Part shown: piece by piece, positions 1 through 64,000 of the stretch
How positions within the stretch are numbered: the first letter of the stretch is position 1
How the letters are laid out: each line of letters opens with the position of its first letter
From: a virus
Taxonomy: Duplodnaviria; Heunggongvirae; Uroviricota; Caudoviricetes
Length of the DNA stretch: 64,000 nucleotides
IMG/VR virus record: IMGVR_UViG_2541047860_000002
Direction: 5' to 3' (one strand)
The notes under the pieces: generated by a model
The model's input: only the letters and a program-made list of their open reading frames with translations
What the model was told of the DNA's origin: nothing
The model's database searches: none
Program-made: the position numbers and the translations under genes

Positions 1-339
1 TTTGTTATTTTGCGGCAGGGATAATAGTTTCTGGAGTTTTAACTCTTTGTATCTTTCCATCCCGACGATGATTGCTGCTCTACCATCGGCATGACGGGTC
101 TTGAGAGTCACCTGGCTTGCTCCGGTGCCAGCGGAGATCGTTGGCGTAATTTCGTCTACCAGTACCTTAAATTTGCTTTTCCGCAGGGCTGCTATAGCTG
201 GAGGAATTTTTTGCTTTTGCTCCAATGCTGACGCGGGAAGGGGTTTTACTTCGTTAATAATGAGAGCACCGTCTTTCAGTATTGCAGTGAGCATTTGAGG
301 CTTGCTGGTGGTCAGGCTGAATATTGCGATCTTTTCCAT
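1..339 (-). CDS. hypothetical protein, 3' end beyond window start
   Basis: Minus-strand ORF from ATG at 337-339 preceded by GGAGGAAGG RBS; open to position 1; absent from the ORF track because it has no stop in the window. Confidence 0.4.
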   Translation of the reverse strand, partial: MEKIAIFSLTTSKPQMLTAILKDGALIINEVKPLPASALEQKQKIPPAIAALRKSKFKVLVDEITPTISAGTGASQVTLKTRHADGRAAIIVGMERYKELKLQKLLSLPQNNK

Positions 340-365
340 TGTCCTTCCTCCACGGATGACGGATA

Positions 366-390
366 CAAAAAAAGGCCGCACATGGCGGCC
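366..390 (-). terminator. rho-independent terminator-like hairpin
   Basis: GGCCGC-ACATG-GCGGCC stem-loop with an adjacent A-run on plus (T-run on minus). Confidence 0.45.
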
Positions 391-606
391 TGCTTTGGCG
401 TTATGACTCCCTACCGCGCTTCGGCTGAAAGTTAATCGTCAAAAGAACCTTCAACGGGAGCCGTTAGCGCGATGGATTATGTGCAGTTTGTGATTTCCAA
501 AATAGTGTCAACCACTTTTTGTGGATTTTATTTTTTGACAGAAATTTGGCCTAAATCATGTTGATTTGGCTGATTATTTTTATAACATAAAAGTCATTTT
601 GATTGC

Positions 607-1506
607 ATGAAGGACGGTGCAGTGAAGTTAAGGGTTTTAGGGACCGCGCTCGCGGCTAAGATGGTAAGGTATGGAGTTAATGAAATGTTTTTTATAAAAA
701 ATGGAAAAAGATTTTCCTCAACAATACTAGCTACTGTTGTTGCTCTTTTTGTCCCCACACTCACCTTTGCTTATGATTTTAGCAAAATTGACTGCAATTC
801 CCCTAAAACTAGGCAGATGTTAATCGATGATTATAATGAACTGCTGAAGGACGATCAGGAAGCAATTTCTGTAATCGATGCTTATAATCAGATCAATGAG
901 ATAAGAGAAAAAAATAAGCTCCAATGCCTGGGAACGTATGAATTCTCAGATGGAAGTGCGCTTAGGGTTAGATATAAGTTATATTTAAATAGCCTCGGCA
1001 CCCCCATATATGAATTTGCTCCAGTTGAGGAGTTAACGCAAGATGACGTAAGCGCATCTATCCAAAATATCCCTGCAACCACAGCGAGTAAGGCTGGAGG
1101 GAATGAAGAAACGTACTCCTGTAAAGTGGCTGTAACCTACAATGGAAAGCGCTCTAACTATATGGGGGATACTGGAGTCTGGGATCGTGTGATTACTGAC
1201 TATGGCACTTATTTCTCATGGGATTTGCCGCGCGGAAATCGAGGCAATAGTACAGGCCAGGATGCTTTTAGTGGCATGGACGAATCAAAGCCAGCATTAG
1301 AAAATAAGCTGGTGAGAAAGGAAGTCGAAAAAGATGGTAGCGTGGTTGATGAATTTAGGACTGATGTAAGTTATGGGGAAAAACAACCAGTTCATAAGTT
1401 TGTATATGCTCGTAGAATAAAACCTACAGGCATGAGAGAGTATTATGTTACGGATTTAACAGACAAGCGGGCGTTTATGTTTCTGAATTGTCAGAGAGAT
1501 TCGTGA
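607..1506 (+). CDS. hypothetical secreted protein (AT-rich cargo gene)
   Basis: 299-aa ORF; likely start at internal Met (about 661 or 685) giving a hydrophobic signal-peptide-like N-terminus; AT-rich codon usage unlike neighbours. Confidence 0.5.
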   Translation: MKDGAVKLRVLGTALAAKMVRYGVNEMFFIKNGKRFSSTILATVVALFVPTLTFAYDFSKIDCNSPKTRQMLIDDYNELLKDDQEAISVIDAYNQINEIREKNKLQCLGTYEFSDGSALRVRYKLYLNSLGTPIYEFAPVEELTQDDVSASIQNIPATTASKAGGNEETYSCKVAVTYNGKRSNYMGDTGVWDRVITDYGTYFSWDLPRGNRGNSTGQDAFSGMDESKPALENKLVRKEVEKDGSVVDEFRTDVSYGEKQPVHKFVYARRIKPTGMREYYVTDLTDKRAFMFLNCQRDS

Positions 1507-1546
1507 TTGACATAGCAGGCTTACTATTAAGCCTGCTTTTTGGCTA

Positions 1547-1906
1547 TTACTCGGTAATAGTTTTGCAGTTGTTTTGATTTAATGACAATCCTAGCTTGCT
1601 AGCAGCCAACTCATTTTCTGTGTGAGAACCAGCAAAAATGAAGCCTTGTTTTATCTTATTTACGGTGAAATATTTATTATACATGAACGCCCAGATAAAT
1701 GAGGCAATCCACGGGCCAATTCCGGCTGTGAGGAATGCCAGTATCAGCATCACTACGAATACCCCAATAAAAGTTATAAAGTCTTTCCTGAACAAAGCTG
1801 GAAAAGCACCAAACAAGAATGTAGTCCAGGAAAAACCATAAAAACCGGTGATTGATTCGCCAGTTTGAGGGTTTTCAAGTTTAATTTTAGTAGCCACGAT
1901 TATCAT
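1547..1906 (-). CDS. hypothetical membrane protein
   Basis: 119-aa ORF with several hydrophobic helices; AT-rich. Confidence 0.45.
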   Translation of the reverse strand: MIIVATKIKLENPQTGESITGFYGFSWTTFLFGAFPALFRKDFITFIGVFVVMLILAFLTAGIGPWIASFIWAFMYNKYFTVNKIKQGFIFAGSHTENELAASKLGLSLNQNNCKTITE

Positions 1907-2042
1907 CCTTTTACATAAAAAACATATAGTTATAGTGCTGTGTGAGATTCTAATGTTACTAATTTACACTTTGTAATGCAATTAAATAACTTTAGGCAGT
2001 GAAAGTAACTATTCGTGGCAGACTATCGTTAAGACCTTTCAA

Positions 2043-2327
2043 TTATGGTTGCTGTAAGTGGAGGGGAACAGCCTGTTCTATCATCTCGCGTATCAAGCCA
2101 ACTTCAAGTAGTTCCTCGGATTCCCAGTATCTGTTTGTCACCAGATCCAGGCTGGCTATGACCTTGTGCCGGTCATTCGGCATAGCCAATTTTTCTGCTA
2201 TAACCATCAGTGAAAACTCTTCATCCAGTAGAATTTGATACCAGTTTTTTGATAGTTCCACTTCCCTTATGAGACTGAAACGTCGCTGGATTGTGGCAGC
2301 AGAGTAAGTGAAATCTATTTTCTTCAT
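2043..2327 (-). CDS. hypothetical protein
   Basis: 94-aa ORF, AT-rich, no recognised motif. Confidence 0.35.
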   Translation of the reverse strand: MKKIDFTYSAATIQRRFSLIREVELSKNWYQILLDEEFSLMVIAEKLAMPNDRHKVIASLDLVTNRYWESEELLEVGLIREMIEQAVPLHLQQP

Positions 2328-2386
2328 CGTGCGGAGAATCCGGTTATTTAGTAGTTAAAGCCCCGGACAGGCCGGGGCAACAGTAA

Positions 2387-3328
2387 TTAACTAACAATCC
2401 AGTCCGTAGCAACAACATCCTCTGGAGCTAAATCAATCGCATGGATTTTCCCATCCCGGATAGTGCGCCAGTGCTTTCGTGATCCACCTTCGGGCCATAC
2501 CCATACACCTTCAGGCCAAGATGCTCGACGGCATACGATTGCATACCCTGTTTTAATCCTCTCTCTGGCGGTATGCAACGACAGGTTTGCCTTTGGACTT
2601 TCAGGCACAGGATGGTGGATTGCCTGAAACATCCCCATCTTTGGATGATACCAGCGTTTATTGCGTGGTTCTGCCTCCGACATCACCTGCTTAAAGGCTT
2701 TCCGGAAGGGGGCCAGAGCCACAATGGAGCGTCGCGCAAGCAAGCCATCGGGGGTCAAAAACTCATGTGTATCGGTGGGAATCCGGTAAGCGTTAACCAG
2801 GTTGCGGCATTTGGCTTCAGTCAGGCCGCATTTCGCCGCCAGCTGGCGGTAGCCAATGTAACCTTCCGGCATATTGCCTTTCTTGATTTGCTCGAGTGTT
2901 TCAGCAACCATCGATACTTGTGCTGATACCTCGGCTACCTGGGCATTTACGGCGTTGATCCGGCGTTCATGCTCAAGATGCATTTGCGCCATTTCAGCCA
3001 GGATTTCGGCTTTTGATTTTAACTGTACCCGGGCATTCTCCAGTTCGCGCCAGCGGTCCACTAGCCGGGCGGTAAATTCGGGAGAGAGCTGCGCGACGAC
3101 AACAATGCTGTCTCGTTTTCCTTGCTCGCCTTCGAAGACATAGACCGGATCTTTGACAACCTTCCCTAAGTTATTGATTCTTTCGACGAACTCATTTTGA
3201 GTTTCTCGGATGACACCGCTAGCCATCATATTGCGAATGGTACGTAAAACATTGCCGTGACGACTACCAACTAACTCTGCAATATCTAGGCTACTCATTG
3301 TCGCTTTTTGAGAGATGGACAGATTCAT
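2387..3328 (-). CDS. Rha-family phage antirepressor-like protein with C-terminal DUF2829-like W-rich extension
   Basis: 313 aa; N-terminal 235 aa is a paralogue of the ORF at 39966-40673; the extra C-terminal ~75 aa (W-x-G-W ... DL ... DWIV) is homologous to the separate ORF 39769-39969. Confidence 0.7.
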   Translation of the reverse strand: MNLSISQKATMSSLDIAELVGSRHGNVLRTIRNMMASGVIRETQNEFVERINNLGKVVKDPVYVFEGEQGKRDSIVVVAQLSPEFTARLVDRWRELENARVQLKSKAEILAEMAQMHLEHERRINAVNAQVAEVSAQVSMVAETLEQIKKGNMPEGYIGYRQLAAKCGLTEAKCRNLVNAYRIPTDTHEFLTPDGLLARRSIVALAPFRKAFKQVMSEAEPRNKRWYHPKMGMFQAIHHPVPESPKANLSLHTARERIKTGYAIVCRRASWPEGVWVWPEGGSRKHWRTIRDGKIHAIDLAPEDVVATDWIVS

Positions 3329-3543
3329 CAGTGCACCTCCACGCAGTTCATCGGCAGATTCCAGTAATTGAGGATCTCCATCGCATCAAGAGTGAAGCGA
3401 GCAGCAAAAATGCAGGGTTCTTCGGGAAGGTATGAGCGCGCCTCTGATTCGGTAGCAGCCATGACGCAGATATACAGGTGCTTTTGGCAGGAATAGAAAC
3501 GCCAGATAAATTCAGAATGAGTTGGGGTAGGGATAGTAGCCAT
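3328..3543 (-). CDS. small conserved prophage protein
   Basis: 71 aa; paralogue of ORF 40673-40897 (shared EFIWRF...QKH...AATE.EARS motif); start overlaps upstream gene stop. Confidence 0.5.
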   Translation of the reverse strand: MATIPTPTHSEFIWRFYSCQKHLYICVMAATESEARSYLPEEPCIFAARFTLDAMEILNYWNLPMNCVEVH

Positions 3544-3855
3544 ATTGGCAGCCTCCTTTTGCTAATTTAAGGAGCTACCGCGTGAGGTCTCAATCTCAAT
3601 GGCGGTAGCACTGGCTGGGTTGAGACTACCGGCGCAAAAGGGAACCGGCCTGCCTTTCGGCAGCCCAGCCAGCACTACCATTGATCTTGGAGCTATACGC
3701 TACGTATGGCTGTGCGATGGCATGACACAAAAAAAGACGCTTTCGGCGTCTGTGTCGCCTTTTGCATTATCCGGGGTCTCAATCCCGGCACCCGTTTTTC
3801 TAAGGTGCCGTAGAAATATACCCCACGATAATGCCAGGGCGCAACAGTCAGTATT

Positions 3856-4023
3856 TTATGCTTTGGCGGATTTTTTCCGGGCTTGCTTGCAGGCGTAGGC
3901 CATTGCTTTAGCTTTCACTTCATCCAGCTTCCCGGTGATCACTTCTTTTCCGAGAGTGACAAACCAGTCATAGCAACCGCCAGTAATGTTCTTGATTTGA
4001 AAGTTGAGGTAGCGAACAGTCAT
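3856..4023 (-). CDS. small hypothetical protein (55 aa)
   Basis: Hand-translated ORF below the 60-aa track cutoff, with a G-rich RBS-like stretch before the ATG. Confidence 0.25.
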   Translation of the reverse strand: MTVRYLNFQIKNITGGCYDWFVTLGKEVITGKLDEVKAKAMAYACKQARKKSAKA

Positions 4024-4344
4024 TTTGACACCCCCAGCGCGAGTAAAGAATGCAGATTATCGCGTGAGTGGTGGACGACGAGTGATGGGAAAAGACTGTA
4101 GTTGTTCATAGTGTAGTGACTCCTTGCTTTCGGAGCCGCCATCGACTGTTCCACGGTCTGGTGGCGGCGCAATAAAGGCTGGAACACCGTGAGTCAACGG
4201 GGGCTTTTCAGCCACCTATATTGCACCGCCATAGGTATGGCGGCGGCAATAATACGAAAAACTAAACAGTTTGTCTCAAAAAGTTGACCGGTGTGCCAAT
4301 CGGTAGTGAATGTACATCGGAGAAATTTTCAATTCAACTTAAAA

Positions 4345-4361
4345 TGTTAGAAAACTAATTT
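4345..4361 (+). promoter_or_regulatory. recurrent motif TGTTAGAAAACTAATTT (candidate operator/promoter element)
   Basis: Full 17-mer; overlaps the stop codon of the Ref-like gene. Confidence 0.4.
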
Positions 4362-4933
4362 ATCAATTCAATTGCCATCTGATACAACGCCATTTCATCG
4401 GCATTGTGCCGCATGAAATCTGCTTTTCCGCCTATTTTTCCATCAGCATGAACAGGGACCAGCCAGGGATATTGTTCTCGGACCTCGGCTGGCGCTGCGT
4501 ACTGGTGGTGCCATTTACACAAAGGGAGGACATATTTATGCGCGTTCTCTGCCGTTCTCCCGAAGATATGGTGCAGGGATACTACTGGGCTATGTTGCCC
4601 GTGAATATGGCAGGCAATGCAGGGGAGAGTACCGATAGCGGTCTGTATCCGGCGTTCATCGGCTGTGAGTGATCTGCCCTTCAGGCCGCGTGACGTGCGT
4701 GTTTTTTTGGACGGAGCGGATACAGCTTTCTCTTTTCTCCGCTGGTCATATTGCTTTGCTTTTTCAATTTTTTTTTGCCGATATTCAGGCGATGCGGCTT
4801 TTTCTCTCGCTCGCTGCTGCTGGCGTTGAGCTTGTTGAAGGCGCTTTGCCCTTTGTTCCTCTCGCCAGGCCGGGTCAGCCAATTTTTGCATGGCTTTTTG
4901 TCTCTGTTTCTCCCAGTAGCTCTGTTTCTGCAT
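4355..4933 (-). CDS. HNH-motif protein, Ref (recombination enhancement function)-like
   Basis: 192 aa; Cys/His motifs (CIAC ... HH ... CKWHH) and a C-terminal block resembling P1 Ref as I recall it; lysine/arginine-rich N-terminus. Confidence 0.55.
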   Translation of the reverse strand: MQKQSYWEKQRQKAMQKLADPAWREEQRAKRLQQAQRQQQRAREKAASPEYRQKKIEKAKQYDQRRKEKAVSAPSKKTRTSRGLKGRSLTADERRIQTAIGTLPCIACHIHGQHSPVVSLHHIFGRTAENAHKYVLPLCKWHHQYAAPAEVREQYPWLVPVHADGKIGGKADFMRHNADEMALYQMAIELIN

Positions 4934-4981
4934 GATGGCTGCCTCTTACTTTTCAGCGATTTTTCTATGATTGATCAAAAT

Positions 4982-4990
4982 TGTTAGATA
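4982..4990 (+). promoter_or_regulatory. recurrent motif variant TGTTAGATA
   Basis: Forms an inverted pair with the site at 5003-5011 in the divergent intergenic region. Confidence 0.35.
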
Positions 4991-5002
4991 TTCAAAATTG
5001 AT

Positions 5003-5011
5003 TTTCTAACA
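5003..5011 (-). promoter_or_regulatory. recurrent motif TTTCTAACA (reverse orientation)
   Basis: Partner of 4982-4990; about 195 bp upstream of the DUF4406 gene start. Confidence 0.4.
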
Positions 5012-5205
5012 CAAAACATTAATATCATTCCTGATAACTGTTTGGAGGACATGATGCTTATAGCTTTAAGTGCGATCCACCAGCCATCTGTGAATGAGAT
5101 TGGCCTGTTCTATGTGTTGTTTTTCGGGGCGTTGGCGCTACTTGAGCTTGGTATTGAGCTTTTCGCAGTGCTTATGTTTTGCGTCACGATTTTGGGGAAA
5201 TTTTG

Positions 5206-5829
5206 ATGGTGAAACGTGTTTTGAAAATTTACATCGCGGGGCCGATGACTGGTTATCCAGATTACAACCGTGCGGCGTTTAATGCGAAAGCGAGCGAGTT
5301 GATGGCTGAAGGGCATATCGTTCTGAATCCAGCGGTGTTACCTGGTGGCCTTTGCCAGAGTGAATACATGGATATTTGCCTGGCAATGGTGCGTTCTGCT
5401 GATGCGATCTATTTGCTCAATCAATGGGAAGAATCGGTTGGTGCTCGTGCAGAGCACGCGTTGGCTGAAAAGCTTGGGCTGACTGTAATTTATGAGTCAC
5501 CAACCAACATTGAATGCCAGGTTGCTACGCATATTTACCGGGAACTGGTCAATGCGTTACGTGATGTTGCTATTGAATGTCACGGCACGGATCAGCTTCG
5601 CGCTCGCTTAAGCCAAACCCTTTCCAGTTACCTGTCTTTGGCTGAAGGATACAACCTCCGACAGCGAAGAATGGTCAGATTAATCACGCGGTTATCTCAA
5701 TCCCTGGCAAATGCTGAACCAACTAATCCGCTACCTAATGACGCAATGAATTATCTGAAGTCATGCGGCGTTGTTTCTGAAGATGCAGTTCGTTTTGTGG
5801 AGTTTATGTCTCAGAGGATGTCGGCGTGA
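5206..5829 (+). CDS. DUF4406-like (nucleoside 2-deoxyribosyltransferase-like) domain protein
   Basis: N-terminal KIYIAGPMTGYPDYN motif typical of DUF4406; start taken at the internal ATG at 5206; C-terminal module shared with the ORF at 11567-12733. Confidence 0.55.
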   Translation: MVKRVLKIYIAGPMTGYPDYNRAAFNAKASELMAEGHIVLNPAVLPGGLCQSEYMDICLAMVRSADAIYLLNQWEESVGARAEHALAEKLGLTVIYESPTNIECQVATHIYRELVNALRDVAIECHGTDQLRARLSQTLSSYLSLAEGYNLRQRRMVRLITRLSQSLANAEPTNPLPNDAMNYLKSCGVVSEDAVRFVEFMSQRMSA

Positions 5830-6143
5830 GCTGGCGGGGATGGGGAAGGGCAGAAATCATGATACTCCGCCAGTGCGCCGGAACTATGACGGTCGAGAGT
5901 ATTGGGAAGCTGATCGGTCGTACCGGTGATGCCGTCAGGACTAAAGCGCGGGAGTTGGGGATCAGCATGATTCTGAAAGGAGACTTTCATCCGTCAGCCA
6001 AATACCGGCAGAGCGATATAGAACTGGCACGGCAGCTTCATCAGTGTGGTGTTCCCCGCCGTGAGATCGCGGAAAAACTCGAAATGCCCCTGGGCATGAT
6101 TAATCAGTACGTTTATTTCGAAAGGAGAGTGTATGAAGTCTGA
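5826..6143 (+). CDS. hypothetical protein
   Basis: 105-aa ORF in the plus-strand early-gene array; start uncertain. Confidence 0.4.
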   Translation: MSWRGWGRAEIMILRQCAGTMTVESIGKLIGRTGDAVRTKARELGISMILKGDFHPSAKYRQSDIELARQLHQCGVPRREIAEKLEMPLGMINQYVYFERRVYEV

Positions 6144-6642
6144 AGGTTTAACGCCCGCACAACTGGCAGAGCGTAACGCTGAGTATGTAACGGAAATTTC
6201 CCGACTTGAGCAAGAACGCTCGGCGCTGGCGGCGGAGAATGCGGGAATAAAGTCTGCAATTCCAGAATCACGGGATATTGAGGATGACAATGACAATATG
6301 GATGACGTATCTCTCGCGGAAGATTTCGGGTTCAATCATGCAATAGAACTGATGAGGAGACGGATTCCTGAAACTCCGGCCACCGACGCTTTCCTGGCTG
6401 AAGTACGTGCGGAGGCACGCAACGAGGGGATTAACTACACCGCAAGCCGTCTTGCTGCTGCGTTCAATCACGGATTTATCAATAAGTCTTTGCGTGAAGT
6501 TTTCGACGTTACACGCATGATTTTGTCAGCGAAAGAAGAGTTGGCTAATGAACCGCATCCGCTTGATGGCCTGTCCGGTGAATATGCGGAGAAATCCCTA
6601 GAAGAATGGGCGGAACAGATTCGCAAAGGAAGCAGCCAGTGA
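6133..6642 (+). CDS. hypothetical protein (acidic, coiled-coil)
   Basis: 169 aa; start preceded by AAAGGAGAGTGTATG cassette. Confidence 0.5.
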   Translation: MKSEGLTPAQLAERNAEYVTEISRLEQERSALAAENAGIKSAIPESRDIEDDNDNMDDVSLAEDFGFNHAIELMRRRIPETPATDAFLAEVRAEARNEGINYTASRLAAAFNHGFINKSLREVFDVTRMILSAKEELANEPHPLDGLSGEYAEKSLEEWAEQIRKGSSQ

Positions 6643-6914
6643 ATATCGACACCACGATAACGATCGATACGGCCCTAAATACCGGACTGGCACTTCTCGG
6701 TTGGCTTTACATCATGTCCAGTACATGGCGATGGCTGGGTTCCATTTTCCTAAAACAGTGGAAAAAACGGCGCAAACAGGAACTACGCCAGAAGGCATTA
6801 GAAGCGTTCTATGACGCATTTGAACTTAGCCGCATAGAACCAGGCACAACAGCCAGGATAGCGACAAAAGGCGACCTGATGATAGTGATGTTCAGACAGG
6901 AGAAAACAAAATGA
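6606..6914 (+). CDS. hypothetical protein
   Basis: 102-aa ORF overlapping neighbours in operon-like fashion. Confidence 0.35.
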   Translation: MGGTDSQRKQPVNIDTTITIDTALNTGLALLGWLYIMSSTWRWLGSIFLKQWKKRRKQELRQKALEAFYDAFELSRIEPGTTARIATKGDLMIVMFRQEKTK

Positions 6915-7135
6915 CAGAACAGACGATGACAAATCGCGAACTTGTTGATGCCGCGATTGAACTTGCTGGCGATTTTTATTCCATGATGGGTTACGAGCAT
7001 CGACCTGGTTTTAAGTATTGGGAGTCACCGCATCCGCAAGAACAACAGGTGTTTGAAATGGCTTGCCGTGCTTTTGAGTTTATTCGCGGTTCTGATGTGA
7101 TGGAGGCCGTTGCCGATTTGGAGGATGAAGAGTGA
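6911..7135 (+). CDS. hypothetical protein
   Basis: 74 aa, start overlaps upstream stop. Confidence 0.4.
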   Translation: MTEQTMTNRELVDAAIELAGDFYSMMGYEHRPGFKYWESPHPQEQQVFEMACRAFEFIRGSDVMEAVADLEDEE

Positions 7136-7443
7136 GCACAATTAAAGAAATGCCGGTAGAACGTGATGAATATGGCTGCTGGACACATCCGGAGTATGAA
7201 AAGTTTTGCGCAGGCCGTGAATATATTTCCACTGAGGAATTTGACGCCTGGATGAAGGGAAATAATCTTCAGTGGACTATTCGCAGTATGGATGAAGATG
7301 ATTTTGATCTGGACGCAGCTGGTCCCGATATTGCCGCCTGGGAACCGGAGCGACCAGAGGGTGAAGGCTGGTTTGTTGGCTCTATTCATGACACTGAAGA
7401 TGGTCCGGTTTGTATCTGGCTGCGTGAGAAGGTTGCCGCATGA
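7132..7443 (+). CDS. hypothetical protein
   Basis: 103 aa, translationally coupled to neighbours. Confidence 0.45.
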
Positions 7444-8132
7444 CACAGGCTATGCATGAAGTGAATTTATATAGCCGTATTGATGGTTCTGGCTACAGAA
7501 ACATATGGGTTGTTGGTGATCTGCATGGTTGCTACACCAGACTGATGTCCGAACTCCATCGTGTGGATTTTGACCCGGCGCAGGATTTACTGATATCGGT
7601 TGGCGACCTTATCGATCGCGGTACTGAAAATGTCGAATGTCTGGAACTATTGCAGATGCCCTGGTTCAGGGCAGTAATGGGGAACCATGAGCGGTTGATG
7701 CTTGATGCGTTAAGTCCTGATGGCAACGTGAATAACTGGCTAATGAATGGCGGACAATGGTTCTTCATGCTGGACACTGATCAGGAAATATTAGCCAAGG
7801 CGCTGGTGGAGCTGGTAAAGCGTCTGCCATATATCATTGAGTTGAACACCGGGCATGAAACTATCGTTATAGCCCATGCCGACTATCCAGGTGGAGAGTA
7901 CCAGTTCGGTAAGGATGTGTCGCTTTTTGATGTTGTCTGGTCGCGCAGTCGCGTCGGTGATTCGATAGATGGCATTGGTGGAGAAATCACAGGCGCAGAT
8001 CGCTTTATCTTTGGGCACACACCGGTACGAAGACCAAAAGCATACTGGAATCAGCACTACATAGACACGGGCGCGGTTTTTTGCGGAAATCTGACGCTAA
8101 TGCAGGTGAAGGGAGGGCAGCTTAAAGTCTGA
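7440..8132 (+). CDS. serine/threonine protein phosphatase (calcineurin-like, lambda PPase family)
   Basis: GDLHGC, GDLIDRG and GNHE metallophosphatase motifs. Confidence 0.9.
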
Positions 8133-8157
8133 TCAAATCATTTACGCACTCAAAATT

Positions 8158-8167
8158 TGTTAGAACA
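8158..8167 (+). promoter_or_regulatory. recurrent motif variant TGTTAGAACA
   Basis: Inverted pair with 8179-8187, 45-70 bp upstream of the 8230 gene. Confidence 0.4.
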
Positions 8168-8178
8168 TTGATTATAGT

Positions 8179-8187
8179 TTTCTAACA
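8179..8187 (-). promoter_or_regulatory. recurrent motif TTTCTAACA
   Basis: Partner of 8158-8167. Confidence 0.4.
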
Positions 8188-8229
8188 TATTATTTTACCG
8201 CTCGGAACAAAACAGAGTCGGTATACATT

Positions 8230-9225
8230 ATGAGTGCAATAATCACACCTCATTTCGTAAACGGAGCTGGTGTGGCTGTCTTTCCGGTAGACAAGCCCAC
8301 CAGTAACTACATTGGCGCAGGTCGCCGTTTCATTATCTCCCCACTTCCGCGTGAACAGGCTGAAAACACGCCAGATGGCGTAGTGGATCTGAATTATTCG
8401 CTGGTTGCCAACCAGTCTCTGAAACCGTTTTTTCAAAGCGAGCGCGTATTTAACGCGTTGGGCGGTGAAGATTCGCTTGTTCATTGGGTAAGTTCCAATA
8501 TCCACGATTGCCAGGCGCACGATAAGCGCGATTGCAGCCACCAGCTAACCACTCATTTCTATAACGGCTCTGCCGTTCGCCTGTGCTGGAAGCATGATGC
8601 GGAATACATGATGAAGGGGTACAGCAAGTTGGACGACCAGTTATCCCTGAATCGTGCCAACTGGGTTATGAACTGGGCTGCGAGCGAGTTAAAACTACCG
8701 CCAGAACGCGATCTGAGCATGGTTGAACTCACTTTTTGGGCCATTCGCCGGAATCTGAAAGATGAGCTACCAGATGAAGCCGGTCGCATTGCATTTTGTC
8801 AGCCAAAAACTGAAATCCCTACCGGTACGCTGAAAGAATCAGATATCACCTGGGAGCACAGTACCCGCGAGCTGGTGGACATAACCGCAGAGCAGATCGT
8901 CAACCTGTCTGTAGATGAGGATTCCGGCCTGCTTTATATGCGCCGACCAAAAGCGGTCCTCGGTAAAAGCCCGGCTTATCTCCGGTTTGTGGTTTCTCGT
9001 CCGTGCATCGGATGCGGTGGCAAAGTTAACCACCCGTTCATGTACCGCGCCCGCTCGTTAAACGAACACGACCGCTGGGCTGTTCCTCTTTGCGATGACT
9101 GCGCCAGAAGCGCAGAAAACGATGTCCGGGCATGGGAAAAAGCACATGGCATACGCCTTTACGTAGCCGCTAACCAGCTTTTTGACTTCGCCATCGAGCG
9201 CGGAGTGATCACTTTCAATAACTGA
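8230..9225 (+). CDS. hypothetical phage protein with C-terminal Cys/His-rich (HNH-like) motif
   Basis: 331 aa; C-terminal CIGCGG ... H ... NEHD ... CDDC pattern. Confidence 0.5.
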   Translation: MSAIITPHFVNGAGVAVFPVDKPTSNYIGAGRRFIISPLPREQAENTPDGVVDLNYSLVANQSLKPFFQSERVFNALGGEDSLVHWVSSNIHDCQAHDKRDCSHQLTTHFYNGSAVRLCWKHDAEYMMKGYSKLDDQLSLNRANWVMNWAASELKLPPERDLSMVELTFWAIRRNLKDELPDEAGRIAFCQPKTEIPTGTLKESDITWEHSTRELVDITAEQIVNLSVDEDSGLLYMRRPKAVLGKSPAYLRFVVSRPCIGCGGKVNHPFMYRARSLNEHDRWAVPLCDDCARSAENDVRAWEKAHGIRLYVAANQLFDFAIERGVITFNN

Positions 9226-9229
9226 TGAG

Positions 9230-9922
9230 GTGGATCAAAAAATGAAAGAACGCGGGATGATTTTTAACGATGAGATGGTCAGGGCCATCCTCGAAGGAAG
9301 GAAGACGCAGACTCGCCGACCTGTAAAAAATGTCAGGGCCGATAACTGCCTGGTTATCCGTAAACCGACAAAGAAACGCAATGGTGTCTATACCCACGTT
9401 ATGGATGCACCTGAACATGGTTTATGCCCGTTCGGTAACGTTGGTGATCGCATATGGGTCCGTGAGGCGTGGGCGATATTAGGCAATGAGGATGGTTGCA
9501 GTGTGGACTGGAACGACAACCTTTGTCGTGGCGATGAGAAGAACGCAGCAAGGATTTATCGGGCCAGTTGTGAGCAAAAGCCGGGTGATTACGGCTTGTG
9601 GTCGATACCCGATGATGCCGACTGGAAACCTCACACTGTGAATGAAAAATTTGATGGCGGGTGGCGTCCATCAATTCACATGCCGCGCTGGGCATCGCGC
9701 ATTTTGCTGGAAATTACCGACGTGCGTGTGGAACGGCTGCGTGATATGAGCGAGGCAGATGCTAAAGCAGAAGGCGCATCTCCGGCGATGTACAAAATTA
9801 CGCCGCCGGAAGCTGTTTATCGCGTTGGTTTTGGTGATATCTGGCGCAGTATTTACGGGCAGGATAACTGGCTATCTAACCCGTGGGTATGGGTAATCGA
9901 GTTTAAGCGCATTCAGGAATAA
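9230..9922 (+). CDS. conserved phage protein
   Basis: 230 aa; N-terminal FNDEMVRAILEGRKTQTRRP block that I recognise as a common phage signature but cannot assign. Confidence 0.5.
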   Translation: MDQKMKERGMIFNDEMVRAILEGRKTQTRRPVKNVRADNCLVIRKPTKKRNGVYTHVMDAPEHGLCPFGNVGDRIWVREAWAILGNEDGCSVDWNDNLCRGDEKNAARIYRASCEQKPGDYGLWSIPDDADWKPHTVNEKFDGGWRPSIHMPRWASRILLEITDVRVERLRDMSEADAKAEGASPAMYKITPPEAVYRVGFGDIWRSIYGQDNWLSNPWVWVIEFKRIQE

Positions 9923-10005
9923 ACCGTGAGTATGCATCAAATCGTCAGTTTTTCAGGTGGACGAGCATCGGCCTGTCTCGTTCATCTGTTCGAAGAGGTA
10001 GTGGC

Positions 10006-10209
10006 ATGACAATCGTAAAAACCCATACCGGCACCGTGATCACCAAAGACGGTCCGCAGGTAAAAAAACTGCACCAAACAGAGCGGATGTGGGTCGTCGG
10101 CAAAAATGAGTTTTACCACAAAGATACCGGACGCCGCCACTTTGCAGAAAATACGCGCCGTCGACTGCTGTTAGACACCATCAAGCCTATCGAGGTGAAG
10201 CATGTTTAA
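10006..10209 (+). CDS. hypothetical protein
   Basis: 67-aa ORF. Confidence 0.35.
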   Translation: MTIVKTHTGTVITKDGPQVKKLHQTERMWVVGKNEFYHKDTGRRHFAENTRRRLLLDTIKPIEVKHV

Positions 10210-10441
10210 ACAGAACGAAAAAGCTATCGCTCAAATTGCTGATTATATCCCGCGTGCGTGCCGGGGTATGCAGTTGCAGGAAGCCAAAGCGCGCCTGGAG
10301 AAAAAAATTGCGCTCTATATTGATGACGGCTGTGATGCTGCCGTTCTTAACGCGGCGTTCGCACCAGCTCTTAACAGTCATACTCGGGAGTCTTTTTTTT
10401 CGTGCATCGAAGCGCAACTCCGCAAAGGAGGCAACCAGTGA
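10202..10441 (+). CDS. hypothetical protein
   Basis: 79-aa ORF; stop overlaps next start (GTGA). Confidence 0.4.
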   Translation: MFKQNEKAIAQIADYIPRACRGMQLQEAKARLEKKIALYIDDGCDAAVLNAAFAPALNSHTRESFFSCIEAQLRKGGNQ

Positions 10442-11163
10442 GCCAGATTGATTATCAAAAGCTTCGTGAAATCGCTGAAAAAACAAAAATTGCCGGTGAA
10501 GCACCTGTAATGCCTTTCGATCAGCGAATTAATGCGCTTAACGATTTTATGAAGCACTTTTCGCCAGATATCGCGCTGGCATTGTTGGATGAACGGGAAA
10601 GAAACCAGCAATACATCAAACGCCGCGACCAGGAGAACGAGGATATTGCGCTTACGGTTGGGAGGCTGCGCGTTGAGCTGGAAGGCAAAGACAGCAAAAT
10701 AGCCAATCTTACCGCCGAACGCGATGCTCTTCGTGAAGGTGAGATGGGCGACGCTAGGCATAGCAACACACGGGCCGCAGCTGATATCTACTTCCAACTG
10801 GTCGAGGAATGCGAAATTCCTGCTGGCGGATCTCTGGTCGAGTACGTTGACGATATGCGCGAGAAGCTGGAAGCCGCAGAGAAGCGCATTGCAGAACTGG
10901 AAGCACGGGAAATAAAACCAGCCAAAGGCGAAGTTCTTGTCGTTGTCTCTGGTTTTACTGGTTGCGGGAAAAGCGCCATTGCCGGGGAAATAGAAATTGC
11001 GATGAAAGCTATTGGTGTGCCGGTTCAATGGACTAATGGCGATGCAGAAAAGCATATGACCGGCGCTGACTGGCTGACAGCGATTGAGATGTACAAACCA
11101 ACTGTGCGCATCGTGGAAGTTAATGTGCCACGCGCCGCTGGCATTCGCATCAAAGGAGAGTGA
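10438..11163 (+). CDS. Ea22-like coiled-coil protein
   Basis: GTG start after AAAGGAGG RBS; 241 aa with central coiled-coil heptads. Confidence 0.5.
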   Translation: MSQIDYQKLREIAEKTKIAGEAPVMPFDQRINALNDFMKHFSPDIALALLDERERNQQYIKRRDQENEDIALTVGRLRVELEGKDSKIANLTAERDALREGEMGDARHSNTRAAADIYFQLVEECEIPAGGSLVEYVDDMREKLEAAEKRIAELEAREIKPAKGEVLVVVSGFTGCGKSAIAGEIEIAMKAIGVPVQWTNGDAEKHMTGADWLTAIEMYKPTVRIVEVNVPRAAGIRIKGE

Positions 11164-11164
11164 T

Positions 11165-11359
11165 ATGGCAACCAACAACCGTAAAGCAAAGATTCTGTTA
11201 GTTCGTAGAAACGCTCCTGGCGTCTGGCAGTGGGTGAGACTCAGCAACCGACGGATGGGGTTGATGAAATATTACGGGATGATGGATTGTGGTTTTTGCA
11301 AAAAGCCCAGCGCGGCGCAAAACCGCTGGAAAAACCATTTGCGCACTAAAGGAGAGTGA
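11165..11359 (+). CDS. small hypothetical protein
   Basis: 64 aa from ATG preceded by the AAAGGAGAGTGAT cassette. Confidence 0.35.
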   Translation: MATNNRKAKILLVRRNAPGVWQWVRLSNRRMGLMKYYGMMDCGFCKKPSAAQNRWKNHLRTKGE

Positions 11360-11360
11360 T

Positions 11361-11570
11361 ATGGCTATTGCCGCAAGTTACACCATGCATCTCTATTGTG
11401 ACTGCCGCCAGTGTACGGAAGGTGTATATCCAGTGCCAGACTTCGGTGAGTATATCGGTACGTCATGGTCTGGTTGTGCAAAAGAGGCGCGCAAGGATGG
11501 CTGGCGCATAAGCAAAGACAAAACGCGTGCTTTTGCGCCCGGGCATAAAGTTTTGAGGATTAACAAATGA
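11361..11570 (+). CDS. small Cys-rich hypothetical protein
   Basis: 69 aa from ATG preceded by the same AAAGGAGAGTGAT cassette. Confidence 0.35.
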   Translation: MAIAASYTMHLYCDCRQCTEGVYPVPDFGEYIGTSWSGCAKEARKDGWRISKDKTRAFAPGHKVLRINK

Positions 11571-12733
11571 CCACTATTACCAAAGAGCGACTGCTGGCAA
11601 TCAAGCAGTGGCGCGAAACATACGGACCTGGTAGCAACGTTGTACTGCCAGCAGAAGAAGCGGAAGAACTGGCACGGATTGCTCTGGCAGCGCTGGAAGC
11701 TGAACCTGTTCTGTATCAGTCCTGCACTCGCCCCACTTGGAATAGCGGTGTTCCGTGGACGGAATGGAAAGAACGTAGTCGTGAGGGCTACGAAAACGAT
11801 TTGCGCTTTACAGACACGCCTGACCATGCCGGTTGGATAAACAAATGCCGAAAACAATATACCACTCCGCCAGTTCCGGTAATGCAGGCTGATGTCGCGC
11901 AAGCAATTGAAAACCTCAAGCAGAAGTTAGTGGAATGCAATCGCTATAACTACTGCGCAGATGCCGTTAAAGGTGTTGAGGATGCCAGCCGCGTCTTGGC
12001 ACTCCAAAATCAAAATATGTCAGCGCCGATAACGCCGGAGGCTATTGAAAACGCAATTGAATACATCCGCAGTATCGCTTTTCACATCAATGAAGACGAT
12101 TACCACGGCAAACATATTGCGTATTTCATGCGACAAGCATTGGCCTGGCTGGAAGGGCATTCATGCAGCAACGATAGACTGGGTAAAGCCGATAATCAAC
12201 CAGTACGCGGCAACCAGGCTGCCGAATCCAATCGCGGTAATGAGTGGACCGGCAATCCTGATATTGATAACGCCATCATCATGCTCGATCGCATAGATAC
12301 TCTGGAAAATTGCGATGATGACCGTATTGAGGCTGTTAAGGCCGTTTTGCGTAGACTGGCTGGCAACTATCCGGATATTCCGGATAGTTCGGTGCCAGCG
12401 CCAGGAAAGGGCGTCACCGGTGAACGTATCCGAATTAAGCCGCATGTTTATCGCGAACTGGTTAACCGTCTCCACGATACAGCGATCAAGTGTGCTGGCA
12501 CCCAGCAATTACGAGAAAGAATTAGCCGTGTTTTAGGCGACGTTATTACGCCAGATCATCATAAACAAGCCGAGAAAAGTGGCTTGGAAAGGTGTCACCT
12601 TGAGGCGGCATTAAACATTAAGCCGGGGCATACACTTGGCATTATTGATGCACTATTGGTTCATAAGATGGCCAGGGCTTTATTGCCGCTGGTGGCTGAA
12701 AAGCATGAGGTGGACCATGCCAACGAAAGCTGA
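11567..12733 (+). CDS. hypothetical protein
   Basis: 388 aa; C-terminal YRELVN.L.D.AI.C.GT.QLR.R module shared with the ORF at 5206-5829. Confidence 0.5.
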   Translation: MTTITKERLLAIKQWRETYGPGSNVVLPAEEAEELARIALAALEAEPVLYQSCTRPTWNSGVPWTEWKERSREGYENDLRFTDTPDHAGWINKCRKQYTTPPVPVMQADVAQAIENLKQKLVECNRYNYCADAVKGVEDASRVLALQNQNMSAPITPEAIENAIEYIRSIAFHINEDDYHGKHIAYFMRQALAWLEGHSCSNDRLGKADNQPVRGNQAAESNRGNEWTGNPDIDNAIIMLDRIDTLENCDDDRIEAVKAVLRRLAGNYPDIPDSSVPAPGKGVTGERIRIKPHVYRELVNRLHDTAIKCAGTQQLRERISRVLGDVITPDHHKQAEKSGLERCHLEAALNIKPGHTLGIIDALLVHKMARALLPLVAEKHEVDHANES

Positions 12734-13001
12734 ATTACAGGTGCGCGTAGATGAGCTTGAAAAAGAGAACGCGAGCCTCAAAAAAATGCTGTCGCGGGCG
12801 GAAAGGGAATTATCAGGCAAATTATTGCCAGAAGAACTGCCACCAGCAGATATACCTGATCGAGTGTCCTGGTGGATGAAGTATTTCCGTGCACCGTGGG
12901 AGGCGTTTTGGTGCTACCACCATCGCAGATGGTGTGATGAACTTGATAGCAGTTTTCCCTACTTTGCGGAAGGGAACACCTGCCCTCAATGCAGGGGATA
13001 G
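12717..13001 (+). CDS. hypothetical coiled-coil protein
   Basis: Internal ATG of track ORF 12636-13001. Confidence 0.35.
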   Translation: MPTKAELQVRVDELEKENASLKKMLSRAERELSGKLLPEELPPADIPDRVSWWMKYFRAPWEAFWCYHHRRWCDELDSSFPYFAEGNTCPQCRG

Positions 13002-13336
13002 CATTTGACGAAATCGATCACCCTATCCTGAACTTCAGAAAGAAGGTCTTTTTCACGCGCCAGGACGTCAGGATATTGACGTTCTGGCCTTACCAGATGC
13101 CGGAGCTTCCCATTAAGCAGAATGGCCTCAGAAAACACTTTTACGCTGTGCTTTATCCCCTCTGTTTCACTTTTCAGCGTCAAAATAAAGCGCAATTGCT
13201 TATTAGCCTGATTCAGATTCAATACACGAATTTGCAGTTCGTCTATGCTGTTTCGCAATGGGATTGATGCCACCACACTGGTGCAGTCTCTGATTGTCTG
13301 AATTGAACGGCTAACATTGAGAACGTTGTTGTGCAT
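12986..13336 (-). CDS. hypothetical protein
   Basis: 116-aa AT-rich ORF divergent from the humD-like gene. Confidence 0.4.
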   Translation of the reverse strand: MHNNVLNVSRSIQTIRDCTSVVASIPLRNSIDELQIRVLNLNQANKQLRFILTLKSETEGIKHSVKVFSEAILLNGKLRHLVRPERQYPDVLAREKDLLSEVQDRVIDFVKCYPLH

Positions 13337-13488
13337 GTGCCCGATCCACTAACTCCTGGAGGTTTCTTGTGTCAGATCGAAATATAGCAGCTAAAAGCCA
13401 GGAAGAGCGAGACAAGGTGAACGTAGACCTTGCCGCCAGCGGTGTTGCTTACAAACCCCGCTTTCACAAACTATGCCTTTTCAATGTA

Positions 13489-13508
13489 TACTGTATGAAT
13501 AAACAGTA
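13489..13508. promoter_or_regulatory. LexA box (SOS operator)
   Basis: TACTGTATGAATAAACAGTA matches CTGT-N8-ACAG; about 20 bp upstream of the humD-like start. Confidence 0.7.
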
Positions 13509-13526
13509 TCATTGAGGTAAAACGCT

Positions 13527-13916
13527 ATGGGCTTCCCTTCTCCTGCGGCGGATTATGTTGAAAGCCGAATTTCTCTTGATCAACAACTAATCAGGCATCC
13601 ATCAGCAACCTACTTCATGCGGGCAGCTGATAGCCATCACCGTGAGGGAATATTGCAGGGTGCTTTGCTGGTGGTTGATTCTTCGCTTACTCCAGTTGAT
13701 GGTTCGCTGCTTGTGTGCGCTATGGAGGGTGAATATCGCATAAAGAGATACAGGAAGTATCCGCGCCAGCACCTGGAGGATTTAAGCACCGGGAAGAAAG
13801 AGGCGTTACCAGTAGATGACGATGGATACACGGGCAGTAATGCTGTTTTTGGTGTGATCACCCACATTATCAATGACGCCAGGGGCGGTGAATTTGATGA
13901 TAGTCCTGCTATATGA
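13527..13916 (+). CDS. humD: UmuD-prime homologue (HumD-like)
   Basis: 129 aa starting directly at the GFPSPAADYVE motif, i.e. the post-cleavage form of UmuD; Ser and Lys dyad positions look conserved; LexA box upstream; no umuC-like gene follows. Confidence 0.75.
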   Translation: MGFPSPAADYVESRISLDQQLIRHPSATYFMRAADSHHREGILQGALLVVDSSLTPVDGSLLVCAMEGEYRIKRYRKYPRQHLEDLSTGKKEALPVDDDGYTGSNAVFGVITHIINDARGGEFDDSPAI

Positions 13917-14050
13917 TTTGTTTTCAGAGAAACCATAGAGAGGCATGACTGGATCTATATCGCCCTGGCCATTTAAATGATTCCTCCCATTAGACGCGGT
14001 TACTCACTTGAAGATAAGATGAGGTTATAATTCTCTTTTTAGGTACGCGA

Positions 14051-14473
14051 ATGAGTTCGTCTGCTTTTGTCACTGTTGTCACTGGAGTAAGCGTTTTTGT
14101 CCTAGGTCGACTCATCATCAAGGGGGTTGAGTCTTACATTTCATTCAAGGAACAGTTGGGGGAAATATCGCATCTGTTATTGTCTAACCAAGCAAAGCTA
14201 TCGAATCCCCGCTCTGACTTAAAACAAGAAATCATCCATGATTTGAAAGATGCGGCAGCACAGTTACGGGTGAAGTACGAACTATTACCTTTCTATATCA
14301 AAATGTTACACATCGGTTTTCGCCTTGTTCCATCAGAAACTGAAATTCGTAAAGCGGCGCAAGAATTGAATCTGATAGCCTCGATACATGACGGTAAAAC
14401 CGGAGAGCTGCCATATGAGCACATAGCCAAGATTGGATTACTGCTCAGAATTCCAACCACTTATTCTGCTTAA
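14051..14473 (+). CDS. hypothetical membrane-anchored protein
   Basis: 140 aa with a single N-terminal hydrophobic helix; AT-rich. Confidence 0.45.
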   Translation: MSSSAFVTVVTGVSVFVLGRLIIKGVESYISFKEQLGEISHLLLSNQAKLSNPRSDLKQEIIHDLKDAAAQLRVKYELLPFYIKMLHIGFRLVPSETEIRKAAQELNLIASIHDGKTGELPYEHIAKIGLLLRIPTTYSA

Positions 14474-14575
14474 TCCCAGCAATTGCAAGACTGCATCTCG
14501 AGGATTTAAGGCACCAAGAAGTGGTATTCAGCATCATTAAAACCTATAATTGCGTACACATAACGAGCACACGAG

Positions 14576-14803
14576 GTGTTTATGCAATCCATTAACTTCC
14601 GTACCGCGCGCGGCAACCTTTCTGAAGTGCTCAACAATGTTGAAGCCGGGGAAGAGGTTGAAATCACCCGCAGAGGCCGTGAGCCAGCAGTAATTGTTAG
14701 CAAGGCTACTTTTGAAGCCTACAAAAAAGCGGCGCTGGATGCCGAATTTGCATCCCTGTTTGACACCCTGGACTCCACCAACAAGGAACTGGTTAACCGA
14801 TAA
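14576..14803 (+). CDS. phd: Phd antitoxin (Phd/YefM family)
   Basis: Sequence matches P1 Phd as I recall it; true start probably the ATG at 14582; stop overlaps the doc start. Confidence 0.9.
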
Positions 14804-15183
14804 TGAGGCATATATCACCGGAAGAACTTATTGCGCTTCATGATGCGAATATAAGCCGCTACGGTGGCCTGCCGGGAATGTCAGATCCGGGTAGGGCAGA
14901 GGCCATTATCGGGAGAGTTCAGGCCAGAGTTGCCTACGAAGAGATCAGCGACCTTTTCGAAGTCTCCGCCACCTACCTGGTGGCTACAGCGAGAGGGCAT
15001 ATATTCAATGATGCCAATAAGCGTACCGCGCTAAACAGTGCGCTGCTATTTCTACGCCGTAACGGGGTGCAGGTATTTGATTCACCTGAACTGGCAGACC
15101 TTACTGTAGGCGCTGCGACTGGCGAGATATCTGTATCTTCTGTCGCCGACACGTTACGTAGATTGTATGGTTCTGCGGAGTAG
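14803..15183 (+). CDS. doc: Doc toxin (Fic-fold kinase)
   Basis: 126 aa matching P1 Doc as I recall it; immediately downstream of phd. Confidence 0.9.
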
Positions 15184-15187
15184 ATTA

Positions 15188-15385
15188 ATGGCACGTAAAT
15201 ACAACAAGTTGTCCCGTGAAGCGTTAAAGATGCTTCTTGATGGCGTGAGTCGCCGCGAGGTAAAGCAATACCTGGTTGGTAAGCAAATTGGTGCCAGGAC
15301 CGCTATTGCTGTGTTATGCCGTCAGGAAATGGTTGTGCTTAAACAGAGAATGCTTGGTAGCAGACAAAGTGCTTCCAGTATTTGA
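15188..15385 (+). CDS. small hypothetical protein
   Basis: Internal ATG of track ORF 15167-15385; basic 65-aa product. Confidence 0.3.
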   Translation: MARKYNKLSREALKMLLDGVSRREVKQYLVGKQIGARTAIAVLCRQEMVVLKQRMLGSRQSASSI

Positions 15386-15390
15386 AAAGA

Positions 15391-15417
15391 AGCCCGCCAT
15401 ACCAAGCGGGCTTTTTG
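15391..15417. terminator. bidirectional rho-independent terminator
   Basis: AGCCCGC-CATACCAA-GCGGGCT hairpin followed by a T-run, between convergent genes. Confidence 0.6.
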
Positions 15418-16194
15418 TTATTTCACCTCTTCTGCCGCTGTATCATTGGACTGTTCTTCTTTGGCCCGTTCTGCAATCGCCGCACGGCATTTCGCCCTGG
15501 CTGTAGCGATTGCTTCTGCTCGCACATCGTCTGGAATCGTTGACGTGATATACATATCCAGTTCTTCGGCACGGAATACTGTTTGGTCCAGATATTCGCG
15601 TAGCATCCAAGTAAATTCGAAATCACACGCGATAATCTCTGCGCTACCTTCTGCACCATTTGGGAAATGAATAAATGCCTGTTTAGCCAAACCGATAACA
15701 CGACATGCGGTTGCCAAAACAGCGACAACCAGGTTTACATTTTCACACGCTACGGGCTGATTAACGCCGGAGATTACTCCATTTAACTGTCGGTTATATG
15801 GAAGGTAGTTTGAGATGCGTTCTACGCGCCATGTGCCAGTCAGGCTGCCATTCTTAAAGATAATTGGTGTAACGGATAGCCCAAGCTCGCGTATAAGTCG
15901 TTGCGCTATAGCAGGATCATTAAACATGTCTAATGCTACACATTCGAAAGACTGTGCAAGGGTAAACAGTTCTTCCAGAGAGTAGTCTTTGCCCCTGGCG
16001 GTGATGTAACGATGAACGCCGCTTTCTGCATCGCTCCATATAGCTACGCCATGCTCTTCATTCAGCTCTTCATTAAAGCCGAGATACGTCATGATAGTAC
16101 GTTCAATCGTGTCAAACGGCAGTGACATGTCGGCGTTAACAGCCACCAGCAGGCCATTACGCAAGCGGTATTGAATTGCTTTAGTATTTTCCAC
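15418..16194 (-). CDS. hypothetical protein
   Basis: 258 aa, no recognised motif; first gene-distal member of the minus-strand operon ending at 18201. Confidence 0.5.
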   Translation of the reverse strand: MENTKAIQYRLRNGLLVAVNADMSLPFDTIERTIMTYLGFNEELNEEHGVAIWSDAESGVHRYITARGKDYSLEELFTLAQSFECVALDMFNDPAIAQRLIRELGLSVTPIIFKNGSLTGTWRVERISNYLPYNRQLNGVISGVNQPVACENVNLVVAVLATACRVIGLAKQAFIHFPNGAEGSAEIIACDFEFTWMLREYLDQTVFRAEELDMYITSTIPDDVRAEAIATARAKCRAAIAERAKEEQSNDTAAEEVK

Positions 16195-16200
16195 GTTAAA

Positions 16201-16878
16201 TCACTCCACTACAAACCAGTCACATGCCAGTAAGTCGCCTACAGAAGGAACCCACGGAACAACTACACCTTGTGCATTTTTTAAGGCGAAATAAGCACCA
16301 TACGGAACGAGGTCGCCGGGGAAATATCCCTTAATGGCTTCCATTCGTGCCGGGTACTGTCCTTCAGGAACCAGCCAGCAGAATTGGTTTTCGCCGTTCC
16401 ACCCGCGTCGAGCAACTTTCTTGCCATCCTTCAGCCACATCAGCGCGTCAGAAAAGTCGGCTGCTTCAAGGTCGATTTCTTCTTGCTGGGTGGTGATGCC
16501 ACCAGCAGAAATAGTTACGCTCCCGGTAAGATTAATCATCACGCCGTTGTCATCCGTAATGATGACCGTGGTTCCATTTTTGGAGGCGTCGTTAACCAGG
16601 CCATAGCGTTCCTCAAATGGTTTCTCCGGGGCATAGAACAGATAACCGTTTTCATAAACGATCAGATACCCGCCAGTTTTTGGTCGGTGTTTTTGTAAAA
16701 ACATTGCGTCAACACAAACTGTTGCCCCTTTTGGTTCAACGAGTTCGATGCAGCCCCAAAGTGGGGCATCAGTTACTCCGAAAATAACAACATTTTTGAT
16801 TTTCGATGCACTAACGTTTTTGTGAGCTTTGTATTTGGGAAGGAACTTAAAAAGCTCTTTCGTTGCCATGTTATTCAT
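16201..16878 (-). CDS. two-domain protein with C-terminal DUF2829 (Tad2-like) domain
   Basis: 225 aa; C-terminus FSDALMWLKDGKKVARRGWNG ... PWVPSVGDLLACDWFVVE matches the DUF2829 signature; N-terminal ~140 aa unassigned. Confidence 0.6.
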   Translation of the reverse strand: MNNMATKELFKFLPKYKAHKNVSASKIKNVVIFGVTDAPLWGCIELVEPKGATVCVDAMFLQKHRPKTGGYLIVYENGYLFYAPEKPFEERYGLVNDASKNGTTVIITDDNGVMINLTGSVTISAGGITTQQEEIDLEAADFSDALMWLKDGKKVARRGWNGENQFCWLVPEGQYPARMEAIKGYFPGDLVPYGAYFALKNAQGVVVPWVPSVGDLLACDWFVVE

Positions 16879-16892
16879 AGTCTTTTCTCTGC

Positions 16893-17387
16893 TTATAACT
16901 TTTCGTACTGAAGCGGTGAACGCTTAATTTCAAAGTGGCCTTCCGATGTGCTACCAAAGCCACCAGCACCACGTTCCGTTTCGTTGAGTTCCTCAACCTC
17001 GACTAGTGAGACTTGTTCAACTCGTTCAAAAATTCCTTGCATGACAGCCATTCCAGGCTTGAGACAAACGCCTTCCCCGCCGGGATCAGTAATCAGTTTT
17101 GCCATGATTTCGCCGCGATAATCGGAGTCGATAATTCCTACGCAGTTAGCCAGGCGAGTATGTTTTTTGCAGCCCAATCCGGATCGCGGATAGAGTTTCA
17201 GACACCAGCCGGGCGGGATCTCCATAGCCAGTCCGGTATACACCCACCAGCTTGAGGAAATTGCACCATTGCTATCGACGCATGGTTTTATTTCAACAGC
17301 CTCAAAATCCATCGCCGCCGATCCGGAGGTGGCATAAGCTGGAAGTTTTGCTGCCGGATGTAGGCGTTTCACTTTTACGTAAATCAT
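16893..17387 (-). CDS. dut: dUTP diphosphatase
   Basis: 164 aa with trimeric dUTPase motifs (AMDF, GIIDSDYRGE, RG.GGFGSTS). Confidence 0.9.
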   Translation of the reverse strand: MIYVKVKRLHPAAKLPAYATSGSAAMDFEAVEIKPCVDSNGAISSSWWVYTGLAMEIPPGWCLKLYPRSGLGCKKHTRLANCVGIIDSDYRGEIMAKLITDPGGEGVCLKPGMAVMQGIFERVEQVSLVEVEELNETERGAGGFGSTSEGHFEIKRSPLQYEKL

Positions 17388-17860
17388 TGTTTTTTAGCTC
17401 TCTGCGTGAAGGTGTAAACCCGACGTTTGATATGTGGAACGGTAGGAACAGGAAGACAGGAACTTTCAATAACTCCTTGCTCCTCCAGCGATCGCACCGC
17501 CCGCAAGAACTGCGACGTGTCGCCGCCAAACTGGCGGGCATAGGTGCTGCCGTTATGAAGTATTTGAGCTATTACCCGAGCTTTTGTCTGGCTGTCACGA
17601 TATGCGAATAGCCGCACGGCCTCTTCTGGCGCAATCGCTAACTGATAGCCTTTCCCGGCACGGTGTCGAATGAATCCATGCGCCAGTAGGTTTTTGAGTT
17701 CGTTACGAGTGCGAACAGATCCGTAATCCAGGAAGTGTGGATTGATAACGACTGGCTTAAACCATTCCGTAGGTGCTTTAGCTAATAGAGCTAACAGCTT
17801 CCCGGATAATTCTGGATAGGAAGACGGGTAACAATTCAGAGATGTGTAATAAGTTTTCAC
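17384..17860 (-). CDS. hypothetical protein
   Basis: 158 aa, translationally coupled to dut. Confidence 0.45.
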   Translation of the reverse strand: MKTYYTSLNCYPSSYPELSGKLLALLAKAPTEWFKPVVINPHFLDYGSVRTRNELKNLLAHGFIRHRAGKGYQLAIAPEEAVRLFAYRDSQTKARVIAQILHNGSTYARQFGGDTSQFLRAVRSLEEQGVIESSCLPVPTVPHIKRRVYTFTQRAKKQ

Positions 17861-18201
17861 CGACGCCCCCTTGCAGGATAGCGACCTGCATTAGTATCCG
17901 GTGCAATAAAGCCGGTAGTGGGGCGAGTGAAAGCGAGATTAATCTTCTCGACCATAGTGCGATAATTTTCCTGATAGTGGGCCAGGAGTTTTTCGGCGGC
18001 AATGATGGTTACTTTCCGGACGTAGCTTTCTGCTTCCTCCAGATTTCGCCAGTTTTTTTCGAGGGTAAACACAGGGACGGCCTCAAGCCCGGTCATGATG
18101 CCGAACACAACGACAGCATGACTGTTCTTAACACCAGCGGCGAAGGTTACGGTGTAACCATCCACCTTAAAGCGTCTTGATTCCGTGATTTGACTCTGCA
18201 A
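17857..18201 (-). CDS. hypothetical protein
   Basis: 114 aa; first gene of the minus-strand operon; recurrent motif about 60 bp upstream. Confidence 0.4.
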   Translation of the reverse strand: MQSQITESRRFKVDGYTVTFAAGVKNSHAVVVFGIMTGLEAVPVFTLEKNWRNLEEAESYVRKVTIIAAEKLLAHYQENYRTMVEKINLAFTRPTTGFIAPDTNAGRYPARGRR

Positions 18202-18259
18202 AGCACCCTCCGAAATAGGCGAGGGTACTTTACAGCAAAGATAACAATCTAAAAAGATG

Positions 18260-18276
18260 TGTTAGAAATTTAATTT
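18260..18276 (+). promoter_or_regulatory. recurrent motif TGTTAGAAATTTAATTT
   Basis: Overlaps the stop codon of the recombinase gene; reads TTTCTAACA toward the 17857-18201 operon on the minus strand. Confidence 0.4.
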
Positions 18277-19303
18277 ATGAATCCATCAGGCGGCTATTAG
18301 CCCCCACAGACACGCCGCCACGGCGCAGATACCGCATAAGTGTTTCCGGTTTCTTCCAGGTTCCTTCCTGCATGATCTCCACCATAGACACCTGCTTTTC
18401 TGCCATATCGATAGCAGCCCCGACACGAGCACTATGCCCGGTCCACGTCCGGTATCTCCCCTTGTTTGGAGTGGCATCTCTTTTATTCAGCAACACCCAG
18501 GCGTCACTAAATATTTTCTCCATTGCAGGTGCAGTAAGGGGCGTTGTCGTAATCCTGGCCTTATTGCTACGGTGTATCGGCGGGAACAGCACCGCGTCAG
18601 GATGTTCACGAAGCCCGGAAACATCCAGCCAGTCATTCAGCACAGCAGTAGTGCGACGGGAAAGCACCTTATCAAGCCCGGCGGCGGTCGTTATTGTCTT
18701 CGTGTGTGAAATATGTAGCGTGACAGTGTCACCTGTTTGGTCCAGATCTCCTACACGAATACGCGAGATTTCAGACATGCGCATCAGCGTATTGTATGCA
18801 ACAAAGAGAAAAGCCCGGTTGCGCAGGTCCACCAGCCGTTCTGACCTGGACAACAGGACGTCGAGCAGTTTCAGATCGTCCCACCGCAGCGGTATAGCCT
18901 GGCCTGTTCGTTCGCCTTTTTCCGTTGCCGCTTCACGCCGGATGCGCCGCATAGCCAGAGAAACACTTTTATCATCCGAAAGTGGCGGAAGGCCACAATG
19001 CGAAAGCAGCATGTTCAGCATGGCGTAGTGCTTATCAATGGTGGTCGAAGCCAGATCAGCATCATGCAGCTGAAGAAAATACTCGCGGGCCATCTCTGGA
19101 GAGATCGGGAACCAGGCGAGCTGGCGAGCGTGACACCATCTCGCCCAGGAGTGAAACACTAACCGGAGATCGCGCAAAGTATTAGGCGCGTAAGCCCCCT
19201 GGTCATTCATGAACCGCATAAAGTTTTCTGCGGCCTCCTGGTACTCTTTGCCAATGTTGCGCAGAAAACCACTGGAGCTGCCAGAGATAATTAATTCACT
19301 CAT
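18275..19303 (-). CDS. dre: Cre-family tyrosine site-specific recombinase, Dre-like
   Basis: 342 aa colinear with Cre, including the catalytic region (HSARVGAA ... Y near C-terminus); adjacent 32-bp site matches the rox site I recall for Dre of phage D6. Confidence 0.85.
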   Translation of the reverse strand: MSELIISGSSSGFLRNIGKEYQEAAENFMRFMNDQGAYAPNTLRDLRLVFHSWARWCHARQLAWFPISPEMAREYFLQLHDADLASTTIDKHYAMLNMLLSHCGLPPLSDDKSVSLAMRRIRREAATEKGERTGQAIPLRWDDLKLLDVLLSRSERLVDLRNRAFLFVAYNTLMRMSEISRIRVGDLDQTGDTVTLHISHTKTITTAAGLDKVLSRRTTAVLNDWLDVSGLREHPDAVLFPPIHRSNKARITTTPLTAPAMEKIFSDAWVLLNKRDATPNKGRYRTWTGHSARVGAAIDMAEKQVSMVEIMQEGTWKKPETLMRYLRRGGVSVGANSRLMDS

Positions 19304-19455
19304 GAAACTATTTAACCTCTATATACAGATGACGCTACGCGAAAAATATAAAAATGACAGGGTAGCTATAAGTTAATTTTCAAGATTCAAACCTTTGATT
19401 CGAGGCACGTATTTTCAGTGATGTCAACACTGATCATCCACCCATGATTATAGCT

Positions 19456-19487
19456 TAACTTTAAATAATGCCAATTATTTAAAGTTA
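19456..19487. other. rox-like recombination target site (14-4-14 inverted repeat)
   Basis: TAACTTTAAATAAT-GCCA-ATTATTTAAAGTTA, perfect 14-bp arms, about 150 bp upstream of the recombinase start. Confidence 0.8.
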
Positions 19488-19669
19488 TAAAGTGCCAATT
19501 TTTTTTAATCCATCATAGATTGATGATGACCAGTAACACGTTGCCTTCATGGTCTTTAATTTGCGAAGTGTGGTTTCTACGGTTGGTTTTCTAAAATTGA
19601 TGACAAAAAATCACAGTTCGATCCTTTACTCACTCTGTTATTCGACATAAATTTGTCATAGTAATTTTA

Positions 19670-19686
19670 TGTTAGAAAACTAAATC
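19670..19686 (+). promoter_or_regulatory. recurrent motif TGTTAGAAAACTAAATC
   Basis: Ends 11 bp before the ATG of the 345-aa gene. Confidence 0.45.
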
Positions 19687-19697
19687 GAGTAGGAATA

Positions 19698-20735
19698 ATG
19701 AGTAAGAAGTCGATCGAGAAAGAGTACAAACGGTTCCTGCAAACCGCTGAACGGTGGAAAGAGCTGGTGGTCGCAAACTCTGTTTTCCATGATACCAGTT
19801 ATGCTGGCGAGGAATTCCGCCATGTTGCATTAACGCATGACCAAAACATATTAGAAGAAGCTGAAAAATGTCTTGCTGAATGGAAAGCCTTCGTTGACAT
19901 GTGCCGCGATTCCGACGGCAAAGCGTCGAACATTGTTGAGTCTGTATATTCTCCGATCCCATTCATCATTGAGGACACCAATCAAAGCACGCATGTTGTT
20001 GTGCAAAGCGCTACAACAACACGTACATTTACACGTGAACAATTGCTCAAAAAATACGACAAAATCATAAAGAAAAGCCTGAAAAATAGGGTTTTTTCTC
20101 AAATCGTAGGCGCTCTTGAAGAAGAACAGCGCTTCTTTGAAGCTGAGCCTGAAGGCGAGATCTACCGGGCGCGTAAAGAGGCATATACAGATGTTGTGCT
20201 GACAACAAATATCGAAGGCAGCAATGCCCTTTCTCGCTTTAGAGTTGGCGCACATGGCGCATTGGTTTTCGCAAGACTACCGAAGACAACGATCCCCGTT
20301 GTCAATAATGTTGGTGAACGCCGGAGCATTACAATTTATTCTGGCGTCGAATCGGTACCTTGCAGCCTTCTCGGCGATTTTAACTTATATCGTGTTCGTG
20401 ACCTGGAAAAACACCAGCCAAGCTACGTTGCGAAGTCGTACATCTTAAGGAACATCGATATTCGCAATGAAAGCCTTAAGCAGAAATCCGCTAAGATGCT
20501 GGAGGATGCCGATCCGGCTATTCGCCATATCATTGAGCGTAAGATACGTACATCACGTGAAGCAATGGCAAGGCTGGATAAAATGGATCTGGAATTGTTA
20601 GACGTAATGATGGCCTCTGGAGACGACCTGACCGGCATTAAACTGAATGAAGCTCGTAAAAAATACGGCAAAGCAATCGAAGAACGTTACGGATACACAT
20701 TCCCCCAAACGCAGTACGCCGCGAAGCTCTGGTAA
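19698..20735 (+). CDS. hypothetical protein; positional candidate for the immunity repressor
   Basis: 345 aa, no recognised motif; lies between the rox site and pacB where P1-type phages carry c1; recurrent motif directly upstream. Confidence 0.45.
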   Translation: MSKKSIEKEYKRFLQTAERWKELVVANSVFHDTSYAGEEFRHVALTHDQNILEEAEKCLAEWKAFVDMCRDSDGKASNIVESVYSPIPFIIEDTNQSTHVVVQSATTTRTFTREQLLKKYDKIIKKSLKNRVFSQIVGALEEEQRFFEAEPEGEIYRARKEAYTDVVLTTNIEGSNALSRFRVGAHGALVFARLPKTTIPVVNNVGERRSITIYSGVESVPCSLLGDFNLYRVRDLEKHQPSYVAKSYILRNIDIRNESLKQKSAKMLEDADPAIRHIIERKIRTSREAMARLDKMDLELLDVMMASGDDLTGIKLNEARKKYGKAIEERYGYTFPQTQYAAKLW

Positions 20736-20744
20736 TCACAACCG

Positions 20745-20767
20745 GCCCCGCATCGCGGGGCTTTATA
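20745..20767. terminator. bidirectional rho-independent terminator
   Basis: GCCCCGC-ATC-GCGGGGC hairpin plus T-run between convergent genes. Confidence 0.55.
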
Positions 20768-22271
20768 TATCCAGATCAGGCATTTCGATATCCGCCAGAA
20801 CCTGATCTCGGAAAGTTGCCATTTCGGCACCAATATCTTCATTAGCAGGCACATAGTCCACCAGCATAGTGAAGCAGTAGGTATCCCATCGGTCAGGCGA
20901 TTTGATGTTTAGCTTTTGCCGCATGTGCTCTTTGCGCATCATCGCCATTTTCCCTTCTTCATTCAGTAAAAAGGGGATTTTTGACGCTTGCTCTGCCGTT
21001 TTAGGGTCACTGTCTATCCGCATACGCCCTGACTTTATGGCATCACGCGCCATAATATTTGCGTAGGCACGCTGATTAACAAATCGCTCCCTGTCTTTGT
21101 TCGCAAACATGGGTTTTCCCCACCGAATACGTACCGGGTTCGCACCACGACGCACCAACTGCGCACACGTATCAGAACCAAAACCATCAGCATCAACCGC
21201 GATTGTTATATTCGGGTATTTTTCCGGCGTACATTCGTTATATATGAAGTCAGCAAAGGCCAATGGGTCCATAGTGCCAGGCATCTCCATTACCTTAAAG
21301 TTAACAACGCGACGCTTATCCCTGTGACCAGATACCTTGCAGATGTTGAGGACCGACTTATCTCGCCCATTACCAACGTCAGCCGTTGCCACCCATCCCC
21401 AGTTTTTCTCCAACAACACCTTGCGGCGAGCAGCGCGATCGCATTCATCACGACCAAGCAAATAGCCGTTAATTTCTCGTGGGAACTGACCAAGCACCTT
21501 GACCATGTACTCAATAGAATCGCGCCCGCCATATTCCAGAAGCTTCTGCTTGATGAATTGTGGTGTGACGAACGGTGATTCTTCCGAGTTAAGAACAATT
21601 GCTGTCCAGATCCCTTTCGGGTTGTCTGGGGTTTTTGCTTGAGAATGGTGCGAATCGTAGAAATAACCACTTGGCCTTGTTGGCTGGGATAGCATCAACA
21701 TCCGGTTATCTTCTTCAGTAAGAGCACCGGTCATTACGCCGATCGCCTTATCAGATATACCAGATGCTTCGTCCAGAATTAGAAGCAAATGTGCCGCGTG
21801 TTCCCCCGCCAGCGCTTCTTCGTTGCCGAGTCGATAACCTTTGCAGAGAACTTCCCAAATCCCCTTACGGGAGCGCTCATAAAACATGGTGTCAGAGAGG
21901 ACAAAATAGGTCTGCAACCACCCATGACGCTTAACTGCATTCGCCCAATACTGTTTAACGTATTTGAATACGCCTGTTTTTACCTGGCCTATCTTGTTAG
22001 CAACAATGATGACACGGGCATCGGGGAACAGGATCATAAAAATCAACAGCAACATCGCGGTAAGGGACGACTTCCCCGTTCCGTGTCCGGACGTGACGGT
22101 CGTCCTACTCCCCGTTTCCTGCACTGACTGAATGATCTGCTGCTGCTGGTGGGAGGGGAACATCCCAAAAATATCGACAACAGCCTGGGTAAAGTTGTAG
22201 CGGTATTTGATTACCATATCGCGCCAGCGTGGATCGCTGGTGACGCATTTAATCTTGCGCCCGCCAGCCAT
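20763..22271 (-). CDS. pacB: terminase large subunit (PacB-like)
   Basis: 502 aa with Walker A (SGHGTGKS) and a C-terminal nuclease-like region; immediately downstream of the pacA-like gene. Confidence 0.75.
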   Translation of the reverse strand: MAGGRKIKCVTSDPRWRDMVIKYRYNFTQAVVDIFGMFPSHQQQQIIQSVQETGSRTTVTSGHGTGKSSLTAMLLLIFMILFPDARVIIVANKIGQVKTGVFKYVKQYWANAVKRHGWLQTYFVLSDTMFYERSRKGIWEVLCKGYRLGNEEALAGEHAAHLLLILDEASGISDKAIGVMTGALTEEDNRMLMLSQPTRPSGYFYDSHHSQAKTPDNPKGIWTAIVLNSEESPFVTPQFIKQKLLEYGGRDSIEYMVKVLGQFPREINGYLLGRDECDRAARRKVLLEKNWGWVATADVGNGRDKSVLNICKVSGHRDKRRVVNFKVMEMPGTMDPLAFADFIYNECTPEKYPNITIAVDADGFGSDTCAQLVRRGANPVRIRWGKPMFANKDRERFVNQRAYANIMARDAIKSGRMRIDSDPKTAEQASKIPFLLNEEGKMAMMRKEHMRQKLNIKSPDRWDTYCFTMLVDYVPANEDIGAEMATFRDQVLADIEMPDLDI

Positions 22272-23635
22272 TAATCATCCTCCGGCGGTTCTATCGCGAT
22301 ATCATCATCTCCGGCGTCATACCCTGCATCAGATGCATCATAATCACCGTAAATTTCAGCCGTTGCCGAAGGGTCAATATCCAGCTCTTCGTCGTTGGCC
22401 TCGAATTCTCCAGCTTTACGCTCGCCATTGCGGTCGTAATCTCCGCACCCCAATTCTTCAACAATGGTTGCCACATCCGCCCGGCGCTCTGCCAGCCATT
22501 GCGGATGGTTAGCCTGAAGCGTTGCAAACTCCCTTGCCTCTTTGTCCAGCTGTTCATCATCAACATCATTGACGTCAGAAACAGGTGGTTCGAGAAGAGT
22601 GATAGCTTTCGCCGCGCGCGCCGCGAGGATAGCCGGGACGCTGACCCCCTGGCGCTCGATGTATTCAGCAACACCGATATCATCCAGTTCCTCGCGCTCA
22701 CGCATACGTATAGCGGCGGCGATAACTCTGGCAGCGCGTGCGTCAGCGCCAATGCGATATTCAATCTCTTTGCCACGCTGTTCGGCCTGTAGGCGTGCTA
22801 ATTCGAGTTTTTCTCTGGCCTCAGCCTCTTTGAATGCTTGCTGGCGAGCGCTCTGACGAAGCTTTTCATCCCCCTGTCGCAGCTTTTGTTCGGACTGATA
22901 TATAGCTGCCAACCTACTGATAAAATCATTCATGTAGTAGGCCGCGTCACTGATTAGACCGAGAAGGCGCTGCCCAGGGTGCATTCCTTCTGGCTCTTTA
23001 TCGCCCAAGGCGTCTATTTCCGCCTGTAGACGTTCGGCCTCCTGATCAACAATGCTTTGATACTGAAGTGCGCGCTCTTGCGCCATTTGAATTGCTAACC
23101 GCAGGTGTTCTTCTGCGCCGTTCTTCATCATGTCGCGAGCCACATTCGTAGTGGGCAATGTGGCACGTTGCACAGCACCGCCAGGGATCATTGCTGAAGA
23201 TCCCTCAATTTTTGGGGCGCTTTTATCTTCTTCGGGGATCATTTTCGCCATTTTTTCGCGCAATGATCTCCTGACAGATTCTTTTATCTCATTGTTATTA
23301 TTTGCATTATTTTCATGATCCGAAGTTTTCTTTCTCGGCATACTTCGGAAAGAACCTGCGCCCTGCGAATTGTCAATTTCTGTAAATTTTGTTTTTTCTG
23401 CACCCTCTTCCAGCTTTTTTGTTGCTCTTCCCGCCCGTTTTTTTTCAGGTGATTTGGTGCTTTTTTTTGTTGTCTTTACCTGCGACCGCACCTCATTTTT
23501 TTTCATATTGAGATGCTTTCTGGCTGTATTGAAGCTAAGGCCATGCTCCTCACAGTATTCCTTTACAGTGATCCCTTTTTCTTCACGCAACGCTATAAAG
23601 CGGGCGCGGTGCTCCTCCCAATTAACCAGACTCAT
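22271..23635 (-). CDS. pacA: terminase small/pac-recognition subunit (PacA-like)
   Basis: 454 aa with N-terminal HTH-like segment and acidic C-terminus; start overlaps upstream gene; carries a GATC cluster (candidate pac site). Confidence 0.6.
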   Translation of the reverse strand: MSLVNWEEHRARFIALREEKGITVKEYCEEHGLSFNTARKHLNMKKNEVRSQVKTTKKSTKSPEKKRAGRATKKLEEGAEKTKFTEIDNSQGAGSFRSMPRKKTSDHENNANNNNEIKESVRRSLREKMAKMIPEEDKSAPKIEGSSAMIPGGAVQRATLPTTNVARDMMKNGAEEHLRLAIQMAQERALQYQSIVDQEAERLQAEIDALGDKEPEGMHPGQRLLGLISDAAYYMNDFISRLAAIYQSEQKLRQGDEKLRQSARQQAFKEAEAREKLELARLQAEQRGKEIEYRIGADARAARVIAAAIRMREREELDDIGVAEYIERQGVSVPAILAARAAKAITLLEPPVSDVNDVDDEQLDKEAREFATLQANHPQWLAERRADVATIVEELGCGDYDRNGERKAGEFEANDEELDIDPSATAEIYGDYDASDAGYDAGDDDIAIEPPEDD

Positions 23636-24024
23636 AAAGCAACACCACGCTTTTTAACGGCGGCATTCCACAGCTTATTCGCCATGTCCACCAGCTCTCG
23701 TTGCTCTTTTCGCGCCTGTTCGACTGATTTCCTGCTACAGTTTTTAACCAGTAAGCTACCGTATTCAGGCGTGCGCCCGCGCACCTTGAACTGATATCCG
23801 TTCAGACCATGTAGCCAGTATTTTCGTGGATACACACGATCATCCAGCTCACAGATTGCCCTGCTTGAACGAACAAAATGACGAATGATGTTAGTTACAC
23901 TTACTCGTGAAACATGGAGATGAGGGTATTTTTCTTTGGCGAGAGTGGTAATTTCAGTGACTGTCAGATAGCAGTCAGCCCTGATCATGATATCCGCAAT
24001 TTCTGCGCTGCTGATTTGTTCCAT
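23632..24024 (-). CDS. putative transcriptional regulator (possible late-gene activator, by position)
   Basis: 130 aa directly upstream of and coupled to pacA, where P1 carries lpa; HTH-like stretch; assignment positional only. Confidence 0.35.
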   Translation of the reverse strand: MEQISSAEIADIMIRADCYLTVTEITTLAKEKYPHLHVSRVSVTNIIRHFVRSSRAICELDDRVYPRKYWLHGLNGYQFKVRGRTPEYGSLLVKNCSRKSVEQARKEQRELVDMANKLWNAAVKKRGVAL

Positions 24025-24132
24025 TAATCCCCCGGGCAGGAAATGACCGAGGGGATGATAATGAGAATGTTAAAACTGTATAGACTGGTAAAAAGATGAT
24101 TATATTAGAAAATTAATATTAAATACCTAACG

Positions 24133-24525
24133 CTACCAGCGAGACAAACGAACAACATGTTTCACTTTTGCGATCCACTTTCCGCGATAACTATTGATTA
24201 CGGCCTGTGCCAGCTTCAAATTGGCTTCAAAATCAGCCTTACTACCATCAGACTCCACCAGCATTCCTCCATCTATTTCTGGTAAACATAGATAATCCTG
24301 CTCAACCTGCAGCGGCATTGATGGCTCTCTGAATGGCGTTACTTGCTCTGCTTTCCAGCGAAATCTAACCCTCATCCCCCTGGTGGTCATTACTAGATAG
24401 CCTGTTATAGTGCTTTTATGGCCCACATCAGTACGCGTGGCATTGCATGACACGATCTTACAGTTAGCGATAGACCACTCCATATTGGTGGCCTGTTGAG
24501 TGCTTAATTTGGTAGTCCCGTACAT
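24133..24525 (-). CDS. hypothetical protein
   Basis: 130-aa ORF. Confidence 0.4.
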   Translation of the reverse strand: MYGTTKLSTQQATNMEWSIANCKIVSCNATRTDVGHKSTITGYLVMTTRGMRVRFRWKAEQVTPFREPSMPLQVEQDYLCLPEIDGGMLVESDGSKADFEANLKLAQAVINSYRGKWIAKVKHVVRLSRW

Positions 24526-25100
24526 CAGAAAGCCTCCCAGTCAGTCGCGATAATATCCACACCAGTTGCAAACCAGTCTGTCTGCGCCTGTAAATCCCCA
24601 TTCATCATTACCAGGCGAGGCATCACCATCACATCGCACCCTTCCACAATATCGAATGCCTCTTCCGGCAAGAATTCGAAGAGCTTTTCTTTGCTGCCAA
24701 TGCTGCCACGGAACATCGATATATAGCTCCCTTTAGGCCATGATGTCCGCCGGGCATCAAGCCCTTTCATCATCCAGTAAAAAGCCGAGGAAAAAGGGAT
24801 ATTCTTTTTGCCAATGATTACATTATTCGCTTCTGTGTACTTCAGGAACTTAACTAACCTTACCATTGACTCGGATAACGCAACGTATGGCTCATGATTG
24901 ATTGCTGACACGCTTACACCGTGCAATCCAACGCTTACCACTGTCATATCGCCGCTCTGTGCGGTTTCGATATTGACGCCTTTGCGAACTAATGAGGCGT
25001 AAAGTTCCTCTCGCTTTTGGGTCCAGCGTTCCCGCTTCCCTATGAAGTCACTCAAAATGAGATCTTCTTCTGCATATGCGTTATCGTTCGCCATTAACAT
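24525..25100 (-). CDS. two-domain protein with C-terminal DUF2829-like domain
   Basis: 191 aa; C-terminus FYWMMKGLDARRTSWPKGSYI ... TDWFATGVDIIATDWEAF fits the W-rich DUF2829 pattern. Confidence 0.5.
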   Translation of the reverse strand: MLMANDNAYAEEDLILSDFIGKRERWTQKREELYASLVRKGVNIETAQSGDMTVVSVGLHGVSVSAINHEPYVALSESMVRLVKFLKYTEANNVIIGKKNIPFSSAFYWMMKGLDARRTSWPKGSYISMFRGSIGSKEKLFEFLPEEAFDIVEGCDVMVMPRLVMMNGDLQAQTDWFATGVDIIATDWEAF

Positions 25101-25554
25101 AACGTCTCCTTTTTTACACGCGCGACTATCCCCCGGAAGTGCCGGTAGTGATGTCGTAAATTCGTATTAATTAAGGGGTACAGCCTGAGCGGCTATATGA
25201 TGAATTGAAAGGAGTTGTGGCGGTGGTGCCTCCACCTGCCAGGTTAGCCACTCCTGGCGACGTCACTTATCAGAACGTAGTGAATAAAAATGGCTTCGTC
25301 ACGAGCGCATAGCCGCAATTACCACAACGGAAACGGCGCTCACGCTAATTAAACGCCTTTTCCTGTTGTGCGCCGTGCTCTTCCGGCTGTCACACCGAAT
25401 CGCCAGGATGGTGAGTCCTCGGTCCGCCACTGTTATCGGGGCTTGCACATTCCGGCTACCTGGTCCGTTTGCCTGAGCAAGAGTCAAAGATACCCCTTTA
25501 ACGTCACCAGACCGCTAACGACGCATGTGCCAGACGCCGTGTTACAACCAAATA

Positions 25555-25630
25555 TGGTGGCCCCTACCGGACTTGAACCGGTGACCGTGCGATTATGAGT
25601 CGCCAGCTCTAACCACTGAGCTAAAGGGCC
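25555..25630 (-). tRNA. tRNA-Ile2-like (anticodon CAT; could be read as Met)
   Basis: 76-nt cloverleaf with CCA end; near-identical to the E. coli ileX-type sequence as recalled. Confidence 0.8.
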
Positions 25631-25784
25631 AGATTACTGTTAATTCCGCTTACGCTTTTTGCCAGGACCGCGTAAGGCTTTTGCTGCTTGCTCGACCCCA
25701 TATGCAACCACCAGCAGAAATAAAAATGTCCACCAAGGGTTCTTGTCGGCAAACGTCCAAAATTCCATCATGTTATCTATTTGG

Positions 25785-26612
25785 TTATTTCACCGGAACA
25801 AACGGAACAGCGGTATTACTGGTCATATACTGCGGTAGCGTTCCGTTCCATTTGTTGATCGCTTCCAACTCCATAACGCCGGGGTTCTGGCGCAGAGCCT
25901 CACCGCGTAAACGAATGGCATCAGCTTCAGCCTGGGCTTTTGTGCGAATGGCATCGGCCTGTCCAGCAGCTTCTGCGCGCAGCATGTTGGCTTCTGCTTC
26001 GCGTTGCTTGACTTCCTGCTCGCGTTGCAGAGTTTTCTGGTTCGCCGTGACTTTGGCATTAATGCTGTCGATAACGGTTGGCGGGTACTCCGGCTTGCCC
26101 ACATATGAGAGGCTCATTACCTGAATACCGATGGGCGTCATTTCTTCCTGAATGTCTTTAAGGGCTGCATCAAGCAATTCAGATTTGCCACCGTCGATAA
26201 ATTTGTCGGTGGTCATTTTGCTGGCTAACCGGTTCAGAGCATCTGCAACCTTCTGGCGTAGATCGGTATCAGTAATATCATCTACACCTTTGCGATAGGT
26301 CTGAAATACCGTTGTGACTTTTGCTGGATCAACCTTGTAGGCTACGCCGATGTGGTAACCAATGGTTGTTCCGTCGCTCATCTGGAAGCTGAACGGCTCA
26401 TCGTATGTCTTCATTTGCTTAAAGGTCGGGAAGATATAAACTTCAGTATTCAAGCCTGTCCAGTAGCGACCAACGCCAACTACTTCACCGATACCTTTAT
26501 CATCCCCCAGCTTATTTACTTTGATCCCTACGTTACCTGGCTCTACCCGATCGCATCCGGTCAGACATAAAGAACCAAAAATAATCGCTGCACTAATCAA
26601 CGTTTTTTTCAT
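25785..26612 (-). CDS. SPFH/band-7 domain lipoprotein
   Basis: 275 aa; lipobox LCLTGC after signal peptide; prohibitin-like core and C-terminal coiled coil. Confidence 0.7.
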   Translation of the reverse strand: MKKTLISAAIIFGSLCLTGCDRVEPGNVGIKVNKLGDDKGIGEVVGVGRYWTGLNTEVYIFPTFKQMKTYDEPFSFQMSDGTTIGYHIGVAYKVDPAKVTTVFQTYRKGVDDITDTDLRQKVADALNRLASKMTTDKFIDGGKSELLDAALKDIQEEMTPIGIQVMSLSYVGKPEYPPTVIDSINAKVTANQKTLQREQEVKQREAEANMLRAEAAGQADAIRTKAQAEADAIRLRGEALRQNPGVMELEAINKWNGTLPQYMTSNTAVPFVPVK

Positions 26613-26829
26613 TAATCAATTTCCTGGTTTTTTCACGAAAAAAGACTACTGCAAAAGCCGGGTAAATGAGCGCGAGAAGGACTCCCAACAATACAAGTAT
26701 TGTGCTGTCAGATGAGATCATATTTGGCAAAAGCCAAACATACAGAACCAGTGACACAATCAAACAGAGGACGACATAAATATATAACCGCACCCATAGC
26801 GTTCGACATTTGTTCGGATTGTTCTGCAT
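26593..26829 (-). CDS. small membrane protein
   Basis: 78 aa with two hydrophobic helices; overlaps the lipoprotein gene start. Confidence 0.4.
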   Translation of the reverse strand: MQNNPNKCRTLWVRLYIYVVLCLIVSLVLYVWLLPNMISSDSTILVLLGVLLALIYPAFAVVFFREKTRKLINEKNVD

Positions 26830-27092
26830 CCTCTCACTCCATTATTTACCGAATAAAAAAGCTGCGGTGCCTGGTGCCTCCAGGTGACGTTAACCAGTTA
26901 ACAATTAACGCCGGGATGTTTGACTTAACCACTAAGGAGGATTGTTTTAACTGTTCCGCGTGCGCTTAGCCGCATTCACCGCAATGGTAAGAGCACTTGG
27001 CTGGCTGGGCGGCGATGACGCCTGTACGCATTTGGTGATCCGGTTCTGCTTCCGGCATTCGCTTAATTAGCCAAATACTCTTAACGTTGCAC

Positions 27093-27179
27093 TGGCGGAG
27101 AGTAATGGAATCGAACCATCATCGCTTGCGCAATGGGACGGTTTTCAAGACCGCTTGAGCACCATGCTCCCTACTCTCC
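27093..27179 (-). tRNA. tRNA-Ser-like (anticodon TGA), type II
   Basis: 87 nt; 7-bp acceptor stem, CTTGAAA anticodon loop, long variable arm, CCA end; fold checked by eye only. Confidence 0.55.
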
Positions 27180-27581
27180 AGTGATTGTGATGGTCGGTGC
27201 TGAACTCCGACACAGGGTTGTAGCAAGCCCCGCAAAGCGCGCACTACTGTAGTTGCGGCACATCAGCCTGTGCATTCACCACAATGTTGAGAACACTGGT
27301 TGTCACGCTGCAACGCAACATTTATTCATAGATTGGGATATGACCCCGTTACGCCAGTGTTCTCAACGTTGTGGTGCCGGTTACGGTTCCGGCCAGGCCT
27401 CTTCCTCAACGGGGTGTTCTCCATACGGACTACCGTTTATTGGTCGTTCCTGCGGTTTATGTTGTGAAGCCAGATGCTTATCTTCTGGTTGCTTCAAAGA
27501 GCTGCACTTCATCACAACGGTAAGAGCACTCGATGCATTTAAGCCAAGCCCCATAAGGGAGAATGCCCTTACCTGTTGTGT

Positions 27582-27657
27582 TGGTGCCGGTTAACGGACT
27601 CGAACCGCTGACATCCTGCTTACAAGGCAGGCGCTCTACCAACTGAGCTAAACCGGC
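27582..27657 (-). tRNA. tRNA-Thr (anticodon TGT)
   Basis: 76 nt, canonical D and T arms, CCA end. Confidence 0.8.
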
Positions 27658-27661
27658 AATT

Positions 27662-27748
27662 TGGTGGGGAGTGATGGAGTCGAACCACCCGAGTCGCAAT
27701 GACAGTAGATTTACAGTCTACCCCGCTACCCCTACGGACTAACTCCCC
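27662..27748 (-). tRNA. tRNA-Tyr (anticodon GTA), type II
   Basis: 87 nt with long variable arm, CTGTAAA anticodon loop, CCA end. Confidence 0.7.
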
Positions 27749-27753
27749 TAAAT

Positions 27754-27830
27754 TGGCGATGGTGGGTGGATTCGAACCACCGACCGACAGCTTAGAAGGC
27801 TGCTGCTCTATCCTACTGAGCTACACCATC
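27754..27830 (-). tRNA. tRNA-Arg (anticodon TCT)
   Basis: 77 nt, CTTCTAA anticodon loop, GGTTCGAATCC T-arm, CCA end. Confidence 0.8.
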
Positions 27831-28897
27831 ACTTGCCGGGTACGTCTCCGGCGAGGGCTTCCACCTCCGTATGCTTTTCGGCGCACCGCGCCCTGGCTGC
27901 AATTCGGTAACAGGGGATGCACAACCCTGGCTTCCAGCGTGATTAGCGCCTTCAGCATGACGGGATATACCCGTAGTAGGATGTTATCCCAGAAAGCCAT
28001 TAATCAATGGCTGTTACGCGGGAGGGACGTAACAGGTAAGGGCGCTGACCAGAAAGACCTGACCCTTCTCATTCATCTGGTTAATCACACCAGCGCCCTT
28101 GCCTGTTATGCCTCCCCGTTCCCTAATACACAGACGGGGACACTCTGCGGTCGATTTTTTGACGGGGGACGACTCATACCCCGTGGCGTCTGGCTTCTTA
28201 GGCCGCTACCATCATCAGATCATCGTTTGCATTTACTTTAATGGTCGGTTTCTAAACCGCCGCAAAGTCGCTAACCATGACGAAAACCCTAAAAAAGCCC
28301 ACCCGAAGATGGGCAAATACGCTACATCTCACACAAGAAAGAAGCCGACTGCCTGAGCTGGATTCACTTTCAAATGCCCGCAGAAAGGGATCACAAGTCG
28401 GCTTCTTTCTTGATGCGGCACTCTCTCCGCCCGTCACCGCTCTGTCTCGGTTGTCGCGTTTGCCACGCCAGCCGTAACGAGGTTTAAAGTCTTTACACGT
28501 TTCCATCACTCGACTGCCGTCTGTGGCTGTTCGTTGCAGCGGGGGTGCCTCCCCCTGGGGATATCCCCGGCCTTACCCCATTCTTTCAAGACACAATGCA
28601 AGGCCACATCCGCATAGGTGCATTACCGCAACATTAAGGAGACTCAGGGCAAAAGGTAACCGCCACAAAAATCCCTATGCCTCCTTAATGTTGAAGATGT
28701 GCATTGATGATTAGATGCAGCATGTACCGTTACTCTCTGCCGGACCATCATCAATGAACACCTTAAAAAGACCTTCCGTGGCTCAACATGTATTGTCGTT
28801 TACTCCGCAAAGTGCTCTCTCTGAAACCACTTTCCGCACTAAACCTGCTGAACTTTGGCCTGCACGGTGCCAAAGCGTGCTCTTGCATTACCATCCT

Positions 28898-28906
28898 TTT
28901 CTAACA
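28898..28906 (-). promoter_or_regulatory. recurrent motif TTTCTAACA
   Basis: In the ORF-free region upstream (minus strand) of the tRNA cluster. Confidence 0.35.
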
Positions 28907-29053
28907 CTTTAATTTGTTAAATGCTGGTGGGCGAACAATAACCAATAAGTGACTATCAAGCCCAGCAAGCGAAACGTGGGTACTGCCCACCAGCAAGGAA
29001 AATTCTATGTTAAGTTATCTCCACAATCAATACATTCGAATTGTGATTTTAGA

Positions 29054-29062
29054 TTTCTAACA
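29054..29062 (-). promoter_or_regulatory. recurrent motif TTTCTAACA
   Basis: 3 bp before the stop of the 407-aa gene; oriented toward the tRNA cluster. Confidence 0.35.
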
Positions 29063-29064
29063 CA

Positions 29065-30288
29065 TTATTTCCCATAAAGATCTTCTACACCCCCATTCTT
29101 CTTATCCCATTCGTTCGCCCATACCCGGCAAGCGTCAATGATTTCCTGACGACGATCTCCTTGCATGAACGGGATGCTTTCATGGAAACAGCTTGGAATG
29201 CAGGCCACACTGAATACAGTATCAAACTCCGTCTGCTTGATTGCCTCCAGCGTCTCCGGACGCATTTTTAATTCATCGATTGGCGCATCCTTAGAGTCCA
29301 TAATCCGGCGATATAAGCGCGGAAAATCCGTCTCCAGGTACGCCATAATTTTATCTGCGAGACATTCGTCTATGTCGGTATTCCAGTCCTTTTCGAAGCC
29401 CGGCAGGCGATAGTAAAGCGGCGTTCCCCATACCGATGGGATCACATCCATCGTTAACAGGCGATTGGTTCTGATTTGTTGATGGTAATTAGCCGTCAAC
29501 AGTGCTTCGCCACGCTGCCCTGTTTCCGCAACCAGGCCGTGCGGATACTCATGGATGTAGGCAATGGCATCCCTTCCATCATACATGAGTGGAAATGTCT
29601 CTGGTCTTTGTCCCATGCCACAAGCACGGTTCAGATCGTGACCAAGCTGTGAGCACTCTCGCTTTAATGTTTCGATAATGCTCTGCGCTGTAGCCAACTT
29701 TTTACGCAGTGTGACGCCTTCGCCTTGATAATCAATGCATTGCTGATTGAGCTTGGTTAAACGCTCTTTTAGTTCCCTGCGCTCTCTTTTCAGCGTGCGG
29801 TTATCCTTCTCCGCAACATCCAGCCGCTTTGTCAGGCTTGGCGGATAGTCTTTTTTGTAACGGTTCAAATCGGCTTCGGCAGATTTACGCAGTGTATTTG
29901 CCTGTTCAAGACGCGCTTCCAGATTGCCGATCTCATTACGCATATTCGCGGCAAATTGATTAACTGCATCACCTAGGCTTTCAACTGTCGCTGATACGCC
30001 TGTGACTTGTGAAAAACGGATCAAGCCATCATTAACGGCTTGTTGGTATTCCTCAAACTGATCCACCAGCTTATTGTAATCAACTGCCCCATCATCAAGC
30101 AGCTTGTTGATTTCCGCCACCAGGTTATCTGTAGTGGCAATGACACTCTCGTGCAGTCGCTTTGACAGGTCATCACCCGGATTCCGTTTCTGTATAAGAG
30201 CGATTTGTGTGCGCAGCGTTTCAATTGCTGTCGAGATAATTTCCAGATTAGAAGTATCAGTGTGTTGACTCATTGCTGTTCCCGTCAC
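29065..30288 (-). CDS. hypothetical coiled-coil protein
   Basis: 407 aa; N-terminal ~230 aa heptad-rich, C-terminal globular part with conserved Cys/His; probable start at the internal ATG (30273). Confidence 0.5.
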   Translation of the reverse strand: MTGTAMSQHTDTSNLEIISTAIETLRTQIALIQKRNPGDDLSKRLHESVIATTDNLVAEINKLLDDGAVDYNKLVDQFEEYQQAVNDGLIRFSQVTGVSATVESLGDAVNQFAANMRNEIGNLEARLEQANTLRKSAEADLNRYKKDYPPSLTKRLDVAEKDNRTLKRERRELKERLTKLNQQCIDYQGEGVTLRKKLATAQSIIETLKRECSQLGHDLNRACGMGQRPETFPLMYDGRDAIAYIHEYPHGLVAETGQRGEALLTANYHQQIRTNRLLTMDVIPSVWGTPLYYRLPGFEKDWNTDIDECLADKIMAYLETDFPRLYRRIMDSKDAPIDELKMRPETLEAIKQTEFDTVFSVACIPSCFHESIPFMQGDRRQEIIDACRVWANEWDKKNGGVEDLYGK

Positions 30289-30294
30289 TTTGTT

Positions 30295-30311
30295 AAATTA
30301 GTTTTCTAACA
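30295..30311 (-). promoter_or_regulatory. recurrent motif TGTTAGAAAACTAATTT (minus strand)
   Basis: Full 17-mer about 20 bp upstream of the probable start of the 407-aa gene. Confidence 0.45.
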
Positions 30312-30386
30312 TATTTTATTAGTTTGATGACGGTATCGGAAGATGCAATAAACAAAAAACCCGCTAATTGGCTGGTTTTTATGCAA

Positions 30387-30701
30387 TTACTGTGTTGCAG
30401 CCTGATAAATAAGATACGCGATAAATACAGGTACGATGGCCCATTGCAGCAATGAAAGTAGCCTCATTACTGTTATTGGGGTAACTCCATCCACGTATTG
30501 TTTCTCTGACATTTTCCCTAACCAACTAACCGACAACAGTGCCGAGTTTTCCCCCAATTCCAGCTCTCTGAGAGCTTCACGGATTAACGGCGCTGTCACA
30601 GCCTTAACCGGCGTGCTCAACGTGATACTCCGCGTCCTCCCCGCATCGTCAGCGAACGCCAGACTCACATGATATTTTTTGCTCAATGCACAAACTCCCA
30701 A
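30387..30701 (-). CDS. hypothetical protein with C-terminal membrane helix
   Basis: 104-aa ORF. Confidence 0.4.
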   Translation of the reverse strand: MGVCALSKKYHVSLAFADDAGRTRSITLSTPVKAVTAPLIREALRELELGENSALLSVSWLGKMSEKQYVDGVTPITVMRLLSLLQWAIVPVFIAYLIYQAATQ

Positions 30702-30897
30702 TCATCAGCGCTTGCACTTTCCGGGGTTATGTGAACCTTATCGCCAGTAACAATATTGCGAGCTTCAAAACTTCCATTGATACGTTTCGAGATCTCAATA
30801 CATAGAGCCTGCTGCCATGAGCGACGACGAGCGATAGCATTAGTTCCTGCAGGGATAAGTTCTGCCACGTTAAGTAAACGCAAAACGATTTCTCCGT

Positions 30898-31393
30898 TTA
30901 ATCAAGACAAACATACTCCGTGATAGCTTTTATGGCTTCAGCGGCACTGCGCGCCTCAAAGCAGTAGTAACCGGCTTCAGTGAGGCGGGTCATCCAGACG
31001 AGTTGTTCGGGAGTCAGGCGATTTCTCCCATGTTTCATCTCAATGCGCATTCCGTGGTATCCCCCCACAAGCAAGGTCTATAGAAAGATCGGGATATCCC
31101 TTCTTTTGGCCCTCTGCCACCATTTTTATTGCCGTCCTTATGCCTCGCAGGCCACCGTTTGGAGTGGCGTGAGTATGCTCATACACATAACGCATATTGC
31201 GATACAACCAGTCCAGGACGCGAACCTGCTCGTAATGCTCATGGTTCCTTTTGATTAGATCTGGGTTTTTCTCCAGTTCTCTAAGAGCTGCGGCATGTGG
31301 GGATGTTTCAGAATATTCACTGCGACGCCTTCTCTTTCGCGCTATTTTTCTAACACACATATTGATAGTAAATATGCGAAATAATAACAACAA
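30898..31393 (-). pseudogene. VRR-NUC domain nuclease, frameshifted at a C6/G6 homopolymer
   Basis: N-terminal frame (track ORF 31040-31393) carries the conserved NGG and PDL motifs then stops; the C-terminal E-x-K and LTPEQ motifs continue in another frame to 30898; a 5-nt tract would restore one ORF. Confidence 0.55.
31347..31355 (-). promoter_or_regulatory. recurrent motif TTTCTAACA
   Basis: Lies within the first codons of the VRR-NUC reading frame. Confidence 0.3.
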
Positions 31394-31529
31394 CGTTAGA
31401 TTTATAAAACAAGAGAGATACTACTCAAGGATGGTCTATATGCAACAGGTCGGATTTGCTTTTAGAGTAAAGAGTGACCTTAATCAACAAGGAGGGTAAA
31501 TCGCATGGCATTTACCCAACCTGTTATTT

Positions 31530-31790
31530 TTAAAGGGTTATTTTATCCTGTTCGGATAATTCTTTGATTGTCTTGTCGATTGCGATCAACCAACCTTCAT
31601 AGGTTAAATCATCAACAAGTTCTACCAACTTATCATCGGTGTGAGGAAAGTATACCCAGCTCCAGTTCGCGGGGTTTTCTGCTTTTCGCAGCGTAAAAAC
31701 CTTCTTGTATCGGTGGAACTCAAGGACATACCCCTTCGATATGGAATATTCCTTTAGGTCTTCGACCGTAAACCTACGATTCTTTCGCAT
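31530..31790 (-). CDS. hypothetical protein
   Basis: 86-aa ORF downstream of the DarB-like gene. Confidence 0.4.
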   Translation of the reverse strand: MRKNRRFTVEDLKEYSISKGYVLEFHRYKKVFTLRKAENPANWSWVYFPHTDDKLVELVDDLTYEGWLIAIDKTIKELSEQDKITL

Positions 31791-31792
31791 GG

Positions 31793-32227
31793 CTACCCCA
31801 TGATTCGATATTTCTCTATAGACTCGTCGTAACTTGTGTACACGTATGGCTCTGTATCATCGGCATAAGGTGCGACTTCCAGAGCATGAACAGGATTGTA
31901 TACCGCGTCATTTTCCAGGCGATCGCTCGAATACAGATGCCCAGCCAAAACCGTAAGCGCCGGGCGACTCATTTTGTAGATCTCTGCCACATCACTATCT
32001 ACAACTTGTCCAAATGATATGTCGCCGCGCTCCAGCAATAACGTTTTAAGCGCAGGCCACCACGGCCCATAAAGGTGATAAAGCTGTGGATCTCGTTTCA
32101 GCCTTTCCACCATGCCATTCAGATATGCATCCAGAAACGCCTCTTCACTCCTGCCATTGAGCGCCTGCGGCAAAATGTCCTCAAGGTAGGATTCCGTCGG
32201 TTTTACAGTGTCAATTAGTGTCGTCAT
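31793..32227 (-). CDS. hypothetical protein
   Basis: 144-aa acidic ORF immediately after the DarB-like gene terminator. Confidence 0.45.
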   Translation of the reverse strand: MTTLIDTVKPTESYLEDILPQALNGRSEEAFLDAYLNGMVERLKRDPQLYHLYGPWWPALKTLLLERGDISFGQVVDSDVAEIYKMSRPALTVLAGHLYSSDRLENDAVYNPVHALEVAPYADDTEPYVYTSYDESIEKYRIMG

Positions 32228-32263
32228 TCAAATTCGGCCCCGGTTGGGGCCGCTCCTTATCTG

Positions 32264-35200
32264 TTAAGCCGCATCGGCGATTATTTTACGCAGTTCATCT
32301 ACCGAGTAACGCGTAGATACCATCCACGCCGGACGGTCAAAGTCCACATCCGCGACAGGATTCACTTCAAAATTCCAGAAACGCCCGCCAATCTTCTTAA
32401 TCGCGTCTTTGGCGTTCCGTATTGTCGAGGAACCTGGTTGGTCGGCAATGAGATAAACCGCGCCAACGTCCTCGCTGACGCTCCACCAGCGCCCGCGAAC
32501 ACGCGCCTTAGCGCGAATAGGCTTATCATTAACCACAATGATATAGTCATCATTTGCCGCTTCATCAGCTCTGGCTTCAGCCACTGCCGCCTGCTCTTCT
32601 CTTTTGCTTTCAGCCTGCTCAAGCCTTTCCGCGATCTCTGATTCAGTGGCCCCGCCGTTTTTCAGCGATACATAGTCCTGCCACGTTGCCGATTTGAGCG
32701 TATCCGGCAACTCATTCACATAGTCGCCATCTTTCAACTCACGGGCGCGGCGGGTAGCCATTTCTACCAGGCGATTAACAGAAACAGCATCAGCAAAATC
32801 GTCCTTACTAATGTGTTTTTCATCAAATGCATTGATGACAGCCCCCACCTTAATCCACTGTGCTGCCGGTGATTCCAGGGGGTTATCAGCCTGGACAATG
32901 GCGAGTTTCGCTCCATCTACCCCATTATTCGCCAACTGTTCCAGCGCCGCCCATCCATCTGCATCACTGAGTGATTTATATTGCTCAAACAATGCATCGC
33001 GCCAGGCCACCAGCGCAGAACGTGTTTTTTCGATCTTCGCCTTAATTTTCGCGATCTTGACCTGATTAAACATCCGTTCAATATCATCGATATTGCTAAA
33101 GGCTTTCATCCTGCCCTGGAATAAACGGTATGCCAGCACGGTCCTCCAGAATGATTCCAGACCTTCTCCGGACGGTTTACGGAACAAGCTAAGAATATCT
33201 TCAGAAGTGACTTTATTAAGCGAACGACCTGACAGACCACGCCCAGCCATCCAGTTTTCGAACTCCTTGGCAACATCATCCATCGTTGCCTGTGCGCCCC
33301 ATGCCTGCATTCCCTGGATGTAATCATACCCATACAATGCCTGGAGGAATCCCTCTCCGTCCACGATATTCAGCGGGTTATCACTGGCTTGTATTTTTGC
33401 CACTTCACGCTTCAGCGCCTCGTCGTTGCCATCAGGATATATCCATCGTTCAGGTGCTATATCCGATGCTCGCCCGATTTTTTGGCCTATCACGCCATCA
33501 TAGGTCGATGACAGCGCGATCTGCCCATCATCTGTGCGATAGGCCCAGTATTTAATAGCTGATCCACCGCCCCATGCATTACCAGGTTTACCAGCAATAA
33601 CATTCATTACCCCATTGCGAATAGCATCATAGAACTGATCGCGAGTAAGTATTGTTGATAGCTGGTGGCACTGAACACCACGCGCAGCCGTTGCGCGCGA
33701 TTCAGCAACCCCCTCTTCAAAAGTTACCGCTTCAATCACAGAGTCAAACGGCAATGTAACGATTGACCCCGGTGATCGAGCGTAACGACTTGCTCTATCC
33801 AGCCAGGCGATACGACAGATGTATTGTGCTTTTTCACCGTCAATTTTTTCCACCCGGACAATCGCTGTTGTTTCGCGATCATCAATGACTGCACGGTAAT
33901 AACTACCTTTATGCAACAGGATATTCTTGTCAGTGCGCATATATTCCTGTGGGTTCTGAATAACATCGATACTGATATCCAGCACACCAGACTTAATAGC
34001 GCGCTCCACATCACCACGAGAGCGTTTCATTATGGTATCCGCGTCTTTTGCCCTGGTGATCGCAAACCGCAGCACCCGCGCACGTTTTCTGTAGCTACTC
34101 AACTGCTCAAGCGCGTATTTTTGCCCATTCCTGTTCGTACCCGCTTTTATCAGGTCGTCAAGATTGCGCTGGTAATACTCTATCTGTTCCATCGCGCTTT
34201 TCAGTTCTGTCTCCATCATGCCGATATCTTTTCCGGCGGCGTTTGCCGCTTTCAGGTAGATATCGAGAGCATTGTTGGCCTCGCGCTGTGCTTTCAGTTT
34301 CAGACGTTCTTCACGCTCTTGCGCCTGGCGAGCCATGATTGCGCGGCGTTCTTCCGGGTTTGCCGCCAGCATAATGGCGCGTTCATCAGCATCATCCACA
34401 TCACCATTGGCGATCTCTGACATGTCGGAGGTCATCACCATCTTGATCCAGTCTTTCTTACGTTTCAGCGTATCCAGACGGAAGTCGTCGAATGTGCCTT
34501 TGCCACAATAGTAGTGAACATTGACCTTCTCTTGCGGTGAACCTACGCGCGCACCGCGCCCATTTCGTTGGTCGATACTGGCTGGTGTCCAGGGTAGTGT
34601 CAGGTGGTGGATATCGGTTGTCCCGATGTGCAGGTTAATACCTACTTCAGCCTTCTTGTTACAGATTATGATGCGCGTGCGACCTTCGTTATAGTCGGCG
34701 GCAATACCTTCCATGCCCTCAAGGCCAGCATCATTTTTAGCTGAGAGATAATCCTCATATTGGGCAAGTTTGCTGTAGTAGGTTTCCCATGCCCCTTCTT
34801 TGTATTCACCGTTTTTGTTTGGAGTAGGTTCGGTCGGCTTATTCACCTTCTTCAGCTTGATGCCGCCAGCCTGGCTAACTGTCGTCGCATTGATAATGCC
34901 AATCTCCTGCTCCGGCATTTGCAGTGCACTGGCGATAATACGGCGCAGCTTCTGGTGCTGGGCTTTTTCATCAATAAAGACGATCTGCTTACCGTTCTTC
35001 AGACCTTCACGAAGATTTTCGATCAGCGCGGCATACTTCGGCGGGATGGGGTGCGATACCTGCTGCATATCAATACCGGCAGCCGCAATGGCCTTCAGTA
35101 TTTCAGCTTCCAGTTCAATGCTGGCACGTATTTCAACATGCGTCGGATGTTCACTAAAAGCGGTCTTCACTACCTTGCTGGTACGCGTACTGACCAGCCC

Positions 35201-38200
35201 GCCAGCGCCGTCTTCCTCGGCCTCATCAACATCATCTGCCACTTTACCACCAGCTACTTTTGGCAAGGCATCAGCAATAGCTTTTACCTGGTCTGCAAGC
35301 TCAACGGGGAACTGGAATGTAATCGCACTGGCATACAGATCCGGGTCTATAGCAACCTTGTCCATGTCACGGATGATGGAGAAGATGAAATCATCCGGTT
35401 TGTCGTTAGTGATATGCCCGTTTTCATCGACTGTCAGCTCATCATTGCGACTTAACTCCTGAGCACGCTTACGAAGTTCTTCATAAGCAGACTCCTGCTC
35501 CCCTGTCATCGGGATCTGCAAGGTGTTCTCGATGATGTCGGGAATTTTAACCGTCGCTCCGACATCTGCGGCAGTCTTCAGAGTGGTCCAACGATGGAAA
35601 ATACCACGCAGGCCATCAAGGTTCTGGAAGCCCACCAGCCCCTGCTTCTCTTCCACTTCCCCGGAAATTTTCTGGACCTGAACTGTGGCTGTTTTGCCAA
35701 ACACACGAACGAAATCATCAGGCGTAATGATGCCCATGCGCATCCACTCTTCCTGCGGAATGACAGTAGACAGCATGTTGAAGGCATCAATCGGACTGTT
35801 CACCAGCGGAGTTGCCGTCAGCATGACTACACCACGTCCGTTGTTGCGTTTCATCATGTACGCAGCTTTTACAGCCATGTCGCGGGCCATCTTGGATACT
35901 GCCGGGTTAGGCAAATATGCCAGTTGTCCCGCTTCACGCCCGGCATTAAAGGAGTTGCGGTAGTTATGCCCCTCGTCGGCAATCACGCTATCGAAGTTCA
36001 TATCCTCAAAGTACGGGATATTCTGCTTCTTCGTTGTACCGGTATTCGCGGCCTGATCCTTAATCTTGTTCTTCTTCTGTGCATCACGGTGTTTGCCAGA
36101 CGCCAGGTCAAGACGCCCCATTTCCACAGCATTAAAGACAGCTTGCTGTGAGTTCTCCTCGATGGTTTTTTCTCGTAGCGGGATAGACGCGAATTGTTCT
36201 TTTGTCATGATGACCGTTCGCCAATTTGACGACGGGATCATGTTCATGCGCTGAACGATAACGGCGCTGGCGGACTCTTTCACAACATTTCTGGTAAGAG
36301 GCTGCCCGTTACTGTCGAGGCGTGGTTCGCCATTTTCATCAAGCACCGGCGCGGTCAGAATATTTCCGCTGTCATCACGAACTTCATCCAAACCGATAAA
36401 CATCATATTGGCGAAGGCATCAGCACTGTAGAAACTCTGTGCCTCGTGATACCAGTTCTGATAAACCGCCTTCGGAACAACAATACACGTGCGTTTAGTG
36501 CGACCTGTTTCGAAGTTATACGCCTCAAGCGCAAGCGCGGTCGTGGTTTTACCCAGCCCGGTACCAAATCCCATGATGCCGCGCCCATCTTCTGACAAGC
36601 GACGAACTTCTTCATTTTGATAAGTCAGAGGAATGCGCTTTCCACTAATCCCTTCCAGGCCAAGCGGTGCGTTAGAGTGCGTGAACGGAATGAAGCCATT
36701 GAATGCGTCGTTATAGTCACGGGCTATCTGATCCGCCTGCGGGTGGGTGCGTAACCAGTCGTTAAAGCTAACTTCCAGTTGAGCAATTTTATCCAGGTAC
36801 TCGTTAGCGTTCTGCCCACGCGGTTTAACACCGTTCAGGTAGTTTTCTAACTGGTTCAGGAAGCCGTCTTTATTGTTGGCCTTCTTGAACTCATTCCCGT
36901 TTTTGCCGTTTACGGTTCGTAGCTGATAGCCGGTAAATACCCCGTCCTTACCTTCGTAATCGTCCGGAGATACCAGAATGCCATCGACGACCTTCAGATC
37001 AGGTTCAGTGTACTTAAACTCGTCATAGCCCTGCTCTGCCAGGAACTCTTTTATCAAGCGGCGATCCAGCCAGCGGGCATTCAGATTAACGGTGACTTTA
37101 TTTAGTGGCGTGAAAATGCGTTTCTCTTCGATTTTCGCCAACTGACGCTCAAAGTTCGCTTTCTGCTCACCTGTTGACGCATCACGCCAGCCCACCAGCA
37201 ATGCTGTTTTGGTTGCAATATCGCCGCTGGTGGCGCGGTCCATCGGCAGCAGGCAGCCATACCCATCAATAGCGATATCATCAAATTTCGCTAGGTATTC
37301 AAGGGCCGCGTCGTCGTCCTCTGGCAATTCACCAGCAAACGCCTCACGAAAGTCGCCCAGCGTTATAGGATTAAGGGCTACATCACTGAAAAGATGTGCT
37401 ATCACTTGTTCAGGACGTGTAAAGTCAATACCGGCAGCACCATCCGTTACATCAAGTCGCCCTGCCAGAAGGTCAGAAGTGGAACCATCCTGTTTCACAT
37501 TGCCAGTGAACGTCATCCAGTTTTTAGCGCCAGCTTCAGCAAGCCCATTCAGCTTAATCGCGTGCGGTGGTCCATACTTCGCAACTTCTGCTGCCGCCAG
37601 GCGGGATGCATCTGCCAGTTTGTCATCAACGTTCACCCCCAGGTTACGCAAATCAAGTGCCTTGTTGATCAACTGCCCTATCAGCGCACCGCGCATAACG
37701 CGCTCTCTGTCTTTTTCTCGCTGCTTGCCAGCAAAGCGAATCATTGCTGCCACTTCATCACTGACAACCGATGGATAGTCGGACGCGATCGCCGATATCT
37801 GGTCCCATGACAAAGCCAGAATCCCGTTTGTTGACTGGAACGCGATCTGCAGATCGCCAAACGTCGAAACACCATATCGACTTACATCAAGCGCGGAGGA
37901 TTTGGTTGTCGTGTCCTTAACCCATTTCAGGCCATCAAACTCATGCCAGATACCGCCTACAAGGCGTTTATCGCCCACTTTCGCGCCCTGCCATGCCTGA
38001 GTAGTTACGCCGAGCAAATCCCAATTGATGCGACTATCAAAGCGACGAGATAGCGCGGTTTTCATCGACTCATTGGATACACGGCCGTCTTTTTTCACCA
38101 CTAGGGTATTGCGGAAGCTGGTACGTTCCATGTCGCCGTAAACAAACCGCTTCCCTTCGGTTGTAAACCATTTTCCTTTGAGGAAGGTATCCCAAAGGAC

Positions 38201-39100
38201 GTTTGCCGATTTGAGCGTGGCATCATCCGTGTCGGGGATCATCTCCAGGAAGGTTTCCGGGTGTTTACGCAATACCCATACGTCCACCACGGTATCTGTA
38301 CCGGATTCGCTGAACGTACCAGAAGGCATACGATGTGCGGCCAAAAATTCCGCTTTACGGCTGACTTTATCGCGCAATTTTTTGTATTTCGTACCATCGG
38401 TCATGCCATTCGGCACCACCAATACGATAAGCCCACCAGGCTTAACCTTGTCGATCGTGCGCAACACAAAATAATTGCCAACGTTCTTCTCGTTTGCATA
38501 TGCCGGATCAAGCCCGGCAACGCCGGAACGCCCTTCACCAAACGGTACGTTACCAACAGCGTGGTCATACATTGCATCTTTCGCCGCCAGCGCCTCAAAC
38601 GCCCCGATATTCACATCGTCTTCCGGGTGCAAAAGCTGGTTTATTCGACCAGAAATCGGAGACAGTTCGGCGCTGGTCATTATCATGCCCTGCCGTTTTG
38701 TCTCCTGGAAAATACCTGTGCCCGCTGATGGTTCCAGTACGTGCCCGCCATCAATACCGTAGTCAGCAAACAGATCCCATATACCTTCAGCCATAAACTG
38801 TGGCGTGTAGTATTCGTATTGGCTGCCCTCACCATCTGTCAGGCCGCCTTCACCGGTATACCCGGCAAGAATCTGACGTTGTTCGTCAGTTAATTTCGCC
38901 CCATCGAAGCCGGGCGGAAGGGAATTAAGAAGATTTACTGCGGCGTTGTTTGCTGCACGGCGTGTTTTCTGAATACTGACGCCATCGGCTTTCCTGACGC
39001 CAAAGGTCGCAACAGCACGTAATTTATGCAACCGACTAACAATTTCAATCAGTTCGCCTAAGCTGGAGGCTTCACTGATTGAATGAAGTAATTTGTCCAA
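32264..39100 (-). CDS. darB: DarB-like anti-restriction protein (N6-adenine methyltransferase plus DEAH helicase)
   Basis: 2278 aa; methyltransferase motifs (EPSAGTG, NVPFG), Walker A GFGTGLGKT, DEGH box; size and architecture match P1 DarB as recalled. Confidence 0.85.
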   Translation of the reverse strand: MDKLLHSISEASSLGELIEIVSRLHKLRAVATFGVRKADGVSIQKTRRAANNAAVNLLNSLPPGFDGAKLTDEQRQILAGYTGEGGLTDGEGSQYEYYTPQFMAEGIWDLFADYGIDGGHVLEPSAGTGIFQETKRQGMIMTSAELSPISGRINQLLHPEDDVNIGAFEALAAKDAMYDHAVGNVPFGEGRSGVAGLDPAYANEKNVGNYFVLRTIDKVKPGGLIVLVVPNGMTDGTKYKKLRDKVSRKAEFLAAHRMPSGTFSESGTDTVVDVWVLRKHPETFLEMIPDTDDATLKSANVLWDTFLKGKWFTTEGKRFVYGDMERTSFRNTLVVKKDGRVSNESMKTALSRRFDSRINWDLLGVTTQAWQGAKVGDKRLVGGIWHEFDGLKWVKDTTTKSSALDVSRYGVSTFGDLQIAFQSTNGILALSWDQISAIASDYPSVVSDEVAAMIRFAGKQREKDRERVMRGALIGQLINKALDLRNLGVNVDDKLADASRLAAAEVAKYGPPHAIKLNGLAEAGAKNWMTFTGNVKQDGSTSDLLAGRLDVTDGAAGIDFTRPEQVIAHLFSDVALNPITLGDFREAFAGELPEDDDAALEYLAKFDDIAIDGYGCLLPMDRATSGDIATKTALLVGWRDASTGEQKANFERQLAKIEEKRIFTPLNKVTVNLNARWLDRRLIKEFLAEQGYDEFKYTEPDLKVVDGILVSPDDYEGKDGVFTGYQLRTVNGKNGNEFKKANNKDGFLNQLENYLNGVKPRGQNANEYLDKIAQLEVSFNDWLRTHPQADQIARDYNDAFNGFIPFTHSNAPLGLEGISGKRIPLTYQNEEVRRLSEDGRGIMGFGTGLGKTTTALALEAYNFETGRTKRTCIVVPKAVYQNWYHEAQSFYSADAFANMMFIGLDEVRDDSGNILTAPVLDENGEPRLDSNGQPLTRNVVKESASAVIVQRMNMIPSSNWRTVIMTKEQFASIPLREKTIEENSQQAVFNAVEMGRLDLASGKHRDAQKKNKIKDQAANTGTTKKQNIPYFEDMNFDSVIADEGHNYRNSFNAGREAGQLAYLPNPAVSKMARDMAVKAAYMMKRNNGRGVVMLTATPLVNSPIDAFNMLSTVIPQEEWMRMGIITPDDFVRVFGKTATVQVQKISGEVEEKQGLVGFQNLDGLRGIFHRWTTLKTAADVGATVKIPDIIENTLQIPMTGEQESAYEELRKRAQELSRNDELTVDENGHITNDKPDDFIFSIIRDMDKVAIDPDLYASAITFQFPVELADQVKAIADALPKVAGGKVADDVDEAEEDGAGGLVSTRTSKVVKTAFSEHPTHVEIRASIELEAEILKAIAAAGIDMQQVSHPIPPKYAALIENLREGLKNGKQIVFIDEKAQHQKLRRIIASALQMPEQEIGIINATTVSQAGGIKLKKVNKPTEPTPNKNGEYKEGAWETYYSKLAQYEDYLSAKNDAGLEGMEGIAADYNEGRTRIIICNKKAEVGINLHIGTTDIHHLTLPWTPASIDQRNGRGARVGSPQEKVNVHYYCGKGTFDDFRLDTLKRKKDWIKMVMTSDMSEIANGDVDDADERAIMLAANPEERRAIMARQAQEREERLKLKAQREANNALDIYLKAANAAGKDIGMMETELKSAMEQIEYYQRNLDDLIKAGTNRNGQKYALEQLSSYRKRARVLRFAITRAKDADTIMKRSRGDVERAIKSGVLDISIDVIQNPQEYMRTDKNILLHKGSYYRAVIDDRETTAIVRVEKIDGEKAQYICRIAWLDRASRYARSPGSIVTLPFDSVIEAVTFEEGVAESRATAARGVQCHQLSTILTRDQFYDAIRNGVMNVIAGKPGNAWGGGSAIKYWAYRTDDGQIALSSTYDGVIGQKIGRASDIAPERWIYPDGNDEALKREVAKIQASDNPLNIVDGEGFLQALYGYDYIQGMQAWGAQATMDDVAKEFENWMAGRGLSGRSLNKVTSEDILSLFRKPSGEGLESFWRTVLAYRLFQGRMKAFSNIDDIERMFNQVKIAKIKAKIEKTRSALVAWRDALFEQYKSLSDADGWAALEQLANNGVDGAKLAIVQADNPLESPAAQWIKVGAVINAFDEKHISKDDFADAVSVNRLVEMATRRARELKDGDYVNELPDTLKSATWQDYVSLKNGGATESEIAERLEQAESKREEQAAVAEARADEAANDDYIIVVNDKPIRAKARVRGRWWSVSEDVGAVYLIADQPGSSTIRNAKDAIKKIGGRFWNFEVNPVADVDFDRPAWMVSTRYSVDELRKIIADAA

Positions 39101-39250
39101 AGGATTTCCCCCTCTAAACCGTAAAAATTCCGCTATGCGGTACGGTTGAGAGGGTATGGAGAATGTTATTTTCAGGGGGACGATACTACCGTCAAAATCA
39201 CATACTCCCCATAGTTTGCCTACTTATTAACCCATGACCGGGAGAAAAAT

Positions 39251-39736
39251 ATGGCAAACATTGAACCTCGCTGGCTAATTGAAGCCCGTAAGCACATTGG
39301 CCTGACTGAAATAAAAGGCGCTAAACACAACCCTGAAATCGTTCAGTTCTGGCGCGACATCAAGCGCGGCGGAATTAAAGACGATGAAACGCCGTGGTGC
39401 GCAGCATTTGTCGGTGCAATGCTGGAACGTGTAGGCATCCGCTCAACAAGATTTGAGTCGGCAAAATCCTATCTGGATTGGGGCGAGAAATTAGATACAC
39501 CGGCATACGGATGTATCGTTGTATTTACCCGCGTAGGCGGTGGGCACGTAGGCTTCGTTGTCGGACGCCGCGCCAATGGCGATCTGCTTGTCTTGGGTGG
39601 GAACCAGGGGGATGCGGTTAATATTCGCGCATTCCCAACATCAAGAGTGTCAGGCTATCGCTGGCCTGCTGGCGAACCACGCAATACCGCTCTGTTACCA
39701 GTCGGAGACGCAGCAACCTCAACTAATGAGGCATGA
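39251..39736 (+). CDS. putative cell-wall hydrolase-like phage protein
   Basis: 161 aa with a conserved Cys (WCAAFV) and His (GGGHVGFVV) suggestive of a CHAP/NlpC-P60-type fold; assignment tentative. Confidence 0.4.
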   Translation: MANIEPRWLIEARKHIGLTEIKGAKHNPEIVQFWRDIKRGGIKDDETPWCAAFVGAMLERVGIRSTRFESAKSYLDWGEKLDTPAYGCIVVFTRVGGGHVGFVVGRRANGDLLVLGGNQGDAVNIRAFPTSRVSGYRWPAGEPRNTALLPVGDAATSTNEA

Positions 39737-39741
39737 AAAAA

Positions 39742-39760
39742 GCCCCGGCCAGGCCGGGGC
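39742..39760 (-). terminator. rho-independent terminator
   Basis: GCCCCGGCC-A-GGCCGGGGC hairpin with T-run on the minus strand. Confidence 0.55.
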
Positions 39761-39768
39761 ATCACGCT

Positions 39769-39969
39769 TCAAGTCACGATCCAATCATTACCGACAATAT
39801 CAGCCGTCGATAAATCAACTTCCCGGATCTGGAGTCCATTAATACAAAACCATCCGGTAGTAGAGTAATTATCAGGCCAGGCCCATACACCAACACTCCA
39901 TGCTTTACGGCGGCACACTTCAGCCTGTCCTTCCCTGATTTTTTTTACCGCCTGCATGATGTCCATCAC
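39769..39969 (-). CDS. stand-alone DUF2829-like W-rich protein
   Basis: 66 aa homologous to the C-terminal extension of the 2387-3328 protein; start overlaps the stop of the upstream Rha-like gene. Confidence 0.5.
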   Translation of the reverse strand: MMDIMQAVKKIREGQAEVCRRKAWSVGVWAWPDNYSTTGWFCINGLQIREVDLSTADIVGNDWIVT

Positions 39970-40673
39970 TCACCTCCCCAACCGATCACCTGGAATTGCC
40001 CCATTTTTGGGTGATACCAACGTTTTCCTCGGTGTTCAGCCTCCGACATCATCCGGTTAAAAGCATTCATGAAGGGAGATAAGGCGACGATGGAACGACG
40101 CGACAATACCCCCTCTGGAGTTAAAAACTCATGTGTATCTGTGGGAATCCGGTAAGCGTTGACAAGGTTGCGGCATTTGGCTTCGGTCAGGCCGCATTTC
40201 GCCGCCAGCTGGCGGTAGCCAATGTAACCTTCCGGCATGTTGCCCTTCTTGATTTGCTCGACGGTTTCTACCACCTGGCTAACCTTTGACTCAACAACAT
40301 GAAGCCGCTTTTGCTGCTGAACTGCATTTGCAGCCATTGCGGCGATCATCTCTATTTCGGTCAACGGCTGGCGTACTTGTTCTTCCAGTTCGCGCCAGCG
40401 GTCCACCAGCCGGGCGGTGAATTCCGGAGAGAGCTGCGCAACGACAATGATACTGTCACGCTTGCCTTGTTCGCCTTCGAAGACGTAGTGTGAATTTTTA
40501 ACTTTAAATCCTAAGTTATTGATATTTTCGGAAACCTCCATTGGAGGAAGTGGAATAACACCTGATTTACTCAAGCGTTCAATAGTGCGTTTAACGTTAT
40601 CCGGGCGACTTCCCACCAGCTCCGCGATCTCAATGCTGGTCATTGATGGCTTTTCAAGAATGCAGATTTCCAT
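39966..40673 (-). CDS. Rha-family phage antirepressor-like protein
   Basis: 235 aa; paralogue of the N-terminal part of 2387-3328 with long stretches of near-identical DNA. Confidence 0.7.
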   Translation of the reverse strand: MEICILEKPSMTSIEIAELVGSRPDNVKRTIERLSKSGVIPLPPMEVSENINNLGFKVKNSHYVFEGEQGKRDSIIVVAQLSPEFTARLVDRWRELEEQVRQPLTEIEMIAAMAANAVQQQKRLHVVESKVSQVVETVEQIKKGNMPEGYIGYRQLAAKCGLTEAKCRNLVNAYRIPTDTHEFLTPEGVLSRRSIVALSPFMNAFNRMMSEAEHRGKRWYHPKMGQFQVIGWGGE

Positions 40674-40897
40674 CAGTGTGCCTCCGCAATTCCGGGATTG
40701 GTAATATTGCGATACCAGGGATTAGTGTTTGGTTGTGGGGAAGTAGAGAAACGACCAGTAAGAACACCATACTGATCAGGGATCAGAGAACGGGCTTCTT
40801 TTTCGGTTGCGGCAATTGCGAAGTGATCGCAGTGTTTTTGCAGGGAGTGGAAACGCCAGATGAATTCTGGACGTGAGCAAGGATTGGCATTAACCAT
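40673..40897 (-). CDS. small conserved prophage protein
   Basis: 74 aa; paralogue of 3328-3543. Confidence 0.5.
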   Translation of the reverse strand: MVNANPCSRPEFIWRFHSLQKHCDHFAIAATEKEARSLIPDQYGVLTGRFSTSPQPNTNPWYRNITNPGIAEAH

Positions 40898-41248
40898 AGT
40901 TACGGCCTCACTAACAGGTTTAACAACCTGCTACCCGCTGTCAAACAGGTGGCAGGACGTGACAGGGTTGACAGACTGGCGTTAGTGAAACCAGCAGGCC
41001 GAAGCCTCCCCATCACGCCCCACCATAATTCGGGCGTAACGCGGTTTACGGACACAAAAATACCGCAATATCGGAAATCTGCGGTTGTCCGCACTAACAT
41101 TCAGGCTGTCAAACCTGGTCGCAGAATTTGCTACGACGGCATGAATATAAGCCTGAAAACATGGAAGATCAACTAAAAAATTTCAGCAATGGATGACTTC
41201 AGTCGATGATGCAGATCATACATTCCGATTTAGAAACAGCAAATTAAT

Positions 41249-41257
41249 TTTCTAACA
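41249..41257 (-). promoter_or_regulatory. recurrent motif TTTCTAACA
   Basis: Intergenic, upstream (minus strand) of the antirepressor cassette. Confidence 0.35.
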
Positions 41258-41311
41258 CAAATCATCGAGCGAGCATTTTCCGATCATTGGGATGCTTTGT
41301 AGACACACAGG

Positions 41312-42274
41312 TCATCCCCTAAATCCCGCAGGGATTGACCAATCCTCCCGGTCAAATTCAGACCGATAGCCACGTTGTTTCATCAGGTCAAAGGCTTCAC
41401 CAATGGTTACACACCCCTGGGAGCCAGAATAATCCATTGAGAAATCCAGGGCACTGGATTGTTTAGGCTTATTCACTGCGGTAGCGGCACTACGTATCCA
41501 TGCAAATTTTTTTGCCAGCTTTTCAGCGGTACGATACAGAGCCTGCCGTTTTGCGTGCCCCTCGTCTGAACGACGCTTTGCAGCTCTCGCTTTTGCCGCC
41601 GCCAGGCAGTGGTTGGTATGTTCTTCCCTGATTACTGTTTTTTTATCCAGTCCCCCATTATCCGCTTGAGTACTATCTGCTGGTGAAGCCTTTGGCTGAA
41701 CCGCGCATGATCTTTCTCTTCTTTTGGCTATAGAGTGACTCTTATTTTCTATTGGCTGTTCATTTTGAACATGGGGGGACTTGTTCAATTTGAACAGGGG
41801 GTTCCCAGTTTCAAAAAAATAACGTACCTTTGAAATCAATTGCTTAACCAGCTTTGTGGCGTTGGCAAATTTGATGCCCTGCTTACCCCCTATCTCCATT
41901 GCTACATGAATGAAGTGGAGAAATTGTGTCGTAAACCGATATACGTTACACACCTGGGCATTGTTATTCGCTACCTGATGTTGCTTAACAAGCATTCCGC
42001 ACTTCGTCGCTTCAGCAAATGCCCGGCGCACAGTAGAAATGCTGCGTCCTGTAATCTCGGACATATCAGCATATGAGCGACGGATCATGTATTCATCGGT
42101 AGACCCTGCCAGGTTGGCGAACTCGGCAATAATGGCGCTATGTGAAGGGGAAAGAAGACCGCTATGACGAGCAAAAAAACTCAACTGATGACCTTTGATT
42201 TTTTTGTGGTATTCAGTGTTGTTTTTATACTCAGAAGTGTTGAAAGTTACTGAAACTGAATTTAAAATACTCAC
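41312..42274 (-). CDS. HTH-containing protein, possibly RepL-like replication initiator
   Basis: 320 aa with an HTH segment (ADMSEITGRSISTVRRAFAEATKCGML) resembling RepL-family initiators; recurrent motif upstream. Confidence 0.4.
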   Translation of the reverse strand: MSILNSVSVTFNTSEYKNNTEYHKKIKGHQLSFFARHSGLLSPSHSAIIAEFANLAGSTDEYMIRRSYADMSEITGRSISTVRRAFAEATKCGMLVKQHQVANNNAQVCNVYRFTTQFLHFIHVAMEIGGKQGIKFANATKLVKQLISKVRYFFETGNPLFKLNKSPHVQNEQPIENKSHSIAKRRERSCAVQPKASPADSTQADNGGLDKKTVIREEHTNHCLAAAKARAAKRRSDEGHAKRQALYRTAEKLAKKFAWIRSAATAVNKPKQSSALDFSMDYSGSQGCVTIGEAFDLMKQRGYRSEFDREDWSIPAGFRG

Positions 42275-42447
42275 CAGATAGTTCCGTGAAAAAATCTATC
42301 TACCGTATAAATCTATGGCAGTGGATTTATACACCCAAAAAGCCGCTTCTCAGCGGCTTTTGCTTTTTTGGCAGTCGCTACCGGAGCAGTGACCGCGATC
42401 CTACTCGATCCCATCCACCAGGATCAACAGTGTATATAAATACACTA

Positions 42448-42464
42448 TGTTAGAAATTTAACTT
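42448..42464 (+). promoter_or_regulatory. recurrent motif TGTTAGAAATTTAACTT
   Basis: Preceded by a 16-bp near-palindrome GTGTATATAAATACAC; about 170 bp upstream of the 41312-42274 gene on the minus strand. Confidence 0.4.
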
Positions 42465-42474
42465 AACAAGGCGG

Positions 42475-43473
42475 TTACCCCCTTCTAGAAACGAAGAGTA
42501 ACGGGGTGGTGTTTTTGTTCTCCTTCGGTGATAACTCTGGTTCTTTCTTGCCTGATACCGGTAAGCCATAAGTAGCATTTGCCCCAAGAGATTCAAGCAT
42601 CGCAGCCACTATGCGGGCATCATCTTCAGACTGCATACGGCAGAGCGCCCGGCGCTGTTCTGCGCTGATAAAAACAGGCATTTCCTGGATAGCGTCACGC
42701 AAAATCCGGCGGCATTGCTTTGCATTTTCCCCCTGGCTTTCCATCATCGCTGTTTGAGCGCGCAGCTTATCTCGAAGCTGTATGTTTTCCACTTCAAGGA
42801 GCATCAATTCTGATTCCAGGGCTTCACGATGTGCAGATTCGAGCATGGCTTGCTGATTTTTCATTGCTGAAAAGTGGTGAACCAGATCCGTAGCAGCGTT
42901 ATCGGTAAAACCTTGTTCGATAAGTGCTGCATGAATAGCCGCATCGCGCTCTTCTGCTGATTCAAGCATCAGGCTTTTCTTGTCGAGGCTGATATAGTTA
43001 GGCACAGTTACGTAATCAAAGCCGTGGAAAGACTTTACCAGGGATACCGATGAATCTGGACCAGATGTAGCCCACGACCAACCACCAGCACCAGAATTAA
43101 TCATGCCCTGAACAATACGCCCGGTGTCTGTATCCAGTATTTCCTGCGTATGCGTAACAATGCCGTTGTCGTCAATCGAAATGTCGATAGTCCTGTTTGA
43201 CGGCACGTTCTCCAATACAACAGGCTTCCCATCTACCATCACAACAGAGACTTCCGGCAAGTTCAGGCTTTTCGTTTTGTTATAGTGCATCGCCCGGCGA
43301 CCATGACCGTAATAACCATACATCTCACCCAGCGCGATACGCTCTTTTGTTTCTGGCGAGTTGAATGTGTCTCGTACCGACTGAATGACATAATTTCGGT
43401 TGTTCTGCGGTGTGTGTTTGCGGATTTTCTCCACCAGGGAGAAGCGATCCGTAACAGTATTCAGTGATTGCAT
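42475..43473 (-). CDS. phage morphogenesis protein (possible head protease/scaffold)
   Basis: 332 aa directly downstream of the putative portal gene; C-terminal coiled coil; assignment positional. Confidence 0.35.
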   Translation of the reverse strand: MQSLNTVTDRFSLVEKIRKHTPQNNRNYVIQSVRDTFNSPETKERIALGEMYGYYGHGRRAMHYNKTKSLNLPEVSVVMVDGKPVVLENVPSNRTIDISIDDNGIVTHTQEILDTDTGRIVQGMINSGAGGWSWATSGPDSSVSLVKSFHGFDYVTVPNYISLDKKSLMLESAEERDAAIHAALIEQGFTDNAATDLVHHFSAMKNQQAMLESAHREALESELMLLEVENIQLRDKLRAQTAMMESQGENAKQCRRILRDAIQEMPVFISAEQRRALCRMQSEDDARIVAAMLESLGANATYGLPVSGKKEPELSPKENKNTTPLLFVSRRG

Positions 43474-43486
43474 TATTTCCCTCCGG

Positions 43487-45169
43487 TTAATTGCTCATCA
43501 CAAATTTTGCAAAGTTTATTAACTGTTCTGGCGTCCAGTTTTCCGGATCGTCACCGGACGACAACGGCGCGGATTCGTACATACCATGCTCGTTGTTTTG
43601 CTCTGATTCATTCGCCTTAAACTCTTTGATCATGGTGTTGAGAGTGTCATCGTCGATGTGCAACTGCTCAGTGAACAGATAACGCATAAACGCGTCACTA
43701 CCAGCCAGTTTCGGGTTGTTCTGGATCTGGTCCATAATTTGGGAGATGACAGCAACAAAGTTGGCGCGTGCATCCAGTTCTCGGTTTTCCTCTTCCTGGA
43801 TAGCAGTGTTCATTGAGTTGAATTGCACGTCATAAGGGCGGTTTGTTTCGGTGTAAACCTTGCCGTATTTATAAGCGAGGTGAATGTCCAGAAGCCGATA
43901 AATAGTTCGCTGGGCGGCCTGTCTGATCCAGTTCGCACGCAATGCAGCCTGGATAGCAGTTTGCTGCCAGCCGCCTTCTCCAAGCCCTCCGCTCATCTGA
44001 TCAGCCCAGCCAAGCATTGTTGCGTCAATGCCGAGGCTTGCAGCAAGCTGCCGGAGGTGAAACATAACGTCTTCGATACCACTGATATCTGCGGGTATGG
44101 ATTGCGTATCAATGGTGATGCCGTTCTTCCCGTCTCCCATAACAGGTATCAGATGGTTAAGCACAGTCGGAATAGCGTTGGCATTAATCGACCTTTGCGC
44201 CACCAGGTCACTATGACGCTTCAATGCCTGGCTGACGCCACGCGTATAGTTCGCCGCATTAACCGGGTCCAGTGTGTTCGTCGTAAGAGCAATCAGGCGG
44301 TCAATTTTGGCTGCATTATTTCGCGTTGATTTCAGCGCGGCGAGCGCAGCACATAAATTCAGGTAAGGTTCATAGCTGTATTCAAGGAATGAAGTTCCGT
44401 AATTCTGCGTCTCCATTAACGGCTTATCAGCCTGCTCACTTAACAGTGAGTACCCTTTTGTGCCGTAGCTGACCGGAATAACTTTATGCTGCGGCGTCCA
44501 ATAGGGATTTTTCATGGAAACCAGATTCCACGGTTCGGTTATTACTCTGCGCAAACTATGCGTATCCAGGATGTAATCACCACTGAAACCTACCAGCTGG
44601 CTACCACGATAAAACTCCTGGACGAAGTGTGGCAGAGTGTAATAACTGGACTCAATGCCTGTTATCCCCCTGCCCTGTTCAGCATAAGGGCGGACATAAG
44701 ACACCCCAAAGATAGCCATAATCATGGCCCATGAAGGAAGTCCGTCATTAATCATCGCCCCCAAATCAGCGGTTAACTCTTCACATCTACTTACTGCCTC
44801 GGCATCGGAACCATCCTTTGGCGAAAGGATGAATGCTTGTCCGGTTTTTTTTGAAGGCGCAAGCGCATGTGCAATGTGAATGTTTAAAGCCGTCGAGATA
44901 GTCGGGCTTTTAGCCATCGTTTCCAGGATGTTGTACTTTTGCAGGCGCTCGCCGGGCAGTTCAGCGGATAAAGAAATTGAATCTGCTGCACTCGTCATGC
45001 CATCGCTATTGCTCCCCAGGATGCCTGGACGTAAAGCAGACAGGCCGGAACGAGCAACGACACTATGTCCGCTCGTAAAAACGACCGGATCGGCGGGCGT
45101 AACATCACCACCGTTGAAGGCTTTCTTCAATGCTGACAGAAAGCCTTTGTTTTTGTCTTTCGTTGCCAT
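43487..45169 (-). CDS. phage structural protein, possible portal
   Basis: 560 aa; size and position between accessory virion genes and head-processing gene; no motif confirmed. Confidence 0.4.
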   Translation of the reverse strand: MATKDKNKGFLSALKKAFNGGDVTPADPVVFTSGHSVVARSGLSALRPGILGSNSDGMTSAADSISLSAELPGERLQKYNILETMAKSPTISTALNIHIAHALAPSKKTGQAFILSPKDGSDAEAVSRCEELTADLGAMINDGLPSWAMIMAIFGVSYVRPYAEQGRGITGIESSYYTLPHFVQEFYRGSQLVGFSGDYILDTHSLRRVITEPWNLVSMKNPYWTPQHKVIPVSYGTKGYSLLSEQADKPLMETQNYGTSFLEYSYEPYLNLCAALAALKSTRNNAAKIDRLIALTTNTLDPVNAANYTRGVSQALKRHSDLVAQRSINANAIPTVLNHLIPVMGDGKNGITIDTQSIPADISGIEDVMFHLRQLAASLGIDATMLGWADQMSGGLGEGGWQQTAIQAALRANWIRQAAQRTIYRLLDIHLAYKYGKVYTETNRPYDVQFNSMNTAIQEEENRELDARANFVAVISQIMDQIQNNPKLAGSDAFMRYLFTEQLHIDDDTLNTMIKEFKANESEQNNEHGMYESAPLSSGDDPENWTPEQLINFAKFVMSN

Positions 45170-45233
45170 GAATCACCGCAAATTGTTTCCAGTTTTGCGG
45201 CAGCATAATCAGTATGTGATTTCAGCGGTTGGT

Positions 45234-46631
45234 TTAGTTTTCCGTACGGCAATTATTTAGAACTGTAGAATTTTCAAACATAGCAAAGTTCAGACCTTTC
45301 CCTTCGCCAAATTCACCCTCAATTTCATCAGATACAGCAGACAAAATACAACGCAGATCAACATCGCCACCGCCGAACATATCGCCCAATGCCTGTTGTT
45401 TATGAGTCAGCTCGTCGTTGATTTTTTGCGCCATTTTTTTGAATGCTGCCCCCATACGCTTCGCACTGCGATTATTTGCTACGATGAATAGCGCCAATGC
45501 CTCAGCTTCCGGTGTACTGTCGCCGAATAACCCCCTTTGGGCGATCACTTCTTCAACGGCCTGACCGTTGTCTTTGGCTTCACGTACAAGATTAATTGCT
45601 TCCTGGAGTGCTGCTATCGCCTGTGTATCCAGGCCATTAACCTGCTCTATACCGTCCACTAAGCCTGTTACTGCGTCATGGTGAGCGTCGCCAGACAGCG
45701 ACTGCATTTGCGCAAAATCGCTGGCTGCCGTATTTAATGCGGTCAGGATATTACGCATTTCCGGATCTGGCTCTTCCGACACCAGCCGAACAAGCCTTTC
45801 ATCCTTGTACGCTTTGGCAAAAATTGCATTCTGGATGCGATCGATAAGCTGTTTCGTGGGACGCCCATCGGCAGTAAGCAAGCCTGCCGTCGCTGTATCG
45901 CCAATTTCGCACAAAAACGCACGAATAAACGCATCATTGGACCGCGCCAGCAGATTTCCATCATCTGAAGGATTAAATAGCGCCATGACGCTCTCAGTGA
46001 GAAATTGCGCATCCGCATACGCTTTTTCACTTGCTGCCATCTCTTGCAGATCGCTAATGTTTGAATCGCGGGCAAATTGAGCGCGGTCTACATCTGTGAG
46101 TCTTTCTCGCACCAGTACGGGCATAGACATTTGCGAAATTTCGTCAGGATTCAGACCAAACTCTTTCGCATGGTCGATCAGGTACTGGCGATACTCATCC
46201 GCCTGTCCTTGCTCATAGGCACGCCAGATACCCATACTCCTTCCGTTGCCGGATTCAACAACGTTGTCCGGACCAACTATCGGCGCTCCGTGGCTGCTCA
46301 TACCGGAATCCGTTAATTGTGCCGGGCGTAAATTGGAGGCAATACGGTTAACCTGGAGTTTGCTGGATAGCCGGGTACGATCTCGTGGTTGGAGTTCTTC
46401 CGGGAAGGCCGGGTTAATCGTACCGTCAAGGTTGTTCGAAATGATCAGACTGCTGGCATCAACGACCTTAAAAGCCGTCTTTACCTCTGCACCTTTGCTG
46501 GTGACTACGTAGCTACTTCGCCCCAAGCGTGTTTCTTTCCTCTCTAATGAAGAAACCAGAGCAATGACGCTGTTAATATCTGTGGCCCCGGAAAGCGCAG
46601 AAGTAACTGATTTGTTCAAAATACACTCCAA
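45234..46631 (-). CDS. ParB N-terminal domain-like protein
   Basis: 465 aa with ESGNGRSMG resembling the ParB/Srx nuclease-fold motif. Confidence 0.45.
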   Translation of the reverse strand: MECILNKSVTSALSGATDINSVIALVSSLERKETRLGRSSYVVTSKGAEVKTAFKVVDASSLIISNNLDGTINPAFPEELQPRDRTRLSSKLQVNRIASNLRPAQLTDSGMSSHGAPIVGPDNVVESGNGRSMGIWRAYEQGQADEYRQYLIDHAKEFGLNPDEISQMSMPVLVRERLTDVDRAQFARDSNISDLQEMAASEKAYADAQFLTESVMALFNPSDDGNLLARSNDAFIRAFLCEIGDTATAGLLTADGRPTKQLIDRIQNAIFAKAYKDERLVRLVSEEPDPEMRNILTALNTAASDFAQMQSLSGDAHHDAVTGLVDGIEQVNGLDTQAIAALQEAINLVREAKDNGQAVEEVIAQRGLFGDSTPEAEALALFIVANNRSAKRMGAAFKKMAQKINDELTHKQQALGDMFGGGDVDLRCILSAVSDEIEGEFGEGKGLNFAMFENSTVLNNCRTEN

Positions 46632-46713
46632 CTATAGAGAAAGCTGTGAGTGTAAAAAGTGTGTGATTTATGTGAGAACAGATAAGTAAAAGGGGCATTT
46701 CAGCCCCTTTTGA

Positions 46714-47082
46714 TTACCCGGCATAACCGTTAGCTTTCACCCAGCTTATGGTCTGCTCTTTAGCCTGCTCCAACGTAAGGAACTCGCCAACATAGTTTGA
46801 GATCCCACGCAGCGCATCAATAAATTCCATTTGTGTGGACTTTGTGAACACACCGCCCAGGAAGTCAGTCACTATCTTAGGGACTTCATCTACAACAGGA
46901 TCAGCCTGTTGTTGCGGTTCCGCTGCCGGTTGCGCGGCAGTCCCCAGGCCCAATTTCAGCATCACATCAACAATCTGCTTACCAATGGTGACGCGTTGCA
47001 ATACTGGCGCAGTTTTCTGCGCCTGCATTAGATCTGATAGCTCTTTACCTAATTTCAGGCGGTCTAAAACAGAGATGGTCAT
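46714..47082 (-). CDS. hypothetical protein
   Basis: 122 aa, translationally coupled to the upstream 660-aa gene. Confidence 0.4.
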   Translation of the reverse strand: MTISVLDRLKLGKELSDLMQAQKTAPVLQRVTIGKQIVDVMLKLGLGTAAQPAAEPQQQADPVVDEVPKIVTDFLGGVFTKSTQMEFIDALRGISNYVGEFLTLEQAKEQTISWVKANGYAG

Positions 47083-49064
47083 TAAACACCTCCCTGCTGA
47101 ATTTCAGCCAGAATATTGATCAGGTAGTCAACTGCTGCACCCACAGTGGCTTCGTTCTCGTCGTATCGACCTGCACTGATTAGAGCGTTTGCTGCTTCCT
47201 GCACATGATCAAGTTCAGCACTGATGACCGTCAGATCGCGGGATGTAAACTGCTCCGGCACGGATTTCAGGTACTCCAGCGCTTTATCTGCTTCCTGATC
47301 AGCTTCACTTGCTGATTCACCCGCTTCTTCTGGCTCCGACTCCTGTTCTGGTGCTGGTTGTGGTTGTGGTTGTGGTTGTGGTTGTGATTCTGGCTCAACC
47401 ACATGCTCTGTTTTTACTTCGCTTGAATGATTTTGAAGGGCGTTATACACGTCCATAATGAAAAGGTTCTCCCCATCACTAAGTGGATACGCCACGTTTG
47501 GAAACGCTTTGCGGAAAAGAATTTTCACTTGCGCCTTGAATGTTTTCAGGTCACTGCCAAACAGGTCCACATAGCCATCAATATGTTTCGACATGCTGGA
47601 CGCAACCAATTGGCCTGCAAAATCTTTCAGCTCATCTTCATCAGGAAGATAAAGCAACTCGTACTGGCTGACTTCTTCATCTGTCAGTTTACGGTCATAC
47701 GTAATGATACCGTGACGAGCATATTCGTAATACTGATCAGCCTGGTCAGGACGATCAAGCACGGCTTTATTTCCATCCGGAACAGCACCAACACCAGCTG
47801 GGCGAGATTGAAGTGCATAGTGGTATTTACCTACATCTTGGCTCTCTGGTTGTAATACTGGGTTCGTTTCGGGGTCTGTCTGTGGTGGCTCGGAGTCTTC
47901 CAACTGGCCTGGTAACACATCAACTTTATATTTATTTGCGTTATGCTCTCGGTAGGCTTTAAGTAATTTGGTTGCAGCATCTGCCAAACTGCCTCCTTTG
48001 ACAGCACTGGCATCAATACTGAATTTACCTTCAGGTGCTACTATCGTAACGAAATTGTCACTGCCGGACGTGACATAATTAACTTCAGCGCCATTATCCA
48101 GCACTGTTTTTCCGTCAATGGCAAGATTATGTTTTACATGTCGCAGCTGGTCACTAAACGCTCGTTCTTTCGTTTTTTCACCTTTAGCAGACAACAATTT
48201 ATCGCGTTTTGCTTGTAATTCCGCGTTGATGGCTTTCTGGGCATCAAGTTTTTTTTGCATCTCCGTAAGAGCAGCACGCTTTTCAGTCAGCCCACGTTGC
48301 GCAACGTCCACCTGATCAATCATTATTGACCGTTCTTCTGCCAGTTTATCTGCTTCATTGAGATAACTCTCAATATCTGCCTTCATTTTGTCCTGGCGCT
48401 CTTTTGCTTTCTTAAATTTTTCGCTGTTACGCTCAATCAAATTAGATAGCGCCTGACATACTTGGCTTAAAGAAACATCTCTCCCACCAATCGGGGCGAC
48501 AACGTGAGTTACGTTACGCTTATTAAGTAAAAACTGAAATGCAACAAGCTCGTCGTTACTCTTTATTTTTGCCCCATCAGCTGTTGGAGAGTGGAAAATT
48601 ATGCTTGTGCTCTGCCCGTCAGTAAGCGGTATCTGCGCGGTCAAAACAGGGATATTAGCTACCCGACGTACACGACCGATAATTGCACCACCAATACAAT
48701 TACGTCCATTTTCATCGGTCCCAGCTTCATCAGTCCCTGCCATAATATTCGTACCATTCAGGCCACGATTCAGCGCACGGACGAAAGCTCGCATTGTTTG
48801 AGCTAACCGAATTCTGGTTGTAGTTATGGACTCAAACATAGCTTCGTCAGACACAACCAGAATTTCATTGCCCATATAGGCAAGCTCAATATCTTCTAAG
48901 GTCGCCGCCTCAAAAATCAGGTCATCTTCGCTTAATTCTTCTGAAGACCAGCGACTTGGCATATAGCCGGGGATCGTATCAGCAAAAGTAGACTGAATAT
49001 TAATTCGTAAAGGATTGTTAATCATGCTCATCCTCCAGGCGCGCGATTTCTTCTTTAAGAGCAC
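47082..49064 (-). CDS. large virion-associated coiled-coil protein (possibly DarA-like)
   Basis: 660 aa with central coiled coil and a (QP)5 repeat; follows the holin-like pair as darA does in P1; assignment positional. Confidence 0.45.
   Translation of the reverse strand: MLLKKKSRAWRMSMINNPLRINIQSTFADTIPGYMPSRWSSEELSEDDLIFEAATLEDIELAYMGNEILVVSDEAMFESITTTRIRLAQTMRAFVRALNRGLNGTNIMAGTDEAGTDENGRNCIGGAIIGRVRRVANIPVLTAQIPLTDGQSTSIIFHSPTADGAKIKSNDELVAFQFLLNKRNVTHVVAPIGGRDVSLSQVCQALSNLIERNSEKFKKAKERQDKMKADIESYLNEADKLAEERSIMIDQVDVAQRGLTEKRAALTEMQKKLDAQKAINAELQAKRDKLLSAKGEKTKERAFSDQLRHVKHNLAIDGKTVLDNGAEVNYVTSGSDNFVTIVAPEGKFSIDASAVKGGSLADAATKLLKAYREHNANKYKVDVLPGQLEDSEPPQTDPETNPVLQPESQDVGKYHYALQSRPAGVGAVPDGNKAVLDRPDQADQYYEYARHGIITYDRKLTDEEVSQYELLYLPDEDELKDFAGQLVASSMSKHIDGYVDLFGSDLKTFKAQVKILFRKAFPNVAYPLSDGENLFIMDVYNALQNHSSEVKTEHVVEPESQPQPQPQPQPAPEQESEPEEAGESASEADQEADKALEYLKSVPEQFTSRDLTVISAELDHVQEAANALISAGRYDENEATVGAAVDYLINILAEIQQGGV
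47356..47385. repeat. hexanucleotide tandem repeat (TGGTTG)x5
   Basis: Five perfect copies encoding (QP)5 on the minus strand within the 660-aa gene. Confidence 0.9.
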
Positions 49065-49653
49065 GTGTCTTAGCTACTTCCTGAGACAAGGCAGCTTTAA
49101 CGTTACCCGTATCTTGCATTACTTTGTCTGACTTGCTCTGGAGTTTAGACAGTTTGTCGTTAGCATTAGCGATATCTTCACGGAGTGCATCACGTGATTC
49201 TTTCGCTTCAGCTAATTTCTGAGCGTTAGATTTAACTCCCTGCCGCTTCTTATTTCCGTCATCAATATTTTTTGCTGCACGAGCAAGTTTTCGAGCTAAT
49301 GACTTCTGGAAAGAAGTTGCTCCGCGATTAAATAAAGCCGCAAGAGATTGCCCCAAAGCCGACATTGTTTTTACTGGCTTGAACGGTACTGTTTTACCAT
49401 TCAGTTTGATCCCAGATATATCACCGGTATCGTTAACCTGAACTTCCATTGTCTGTTCATCAATACCAATAAGAGTAAACGTGCGCGTCATGATCCCATC
49501 TTTCTTCCTGCCATTACTTACAGGGATCACCCTCGCTATCTTGTAACCACCTTTGCTGATTTCTTTGACGAGTTTTGCCAGCCCCTTTTCGTTTAATTCA
49601 GCATAATTAAGAAGAACATAATTATTCTTATTTGACATCCCAGTCTCCTTCAC
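49018..49653 (-). CDS. hypothetical coiled-coil protein
   Basis: 211-aa ORF; probable start at an internal Met (about 49638). Confidence 0.4.
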   Translation of the reverse strand: MKETGMSNKNNYVLLNYAELNEKGLAKLVKEISKGGYKIARVIPVSNGRKKDGIMTRTFTLIGIDEQTMEVQVNDTGDISGIKLNGKTVPFKPVKTMSALGQSLAALFNRGATSFQKSLARKLARAAKNIDDGNKKRQGVKSNAQKLAEAKESRDALREDIANANDKLSKLQSKSDKVMQDTGNVKAALSQEVAKTRALKEEIARLEDEHD

Positions 49654-50074
49654 GCTTTTCGATCGTAAACTGGCGCTCTATGCAGTCATTGATAGGGAAA
49701 ATGCGATAAAGCGGATTCAGTCGGCAGTTACCGTTAGTCAATGTGACTTTCAGATCCCACTTCGTTGGCTCAAGATATTTCGTATCGATGAGCAAATACT
49801 CTTCTCTCTCACCGCGTTTTGAGGCGTCAACTGGTCGCGTTTTCCCTGAAATAACCACAGATGGATTTTTCAGGTCTTGCAACCAATATTCGATTTGAGC
49901 ATTGCTGACCCAGCTTCGCTTAACACGTAGCGAAACAGGAAATGCTATAGCGGATTCTTTCACTACAGCGTCACCAATACTCAAAATCTCAACACTCTTG
50001 CGACGAAAAATGAAACGGTCAATGATGGCAACAAATGCCATGATAAAAATGAAATAATTTCCAAAGTTACCCAT
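49628..50074 (-). CDS. membrane-anchored protein (possible antiholin, LydB-like by position)
   Basis: 148 aa with N-terminal hydrophobic helix, immediately after the holin-like gene. Confidence 0.35.
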   Translation of the reverse strand: MGNFGNYFIFIMAFVAIIDRFIFRRKSVEILSIGDAVVKESAIAFPVSLRVKRSWVSNAQIEYWLQDLKNPSVVISGKTRPVDASKRGEREEYLLIDTKYLEPTKWDLKVTLTNGNCRLNPLYRIFPINDCIERQFTIEKREGDWDVK

Positions 50075-50400
50075 TATTTCTCTCCACCTTTTCCCCCATT
50101 CGCTATTACGCTTAAGAGATTCAAGACGTTACTAGCTCTGGACTTCAAGCCCTGTAAAATTTCACTACCGTTGTTACTGGCAATCAGAACAACGCAGAAA
50201 ATGATACCTTCAGGCCATTCTTGGCTAACCGCCACCCCATACCCCGCAAGCCCGGCTGTTACCGCAGTAAACAATTCACTCGCAAGATTGAGCAGGGACG
50301 CAGAAATGCGCCCGTCTCTAACTCCGAGAAGGAATACGCCGGTTCCACTTAGTAGGGATGTTATGACTACTACAGCCAGATTTTCATAATCTGCAAACAT
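50074..50400 (-). CDS. holin-like membrane protein (LydA-like by size and position)
   Basis: 108 aa with hydrophobic segments and a charged C-terminus. Confidence 0.4.
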   Translation of the reverse strand: MFADYENLAVVVITSLLSGTGVFLLGVRDGRISASLLNLASELFTAVTAGLAGYGVAVSQEWPEGIIFCVVLIASNNGSEILQGLKSRASNVLNLLSVIANGGKGGEK

Positions 50401-50506
50401 ACCCCTCCAGAAATAACATCTAATGCGCCACTAACTTAGTCAGTTTGTTATTTCCTTACAGGACATCTTCTAAAATCTCCCCCCTTAACATACAAGGGGG
50501 GGACAT

Positions 50507-51067
50507 ATGCTTATTGGATACATTCGCGTATCAACTAATGACCAAAACACCGCTTTACAACGAAACGCCCTTGAAAGCGCAGGATGTGAGCTAATTTTTG
50601 AGGATAAGGCGAGCGGCAAAAAGGCTGAACGCCCAGGGTTAAAAAAGGTTCTCCGTATGCTTTCCAGAGGTGACACCCTAGTCGTATGGAAGTTAGATCG
50701 TCTTGGGCGCAGCATGCGTCACTTAGTTGTGCTGGTGGAAGAGCTGCGTGACAGAGGCATTAACTTCCGGAGTCTCACTGACTCCATCGACACCAGTACA
50801 CCAATGGGGCGCTTTTTCTTTCACGTAATGGGGGCGCTGGCAGAAATGGAACGTGAGCTTATCGTTGAACGTACACGCGCTGGACTTGATGCAGCTCGCG
50901 CAGAAGGTCGTATAGGTGGGCGTCGGCCTAAATACCAAGAAGAAACATGGCAGCAAATGCGGCGATTGCTCGAGAAGGGCATCCCCCGTAAGCAGGTTGC
51001 AATCATCTATGATGTGGCTGTTTCCACGCTTTATAAGAAGTTTCCGGCGTCATCATTTCAATCCTAA
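50507..51067 (+). CDS. serine DNA invertase (Cin/Gin/Hin/Pin family), copy 1
   Basis: 186 aa; N-terminal MLIGYIRVSTNDQ catalytic-serine motif and C-terminal HTH; 3' end runs into the left cix-like site. Confidence 0.9.
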   Translation: MLIGYIRVSTNDQNTALQRNALESAGCELIFEDKASGKKAERPGLKKVLRMLSRGDTLVVWKLDRLGRSMRHLVVLVEELRDRGINFRSLTDSIDTSTPMGRFFFHVMGALAEMERELIVERTRAGLDAARAEGRIGGRRPKYQEETWQQMRRLLEKGIPRKQVAIIYDVAVSTLYKKFPASSFQS

Positions 51068-51084
51068 ACCTTGGTTTAAGAGAA
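51059..51084. other. cix/gix-like inversion crossover site (left)
   Basis: CAATCCTAAACC-TT-GGTTTAAGAGAA, 12-2-12 imperfect inverted repeat. Confidence 0.55.
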
Positions 51085-51114
51085 CTCGGTACCAGTGGTG
51101 AAAAGATCCCCCTG

Positions 51115-52650
51115 TTGAGCACGGCTAACACATGGAGTGCGCGCCAGACTTTCAACGGCGGGATCACCGGGGCGCTGACAGGGAACGCCGATACCGCGAC
51201 GAAATTGAAAACAGCCAGAAACATTAATGGCGTCAGGTTCGATGGTTCGGCTGACATTAATATCAATACTCTGGTATCACGCGGTCGAGTAACTGCTCTG
51301 GCGTCGAATGCGCAGGGGACATCCGGGATTCAGCTGTATGAGGCATACAACAATGGCTACCCTTCCCCCTATGGCAATGTGCTTCACCTTAAAGGTGCCA
51401 CCGCTGCTGGCGAAGGTGAGTTATTCATTGGCTGGAGTGGCACGAGCGGTGACCATGCGCCCGTACATATCCGTTCGCGGCGGGATACTGATTCTGCCAA
51501 CTGGTCTGAATGGGCGCAGGTCTATACGTCAAAAGATTCCGTTCCCGGCGTTAATACCAAAGGGAATCAGGACACCTCTGGTAATGCGGCTACAGCGACC
51601 AAATTGCAGACAGCACGTACTATTAACGGTGTCTCGTTTGATGGTTCTAAAAACATTGAGCTAACAGCGGAAGATTTAAATCTTGAGCAAACCGTAGAAT
51701 TAGCCGCTGGATCATTGCAGAAAAACCAGAACGGCGCAGATATTCCAAACAAAGATAAATTTACGCAAACAATAGGTGCTTGCCGCTCTTTTCATGGTGC
51801 TATTAGCACAGGTGCAGGAAACTGGACGACGGCACAATTGATTGAATGGCTGGATTCTCAAGGGGCATTCAATCACCCATACTGGATGTGCAAATGTTCA
51901 TGGTCATACGGCAATAATAAAATTATTACCGATACTGGCTGTGGAACTATTCATCTTGCAGGTTGCGTTATTGAGGTTATGGGTAATAAAGGTGCCATGA
52001 CTATCCGTGTAACCACCCCGAGCACTTCCAGAGGTGGCGGAACTACTAATGCACAATTTACTTATATAAACCATGGCGCAGATTACGCACCAGGCTGGCG
52101 GCGTGACTACAGTACCAAAAATCAGCAGCCTGCATTTGCTTTAGGGCAGACAGGAAGCACTGTTGGAAATGACAAAGCTGTTGGATGGAACTCAATTAGT
52201 GGCGTTTATAATGCGACTATTGGTGGAGCATCAACATTGATTCTTCACTTTAATATGAATGCGGGGAGTTGCCCTGCTGTACAGTTCCGTGTGAATTACA
52301 GGAACGGTGGTATTTTTTATCGTTCAGCGCGTGATGGTTACGGATTCGAAGCTGACTGGTCAGAATTTTACACCACAACACGCAAGCCATCAGCAGGAGA
52401 TGTTGGTGCATATACCAAAGCGGAGGCGGACTCCCGTTATGTACGTGATATCCGACTTGGTGGCGCATCATCATACAAACCAGCAAATAATGGCACAACA
52501 TGGACACATCAGGCTCCATCTGGTTGCGCATATACCGGAATAATTGTTCAGGATACAGGCTCAAACTCTGCCGATAATATTGGTGGTGTTTATTACAGAC
52601 CAATTCAAAAAAATATTAATGGCACATGGTATAACGTATCGAGTATTTGA
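51115..52650 (+). CDS. tail fibre variable C-terminal segment (Sv-like), no constant part attached
   Basis: 511 aa from a TTG; frame is open back through the cix site to a stop at about 51034 with no ATG. Confidence 0.65.
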   Translation: MSTANTWSARQTFNGGITGALTGNADTATKLKTARNINGVRFDGSADININTLVSRGRVTALASNAQGTSGIQLYEAYNNGYPSPYGNVLHLKGATAAGEGELFIGWSGTSGDHAPVHIRSRRDTDSANWSEWAQVYTSKDSVPGVNTKGNQDTSGNAATATKLQTARTINGVSFDGSKNIELTAEDLNLEQTVELAAGSLQKNQNGADIPNKDKFTQTIGACRSFHGAISTGAGNWTTAQLIEWLDSQGAFNHPYWMCKCSWSYGNNKIITDTGCGTIHLAGCVIEVMGNKGAMTIRVTTPSTSRGGGTTNAQFTYINHGADYAPGWRRDYSTKNQQPAFALGQTGSTVGNDKAVGWNSISGVYNATIGGASTLILHFNMNAGSCPAVQFRVNYRNGGIFYRSARDGYGFEADWSEFYTTTRKPSAGDVGAYTKAEADSRYVRDIRLGGASSYKPANNGTTWTHQAPSGCAYTGIIVQDTGSNSADNIGGVYYRPIQKNINGTWYNVSSI

Positions 52651-53186
52651 TTATGATGCATTTAAAAAACATAAAGCCAGGCAATCCAAAAACCGAAGAG
52701 CAATATCTTTTAACTAAAAACTCAGGCGTCGTCTGGTTATGGACCGAAGATGGTAAGAACTGGTATGAGGAACAAAAGAACTTTCAGGAAGACACCATAA
52801 AGATTGCATATGATGAAAATAATGTTATATGCGACGTGCAAAAGGATGTGACTGCAATTTGCCCGGAGGGAAAAAGTGTCGTTGAGGTTCCTGATATTAC
52901 AGCAAATCGCCGGGCTGATATTTCGGGTAAATGGATGTTCAAAGATGGCGTAGTGATAAAGCGAACTTATACCGAGGAAGAGCAGAGGCAACAAGCGGAA
53001 AATGAAAAGCAAAGCCTGCTACAGCTCGTCAGGGATAAAACACAGCTATGGGACTCACAGTTACGGCTGGGTATCATTTCCGACGAGAATAAACAAAAAT
53101 TAACCGAGTGGATGCTCTATGCGCAGAAGGTCGAATCCACAGACACCTCCAGCCTGCCAGTAACATTTCCCGAACAACCAGAATGA
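52647..53186 (+). CDS. tail fibre assembly protein
   Basis: 179 aa; paralogue of the convergent ORF 53215-53742. Confidence 0.75.
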   Translation: MIMMHLKNIKPGNPKTEEQYLLTKNSGVVWLWTEDGKNWYEEQKNFQEDTIKIAYDENNVICDVQKDVTAICPEGKSVVEVPDITANRRADISGKWMFKDGVVIKRTYTEEEQRQQAENEKQSLLQLVRDKTQLWDSQLRLGIISDENKQKLTEWMLYAQKVESTDTSSLPVTFPEQPE

Positions 53187-53214
53187 GAGAAGGCCCGATA
53201 TCGGGCCTTAATTT

Positions 53215-53742
53215 TTATTCAGGCTTTTGTGGCCATTCAGGATTTGCCGTATCCACACGGCTGACCAGAACACTGTAGCGTTCCCATGACTCCAGTCGTG
53301 CGCGTTCCTCATCCGTCGCCATATTCAGCCTGACAGCGCGTTCCAGTGGCTGAATAACGCTTTCTGCTTCGGAAAGTAACGCGGCCTTTTGTGATTCGGC
53401 CTGTTGTTGCTGTTCATCTGCCGTATAAATCCGTTTAACCACAGCTCCGTCCTTAAACATCCACTTCCCTGAATCATCGGCACGACGATTGGCTGTTATG
53501 TCGGGAACCTCAACGACGCTAAAACCTTCAGGGTTAAGCGTGGAGGCATCTTTGGTGATGGCGACAATAATATTATTTTCATCGTAAACAATCTTTATGG
53601 TGTCTGGCTGAAAGTTTTTCACTTCCTCATACCAGTTTTTTTCGTCCTCAGAGTAAAGCCAGATGACTCCGTGCTTCTTTGTTAACTCATACTGATCCAG
53701 TGTTTTAGCATTACCCGCTTTTATGTTCTTTAAGTGCATCAT
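53215..53742 (-). CDS. tail fibre assembly protein (alternative)
   Basis: 175 aa, mirror-image partner of 52647-53186. Confidence 0.75.
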
Positions 53743-53743
53743 A

Positions 53744-54754
53744 TTAAACGCTCGCTACATTATACCAGGTGCCATTTATATACTTTTGAACGGGTCTGTA
53801 ATAAACGCCCGCTATATTATCGGCAGAGTTGGACCCTGTATCCTGAACATTAATACCAGACAATACATGACCTGACGGGCACTGGAAATTCCATGTTTGC
53901 CAGTTGTTTACTCCATAATATTGCTGTGAACCAAGTCGAACATCTTTCACATAACGGGAATCAAAGTTACCGTAATCCGAGGGATTAACACGCCCTGTAA
54001 TATTTATGGTTTTATTACTTTGAATGCTGCCGGAGACAAAGCGCATAACATGGACGTTATTAGCATAAACGTCCAGATTACCGTCGCCATTTTGTTTAAA
54101 GCCCGTGTCATTATCACCCAAAACAATCGAGTTACCGCCAAGAGCACTGGATGTTCCGATACCCAATGCACCATTCAATTGACCGCCAGATAATGACAAC
54201 GCCCCAACCTCAGCAGCAGTCGGTTTAATGTGCGAACTGTAAATTACATATACAGTTCCATCTGTCAGGCCTGTTGGTTTATTCGCTGTATAAGTTGGTG
54301 ATGTATGAATTTGTACAGTTGCATCCTTTGTATAATCCCACTGGATATTAACACCTGTGGCGTAATTACCTATTTTTACATAAATGTCATAGGTATCACC
54401 GGATGTATTCACCCATGCAAAATTAGTAAATCCAACCGAGGTCCGTCGCCATAATGCACCAGTAAGACCTTTTGGATTTCCATTTCCCGCACGAAGAACA
54501 AGTTCAGATATACCAGCCTGCATAGGGGAGTTAACATTATATCCAGCACCACCAATCAGACTTATGTAAACCACGGAACTGGCTTGTGGCATTGTTACAG
54601 TTGCCAGTTTGAACCATCCAGCACCACCACTAAAAGACATGGTTGTTGAATTTGTTGTGCCGATATTACGCAGGAATAGTTTTTTATCGGGAATATCTGC
54701 GCCGTTCTGGTTTTTCTGTAATGCGCCAGAAGCCTGATTTACCGTTTCCTGCAA
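53744..54754 (-). CDS. tail fibre variable C-terminal segment (alternative), no constant part attached
   Basis: 336 aa from a TTG inside the right cix site; a stop lies 3 codons upstream; shares the [12 protein letters not shown] block with the other variable segment. Confidence 0.65.
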
Positions 54755-54771
54755 ACCGAGGTTTTAGATAA
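54746..54771. other. cix/gix-like inversion crossover site (right)
   Basis: TTCCTGCAAACC-GA-GGTTTTAGATAA, close to the Mu gix sequence as recalled. Confidence 0.7.
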
Positions 54772-54825
54772 TGGCCGTTTCTGACCTGCATGGCATGATT
54801 TACGCTTTTGGACGGGAGATTCAGC

Positions 54826-55413
54826 GTGCTGATTGGCTATGTAAGGGTATCAACAAATGACCAGAATACAGACCTGCAACGAAACGCTCTTGTTTGTGCA
54901 GGATGTGAACAAATATTTGAAGATAAATTAAGCGGGACAAAGACAGACCGACCGGGATTAAAACGCGCTTTAAAGCGCCTTCAAAAAGGTGACACGCTGG
55001 TTGTCTGGAAACTGGATCGCCTCGGGCGAAGCATGAAACATCTGATTTCTCTCGTCGGGGAACTACGGGAGCGAGGGATTAATTTTCGCAGTCTGACCGA
55101 CAGCATAGATACATCTTCTCCAATGGGACGTTTTTTCTTCCACGTGATGGGTGCCCTGGCTGAAATGGAACGTGAATTAATTGTTGAACGTACACTGGCC
55201 GGACTGGCAGCAGCGCGCGCACGGGGGCGCACAGGCGGACGTCGCCCGAAGCTGACAAAAGAACAGCATGAGCAAATAGCAAGGCTGATTAAAAACGGTC
55301 ACGACAGAAAACAACTGGCAATAATTTACGGCATTGGTACATCGACGATTTATCGTTACCACCCCGCAGGAGAATCAAGCGGAACAATAGAGAAGAGTCA
55401 GAAAACAAAATAA
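54826..55413 (+). CDS. serine DNA invertase (Pin/Gin-like), copy 2
   Basis: Probable GTG start giving (M)LIGYVRVSTNDQ; catalytic-serine and HTH regions conserved; the track ORF starts at an upstream TTG (54808). Confidence 0.9.
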   Translation: MLIGYVRVSTNDQNTDLQRNALVCAGCEQIFEDKLSGTKTDRPGLKRALKRLQKGDTLVVWKLDRLGRSMKHLISLVGELRERGINFRSLTDSIDTSSPMGRFFFHVMGALAEMERELIVERTLAGLAAARARGRTGGRRPKLTKEQHEQIARLIKNGHDRKQLAIIYGIGTSTIYRYHPAGESSGTIEKSQKTK

Positions 55414-55441
55414 CCGCTAATCTGACCATTAGCGGTTTTTG
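55412..55441. terminator. bidirectional rho-independent terminator
   Basis: AACCGCTAAT-CTGACC-ATTAGCGGTT hairpin plus T-run between convergent genes. Confidence 0.65.
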
Positions 55442-55448
55442 TGTTAAA

Positions 55449-55943
55449 TCAGAACAGCCCTTTAACTGAACTGGCCGCGCTGTTAAGAGATGATGTCACC
55501 TTATCTTTGAAGCCGGACAGCATATCGCTGAACGATGAGGATTGCAGGCGCTCCCGCAAATCCTCATCACAGCGTTCAAGGGTCAGTGAAAATTCTATCT
55601 TTTTCGCCTTACCGTAGCGATCAAACTCGGAACGGGTCGTATTCGTTCCGGTCAGGACATACATGCCGTAAATCTGCCCGACGCCATCAATCAAAGGCCA
55701 GGGTCGTCCTGTATACGCCTGCGTGGTCAGCAGCGACAGCGACACTTCGCCACCTGTAATTTCAGGATAAAGCACACCAGAAAGAACGATGCGATCATCA
55801 CCTGCACCGATATACTGCCAGCTTGCTGAACGGTTAACGCGTTCATTTTTCACATGCCGCCAGCTTTTGTTTTGCTGTAACTGCTGATGCGGCAGCGTGC
55901 GCAGCTCAAAAACAAACATGCCGTAGATCATCATCATGGCCAT
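55449..55943 (-). CDS. P2 gpU-like tail protein
   Basis: 164 aa with the WQY.GAGDD ... LSG.LYPE.TGG block I associate with P2 gpU. Confidence 0.75.
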   Translation of the reverse strand: MAMMMIYGMFVFELRTLPHQQLQQNKSWRHVKNERVNRSASWQYIGAGDDRIVLSGVLYPEITGGEVSLSLLTTQAYTGRPWPLIDGVGQIYGMYVLTGTNTTRSEFDRYGKAKKIEFSLTLERCDEDLRERLQSSSFSDMLSGFKDKVTSSLNSAASSVKGLF

Positions 55944-55949
55944 GACTCC

Positions 55950-58757
55950 TCAATCTTTATCGTAAAAACTGCCACGCCCGGCACGGGCGCGCCGTTCCAT
56001 TTCTGCCCTGACCATTTCACCGACCAGTTTCGCCAGTTCGCGGGGATTCTGTGTAACAACGTTATGCAGATGAACATGAATTTCACCGCCAAATCCGGAG
56101 GCAACAGGCTCCCGGTTACGGGAAGTTGCAGGAACTGATGCCACTGGCGATCGTATGGCCTCCGCCACCGGGCGGGAGCTGGCCGCAACAACAGGGACCA
56201 GCGCCGGAGGCAGCGGAGCCGGAACCACGGGTGTGATATTAATTGCGGGGGCAGGCTTACTGACCTGCGCAATCTTCCGCTCCTGCCACTCCCCACGAAC
56301 AGCAAGTGCGCGGGGCAGGTTCTTAAAGACAATATCGCCGGGGCCAATGCGTTTTTTCGTCTCATCAACCAGCTTACCTGTGTTATCAGCAATTTTGCTG
56401 AGTCTGCGTAGCGTCCCGGTATTGCTGTCTGTGAGCGGTTTGTTGTCTTTGGGTTTATCACCTCCGGTGCCATTGCCATTTTCCACAGGCTTCGGCGGAT
56501 TGATTTTCGCCAGGTCCCCCTGAAGCAAGGCAACCTTGTCCTGAAGAATGGCCGCACGCTGTGCGTCTTCGATTTTCTTGCGCGCCCTTTCCGCTTCATC
56601 CGGAAGGACGCCAAGTTTTTCAAGTATCCACGCCAGCGTATCCAGTAGCATTTTTGCAGGTGTCAGAACAAGTTGTAACGCACCGCCAAGAACGTTACCG
56701 AATATCTCGCCAGCACTGGTACATTTATCCAGAGTTTCCTTGCTGGATTCCATCGGTGACAGCAGCGATTTAAACCAGTTAAACACCTGGCTGATCCCGC
56801 TTCCGATTGCGTCAAAAACAGGACCAAACCGTTCAAAGGTTTCGCGCAACGGGGTCAGCCTTTCCATAATCCCGCTGAACACCCCGGCAAAAAATGCCCT
56901 GATGGGATCCCAGTATTTCCAGATAAGAACGGCAGCTCCGGCAAGCGCAGCCACGATAAGACCAACCGGACTGAACAACGCCCCGATGGCGCCTCCCAGT
57001 AAAGAAACGGAACCCGTCACCATTCCCCACAGCGCAGGCAACGCCCTGACGACATTCATTGACCGGGTAAGAATGTCAAAACCAAGACGCAGGGTGGCCA
57101 GCTTCCCGTAAAGCACCCCAATAACCAGCGACAACGAGCCAATCGTTGCAGTCATTGCCAACAACGCACCGCCTGCTATCAGTAGCTGGCGCGTCAGTAC
57201 CGGATGGGCCTGCGCCAGCGAGGTGATTTTTTCAAGCACCCGCGTGAGCCACTGCGTGACAGAACGCAGCGGACCGTCAACCAGATCACTGATGCGAATA
57301 CGAAGACCTTCCCATGCGCTGTCGAGATTTTTCAGGTCCCCATCAAGATTATCGGCCATTACTTTTGCAACGCGATCGGACTCTCCCCTTGCCCCCTGCA
57401 ATTCTCTGGTCAGTTTTTGCAGCTCTCCTGAACCAGCCGCCGCAACAAGCGTCTGCAAACCAACGAACGCCTCTTCTCCGGCGATGTCCTTGAAGAAGGA
57501 AACCTGGTCCACCTGTCCGTATTTTTGTGTCGCCTTATAGAGATCAAGCAGCACATCCTCCATCGGGCGCATTTTGCCTCTGGCGTCAGCAACTGACACC
57601 CCCAGCTCTTTCAGTGCATCAGCCGCAGCTTTTGGCGGTGATGCAAGGCGGGACAGACTTGCGCGCATGGCCGTACCAGCATCGCTTCCACGAAGACCAT
57701 TATTGGCAAGCATCCCGGCCATAGCTGCCGCTTCTTCAAGACTGATACCAAGTTTTGCGGCAACCGGACCGGTATACTTCATGGTTTCGCCCAGCGCGCG
57801 TAAATCAGTATTGGTCCGGGTGAATGCCGCTGTCAGCGTATCGCCAACCCGGTCCATTTGATCGGCTGTCAGGTTGAACTGTGTGAGGATATTGGAGCCT
57901 ATATCAGCCGTCTCGCCGAGTTCGACGCCACCTGCCAGCGCCATATTAAGAACACCGGGCAATGCGGCCTGAATGGCCTGCGGAGTAAAACCAGCCATTG
58001 CCAGAAAGCTCTGCCCACTGGCGGCATCACTCGCAGTAAACTGTGTTTCAGAGCCAAGTTTTAACGCCTGCTCACGCAGCGCCTTAAACTGCGGGCTGTT
58101 TTTGTCGATTCGCGTCAGCGCCTGAACGCGGGACATCTCTTTGCCGAACCCGATCGCGGGCTGCAAAAAACGCCCGGCAGCATAGCCGCCCGCCGCTGCC
58201 GCACCAATTGCCAGCGCACCACCTGTTTTCAGTTTTCCCGCGGTTTCCTGCGCGCGCGAATACCGCTCACGCGCCCGCGTTACACGCGCAAGCGCCTGCC
58301 GTTCGCGTTCAAGCTGGTTGTTGTACTGTTCGGTGCGTCTGATGGCCTGCTGGATGGTGTTATCGCTGCCTGTCAGGGAAATGCCGTGGCGTTTCAGTTC
58401 TCCGCCAATCTCCCGCATTTTCTGAATTTCCCGTGTGCGCGATTCATTCAGGCGTTCAAGCCGGGTGCTTAACTGCTGCATCAGCTTTTGTTGTTTTTCG
58501 CTGAGCACTGTACCCGTGCGTTGTAACTGATTAAGGGCGTTAAGCTGGCGTCGTGCTTTCACGATGCCCGCATCCGCTTTACTGACAGCGTCACGGGCGC
58601 GCTCAAATGAACGCGCCTGACGCTCGAGATTTTTGATCGCCCCCTGCGTTCGCTGGATGGAGTCACCAAACTGCCCCATCAGGCGGCGGGCGTTTTCGGC
58701 AGGCCGGGTCAGCCTGTCAACGGCGCTGAAAGCGACCCGGATATCAAGAGTCTTCAT
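55950..58757 (-). CDS. tail tape measure protein
   Basis: 935 aa, coiled-coil N-terminus, Gly/Ala-rich hydrophobic core; directly after the E/E-prime chaperone genes. Confidence 0.85.
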   Translation of the reverse strand: MKTLDIRVAFSAVDRLTRPAENARRLMGQFGDSIQRTQGAIKNLERQARSFERARDAVSKADAGIVKARRQLNALNQLQRTGTVLSEKQQKLMQQLSTRLERLNESRTREIQKMREIGGELKRHGISLTGSDNTIQQAIRRTEQYNNQLERERQALARVTRARERYSRAQETAGKLKTGGALAIGAAAAGGYAAGRFLQPAIGFGKEMSRVQALTRIDKNSPQFKALREQALKLGSETQFTASDAASGQSFLAMAGFTPQAIQAALPGVLNMALAGGVELGETADIGSNILTQFNLTADQMDRVGDTLTAAFTRTNTDLRALGETMKYTGPVAAKLGISLEEAAAMAGMLANNGLRGSDAGTAMRASLSRLASPPKAAADALKELGVSVADARGKMRPMEDVLLDLYKATQKYGQVDQVSFFKDIAGEEAFVGLQTLVAAAGSGELQKLTRELQGARGESDRVAKVMADNLDGDLKNLDSAWEGLRIRISDLVDGPLRSVTQWLTRVLEKITSLAQAHPVLTRQLLIAGGALLAMTATIGSLSLVIGVLYGKLATLRLGFDILTRSMNVVRALPALWGMVTGSVSLLGGAIGALFSPVGLIVAALAGAAVLIWKYWDPIRAFFAGVFSGIMERLTPLRETFERFGPVFDAIGSGISQVFNWFKSLLSPMESSKETLDKCTSAGEIFGNVLGGALQLVLTPAKMLLDTLAWILEKLGVLPDEAERARKKIEDAQRAAILQDKVALLQGDLAKINPPKPVENGNGTGGDKPKDNKPLTDSNTGTLRRLSKIADNTGKLVDETKKRIGPGDIVFKNLPRALAVRGEWQERKIAQVSKPAPAINITPVVPAPLPPALVPVVAASSRPVAEAIRSPVASVPATSRNREPVASGFGGEIHVHLHNVVTQNPRELAKLVGEMVRAEMERRARAGRGSFYDKD

Positions 58758-59282
58758 TATCTACATTCCCGCTGCGAAGTGCCGCCCGCTCACGCCAGCT
58801 AACCACTTCGCCGGGCGTCATCATGAAGATTTCGGCGGGCGACCAGTTAAAAATGGCGGCGATATCTGCCACCAGATCTTCGATGTGCTCAAAGCACACC
58901 AGGGTGATTACGCTGCCGTCTCCTGCACGCTCTTCGCGCCAGAGTCTGGCTCGCTCATAAAATTTACAGCCACAGCGCACAACTGAATAAAATCGCGTGA
59001 CGACATTTTTTTAATCATCACTTCATCCAGTCGTGGCGAGGTCACGCGAGGCAACAGCGTGAACATGGTATCCGCTTTCAGATTCAGCACATCAGACAGC
59101 GACAGACCACGCAGGGATCCAGCCTGTTCAATAGCCCCGGTGATCTCCACATACGTGATTTTTTCGCCACCACGCTCAATTGGTCGGGTCAGTTTTACGC
59201 CACGTTCGACAGCCATATCCTCACCTGCCGTCACATCATCCGCCACGGTGTTATTCCGGGTTTCAGTATCGATGTCTTTCAT
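58744..59282 (-). CDS. tail assembly chaperone E plus E-prime fusion via -1 programmed frameshift
   Basis: gpE ORF is 58908-59282 (124 aa); the -1 frame is open from the A7 tract at 59006-59012 to 58744 and overlaps the tape measure start. Confidence 0.65.
59006..59012 (-). other. slippery heptanucleotide (AAAAAAA on mRNA) for the E/E-prime -1 frameshift
   Basis: Covers Lys91-Lys92 of gpE; shifting back one nt continues into the E-prime frame. Confidence 0.6.
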
Positions 59283-59337
59283 CAGTTGTCTCCTTTTCAG
59301 TCAGAGGCGACGCACTGCGCCGCCTGCATATTACTTA

Positions 59338-59850
59338 TCAGCCAAGCCCGAGCGCGGAACGGATGCGATCGGGCACAATGTCCTTGCCGTCCTTCCGGTA
59401 AATGAAGTTCAGCAGGTCAATCTCCCACAACGGGCGATCGTTAACACTCAGCTTGTAGTAGGTGTTTTTAATGGCGTAAGTGTGTGATGTGGCTTCGCCC
59501 TGTTTGGCTTCCCCCATATCAATTTCCGTCACACGTCCGCGCATTTCGACTTCATACAGGTCGCTTTCTGCATCGGTGTAGTATTCACCCGCAAAACGCA
59601 GCAGCGTGCCGTCAATCGTGCCGCCATACTTAAGGAACAGCTCACGAACTGCGCCCCCCATGACAAAGCTCGCATCAAGCGCGGAGTCGTCCAGACCGAG
59701 ATCAATACTTACCGCACCCATCATGCCACCACCCCGGTAGCTGTCGGTTTTGCGCGTCAGCTTAGGCAGAGTGACGGACGTCACCTTACCCACTTCGTTT
59801 TCACCATCCACAAACAGCGTAAAAAAGCGAAGATGTTTTGGTACAGCCAT
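59338..59850 (-). CDS. tail tube protein (P2 FII-like)
   Basis: 170 aa directly downstream of and coupled to the sheath gene. Confidence 0.8.
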   Translation of the reverse strand: MAVPKHLRFFTLFVDGENEVGKVTSVTLPKLTRKTDSYRGGGMMGAVSIDLGLDDSALDASFVMGGAVRELFLKYGGTIDGTLLRFAGEYYTDAESDLYEVEMRGRVTEIDMGEAKQGEATSHTYAIKNTYYKLSVNDRPLWEIDLLNFIYRKDGKDIVPDRIRSALGLG

Positions 59851-61034
59851 CAGGCACCTCCCAGCACCGCAAATGCGGGACCAAAGAATTCATCAGTAAA
59901 CGACTGGTAAAGCTCCATGTCTTCCAGCGGGGGAACAGGCGTATATTTGTAGCGAATACGCACGCGCCCCTGACGTAAATTCGTGGTGCCGTTATCCACC
60001 ACGTCATACCAGCACGACGCCCCAATCAGTTTCCCGGCAGTAACCAGTGAATCCAGTTTTGCCCTGATGGCACTGATAACATCTTTCACGTTCGCAGGCG
60101 TCAGTGGACTGTCGATGGTTTCAAACTGCGCTTCCGCAATTGAATCAGCCAGCACCTGTGCGGTTCGGGTATACACCTCAAAGATGTAGGCGTTCGTTTC
60201 CGGTGTGCGGTTGCCCCAGAAGCGGAACCCATTGCGACGAATAATGGTCGTGATTTCTTTGTTGTTGAGGCTGTTGGCATCGCTGTCTTCGGCCTGCAAC
60301 GACCAGAACACATGCCTCGACATCCCCAGCACATTTTTAACCGGAACGTTGGACAGTGATTTGTGCCAGCCCTGCTCATGGTCAATGTACGCACGAAGGC
60401 CGCACGCATAGGCAGGCGCGGGGAACGTTTCGTTTTTGCCACTTTTCGGGTTGTAGGCAATGAAGTCCGGCCATAAGAGCATCACCTCACGTTCGTTGAA
60501 TTTCTGGCGGTAGGTAATCGCCTCAGCCATCGTGTTACAGCCGTAACATGAGGCATACACAAACGCGCGCAGTTTACCTGCAATCACGCACAGGGATTTT
60601 GTTACAGCCTCCGTGTCCAGCTCCGGCGCGGCCAGAATACGCGGACGGTATCCGATGCTTTCATCCTGCTCTGCAACAAGCAGCGCATACATCCCCGTAT
60701 AGCTGCCGTCAGATTCAGAGCCACCGATAACCAGTTGATCCTGCGTCTTTCCGTCTTCTTCTTTGTGTTCAGCCACGCGAACGACGATCACCTTTGTGCT
60801 CACCTGGTCTGCGATGGCCTTAAGCGCACGATAAAGCGTCCCCGTTGTCCCGCATTTTCCCAGCACGTCATTGACGCGGGTCAGCAGTGTGGGCTTGTTC
60901 AGCGGGAACAGCTCTGCGTCCGCATCATCCGCCGTTGCCACGATACCGATAACACTGGAGTCAACATCATTAATCGCTGTTACCAGGTCGGTACTTTCCG
61001 TGACACGGGCACCATGAAAACGAGTTTCACTCAT
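59850..61034 (-). CDS. tail sheath protein (P2 FI-like)
   Basis: 394 aa, contractile-sheath size; first gene of the FI-FII-E-T-U block. Confidence 0.85.
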   Translation of the reverse strand: MSETRFHGARVTESTDLVTAINDVDSSVIGIVATADDADAELFPLNKPTLLTRVNDVLGKCGTTGTLYRALKAIADQVSTKVIVVRVAEHKEEDGKTQDQLVIGGSESDGSYTGMYALLVAEQDESIGYRPRILAAPELDTEAVTKSLCVIAGKLRAFVYASCYGCNTMAEAITYRQKFNEREVMLLWPDFIAYNPKSGKNETFPAPAYACGLRAYIDHEQGWHKSLSNVPVKNVLGMSRHVFWSLQAEDSDANSLNNKEITTIIRRNGFRFWGNRTPETNAYIFEVYTRTAQVLADSIAEAQFETIDSPLTPANVKDVISAIRAKLDSLVTAGKLIGASCWYDVVDNGTTNLRQGRVRIRYKYTPVPPLEDMELYQSFTDEFFGPAFAVLGGA

Positions 61035-61191
61035 AGCTTCAGCCCCTTGTATCCGTTAAATGATTCGGCAACAATCATCACCCACCACGCGCGTAATCTC
61101 ACCCCTGCGCCGTTCTCCCGCCACGGCGACAACAAAAAGCAGTAACCCCCTCCGCACGCACATGCGACCATGCCGCACAGGGAGGGAACAG

Positions 61192-62301
61192 ATGACCGAC
61201 ACCACCATGCAATTGCTCAGTCAGGGCACAGACCCCGTGAAAATGCCGGATTTTGATATTCTCGCGGAGGGTAAAACGTTGTCAGGCGTGGCAGAGCGCC
61301 TGATGAGCCTGTCACTGACCGACAACCGGGGATTTGAAGCGGACCAGCTCACCATCACGCTGGATGATGCGGATGGTCAGTTGCAGCTACCGCCACGGGG
61401 CGCGCGCCTGACGGTTCTCATTGGCTGGAAAGGAGAACCGCTGACAGAAAAAGGCACTTACATTGTTGATGAAATCGCTCACGAAGGACCGCCGGACAGG
61501 CTGACTGTTTCAGCCAGAAGCGCAGATTTTCGGGATGAATTTAACGTTAAACGTGAGGTGTCCTGGCATGATGTGACCGTTGAGCGTGTGGTATCCGCCA
61601 TCGCTCATCGGTATGGTCTGAAACCGCAAATCAGCGAAATGCTGATGGATATCGAAATCGACCACGCCGACCAGACCGAAGAAAGCGACATGTCCTTCCT
61701 TACGCGCATGGCGGAAATGCTGGGCGCAATCACCACGGTAAAAAGCGGTAATCTGTTATTCATCATGCCCGGCGGTGGCGTGAACGCGCAGGGCCAGCCG
61801 TTGCCATCGTTTGCCATCACACGCAGCAGCGGCGATCGCCATCAGTTCCGCATTGCTGACCGCGAGGCGTATACGGGTGTACGCGCCTACTGGCTTGATC
61901 TTAATTACGGGAAAAAGAAAAAAGTCAGCGTGAAACGCCGCAAACCGCCAAAACCCAAAAAGGAGAAAAGCAGCAGCCGCGAAGGTGACTATATGGAAGG
62001 TGCGGAAGGCAACGTATTTGTGTTACGCAAGACTTATCAGAACGAGCAGGCAGCAAGACGCGCAGCGGCGGCAAAATGGCAGCAGCTACAACGCGGAGCC
62101 GCATCATTTTCCATCACGCTGGCACGTGGACGCGCAGAACTCTACCCCGAAATGCATGGCACGGTAACAGGATTTAAAAGCGAGATTGATAATCAGGACT
62201 GGATTATTGCAAAAGCCGAGCACACCATTGATAACAGCGGCTTTACCACGCAGCTTGAGCTTGAGGCAAAAATCCCGGAATGGATAGCGGAAACAAAGTG
62301 A
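61192..62301 (+). CDS. P2 gpD-like tail protein
   Basis: Start at the internal ATG of track ORF 61060-62301; contains LTDNRGFEADQL characteristic of gpD; followed by ogr. Confidence 0.75.
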   Translation: MTDTTMQLLSQGTDPVKMPDFDILAEGKTLSGVAERLMSLSLTDNRGFEADQLTITLDDADGQLQLPPRGARLTVLIGWKGEPLTEKGTYIVDEIAHEGPPDRLTVSARSADFRDEFNVKREVSWHDVTVERVVSAIAHRYGLKPQISEMLMDIEIDHADQTEESDMSFLTRMAEMLGAITTVKSGNLLFIMPGGGVNAQGQPLPSFAITRSSGDRHQFRIADREAYTGVRAYWLDLNYGKKKKVSVKRRKPPKPKKEKSSSREGDYMEGAEGNVFVLRKTYQNEQAARRAAAAKWQQLQRGAASFSITLARGRAELYPEMHGTVTGFKSEIDNQDWIIAKAEHTIDNSGFTTQLELEAKIPEWIAETK

Positions 62302-62343
62302 GCAACTTAGAATAGCGGCAGCACCACGTTAAGGGAGGTCGCT

Positions 62344-62604
62344 ATGTTCCGTTGTCCGCTTTGTGGCGCATCTGCCCGTATCCGCACCAGTCGTCCGGAA
62401 AATGATTCAAACACCGTGCGGCAAAAGTATTACCAGTGTAACAACCTGGAATGCGGCGTATGCTTCTCAACACTGGAAGCTTTCCATAAATTCACATCGA
62501 AACACGCCTCCGGCGTTCACTCATCAGAAGGTATCCCGTGGCATGAGCTGCCAGCTTCACACAGGGGAAACAATCAGATGAGTTTGCCTTTACCTCAGAA
62601 TTAA
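62344..62604 (+). CDS. ogr: Ogr/Delta-family zinc-finger late transcription activator
   Basis: N-terminal MFRCPLCG ... YYQCNNLECG four-Cys pattern as in P2 Ogr. Confidence 0.75.
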   Translation: MFRCPLCGASARIRTSRPENDSNTVRQKYYQCNNLECGVCFSTLEAFHKFTSKHASGVHSSEGIPWHELPASHRGNNQMSLPLPQN

Positions 62605-62793
62605 CAGGCAGAATTGCCGGAGTAACAAAAAAGCGATAGATTACGTGCGGGTGCCTTTCGGCTGATGGTCGGAGGGAATACCCGAAGGCCAGATGTGGAA
62701 AGGCCCCGGAAAACATTTCTGTTTAACCGAGGCCCTAACCCGTCAACCTAGCAAGTGATAGGTTAGCGCCTCTCCAACAAAGGAGCAAGCGCT

Positions 62794-62934
62794 ATGTCGC
62801 AAAAATCGCTTACGGCCATCACGTTCTGCGTGACGGTAATCCTCATCATCTGGATGCTGCACGGTTCGCTGTGTGAAATACGGATGAGCTTCTGGGGAGC
62901 GGAGTTTGCGGCGTTCTTACAGTGTAAGCAGTAA
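62794..62934 (+). CDS. Hok/Gef-family type I toxin-like peptide
   Basis: 46-aa ORF below the track cutoff with one membrane helix and the LCEIR hallmark; upstream leader carries a small overlapping ORF. Confidence 0.6.
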   Translation: MSQKSLTAITFCVTVILIIWMLHGSLCEIRMSFWGAEFAAFLQCKQ

Positions 62935-63123
62935 GGAAACCGCGACGGGGAGGCAACTCCCCGTCAATCGGTTGCTAGGGTAAGGCCGATAAGGCACCCT
63001 ATCTCATAGGCATGAATAACAACCCCGCAGCGTAAAAACTGCGGGGTTTCTTTTTGGAACTCTCACTAGCTAGTGAGCCGTTAACTGCACATAATGCTCG
63101 CACAACAAATCAGTTAAAAGAGA

Positions 63124-63519
63124 TTACTCAGCATTCTCCTGCTTCCATTGCCGGATCATTTCATCGGTAACATCACTTTCATAACATACCACGTCATACC
63201 CGCCAGTACGGCTATATGCACTGCGTCCACCACATCTACTACCATTCCTTGCATGATTATACGGACACGCACAATTGCCTGGATAAGATTCAATGGATTC
63301 TTTAATTATTTCTTTCTTGATCTGAGCATCTGACTTTCCTGTTGCTGCATACCCACTAAAAGATACCAAACAAAGGCAGATTGCCATTAATAAACCACAT
63401 CGCATACCGATACACTCTATTACTAACCAATCATAGCCCACATCATAAAATCGAGATGAGGAGTACAACACCTTTAACAAGAAGGTGCCATCACGATAAT
63501 ATGCCGTGCAATTCATCAA
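63124..63519 (-). CDS. small secreted Cys-rich protein
   Basis: Likely start at an internal Met giving a signal peptide and a ~70-aa mature part with 6 Cys. Confidence 0.4.
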   Translation of the reverse strand: MMNCTAYYRDGTFLLKVLYSSSRFYDVGYDWLVIECIGMRCGLLMAICLCLVSFSGYAATGKSDAQIKKEIIKESIESYPGNCACPYNHARNGSRCGGRSAYSRTGGYDVVCYESDVTDEMIRQWKQENAE

Positions 63520-63945
63520 AAAAAAGATCTATATCAAAGAGATAGAGTTATTATCAGTGCTGCAGACATCAGCATTCGAGGCAGCAGAAAGACAGTAAAT
63601 CTAACGAATTTGTCTTTTTCTCAGGATGTTGTCAGATTAAAAAAGATAGAGTAGCGCAGACACCTTTTGGTGGATGGTAGGAGGAAAAATGAAGTTGAGT
63701 GGGAAGATCCCAGAAAAAACTTTGGTTTAACCAAGGCCCTAGTTCAATATGCGAAATGCAGATGAGTTGCAAGAGAGTTTTGCTTCACCCTTAGAGTTTA
63801 AACAGACGTGTACTATTATTATTTCTGCATATCGCCACACCATCGCCACTTTACCGCCATTTAACAAAATACAAATACAAAAAAACCACCCGAAGGTGGT
63901 TTCACGACACTGCTTATTGCTTTGATTTTATTCTTATCTTTCCCA

Positions 63946-64000
63946 TGGTACCCGGAGCGGGACTTGAACCCGCACAGCGCGAACGCCGAGGGATTTTAAA
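63946..64000 (-). tRNA. tRNA-Leu (anticodon TAA), 3' portion only
   Basis: CCA end, acceptor, T-arm and anticodon region readable on the minus strand; truncated by the window end. Confidence 0.7.

Follow-up and report, generated by a model that had tools for sequence, protein, structure and literature searches.

Canonical-length and mini Tad2-like domains in a D6-like phage-plasmid

The window analysed here, a stretch of 64,000 nucleotides, is a phage D6-like phage-plasmid of the P1 family (98-99% identity to phage D6). It carries four copies of one domain family, Tad2-like (PF11195/DUF2829), which appear to come in two functional grades, canonical-length and mini. The mini copies sit in immI, the antisense-RNA-controlled operon that governs whether the dormant element enters lytic growth, and we favour reading them as part of this immunity circuit rather than as canonical nucleotide sponges. 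Taken as a whole, we rate this explanation at somewhat better than even. The B-type proteins of such elements already carry a DUF2829 annotation; what is new here is the mini form within immI.

All four open reading frames proposed in the sequence-only reading to share one domain are present on the minus strand, to which all coordinates below refer unless marked otherwise. They encode a Rha-family protein with mini domain A at its C-terminus (2387-3328), copy B (16201-16878), copy C (24525-25100) and the stand-alone mini ORF D (39769-39969). The product of 16201-16878 had been singled out as the best DUF2829 match, and indeed copy B scored 80 bits against PF11195 (aa 141-224, E 1.8e-22) and copy C 39.1 bits (aa 103-190, E 1.1e-9), compared with 15.1 bits (E 0.034) for mini ORF D and 12.4 bits (E 0.23) for mini domain A. 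The profile search thus supported B and C, while both mini copies stayed under the 25-bit cut-off; PF11195 was their top or sole match, with the whole model spanned. The common domain was established for A and D only by profile-profile comparison, in which the mini-family and canonical Tad2 profiles aligned end to end (hhalign 94.9%, E 4.3e-8, 65 columns). All four copies share the Pfam family and fold of SPO1 Tad2 (Gp34.65; 8SME/8SMF/8SMG) and HgmTad2/AcrIIA7 (8KBI-8KBM). Equivalents of W25 and D79 of SPO1 Tad2 were found in each, and each is missing the long insertion of HgmTad2, which binds cyclic dinucleotides.

The Tad2 sponges characterised so far consist of the domain alone, at about 90 aa, and belong to a functionally very plastic family with a variable insertion between β2 and the later strands. 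Copy B, by contrast a multi-domain protein of 225 aa, comprises an N-terminal OB/Dec-like domain, a β-rich linker and a C-terminal canonical Tad2 domain (aa 141-225; 16204-16458). The latter resembles ModTad2 of a Myroides odoratus prophage (PDB 8V3E, apo; 9EIB, with His-ADPR), a stand-alone 88-aa tetramer that binds His-ADPR and cUMP/cCMP. The C-terminal 88 residues of copy B align end to end with ModTad2, at equal length (phmmer against 9eib/8v3e, E about 6e-21, 46-50% identity), and the GWNG and W-x-P-S-V-x-D motifs are shared. ModTad2 was also the top structural match of the AF2 model (pLDDT 74), which gave Foldseek TM scores of 0.75-0.88 to Tad2 structures and an E-value of 7.7e-8 to His-ADPR-bound ModTad2. 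Five of the six pocket residues are kept, namely the equivalents of SPO1 W25, N26, W73, S76 and D79, within the motifs GWNG and PWVPSVGD. Unlike ModTad2, copy B has about 135 extra N-terminal residues, and Gly replaces the Ser of TWTPSVSD. Since Thr78 is substituted by Gly and Thr65/Asp67 by Asn/Gln, the ligand is not predictable.

The sequence-only reading had taken all four copies as candidate anti-defence sponges, a proposal that is well supported for copy B. With its ModTad2-type domain and essentially complete ADPR-type pocket, copy B, most likely oligomeric, would sequester TIR-derived signals (His-ADPR or gcADPR) and possibly also Pycsar cCMP/cUMP, which would blunt Thoeris- or Pycsar-type abortive infection. 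Its gene corresponds in family and locus to D6 orf114, between the dUTPase and isaA-like genes, and its homologues are named 'DUF2829 domain-containing protein'. The dUTPase gene (16893-17387; PF00692, 54 bits) lies immediately upstream in a common operon, and a dUTPase::Tad2 fusion is known in other plasmids (P0058). The predicted C1 operator motif, AWTTRDWTTTCTAACAYA, occurs at 8 sites versus 0 expected, upstream of c1, ref, repL, both immI operons and the copy B operon. At the last of these, an exact match (18258-18275) forms a putative operator 56 bp upstream of orf117-orf116-dut-copy B-isaA-like, a gene order taken from the D6 annotation. Copy B is therefore expected as soon as repression is absent, and would be made on infection or induction.

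Copy C, a protein of 191 aa annotated as 'hypothetical' in D6 (orf6; phrog_7362), ends in a divergent Tad2-like domain (aa 103-190; 24531-24794) with a slightly longer central insertion. As anticipated, copies B and C are unrelated proteins outside this domain (E 8.3 between their N-terminal parts). The pocket of copy C reads SWPKG and DWFATGVD, with Asn26 of SPO1 Tad2 replaced by Pro and Thr78 by Val, and no sequence match was found in the PDB. A sponge function is plausible for copy C, which we regard as a more divergent paralogue, probably of other ligand specificity.

The two cassettes that hold the mini copies are P1-type immI operons with C4 RNA, icd and a Rha-like ant gene. In immI-a, a putative C1 operator (4343-4360) lies upstream of the C4 antisense RNA (3598-3685; Rfam RF01695, 76 bits, E 4.6e-13), an icd-like gene of 71 aa (3328-3543; D6 orf83, annotated Icd-like) and the 313-aa Rha-family 'Ant' (2387-3328; D6 orf82; Phage_pRha 36.9 bits, phrog_63 anti-repressor E 3e-62, and D6 annotation), whose last residues, from about aa 249 to 313, form mini domain A (2390-2584; phrog_7385, E 1.1e-13). 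In immI-b, a putative operator matching the motif exactly (41242-41259, plus strand) is followed by the a1/b1 targets of C4 RNA (41098-41150; RF03163, 54.4 bits), the C4 RNA itself (40945-41030; RF01695, 68.8 bits), an icd-like gene of 74 aa (40673-40897; ORF and D6 annotation) and a 235-aa Rha-family 'Ant' that lacks the mini domain (39966-40673; D6 orf18; assigned by family and phrog matches and D6 annotation). Here the mini domain is encoded by ORF D (D6 orf17, 'hypothetical'; phrog_7385, E 1.8e-49), translationally coupled to ant and followed, 9 nt past its stop, by an intrinsic terminator (39742-39760; 8 G-C pairs, a 3-nt loop and a T-run). ORF D had been described as a 66-aa frame overlapping the Rha-like stop. 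The overlap is real (TGATG), with the Shine-Dalgarno GGAGGTGAG preceding it, while the most likely start, an ATG at 39966, yields 65 aa, as in D6 orf17. That the cassettes are paralogous was likewise upheld, the two Rha-like proteins being 66% identical over 230 aa.

The operons resemble P1 immI (c4 antisense RNA, icd, ant1/ant2) in their C4 RNA, a1/b1 targets, icd-like ORF overlapping the next gene, downstream gene in the antirepressor position and repressor-operator-like motif upstream. They differ from it in being two per genome, a c4-icd duplication already noted for D6-like plasmids (PMC6799933), and in the gene at the ant position, which is of the Rha family and not homologous to P1 Ant1/2, so that the name 'Ant' rests on position and family name only. 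The additional Tad2-like mini domain, fused or as the last gene, has not been described for P1.

Mini copies A and D are 39% identical and keep all family-invariant residues. Compared with SPO1 Tad2, the stretch that separates the two Trp positions is about 21 residues shorter, and the β2-β3 loop with helix α2, Asn26 and Trp73 are missing; of the four main ligand contacts, two are thus gone. Both copies still have W25, D79, the helix at the N-terminus and the DW at the C-terminus, and three of five mini-family members have an aromatic residue in place of W73, so that a modified pocket may persist. The AF2 model of ORF D showed α1, β1-β4, a short helix and β5, but its confidence was low (pLDDT 65) and no known fold was matched significantly.

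The mini family is tiny, with 7 clusters among 1.84 billion representatives, and is confined to C4-controlled immI operons of D6-like phage-plasmids, except for the equally short P0138, found in an ordinary phage gene row. Three layouts occur: the domain is fused to the Rha-like Ant, encoded by a gene coupled translationally to ant, or encoded by a gene of its own right after C4. The last is seen in two divergent D6-like elements (L018 and L019), in which the mini gene, the sole gene seen 3' of C4, lies directly behind it without icd or a Rha/Ant gene. It is therefore the C4-controlled operon, rather than the Ant polypeptide, that is conserved as a partner, and the functional link to the antirepressor suggested earlier holds only in the former sense. 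Fusion by itself is weak evidence of such a link, because Tad2-like domains in D6-like/P1-like plasmids are fused to many unrelated partners. The cassettes were found in about 110 and about 92 plasmids; the fused and split layouts were stable in all 16 plasmids sampled, with the Ant-mini fusion intact in 8/8 plasmids and ORF D in 8/8 cassettes.

The mini domains are shortened derivatives of the Tad2 fold. We infer that the immunity circuit has recruited them as an effector or accessory module; they could, for instance, provide the oligomerisation or repressor targeting required for anti-repression. In lysogens the mini payload is kept tightly shut off by C4/C1, which suggests that making it is not compatible with lysogeny. 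Prophage Kapi1 offers a contrast, since among its genes a Tad2-like one reaches the highest expression in lysogens. Being made early, from immI, would fit an anti-defence protein as well.

A different explanation, unlikely but to be taken seriously, is that all four copies are nucleotide sponges, the minis being streamlined Tad2 proteins with a pocket remodelled for another immune signal and placed in immI because it is the first operon transcribed after infection. The homology of the minis to Tad2, the residues and elements they keep and the plasticity of the family, with its highly variable central insertion, agree with this. So do the Tyr or Phe found in place of W73 in three of five mini-family members (P0135, P0136, P0138), the PF11195 match of P0138 (37.4 bits) and the mini protein being the fastest-evolving gene of its neighbourhood, as an arms race predicts. 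Moreover, the central loop of B-type proteins in P1/D6-like plasmids occurs in several very different alleles, and short ones are found even among these canonical proteins. However, the region lost from the minis includes the SPO1 Tad2 dimer interface (the β2-β3 loop with helix α2), the HgmTad2 W21A/N22A mutation abolishes binding, and the D6-type minis have Val or Ile in place of W73. One mini copy is covalently joined to a 245-aa DNA-binding-type protein, the family is extremely restricted in its distribution, and it is not obvious why a harmless sponge should have to be shut off tightly by an antisense RNA. Sponge function is accordingly doubtful for A and D.

We consider it improbable that the mini domain is instead a ligand sensor, which would bind a host immune or stress nucleotide, switch on the immI effector and so induce the prophage at the alarm of abortive infection. 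Its descent from a nucleotide-binding fold, the partly retained pocket and its fusion or coupling to a predicted antirepressor in an induction-controlling operon are compatible with sensing, but the proposal is purely inferential, L018 and L019 have no Ant to regulate, the lost pocket residues speak against high-affinity binding, and the literature searched yielded no precedent.

For copy B, the N-terminal β-rich domain (aa 10-96; 16591-16851; pLDDT 83-92) is similar to the capsid-binding OB-fold of the phage L decoration protein Dec (Foldseek 6e3c, E 8.7e-4, 28% identity, 82 columns, a marginal match; phmmer E 0.014). With the β-rich linker, it could force an oligomeric state other than the Tad2 tetramer. 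This domain, the linker and the phage tail-fibre repeats of a close homologue (P0008; PF03406, 68 bits) would also suit a virion-associated, decoration- or fibre-like protein whose Tad2-like domain binds a sugar-containing surface ligand or travels with the particle, rather than a cytoplasmic post-infection sponge. We give this reading slightly less credence still, as the gene lies among dUTPase and small accessory genes beside a cre-like recombinase gene, outside the morphogenesis modules, the D6 form (146 aa) is without most of the N-terminal domain, and the nucleotide pocket residues are conserved.

That ORF D is a chance ORF without function, or what is left of a formerly fused gene in decay, as its pN/pS of 0.76 among D6-like plasmids (on very few substitutions), frameshifted or truncated database variants (P0002, P0003, P0137) and the absence of a PGAP annotation from two of the three sampled RefSeq plasmid records might suggest, is very improbable given its strong Shine-Dalgarno, coupled start and own terminator, its intactness in every sampled cassette and 165-member cluster (P0001), the invariant residues shared with its fused paralogue, and the persistence of stand-alone orthologues behind C4 in two lineages that share only 38% identity. 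Fused mini domain A is under constraint, with a pN/pS of 0.15 at a pS of 0.39.

A six-frame scan of the window revealed no further strong Tad2-like copy, only a weak fifth candidate of 66 aa (30683-30883; D6 orf11, phrog_7206). It had no match to the canonical Tad2 profile or Pfam, but was detected with the mini profile (E 0.0056; hhalign 52.8%, E 1.4e-4, 60 columns).

Megablast placed the window at 98-99% identity to phage D6, a plasmid prophage of the P1 family (NC_050154.1/MF356679.1); its similarity to P1, P7, SJ46 and RCS47 was patchy only. The four ORFs in which the sequence-only reading had recognised a DUF2829 (Tad2-like) domain are all present on the minus strand, with unchanged coordinates. 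The first (2387-3328) encodes a 313-aa Rha-family protein with the domain at its C-terminus (2390-2584) and corresponds to orf82 of the RefSeq D6 record, annotated 'anti-repressor Ant' (313 aa). Two further proteins, copy B (16201-16878, 225 aa) and copy C (24525-25100, 191 aa), carry the domain at their C-termini and correspond to orf114, a shorter 146-aa form named 'DUF2829 domain-containing protein', and to orf6, 'hypothetical'. Finally, a small ORF of 66 aa (39769-39969) corresponds to orf17, a 'hypothetical' protein of 65 aa. We refer to the domains of the Ant C-terminus and of the small ORF as the mini copies. The DNA of the fused Ant gene is intact, yet none of the five RefSeq plasmids sampled (L011-L014, L016) has it in its PLSDB gene table. 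It is listed in GenBank record CP057592, and its absence elsewhere may reflect a pseudogene flag or plain omission.

The reading of four copies of one domain was borne out, with the refinement that they fall into two grades. Against PF11195 (Tad2-like/DUF2829; gathering threshold 25 bits), copy B scored 80.0 bits (E 1.8e-22, aa 141-224), the highest of the four as had been claimed, and copy C 39.1 bits (E 1.1e-9, aa 103-190). The 66-aa ORF (15.1 bits, E 0.034) and the isolated Ant C-terminus (12.4 bits, E 0.23) remained under the threshold, so that the proposed Pfam check upheld the assignment for copies B and C but not for the mini copies. For both mini copies, PF11195 was nevertheless the top or only match, covering model positions 1-4 to 72 of 73. 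With 39% identity between them, the two share a match to phrog_7385. A profile of the mini family (5 sequences) aligned end to end with a profile of canonical, full-length Tad2 domains (13 sequences; hhalign 94.9%, E 4.3e-8, 65 columns), and seven of the eight weak matches that it retrieved in a profile search of the PDB were Tad2 proteins. An exhaustive search with a mini profile in 1.84 billion representative proteins returned only 7 clusters; one of these, P0138 (E 4e-4 in 1.84e9 proteins), passes PF11195 with 37.4 bits, and another, P0135, scores 23.9 bits. Chance similarity to Tad2 can be ruled out, as the alignment is end to end, collinear and transitively supported. By the threshold of PF11195 itself the mini copies are non-members, yet the profile comparisons identify them as homologues of Tad2. 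In a six-frame HMM scan, the window yielded no copies beyond these four apart from one weak extra at 30683-30883; the recovery of the four is partly circular, since they had helped to build the profile.

A narrow HMM built from copy B relatives alone missed the mini copies, which shows why ordinary annotation overlooks them. A word-indexed homologue search with the 66-aa ORF found near-identical sequences only, and tblastn against deposited phages located the mini ORF only in D6. Neither NCBIfam nor PADLOC held a relevant family for any copy, and PDB sequence searches with copy C, its N-terminal part and the 66-aa ORF gave no match. As the exhaustive profile search yielded just the 7 clusters, no deep alignment could be assembled, and the AF2 model of the 66-aa ORF stayed at a pLDDT of 65. 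The mini Tad2-like domain is a novel form within an established family, being sub-threshold in Pfam, 'hypothetical' or unannotated, and embedded in C4-controlled immI operons of three different layouts. The proteins of the B type, on the other hand, are already annotated and known, and recognition of copy C as Tad2-like is routine.

The structure of SPO1 Tad2 (Yirmiya et al.) comprises helix α1, a five-stranded antiparallel sheet and short helices α2 and α3 in the loops. It dimerises via helix α2 and strand β2 and forms tetramers along α1, giving a homotetramer with two pockets, in which gcADPR is contacted by W25, N26, W73, S76, T78 and D79. Binding by HgmTad2 is lost in the mutants W21A/N22A and S90A/T92A/D93A. 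At the six SPO1 positions, the alignment gives W, N, W, S, S, D for the reference ModTad2 and W, N, W, S, G, D for copy B, which keeps five of the six residues. Copy C reads W, P, W, T, V, D, the 66-aa ORF W, S, V, S, A, D and the Ant C-terminus W, P, I, A, E, D. Asn26 is therefore gone from copy C and from both mini copies, and Trp73 from both mini copies. The mini copies also lack about 20-25 residues of the β2-β3 loop, including α2 of the dimer interface, a region that copies B and C keep. Characterised Tad2 sponges are small stand-alone proteins of ~90 aa, whereas three of the four copies in the window reside in larger proteins (225 aa for B, 191 aa for C and the C-terminus of the 313-aa Ant), leaving the 65-aa ORF as the only one in stand-alone format.

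The C-terminal 88 residues of copy B are 46-50% identical to ModTad2 (phmmer E ~6e-21). When modelled at full length (pLDDT 74), copy B superposes on 24 Tad2 chains with target-normalised TM scores of 0.75-0.88, and its best match is ModTad2 with His-ADPR (9eib; Foldseek E 7.7e-8). ModTad2 also sequesters cUMP and cCMP and blocks Pycsar, including one E. coli Pycsar system. Since fold and pocket are conserved and the closest characterised relatives are sponges, copy B is most likely a nucleotide sponge of the ModTad2 type, although its ligand cannot be predicted from these comparisons. Further towards the N-terminus, aa 10-96 (16591-16851, minus strand) form a confidently modelled domain similar to the OB-fold of Dec, the decoration protein of phage L (Foldseek E 8.7e-4 at 28% identity; phmmer E 0.014), a likeness we treat as a lead only. 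The linker that follows aa 96 is β-rich and of low confidence in the model. D6 orf114 lacks most of this N-terminal part, and a close homologue has tail-fibre repeats in its place.

Homologues of copy B are common in 90-100 kb Escherichia/Salmonella contigs, where they already bear the names 'DUF2829 domain-containing protein' or 'Thoeris anti-defense Tad2 family protein'. Among otherwise similar proteins of P1/D6-like plasmids (homologues P0005-P0105), the central β2-β3 loop of the B-type domain occurs in at least four unrelated alleles of differing lengths, in some of which Lys replaces the pocket Asn (WKGE). This suggests cassette-like diversification. In related plasmids the fusion partners of the Tad2-like domain are a dUTPase, tail-fibre repeats or a crAss001_48-like domain; it is hence a promiscuous module, which weakens inference from any single fusion. 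A dUTPase gene (16893-17387, minus strand) lies directly upstream of copy B, and in P0058, from some E. coli plasmids, dUTPase and Tad2 are joined in one 241-aa protein. With copy B, the ModTad2 (His-ADPR/Pycsar) clade has a representative from an Escherichia/Salmonella phage-plasmid, whose unusual multi-domain build and hypervariable loop alleles make it useful for studying the evolution of specificity. Few phage counter-defences are more widespread than the Tad2 sponges, for which mapping of the ligand range continues. For copy C, a sponge with a changed pocket is plausible from its residues. The suggestion that all four copies are anti-defence sponges has accordingly fared unevenly: it is good for copy B, with its ModTad2-like pocket, plausible for copy C and doubtful for the mini copies.

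Both mini copies belong to immI operons that carry a C4 antisense RNA (Rfam RF01695), at 3598-3685 in immI-a, the cassette with the fused domain (76 bits), and at 40945-41030 in immI-b, the cassette with the separate ORF (68.8 bits). In immI-b, the a1/b1 targets of C4 lie at 41098-41150 (RF03163). In immI-a, their place just upstream of C4 is taken by a match to the isrK family of sRNAs (3730-3808, minus strand; Rfam, 59 bits), so the upstream RNA elements differ between the two operons. Behind each C4 come an icd-like ORF and then a Rha-family protein, the two Rha-like proteins being 66% identical. The c4/icd region is 93% identical to P1 at the DNA level. In P1 immI, icd is followed by the antirepressor genes ant1/ant2, whereas in the window the gene in this position belongs to the Rha family (PF09669, 36.9 bits; 26.4 bits and below the cut-off for the paralogue) and did not match P1 Ant. 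A second c4-icd region in D6-like plasmids had been noted earlier (PMC6799933).

In immI-b, the small ORF has a Shine-Dalgarno sequence (GGAGGTGAG), its ATG overlaps the ant stop codon (TGATG), and its own stop is followed, 9 nt further on, by a perfect intrinsic terminator. Together, these features identify it as a coupled gene that closes the operon. At least 110 plasmid records have the split layout and about 92 the fused one, and the ORF or the fusion was intact in all sampled sequences (8 per layout). Purifying selection acts on the fused domain (pN/pS 0.15 at pS 0.39). The stand-alone ORF has a pN/pS of 0.76, which is uninformative, and almost no synonymous divergence: among D6-like plasmids its pS is 0.033 against 0.257 in the adjacent ant (39966-40673), some 8-fold lower. 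This difference points to a recombination boundary or to constraint on the nucleic acid itself.

P0135 and P0136, the most distant of the immI-type mini proteins, are encoded on contigs of 88-90 kb (L018 and L019), divergent D6-like elements with ~77% nucleotide identity in the capsid region. Their genes begin about 50 bp past a C4 RNA that is preceded by a1/b1 targets (Rfam), and neither icd nor Rha/Ant was found at these loci. The mini protein is the fastest-diverging gene locally, with 38% identity between P0135 and P0136 compared to 54-86% for the flanking genes. Collinearity of its N-terminal leader with the Ant linker hints that it arose by deletion of the Ant body. As the mini gene stands behind C4 without Ant, its conserved partner is the C4-controlled operon, and to judge from these loci the mini protein is evidently able to function where no Ant lies next to it. 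The functional link to the antirepressor proposed from the fused and split cassettes is better described as one to the immI operon. No link between DUF2829 and antirepressors was found in the literature searched.

For the mini forms we favour a role inside the immunity circuit, since the dimerisation element and half of the main contact residues are missing, the forms are confined to immI (except for P0138, equally short, which lies in an unrelated phage gene row), and one copy is fused to a regulator of the DNA-binding type. That C1 and C4 keep this payload tightly shut off suggests that lysogeny does not tolerate its expression; in contrast, lysogens of prophage Kapi1 express a Tad2-like gene more highly than any other prophage gene. 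That the mini forms still act as sponges is doubtful, even though they retain W25, D79, helix α1 and the terminal DW, some members have Tyr/Phe at the W73 position, and early immI transcription would suit an anti-defence protein as well. Within the favoured circuit role, a more specific and rather unlikely scenario is that the shortened domain was exapted from an immune-signal sponge into a core immI effector, acting either as a minimal antirepressor, an option raised by L018 and L019, where no gene other than the mini gene was seen behind C4, or as a nucleotide-sensing module that couples induction to the immune alarm of the host. Were it true, anti-defence sponges would be directly linked to lysis-lysogeny control. 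At least 110 sequenced plasmids keep a mini Tad2 under C4 antisense control in an operon of the lysogeny/lytic decision. If it acts in the immunity circuit, it would be a case of a sponge fold taken over for gene regulation; should it have remained a sponge, it would define the minimal Tad2 and a new pocket. Phage D6 is in culture, so both outcomes are testable.

The operator consensus of P1 C1 did not occur above chance within the window. A de novo search revealed an asymmetric 18-bp motif, AWTTRDWTTTCTAACAYA, at 8 sites against 0 expected (4343-4360, 4996-5013, 18258-18275, 19668-19685, 29047-29064, 30296-30313, 41242-41259 and 42446-42463). Sites lie upstream of c1, ref, repL and both immI operons, which we take to mirror the operator positions of P1, and one is located 56 bp upstream of the operon orf117-orf116-dut-copy B-isaA-like; copy C has no such site ahead of it. 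Judged by its placement, the motif is probably the operator of the D6 C1 repressor, differing from the P1 consensus. Copy B and both immI operons would then be repressor-controlled and switched on when repression is absent.

Next to immI-b lies a gene for a DarB-like methyltransferase/helicase (anti-restriction; 2278 aa, 32264-39100, minus strand), and a gene for a TIGR02594-family peptidoglycan hydrolase (39251-39736, plus strand) converges on the terminator of the mini ORF. The extra hit of the six-frame scan, a 66-aa ORF in the darB-ulx-pmg operon (30683-30883, minus strand; D6 orf11, phrog_7206), is a weak candidate for a fifth mini Tad2-like copy. It matched neither the canonical Tad2 profile nor Pfam, and tblastn of deposited phages found it in D6 only. 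It shows the pattern ...IARRRSW...TPESASADDWEFVH and matches the mini profile with an E of 0.0056 (hhalign 52.8%, E 1.4e-4).

What the first reader, a model, noticed from the sequence alone, without database searches (positions are those of the whole stretch)
4345..42464. Thirteen copies of the motif TGTTAGAAA(A)CTAATTT at gene boundaries
The 9-mer TGTTAGAAA or its reverse complement occurs at 13 sites (starts at about 4345, 4982, 5003, 8158, 8179, 18260, 19670, 28898, 29054, 30295, 31347, 41249, 42448); two are one-mismatch variants, and a chance expectation for one 9-mer on both strands in 64 kb is under one. Five sites extend to a 17-bp AT-rich consensus and two pairs are inverted repeats about 21 bp apart. 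Sites sit upstream of the Ref-like gene, the DUF4406 operon, the candidate repressor gene, the 407-aa gene, the 17857-18201 operon, the tRNA cluster and the RepL-like gene, and several overlap stop codons of the preceding gene. This resembles the dispersed asymmetric operators of a P1 C1-type repressor, or activator-dependent extended -10 promoters (TGnTAnAAA). Either way it maps one regulon across the element.
Basis: partly seen in the sequence, partly recalled or inferred. Interest (0 to 1): 0.7.

Follow-up and report, generated by a model that had tools for sequence, protein, structure and literature searches.

The report
Repressor operator sites of D6-like phage-plasmid
The repeated TGTTAGAAA motif is real and is most likely the set of binding sites through which this P1-like plasmid prophage's master repressor (C1) keeps its lytic genes switched off; this is a new sequence version of a well-known control scheme.

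Summary

The window is a D6-like P1-family phage-plasmid (98.5% identical to Escherichia phage D6). The 345-aa gene is the D6 C1 repressor, and the 130-aa gene is Lpa, the late-promoter activator.

The motif behaves like a set of P1-type C1 operators:
- It is asymmetric and about 17-19 bp long (T-R-TGTTAGAAA-W-Y-TAA-nn-T).
- It is almost entirely intergenic.
- It occurs in both orientations relative to genes.
- It forms three 30-bp inverted "bivalent" pairs; the two strong ones enclose a -35 hexamer.
- It lies where P1 has C1 operators: c1, lpa, repL, both c4-icd-antirepressor modules, ref, the pmg genes and the tRNA operon.

The core stays invariant in relatives whose C1 is 44-90% identical, while the flanks diverge. 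It is replaced by CCTTAGAAT at matching positions where C1 is about 30% identical, and by ATTGCTCTAAT in P1.

Lpa-type late promoters here use a different box (AAATCACAnACT-N4-TAnnnT), so the "extended -10 promoter" alternative is rejected.

No binding data exist, and I could not read the D6 genome paper to rule out a prior description. I rate it a new member of a known kind, of modest interest. Side lead: the predicted C1 fold tentatively resembles Tus.

The parts
19698..20735 (+). c1, a 345-aa C1-family master repressor and the presumed binder of the motif
   Evidence: Annotated as c1 in D6 records AY753669 and MF356679. It is 21% identical to P1 C1 over 240 aa, E 3e-8. Both hit phrog_1678, at E 4e-170 and 3e-140. 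Precomputed family PF27008 Phage_P7_repressor_C1.
19670..19686 (+). Operator 11 bp upstream of the c1 start codon (TGTTAGAAAACTAAATC); presumed autoregulation
   Evidence: The core is invariant in five relatives, whereas sequence more than 90 bp upstream is diverged. It lies downstream of a conserved promoter-like TTTACT-17-TAAATT at 19625-19653.
19580..19596 (-). Degenerate second c1-region site (core TTTTAGAAA at 19588-19596), inverted relative to 19670
   Evidence: a conserved island, TTTTCTAAA, sits in an otherwise diverged spacer. More distant relatives L012 and L013 have a perfect or near-perfect inverted site at this position. Tentative.
24103..24132 (.). Degenerate bivalent operator upstream of lpa (TATTAGAAA ... 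TACCTAACG); counterpart of P1 Olpa
   Evidence: PWM scores 22.3 and 10.9; inverted repeat. Both halves are perfect TGTTAGAAA in relative L006. It lies 78 bp upstream of the lpa ATG, next to the conserved TATACA-16-TATCAT promoter. P1 Olpa lies 71-87 bp upstream of lpa.
23632..24024 (-). lpa, the late-promoter activator; key target that gates all late genes
   Evidence: PF25716 BPP1_LPA, E 5e-57. 31% identical to P1 Lpa.
42448..42464 (+). Operator upstream of repL (lytic replicon); counterpart of P1 OrepL/Op53
   Evidence: A promoter-like TTGATC-18-TAGGAT lies 21 bp downstream in the repL direction.
41241..41257 (-). Operator upstream of the c4 RNA-icd-antirepressor module 1; counterpart of P1 Oc4/Op51
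   Evidence: The -35 TTGCTG (41242-41237) overlaps the operator's 3' end, as P2c4 overlaps Oc4 in P1. The C4 RNA and its a1b1 targets lie just downstream.
4345..4361 (+). Operator overlapping the ref stop codon, upstream of the second c4-icd-antirepressor module
   Evidence: Minus-strand promoter-like sites lie at 4337-4309 (score 11.1) and 4371-4344. The second C4 RNA is at 3598-3685. P1 Omat likewise overlaps the ref stop codon.
4982..5011 (.). Bivalent operator between divergent ref and the DUF4406 early operon; counterpart of P1 Oref
   Evidence: Inverted repeat TGTTAGATATTCAA/TTGATTTTCTAACA. The centre holds back-to-back -35 hexamers: TTGATT on the + strand and TTGAAT on the - strand.
8158..8187 (.). 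Bivalent operator between ppp and pdcB/DUF968
   Evidence: Inverted repeat. The central TTGATT-17-TATTTT promoter (score 10.2) points at pdcB. The pair is conserved in L006, L008 and L009.
18260..18276 (+). Operator overlapping the dre stop codon, 58 bp upstream of the orf117-dut operon
   Evidence: Conserved in all relatives, including the pK91 remnant.
29046..29062 (-). Operator just after the pmgS stop, 16 bp upstream of the strongest promoter-like site found near any operator site, which points at the tRNA operon
   Evidence: TTGATT-17-TAGAAT at 29030-29002.
28890..28906 (-). Core-only operator about 100 bp downstream of that promoter; it lacks the AT-rich tail
   Evidence: PWM score 16.6. 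The core is conserved in relatives but the tail is not.
30295..30311 (-). Consensus operator between pmgR and pmgS; compare P1 OpmgRa/b
   Evidence: PWM score 29.2. The -10-like TAAAAT at 30318-30313 places the start point inside the operator.
31339..31355 (-). Core-only operator upstream of pmgM/VRR-NUC; compare P1 O26
   Evidence: Promoter-like sites lie at 31408-31381 and 31393-31365. It counts as 'coding' only because of an over-long start annotation in D6.
45202..45222 (-). Contrast feature: an Lpa-type late promoter (AAATCACAtACT-N4-TATGCT) upstream of the portal gene. Others lie at 476-496(-), 39195-39215(+) and 46649-46669(-)
   Evidence: Same geometry as the P1 late promoters (9-bp box + 4 + hexamer), but a different box and a different motif from TGTTAGAAA.

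Best explanation
The sites are the operator set of the element's own C1-family repressor (window 19698-20735).

Inferred mechanism, by analogy with P1:
- One C1 molecule binds each asymmetric 17-19-bp site (T-R-TGTTAGAAA-W-Y-TAA-nn-T). The invariant 9-bp core gives specificity, and a looser AT-rich tail follows it.
- Two molecules bind the 30-bp inverted pairs, which enclose or abut promoter hexamers.
- In the plasmid-prophage state this blocks transcription of lpa, and hence of every Lpa-dependent late promoter.
- It also blocks repL (lytic replication), both c4-icd-antirepressor modules, ref, the early operons, the dut operon, the tRNA operon and the pmg genes.
- It autoregulates c1.
- Loss of C1 activity, presumably through the Rha/KilA-type antirepressors, releases the whole regulon at once.

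Shown here: the motif statistics, architecture, positions, conservation and co-variation, and the homology of C1. Inferred: that C1 is the binder, that it binds as a monomer, and that the outcome is repression.
For: 1. Enrichment and placement. There are 11 exact copies against 0.45 expected. In the annotated D6 genome, 11 of 12 exact copies lie in the 10% that is intergenic.

2. Identity of the element and the repressor. The window is 98.5% identical to phage D6. The 345-aa gene is D6 c1. It is homologous to P1 C1 and carries PF27008.

3. Same architecture as the P1 operators.
- The site is asymmetric, with a strong core plus a position-specific AT-rich tail, like P1's ATTGCTCTAATAAATTT (PMC8546580).
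- It has tail-to-tail overlapping inverted pairs at a fixed 21-bp offset, like P1 Obanab and Oc1ab.
- It has about 16-20 sites per genome in D6, against 22 in P1.

4. Positional correspondence with annotated P1 operators.
- c1 corresponds to Oc1; lpa to Olpa; repL to OrepL; c4-icd-ant to Oc4; ref to Oref.
- The site over the ref stop codon corresponds to Omat.
- pmgR/S corresponds to OpmgR, and pmgM to O26.
- Outside the window, the hrdC-dmt site in D6 corresponds to Odmt.

5. Promoter-like hexamers overlap or abut most sites. Two of the three pairs have a -35 at their centre.

6. Footprint. In relatives with C1 at 80% and 69% identity, the core is 96% and 95% conserved, the tail 83% and 68%, and the flanks 62-66% and 39-49% (alignments).

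7. Co-variation with the repressor.
- The core is kept where C1 is 44-90% identical.
- CCTTAGAAT replaces it at matching positions (upstream of c1, upstream of lpa, after the recombinase stop, after pmgS) where C1 is about 30% identical.
- P1 has 19 copies of its own core (within one mismatch) and no TGTTAGAAA. The window and D6 have no P1 core within one mismatch.

8. The late promoters are a separate motif.
Against: - There is no binding or transcript evidence of any kind. The link to C1 rests on analogy and co-variation, which a different lineage-specific regulator could also produce.
- C1 here is only 21% identical to P1 C1.
- The P1 accessory proteins Coi and Lxc are absent from the window and from D6, so the circuit is not a copy of P1's.
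- Several sites are not on top of a convincing promoter: 18260, 28898 and 42448 lie 20-100 bp from the nearest promoter-like site. The strict consensus scan found fewer promoters than the shuffles did.
- Two sites (28898, 31347) have the core but no tail.
- The c1 operator lies downstream of the likely promoter rather than over the -35 as in P1.
- The footprint figure for the most distant relative is partly circular, because the core anchors the local alignment.
Confidence: 0.8

Rival explanations
1. The motif is a promoter element, not an operator. It would be either an activator-dependent extended -10 (TG-n-TAGAAA), or, read on the other strand, an Lpa-type late promoter (AAATTAGTT-TTC-TAACAT).
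For: - Read in reverse, the 17-mer loosely resembles the P1 late-promoter layout. The P1 late-promoter PWM gives its second-best window score (12.1) at site 4345.
- Four or five sites have a TAnnnT hexamer ending on the first T of the core.
- Most single sites are co-oriented with a downstream gene.
Against: - Whichever strand is taken, at least 3 single sites point into the 3' end of a convergent gene. Read forward these are 4345, 18260 and 42448; read in reverse, 28898, 29054, 30303, 31347 and 41249.
- The motif sits upstream of c1, lpa, repL and the c4 modules, which are not late genes.
- The real late operons (portal, ddrB, PG hydrolase and mat in the window; also capsid, tail genes 16 and 7, and pmgB in D6) carry a different conserved box with P1-like geometry.
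- TAGAAA lacks the -7 T at all sites.
- All nine core positions are invariant, which is typical of a protein-binding site and not of a -10 element.
Confidence: 0.05
2. The motif is a genuine regulatory binding site, but for a protein other than C1. Candidates are another lineage-specific phage regulator (a Rha/KilA-type protein, or a small DNA-binding protein of the early operon) or a host factor.
For: - Nothing here shows physical binding by C1.
- Relatives annotate a small 'DNA-binding protein' in the early operon.
- Two Rha/KilA-type proteins are encoded.
- Co-variation with the C1 clade would also arise for any regulator inherited with the same backbone.
Against: - The positions match those of experimentally defined C1 operators in P1 one for one.
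- A site sits at c1 itself in every lineage examined. This includes the pK91 remnant, which keeps little more than c1, dre and the dut operon.
- The early-operon gene content varies among relatives that keep the identical core.
- A host factor is unlikely, because P1 shares the host and has no exact copy of the motif.
Confidence: 0.1
3. The motif is a non-regulatory repeat. It could be a recombination or module-boundary sequence, or an RNA-level element, that happens to sit at gene junctions.
For: - Sites lie at gene boundaries, and some overlap stop codons.
- The gene content between sites differs among relatives, as expected if repeats mediated module exchange.
Against: - It occurs in both orientations, so a single transcribed RNA motif is unlikely.
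- The fixed 21-bp inverted-pair geometry, with -35 hexamers inside the two strong pairs, is a protein-binding and promoter arrangement.
- The positions correspond to P1 operators, although the two sequences are unrelated.
Confidence: 0.03

Closest known systems
Bacteriophage P1/P7 C1 repressor and its dispersed operators (immC; Op/O sites, consensus ATTGCTCTAATAAATTT)
   Same: - The repressor is homologous.
- Both use asymmetric 17-bp-class sites with a strong core and an AT-rich tail ending in AATTT.
- Both have about 20 sites scattered round the genome, in both orientations.
- Both have bivalent, overlapping, tail-to-tail inverted pairs.
- Both sets lie at c1, lpa, repL, c4-icd-ant, ref, dmt and the pmg genes (PMC8546580).
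   Different: - The core sequence is unrelated: TGTTAGAAA against ATTGCTCTAAT, with no cross-matches.
- C1 is 345 aa rather than 283 aa and only 21% identical.
- There are no Coi, Lxc, ImcA/B, KilA or Ant1/2 homologues.
- The pairs span 30 bp rather than 28 bp.
- The c1 operator lies next to the ribosome-binding site rather than over the -35.
- There are two c4-icd-antirepressor modules, each with an operator.
P1 Lpa-dependent late promoters (-22 box AAGTGACTT, 4 bp, TAnAAT)
   Same: The element has an Lpa homologue. It also has promoters of the same geometry upstream of late operons.
   Different: Those promoters carry AAATCACAnACT, not TGTTAGAAA. The finding's motif is not this element.
Stoperators of cluster A mycobacteriophages (L5 gp71): many asymmetric repressor sites spread through the genome (comparison recalled from memory)
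   Same: - Many copies of a short asymmetric site lie in short intergenic gaps across the whole genome.
- Several sit inside operons or against stop codons, not only at promoters.
   Different: - The repressor family is unrelated.
- Stoperators are strongly oriented with transcription, whereas orientation here is mixed.
- Inverted pairs are not a stoperator feature.
E. coli Tus-Ter (a monomeric protein on an asymmetric 23-bp site)
   Same: - The predicted C1 model's only significant Foldseek matches in the PDB are four Tus chains (E 9e-7 to 5e-6).
- Both systems are thought to use one protein per asymmetric site. This is established for Tus (from memory) and inferred for C1.
   Different: - The TM-score is low (0.31).
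- There is no sequence-level link.
- The operator's resemblance to Ter is not significant.
- Tus has a different function, replication-fork arrest.

Membership tests
P1-type C1 repressor/operator system | A C1-family repressor gene is encoded in the same element | tested here: met
   Window 19698-20735 is D6 c1. BLASTP to P1 C1 gives E 3e-8. Both hit phrog_1678. PF27008 Phage_P7_repressor_C1.
P1-type C1 repressor/operator system | Many dispersed copies of an asymmetric site of about 17 bp | tested here: met
   11 exact copies against 0.45 expected. 11 of 12 exact D6 copies are intergenic. The information profile is asymmetric, running from -2 to +16.
P1-type C1 repressor/operator system | Sites at the promoters of c1, lpa, the lytic replicon, immI (c4-icd-ant) and other early genes | tested here: met
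   Site table compared with the P1 annotation. Promoter-like hexamers overlap or abut most sites. No mapped transcription starts are available.
P1-type C1 repressor/operator system | Bivalent operators: two sites as an overlapping inverted repeat | tested here: met
   Three pairs at a fixed 21-bp offset. The geometry is conserved in relatives. Compare P1 Obanab and Oc1ab.
P1-type C1 repressor/operator system | Match to the P1/P7 operator consensus ATTGCTCTAATAAATTT (P1/P7 immunity specificity) | tested here: not met
   The window and D6 have no match to ATTGCTCTAAT within one mismatch; P1 has 19. This is therefore a different specificity within the family, not P1/P7 immunity.
P1-type C1 repressor/operator system | C1 protein physically binds the sites (as a monomer) and represses | not testable with these tools
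   Needs EMSA/footprinting, ChIP/DAP-seq or reporter assays.
P1-type C1 repressor/operator system | The accessory modulators Coi (anti-repressor) and Lxc (co-repressor) are present | tested here: not met
   tblastn with P1 Coi, Lxc, ImcA and ImcB finds nothing in the window or in D6 at E <= 0.01. PMC6799933 also reports no Lxc in a D6-like plasmid.
Lpa-dependent late promoter | A conserved -22 box at fixed spacing from a TAnnnT -10, upstream of and co-oriented with late operons | tested here: not met
   The P1 late-promoter PWM gives no strong hit. TGTTAGAAA sites have mixed orientation and lie at early or immunity genes. A separate motif, AAATCACAnACT-N4-TAnnnT, meets this definition.
Extended -10 sigma-70 promoter | TG one base upstream of a TAnnnT hexamer, oriented towards a gene | tested here: not met
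   The hexamer is TAGAAA (no -7 T) at all 13 sites. Sites 4345, 18260 and 42448 face convergent 3' ends.
Tus-like DNA-binding fold (for the C1 protein) | Structural similarity of the whole protein to Tus | tested here: inconclusive
   [not shown]

The most novel reading that the evidence does not exclude
C1-family repressors of P1-like phage-plasmids may form a structurally distinct class of repressors without a helix-turn-helix.
- They would have a Tus-like two-domain fold and read long asymmetric sites as monomers.
- Their operator cores would have diversified clade by clade while keeping position, length and pair geometry.
- Three cores are seen here: ATTGCTCTAAT in P1/P7, TGTTAGAAA in the D6 group (stable down to 44% C1 identity), and CCTTAGAAT in the Leclercia/Pantoea group.

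If so, the D6-type operator set defined here would be the second specificity of a family-wide recognition code that could be solved. Immunity groups of phage-plasmids could then be predicted from sequence.
Probability: 0.35. Interest if true: 0.6.

Novelty: new member of a known kind. Interest (0 to 1): 0.38.

Why it matters
D6-like phage-plasmids are common in E. coli, Salmonella and Shigella: about 95 plasmid records cover the 20-kb query region, and 149 carry this C1 type. Some carry resistance genes or have left remnants in resistance plasmids.

Knowing the operator sequence has three uses:
- It defines the lysogeny regulon.
- It predicts which variants should be homoimmune. All variants with C1 at 44% identity or more keep the same core.
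- It provides a compact, orthogonal repressor/operator pair related to the P1 system that is already used in cloning vectors.

Conceptually it adds little. It is the P1 scheme with a different recognition sequence and without Coi or Lxc.

Tried and rejected
- **P1 late-promoter PWM on the window.** No convincing hits, which led to the de novo late-promoter box.
- **Strict sigma-70 consensus scan.** It found fewer promoter-like sites than the shuffles did, so it is uninformative. I replaced it with my own weighted scan, which is suggestive only.
- **Other intergenic-enriched words.** TTGAGGGCAAATCTTACACC and TGTAAAAA are RepA iterons around the plasmid origin in D6, outside the window, and are unrelated.
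- **Operator against the E. coli Ter sequence.** The alignment TATGTT-(AGAA/GT)-AACTAA looks striking but is not significant (185-653 of 5000 shuffles score as well). P1 and Leclercia operators show nothing. Rejected as coincidence.
- **Aligning the P1 and D6 operators.** Only the AATTT tail is shared, apart from a short TCTAA/TTAGA word that lies on opposite strands relative to the tail. No convincing common core.
- **BFVD fold search.** No significant hit.
- **AFDB50.** Unavailable.
- **PDB sequence and profile searches for C1.** Empty.
- **Literature.**
  - The D6 genome paper (Gilcrease & Casjens 2018, PMC5800970), the D6 immC paper (Sauer & McDermott 2004) and the P1 genome paper (Lobocka 2004) are not in the library.
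  - Full-text searches found no paper describing D6 operators and none linking C1 to Tus.
  - Prior description therefore cannot be excluded.
  - The D6 GenBank records annotate rox and cix sites but no operators.

Full report
**1. The observation**

An exact search finds TGTTAGAAA or its complement 11 times in the 64-kb window, against 0.45 expected from dinucleotide shuffles (maximum 3).

The two one-mismatch sites it named, 4982 TGTTAGATA and 8158 TGTTAGAAC, exist. They are the inverted partners of 5003 and 8179. One-mismatch variants in general are barely enriched (26 against 15.8), so only the exact copies and the paired variants carry weight.

A k-mer census ranks TGTTAGAAAA as the commonest 10-mer of the window.

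The 13 sites give the consensus T-R-TGTTAGAAA-W-Y-T-A-A-n-n-T. With 47 distinct site contexts from relatives, information extends from -2 to +16 and is clearly asymmetric.

**2. What the element is**

The window is a D6-like member of the P1 supercluster of plasmid prophages. It is 98.5% identical to Escherichia phage D6 and 99.3% identical to many E. coli and Salmonella plasmids.

From the D6 records:
- 19698-20735 is c1, the 'prophage repressor'.
- 23632-24024 is lpa. Pfam confirms this (PF25716).
- 18275-19303 is the Dre recombinase.
- 41312-42274 is repL.

Rfam finds two C4 antisense RNAs, each followed by icd and a Rha/KilA-type antirepressor gene. They lie at 3598-3685 and 40945-41030.

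The C1 protein is only 21% identical to P1 C1 (E 3e-8). Both proteins hit phrog_1678 at E below 1e-139. The precomputed family for this protein and its homologues is PF27008, Phage_P7_repressor_C1.

**3. Comparison with P1, using P1's own annotation**

The P1 record AF234172 annotates 20 monovalent C1 operators and 11 late promoters. I extracted their sequences.

P1 operators are asymmetric 17-mers, ATTGCTCTAATAAATTT. They have a strong 5' core and a looser AT-rich tail, occur in both orientations, and form two 'bivalent' tail-to-tail overlapping pairs of 28 bp. PMC8546580 states that 22 such operators are dispersed over P1.

The D6-type motif has the same build: a 9-bp invariant core, an AT-rich tail that also ends in AATTT, and both orientations. 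It has three tail-to-tail pairs spanning 30 bp:
- 4982-5011
- 8158-8187

The positions correspond closely to P1:

| Site in window | Location | P1 counterpart |
|---|---|---|
| 19670 | upstream of c1 | Oc1 |
| 24103/24124 | 78 bp upstream of lpa | Olpa (71-87 bp upstream) |
| 42448 | upstream of repL | OrepL |
| 41249 | upstream of the C4 leader; a -35 overlaps the operator end | Oc4/P2c4 |
| 4982/5003 | upstream of ref | Oref |
| 4345 | overlaps the ref stop codon | Omat |
| 30303 | between pmgR and pmgS | OpmgR |
| 31347 | upstream of pmgM | O26 |

The full D6 genome adds a pair upstream of hrdC-dmt, matching P1's Odmt.

The recognition sequences themselves are mutually exclusive. P1 has 19 copies of its core (within one mismatch) and no TGTTAGAAA. 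The window and D6 have no P1 core within one mismatch.

**4. Is it instead a promoter element?**

Orientation argues against this. Read forward, sites 4345, 18260 and 42448 point into the 3' ends of ref, dre and pro. Read in reverse, 28898, 29054, 30303, 31347 and 41249 point the wrong way. The would-be -10, TAGAAA, lacks the -7 T at every site.

The P1 late-promoter matrix finds nothing convincing in the window. A different intergenic-enriched word does mark the late operons. AAATCACAnACT-N4-[T/C]AnnnT lies upstream of, and is co-oriented with, the following genes:
- In D6: portal, ddrA, gene 16, pmgB, capsid, gene 7 and mat.
- In the window: mat (476-496), the peptidoglycan hydrolase (39195-39215), portal (45202-45222) and ddrB (46649-46669).

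Its geometry (a 9-bp box, 4 bp, then a hexamer) is that of the P1 late promoters. Its different box fits an Lpa that is only 31% identical to P1's. So Lpa has its own motif, and TGTTAGAAA is something else.

**5. Relation to sigma-70 promoters**

The tool's strict scan was uninformative. A weighted scan of my own found promoter-like hexamer pairs at or next to most sites:
- Pair 4982/5011 has back-to-back -35 hexamers at its centre: TTGATT towards the early operon and TTGAAT towards ref.
- Pair 8158/8187 has TTGATT-17-TATTTT at its centre, pointing at pdcB.
- At 41249 the -35 overlaps the operator tail.
- At 30303 a TAAAAT -10 puts the start point inside the operator.
- At 29054 the operator lies 16 bp upstream of TTGATT-17-TAGAAT, the strongest promoter-like site found near any of the operator sites.

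Upstream of c1 and lpa, the promoter-like hexamers are conserved across relatives. These are consensus matches, not mapped transcription starts.

**6. Conservation and co-variation**

Plasmids carrying C1 variants were fetched.
- With C1 at 90%, 80% and 69% identity, the core is unchanged at the matching positions: 10, 11 and 13 copies per 41 kb.
- The 21-bp pair offset is also kept, while the tails and the pair centres vary.
- Measured over orthologous sites for the 80% and 69% relatives, identity is 96% and 95% in the core, 83% and 68% in the tail, and 62-66% and 39-49% in the flanks.
- Metagenomic relatives with C1 at 51% and 44% identity still carry TGTTAGAAAA upstream of c1 and elsewhere.
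- Where C1 is only about 30% identical (Leclercia and Pantoea plasmids), TGTTAGAAA is absent or occurs once. CCTTAGAAT appears instead upstream of c1, upstream of lpa, after the recombinase stop and after pmgS.

The family therefore shows three recognition cores at conserved positions, each tracking its C1 clade. This is what operators of the master repressor should do. It does not formally exclude another co-inherited regulator.

**7. Mechanism proposed**

C1 binds each asymmetric site, probably as a monomer as reported for P1 C1 (from memory). Two molecules bind each 30-bp pair.

Repression of lpa blocks the whole late tier. Repression of repL, the two antirepressor modules, ref and the early operons maintains the plasmid prophage. 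The site next to the c1 ribosome-binding site gives autoregulation. A degenerate but conserved inverted site 82 bp upstream (19588) might allow looping, as described for P1 (from memory).

The circuit is simpler than P1's. No Coi, Lxc, ImcA/B, KilA or Ant1 homologues exist in the window or in D6.

**8. A side lead on the protein**

Tus is a monomer that clamps an asymmetric 23-bp site, so a shared fold would neatly explain asymmetric operators. The evidence is inconclusive. The resemblance between the operator and Ter is not significant. No held paper links C1 to Tus.

**9. Novelty and limits**

The scheme is the classical P1 C1 regulon. What may be new is the D6-type operator sequence, the map of its sites, and its stability across a wide C1 clade.

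The D6 GenBank records annotate rox and cix sites but no operators. No held paper mentions such sites. The D6 genome paper and the D6 immC paper could not be read, so prior description cannot be excluded.

No binding or transcript data exist.

This is a new member of a known kind, of modest interest.

Noticed in passing
[not shown]
   Followed up: partly
window 476-496(-), 39195-39215(+), 45202-45222(-), 46649-46669(-): A second conserved motif, AAATCACAnACT-N4-[T/C]AnnnT, lies upstream of late operons (mat, PG hydrolase, portal, ddrB; also capsid and tail genes in D6). It is most likely the D6-type Lpa-dependent late promoter, with the same geometry as in P1 but a different -22 box.
   Followed up: partly
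L010 (Leclercia plasmid NZ_CP042508) 8084, 9145, 9477, 19211, 24324; L011 (Pantoea plasmid NZ_CP045723) 16499, 22918: In phage-plasmids whose C1 is about 30% identical, CCTTAGAAT replaces TGTTAGAAA at the matching positions (c1, lpa, recombinase stop, after pmgS). This is a third operator specificity in the family.
   Followed up: partly
window, whole length (e.g. 5077, 8538, 12840 ...): The Chi sequence GCTGGTGG occurs 33 times (11 on +, 22 on -), against about 2 expected. D6 has 53 copies and P1 has 50. Chi-containing words are the most over-represented 8-mers and 9-mers in every relative examined.
   Followed up: partly
window 3598-3685(-) and 40945-41030(-): There are two separate C4 antisense RNA-icd-antirepressor (immI-like) modules, each with an operator upstream. 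The first is also preceded by an isrK-like leader (3730-3808). A D6-like plasmid paper (PMC6799933) had already noted the duplication.
   Followed up: partly
window 25555-27830(-): ARAGORN and Rfam place five tRNA genes (Met, Ser, Thr, Tyr, Arg) on the minus strand. The D6 record annotates its tRNAs (Ser, Thr, Asn) on the plus strand of the collinear region, so the strand in that record looks wrong. The tRNA content also differs from D6.
   Followed up: no
window 19580-19596(-): A conserved variant site (core TTTTAGAAA) lies 82 bp upstream of the c1 operator, inverted, in an otherwise diverged spacer. More distant relatives have a perfect site there. It may be an auxiliary operator or a looping partner.
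   Followed up: partly
L007 (Salmonella Typhi plasmid pK91, NZ_CP029871) 14036-21893: A conjugative IncFIB resistance plasmid carries a D6-like remnant (hot-humD-phd/doc-dut-dre-c1, truncated by IS26). It has an intact c1 (68% identical) and two operator sites.
   Followed up: no
L010 (Leclercia plasmid), dispersed: The GATC-containing word GTGATCAC(T) occurs 7-10 times in 30 kb, including just upstream of c1. Its function is unknown. It could be that lineage's late-promoter box or a Dam-sensitive site.
   Followed up: no
window 56001-62000: A block with higher G+C (about 55% against about 48% elsewhere) lies in the part of the window that no longer aligns with D6. It was not examined.
   Followed up: no

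Follow-up and report, generated by a model that had tools for sequence, protein, structure and literature searches.

The window, by which we mean the whole 64,000-nucleotide stretch of DNA that was analyzed, carries a block of genes in a single orientation, consisting of a truncated hot gene, humD preceded by a promoter-like site and a LexA box, an orf109-type gene encoding a small membrane protein, the phd-doc pair, and a pdcA homolog followed by a terminator-like hairpin (Table 1). All of the elements that an earlier note on this DNA had named were found where it had placed them. Taken jointly with the assignment of HumD and the reading of the inserted gene that are given below, the block very probably makes up the accessory and maintenance region of a plasmid prophage that is D6-like and belongs to the P1 family.

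Table 1. Genes and sequence features of the humD-orf109-phd-doc locus (window coordinates)
Feature	Coordinates	Strand	Description
Truncated hot (DNA polymerase III theta homolog)	13369..13515	+	Pfam DNA_pol3_theta, residues 5-33 only
Promoter-like site for humD	13463..13492	+	TTCACA-18-TATACT, 10/12; -10 at 13487-13492
LexA (SOS) box TACTGTATGAATAAACAGTA	13489..13508	+	Overlaps the -10 and the likely transcription start
humD	13527..13916	+	129 aa; UmuD'-like, lacking the 24-residue N-terminal segment that UmuD loses by cleavage
636-bp insertion relative to P1, P7, RCS47, and SJ46	13909..14544	+	Boundaries approximate
Promoter-like motif pair of the inserted gene	13991..14020	+	TAGACG, 18 nt, TAAGAT
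orf109-type gene	14051..14473	+	140 aa, single-pass membrane protein, PHROG 7512
Pphd -10 TATAAT and Phd/Doc operator region	14545..14575	+	-10 at 14545-14550; by alignment with P1 and RCS47
phd antitoxin	14582..14803	+	73 aa; Pfam PhdYeFM_antitox (PF02604), 3.1e-13
doc toxin	14803..15183	+	126 aa; Pfam Fic (PF02661), 4.7e-09
pdcA homolog	15188..15385	+	PHROG 3345, 1.6e-42; last gene of the co-directional block
Intrinsic-terminator-like hairpin with T run	15387..15416	+	11-bp stem, 6 GC pairs, then TTTTT

Positions 13200 to 15500 share 99.1% identity with phage D6 over 100% of their length, with an identical gene order, and approximately 12 E. coli and Salmonella plasmids of 92 kb share 99.9% identity over 12 kb. 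The humD-orf109-phd-doc arrangement is annotated in D6 (orf108-orf109-orf110-orf111), where the membrane-protein gene is listed as hypothetical orf109, and it is also present in at least 32 D6-like plasmids. The author of the earlier note suspected that this arrangement differs from that of P1 and had suggested a comparison with P1 and D6; that comparison identified the open reading frame (ORF) as an insertion that is absent from P1 and present in D6, but the arrangement itself is not new. The locus has been sequenced before and nothing in the block is new. Every match returned by an Rfam scan of positions 12500 to 16000 was under the gathering score.

By its profile and structure matches, the window HumD is a member of the HumD family, scoring 213.8 bits against the NCBIfam HumD equivalog NF051876 (cutoff, 120), to which it aligned over positions 1 to 128 of 129, with further matches to PHROG 811 (8.5e-55), Pfam Peptidase_S24 (5.7e-09), and the UmuD' structure 1umu (E value, 3e-23). 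It is 96, 98, and 44% identical to P1 HumD, D6 HumD, and UmuD, respectively. The claim that the gene starts at the post-cleavage boundary of UmuD was borne out by alignment, as M1-G2 falls at the Cys24/Gly25 cleavage site with residue 2 opposite Gly25 and no pro-segment, and the sequence GFPSPAADYVE, with which the protein begins once the methionine is removed, matches UmuD' exactly over its first 11 residues. The same alignment to UmuD and P1 HumD retained the context of the catalytic dyad, with S36 and K73 as the equivalents of UmuD Ser60 and Lys97. No Y-family polymerase domain was detected in the 17 window ORFs of at least 330 amino acids, and no umuC is annotated between positions 44000 and 72500 of D6, the part of that phage outside the window, in agreement with the proposed absence of a umuC partner. 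An SOS-boxed, pre-truncated UmuD' homolog without umuC matches the published description of P1 HumD. The P1 record states that HumD "functionally complements E. coli UmuD'," and P1 HumD is described as a substitute for UmuD' in SOS mutagenesis (McLenigan et al. 1999, as cited in PMC4713147). Because the element lacks umuC, the window HumD would pair with host UmuC, and because it has no 24-residue pro-segment, RecA*-dependent cleavage would be unnecessary; HumD and host UmuC could in this way form an active Pol V-like enzyme while skipping the slow RecA*-mediated cleavage of UmuD. We infer such Pol V activation from the P1 gene and its published complementation of UmuD'.

The sequence TACTGTATGAATAAACAGTA upstream of humD matches the LexA consensus TACTGTATATATATACAGTA at 17 of 20 positions and was the only site in the 64 kb with three or fewer mismatches (0 expected from 100 shuffles), so the near-consensus LexA box proposed earlier holds; the pattern CTGT-N8-ACAG likewise occurs once in the 64 kb, at humD. 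The promoter-like site was the sole sigma-70-like site found in positions 13300 to 15500 by a generic promoter scan and is a consensus match only; the equivalent hexamers of P1, read off the alignment, are poorer (TGCACC and TGTACT). The overlap of the box with the -10 hexamer TATACT of this predicted promoter is a promoter-occluding placement. The LexA site annotated in P1 has the same position and distance from humD and shares 18 of 20 bases with that of the window, the other two differing. A LexA site is annotated in the records of both P1 and P7, humD has been termed LexA regulated, and humD-phd-doc is a cluster common to P1 and its P1-like subgroup 2 (PMC9603915). We infer SOS/LexA control of the window humD from the nearly identical P1 gene; because the box covers the -10 and the start of the promoter, humD would be silent in a healthy lysogen and turned on by the SOS response. 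The hot gene upstream is truncated, and alignment with RCS47 and P1, in which Hot is 83 to 87 amino acids long, shows a deletion between two TACAAA repeats. The product of the truncated gene comprises approximately 30 Hot residues and an 18-residue extension, for which the reading frame continues across the humD promoter and LexA box.

Megablast matches to P1-type phages stop at approximately position 13908 and restart at 14545. P1, P7, RCS47, and SJ46 have no ORF here and a humD-phd gap of approximately 72 nt, and among D6-like plasmids the insertion is missing from NZ_CP031917 and present in NZ_LR890273. The insertion has a GC content of 40 to 42%, compared with 49% for humD, 50.5% for phd, 52% for doc, and 48.6% for the window. 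No direct repeats or target-site duplication at its borders were found in positions 13850 to 14620. Positions 14505 to 14544 were also compared with the P1 humD-phd spacer, and their similarity (approximately 38% in the non-anchored part) was judged to be due to chance. The promoter-like motif of the inserted gene is weak by consensus (4/6 and 4/6, with an 18-nt spacer) and below the threshold of the generic scan; a perfect TATAAT at 14026 to 14031 has no usable -35. However weak, the elements TAGAC and ATA(A/G)GAT are invariant upstream of homologs in five otherwise unrelated contexts, namely, the window, a 47-kb phage-plasmid, an IncF plasmid, an IncX1 plasmid, and a Serratia phage-plasmid. 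At the level of BLAST, DNA homology to homologs elsewhere extends from the start codon (ATG) to the stop codon and not beyond. No terminator was found after the inserted ORF in positions 14474 to 14581, either by terminator scan or by folding.

The membrane-anchored ORF noted between humD and phd-doc is a real gene. Its product has one N-terminal hydrophobic segment (residues 5 to 23; mean Kyte-Doolittle score, 2.19), and residues 1 to 140 align with profile positions 1 to 141 of the 141 in PHROG 7512 (1.2e-77). A profile search returned 1,010 representatives of the family, in approximately 1,000 clusters at 50% identity, nearly all of them 135 to 155 amino acids long. Among 174 homologs, 98.9% have a single N-terminal hydrophobic segment, with 0.2 K/R residues before it and 2.2 after it. 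Compared with four homologs of 51 to 74% protein identity, dN/dS ranged from 0.09 to 0.53 and was mostly 0.1 to 0.3. The AF2 model is all-helical (pLDDT, 84.9), and the protein is predicted to have an N-terminal anchor with an N-out/C-in topology and a cytoplasmic C-terminal helical bundle. No match was found for the protein in Pfam, NCBIfam, or PADLOC (PADLOC-DB v2 defense models, no family at an E value of ≤1), and none was found in Pfam for 44 diverse homologs. A literature search by accession and PHROG identifier matched no paper.

Homologs were identified from Enterobacterales to Chromohalobacter and Acidobacteriota metagenome-assembled genomes, in lambdoid prophages, phage-plasmids, IncF and IncX plasmids, and chromosomal islets, as a solitary gene. 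In Atlantibacter lambdoid prophages the homolog lies alone in the nin region, antisense to the lytic operon, and the homolog of a Shewanella prophage is flanked by the early-left genes on one side and the repressor on the other. No partner gene recurred in the approximately 15 distinct contexts inspected, as the neighbors differ each time.

Lambdoid phage comparisons gave rise to the term moron, for an additional gene with expression of its own that separates two genes found side by side in relatives; a classical moron has its own terminator as well. On our reading, a low-GC cassette has been inserted between humD and phd, made up of the conserved promoter-like motif and a single gene whose product is a small inner-membrane protein, and this gene behaves as a moron, self-contained, moving horizontally, and expressed from the resident element. 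As to function, a tentative guess is that the orf109 protein shields the carrier cell or the element from newly arriving phages or plasmids, through exclusion or an abortive-infection-type mechanism. A fuller version, to which we give slightly less credence, is that the family is a widespread one of single-gene membrane-anchored effectors, with the protein carried by prophages, phage-plasmids, and conjugative plasmids as an exclusion or abortive-infection factor that is expressed during lysogeny and, here, raised further by transcription running on from the humD promoter under SOS.

An unlikely explanation is that the ORF works together with HumD as an SOS partner, is co-induced with it from the LexA-controlled promoter, and acts in the damage response, for example by restraining growth or division from the membrane, as other small SOS membrane proteins do, or by tethering or regulating HumD or Pol V. 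The ORF is co-directional with humD and starts 134 nt downstream, and SOS-induced read-through into it is likely because neither a terminator nor a stable hairpin separates the two (folding of 13910 to 14055 was not above that of shuffled sequences; z = +1.47). In addition, one IncX1 homolog is within 2.5 kb of the SOS toxin genes dinQ and dqlB. Yet in the non-P1/D6 loci examined, CTGT-N8-ACAG was found upstream of none of the homologs and no S24/UmuD-like gene adjoined them; the only other match to this pattern (L010/L011) lies approximately 5.8 kb downstream of a homolog. P1, RCS47, and some D6-like plasmids carry humD without the ORF, which moreover has its own conserved promoter-like motif. 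As homologs outside P1/D6-like loci have no upstream LexA box, the idea that orf109 is intrinsically an SOS gene was dropped.

Downstream, phd-doc corresponds almost without change to the addiction module of P1 and stabilizes the plasmid. Phd is 100% identical to the P1 and D6 proteins and Doc is 99 and 100% identical, respectively; the Fic motif of Doc, HIFNDANKR, fits HxFx(D/E)(A/G)N(K/G)R when read from the sequence, and the doc start codon overlaps the phd stop codon (TAATG). Pphd is annotated at the equivalent place in the P1 record, and the operator region of the window contains the -10 and both palindromic sites, which we take from the P1 literature to be Phd-binding sites. Set against the P1 sites, each has one T-to-C substitution; in the second site, the core is GTAC in P1 and GCAC in the window. 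The hairpin beyond pdcA (orf112 of D6, described in that record as "similar to P1 gene pdcA") was the first and only strong terminator found by terminator scan 3' of the humD promoter, and folding of positions 14460 to 14585 was not above that of shuffled sequences (z = +0.75). Because no terminator precedes the end of pdcA, transcription that starts at the humD promoter during the SOS response, or at the cassette promoter, probably continues into phd-doc-pdcA.

These features bear on a second alternative, less likely again, in which the ORF adds a third component to phd-doc or modifies the module, either regulating it from upstream or acting at the membrane to adjust the toxicity of Doc or the turnover of Phd. 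The ORF is immediately 5' of phd, the P1 sequence ahead of the Pphd -10 has given way to the insertion, and the two operator changes and the probable entry of transcription into phd-doc would fit such a role, as would the presence of some homologs near other toxin-antitoxin genes, RelE/ParE and HicAB. However, the nearly unchanged Phd and Doc already form a working two-gene system in P1, and homologs outside D6-like elements never adjoin phd-doc; the toxin-antitoxin genes found nearby are of unrelated families and their distances vary, as is expected in cargo regions. The weakest alternative, a chance or decaying frame in non-coding filler between humD and phd, could draw on the lack of a Pfam, NCBIfam, or PADLOC match, an annotation of "hypothetical" only, and a weak Shine-Dalgarno sequence (AGG), but it is effectively refuted by DNA homology restricted to the ORF, the 1,010 full-length representatives, and the dN/dS values, with the confident AF2 model also standing against it.

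As a discovery the locus carries little weight, since phd-doc and the pre-activated UmuD' that P1-family phages keep under SOS control are textbook material and the exact arrangement has already been deposited for phage D6 and dozens of plasmids. D6-like plasmid prophages are nevertheless common in E. coli and Salmonella of food-animal and patient origin, and their humD should shorten the route to error-prone Pol V activity under DNA-damaging antibiotics. The orf109 family is large and unnamed, consisting of small membrane proteins that travel alone on phages and plasmids, and the gene is a cheap candidate for phage-challenge or plasmid-exclusion screening.

Compared with E. coli UmuD and UmuD' (PDB 1umu, 1i4v, and 8gmt), HumD belongs to the same S24 fold family, with the Ser/Lys dyad in common, and differs in the absence of the N-terminal pro-segment, a 4-residue insertion, and a C-terminal tail of approximately 10 residues; unlike umuD, its gene is not in an operon with umuC. 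The P1 counterpart runs lxr-LexA box-humD-phd-doc-pdcA (NC_005856.1, 86837 to 88831) and, like the window element, has no umuC. P1 has a full-length hot and a divergent lxr upstream and no gene between humD and phd, whereas in the window lxr is absent, hot is truncated, and the 636-bp orf109 cassette has been added. Phage D6 orf107 to orf112 (NC_050154.1, 85294 to 87310) have the same order of truncated hot, LexA box, humD, orf109, phd, doc, and pdcA, with point differences only, such as those in HumD; from approximately 52.6 kb onward the window is P2-like and unlike D6. D6-like plasmid prophages such as CP057832.1 and pYU39_89 have the same genes in the same order, and several plasmids are 99.9% identical. 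The cassette departs from classical morons in that no terminator of its own was found, and from morons generally in that the orf109 family is also common on conjugative plasmids and on chromosomes without visible phage context. It resembles them in its presence or absence between adjacent conserved genes, its deviant GC content, and its own promoter-like motif, and in that members of the family are solitary and antisense in lambdoid prophages.

All features of the block between 13369 and 15416 lie on the + strand of the window, and the sequence bore out every detail of the earlier note's observation of an SOS-boxed humD, a 140-aa ORF, and phd-doc. Across the full 2.3 kb around humD-phd-doc the window shares 99.1% identity with Escherichia phage D6, and approximately 12 E. 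coli and Salmonella plasmids of 92 kb share 99.9% identity with the 12-kb stretch around the locus. The window's initial 9 kb are likewise D6-like; the locus is part of a D6-like, P1-family plasmid prophage.

Features of the humD-phd-doc locus and of other regions of the window
Feature	Coordinates	Strand	Remark
116-aa ORF	12986-13336	-	divergent from hot
Short hot-like ORF	13369-13515	+	truncated
LexA box	13489-13508	+	
humD	13527-13916	+	UmuD'-like
Palindrome	13969-13978		perfect, 10 bp
TAGAC	13991-13995		conserved upstream block
ATA(A/G)GAT	14014-14020		conserved upstream block
GGTTATAAT	14023-14031		position of marine GTTATAG
140-aa ORF	14051-14473	+	
Pphd -10	14545-14550		
Palindromes	14551-14575		presumed Phd/Doc operator
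phd	14582-14803	+	
doc	14803-15183	+	
pdcA homolog	15188-15385	+	
Terminator-like hairpin	15387-15416	+	single, strong
DarB-like ORF	32264-39100	-	2,278 aa
DarA homolog	47082-49064		
Tape measure	55950-58757		P2-family match
Sheath	59850-61034		P2-family match
gpD	61060-62301		P2-family match

The 129-aa HumD product scored 213.8 bits with the curated NCBI model for HumD equivalogs, above the cutoff of 120, matched PHROG 811 'UmuD-like' (8.5e-55), and was 96, 98, and 44% identical to P1 HumD, D6 HumD, and E. coli UmuD, respectively; the closest solved structures were those of UmuD' (1umu, 3.3e-23). Gly25 of UmuD follows the RecA*-stimulated cleavage site. Residue 2 of HumD aligned with Gly25 and the next ten residues were identical to those of UmuD', placing the start at the post-cleavage boundary as had been proposed. 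S36 and K73, the equivalents of Ser60 and Lys97, were invariant in all five aligned sequences; thus, the catalytic dyad context, whose loss had been raised as a possible objection, is kept. The reported lack of a umuC partner also held, as none of the 17 window ORFs of at least 330 aa encoded a Y-family polymerase domain, and no such polymerase is annotated in the D6 segment outside the window coverage. According to the P1 record, HumD 'functionally complements E. coli UmuD''; the primary paper on P1 HumD is McLenigan et al. 1999, cited in PMC4713147. By analogy with this experimentally studied, near-identical protein, and in line with the earlier note, SOS derepression of humD would provide host UmuC with preformed UmuD', so that the checkpoint of UmuD cleavage is skipped.

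The LexA box, TACTGTATGAATAAACAGTA, matched 17 of the 20 consensus positions, in keeping with its description as near-consensus, and was the only such site in 64 kb (0 in 100 shuffles) as well as the only CTGT-N8-ACAG. It overlaps the -10 of the sole sigma-70-like site found in a scan of 13300-15500, TTCACA-18-TATACT (10/12). In the alignment, the P1 hexamers over the box are TGCACC and TGTACT, whereas those of the window are nearer consensus. PMC9603915 describes humD as a LexA-regulated SOS gene, and the P1 record annotates a LexA site for lxr and humD. P1 possesses a full-length hot (87 aa), encoding a DNA polymerase III theta homolog, with a divergent lxr between hot and the LexA box, whereas in the P1-family phage RCS47 hot is 83 aa and lxr is absent. 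Alignment with both revealed that hot in the window is cut after approximately 30 native residues by a deletion bounded by two TACAAA repeats. The Pfam match covers theta residues 3 to 31 only, the truncated frame extends across the LexA box and the promoter of humD, and the hot-like ORF of D6 is still annotated 'DNA polymerase III theta subunit'. As hot is intact in the D6-like plasmid NZ_LR890273, which also carries an additional 116-aa ORF, humD, and orf109, the truncation is lineage specific. The window's own 116-aa ORF matched PHROG 2594 (unknown function; 1.2e-46) and is common to RCS47 and D6 (orf106); P1 has upfM-upfO on that side.

Phd and Doc were 100 and 99% identical to those of P1, with the Fic motif of Doc (HIFNDANKR), the phd stop/doc start overlap (TAATG), and the Pphd -10 retained. 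The two palindromes that we take to be the Phd/Doc operator, downstream of this -10, each differ from P1 and RCS47 by one T-to-C change (TTGTGTACACA to TTGCGTACACA and GAGTACAC to GAGCACAC in the alignment), which may alter Phd/Doc autorepression.

Megablast matches to the P1-family phages P1, P7, SJ46, and RCS47 stop near 13908 and begin again at 14545, and direct alignment showed that the P1-type humD-phd spacer is replaced by 636 bp. The insert has a GC content of 40 to 42%, compared with 49 to 52% in humD, phd, and doc. The insertion is polymorphic among D6-like plasmids; NZ_LR890273 has the ORF, and in NZ_CP031917 humD is followed directly by phd-doc. Using tblastn, the 140-aa protein was found in 346 plasmids: 32 were D6-like copies (at least 95% identity), 240 shared 60 to 80% identity and were mostly IncF plasmids and 47-kb phage-plasmids, and 74 fell below 60%, IncX1 and Serratia plasmids included. 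At the BLAST level, DNA similarity to homologs is confined to the region from ATG to stop codon, and pairwise dN/dS ranged from 0.09 to 0.53; the ORF is a genuine protein-coding gene.

Over its whole length the protein matched PHROG 7512, a family of unknown function (1.2e-77); Pfam, NCBIfam, and PADLOC gave no match, and none of 44 diverse homologs matched Pfam. An exhaustive profile search identified 1,010 cluster representatives at E ≤ 1e-3 (228 at E ≤ 1e-10), and PHROG 7512-type representatives were nearly all 135 to 155 aa with end-to-end alignments. Its sole hydrophobic segment spans residues 5 to 23 (mean Kyte-Doolittle, 2.19), and an N-terminal segment was present in 98.9% of 174 homologs, with a second in only 3%, supporting the earlier note's membrane-anchored ORF between humD and phd-doc. 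As K/R residues in these homologs averaged 0.2 before and 2.2 after the segment, the positive-inside rule predicts an uncleaved N-terminal anchor and a cytoplasmic C-terminal domain. The AlphaFold2 model, built from an 11-sequence alignment, was confident and all-helical (pLDDT, 84.9), with three to four shorter helices packed on a long helix (residues 3 to 45). T8, T11, G12, and G19 of the transmembrane helix were invariant and Q20 nearly so, suggesting, speculatively, helix-helix contacts in the membrane.

The upstream flanks of five enterobacterial copies are not alignable by BLAST; multiple alignment revealed two invariant blocks, TAGAC and ATA(A/G)GAT, separated by 17 to 18 nt and approximately 30 nt before the ATG, plausibly a weak sigma-70 promoter travelling with the gene. 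No terminator was found in 13917-14050 or 14474-14581, neither folded better than its own shuffles, and Rfam found nothing at the locus. Given intergenic regions of this kind, the simplest architecture would be three nested promoters (PhumD under LexA, that of the inserted gene, and Pphd) running to one terminator after pdcA. A perfect palindrome, CATTTAAATG, precedes the conserved TAGACG motif by 13 nt, and at the corresponding site the IncF, IncX1, and Serratia homologs carry another type of inverted repeat (CTGGAC-N14-GTCCAG); these could be operators. The marine homolog loci L008, L009, L010, L020, and L021 share GTTATAG, which precedes the gene start by approximately 16 to 22 nt and lies immediately 5' of the ribosome-binding site; apart from this, their flanks are unrelated. 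This motif and GGTTATAAT at the corresponding position in the window could represent an additional -10 element closer to the gene, or a regulatory site.

No recurrent neighbor gene was identified across the homolog contexts inspected, nor was a LexA box found upstream of homologs outside P1/D6-like loci. In a 47-kb phage-plasmid an HTH gene and a RelE/ParE pair are close to the gene; it lies between sitABCD and sopA in an IncF plasmid, is surrounded by hypothetical genes not far from dinQ and dqlB in an IncX1 plasmid, and falls between tail genes and rdgC-dam in a Serratia phage-plasmid. In a Shewanella prophage it sits between early-left genes and a cI-like repressor, adjoining a PIN protein, and in Atlantibacter lambdoid prophages it is a solitary antisense gene of the nin region, flanked by replication genes and ninF/ninG. 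Marine gammaproteobacteria carry it at various sites in the chromosome, in one case adjacent to a partial integrase gene, and further homologs were found in Chromohalobacter and Acidobacteriota MAGs.

The gene behaves as a moron, being an indel between genes adjacent in relatives, with deviant GC, its own promoter-like motif, and a solitary antisense position in lambdoid prophages; a terminator of its own is the one classical moron feature that it lacks. The leading guess, a tentative one prompted by the mobile, lysogeny-side contexts, is that the protein excludes or defends against incoming phages or plasmids, although the lack of a PADLOC match and the many homologs in unremarkable chromosomal contexts speak against it. 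A role as SOS partner of HumD is disfavored, as the association with HumD is absent elsewhere in the family and P1 HumD works without the ORF. Modification of phd-doc is likewise disfavored, since that association is also confined to this setting and the identical Phd and near-identical Doc of P1 function without it.

The window is not D6-like throughout, as D6 homology ends at approximately 53789. From approximately 52616, P2-family (P88-like) prophage tail genes match at 93 to 97% (window ~52600-63100), and this stretch includes a DNA invertase, tail fiber, tape measure, sheath, gpD, and ogr. The junction falls within the shared tail fiber/invertase region and may reflect either a true hybrid or cointegrate or a chimera introduced by assembly. 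A DarB-like ORF with N6-methylase, SNF2/ResIII helicase, and Helicase_C domains and a DarA homolog are the anti-restriction module of P1-family phages.

The humD-phd-doc cluster is common to P1 and its P1-like subgroup 2, and hot-lxr-humD has been assigned to a low-GC region that is highly variable among P1-like elements (PMC9603915). The sole unexplained element is the 140-aa ORF, and the question belongs to its family (PHROG 7512), not specifically to this window. The earlier note rightly suspected the inserted membrane ORF to be absent from P1, but comparison with D6 revealed the arrangement to be annotated already. D6 shares this gene content and order (orf107 to orf112), with the 140-aa ORF entered as 'orf109, hypothetical protein'; the arrangement is the form that the P1 humD-phd-doc block takes in D6, already known from databases.
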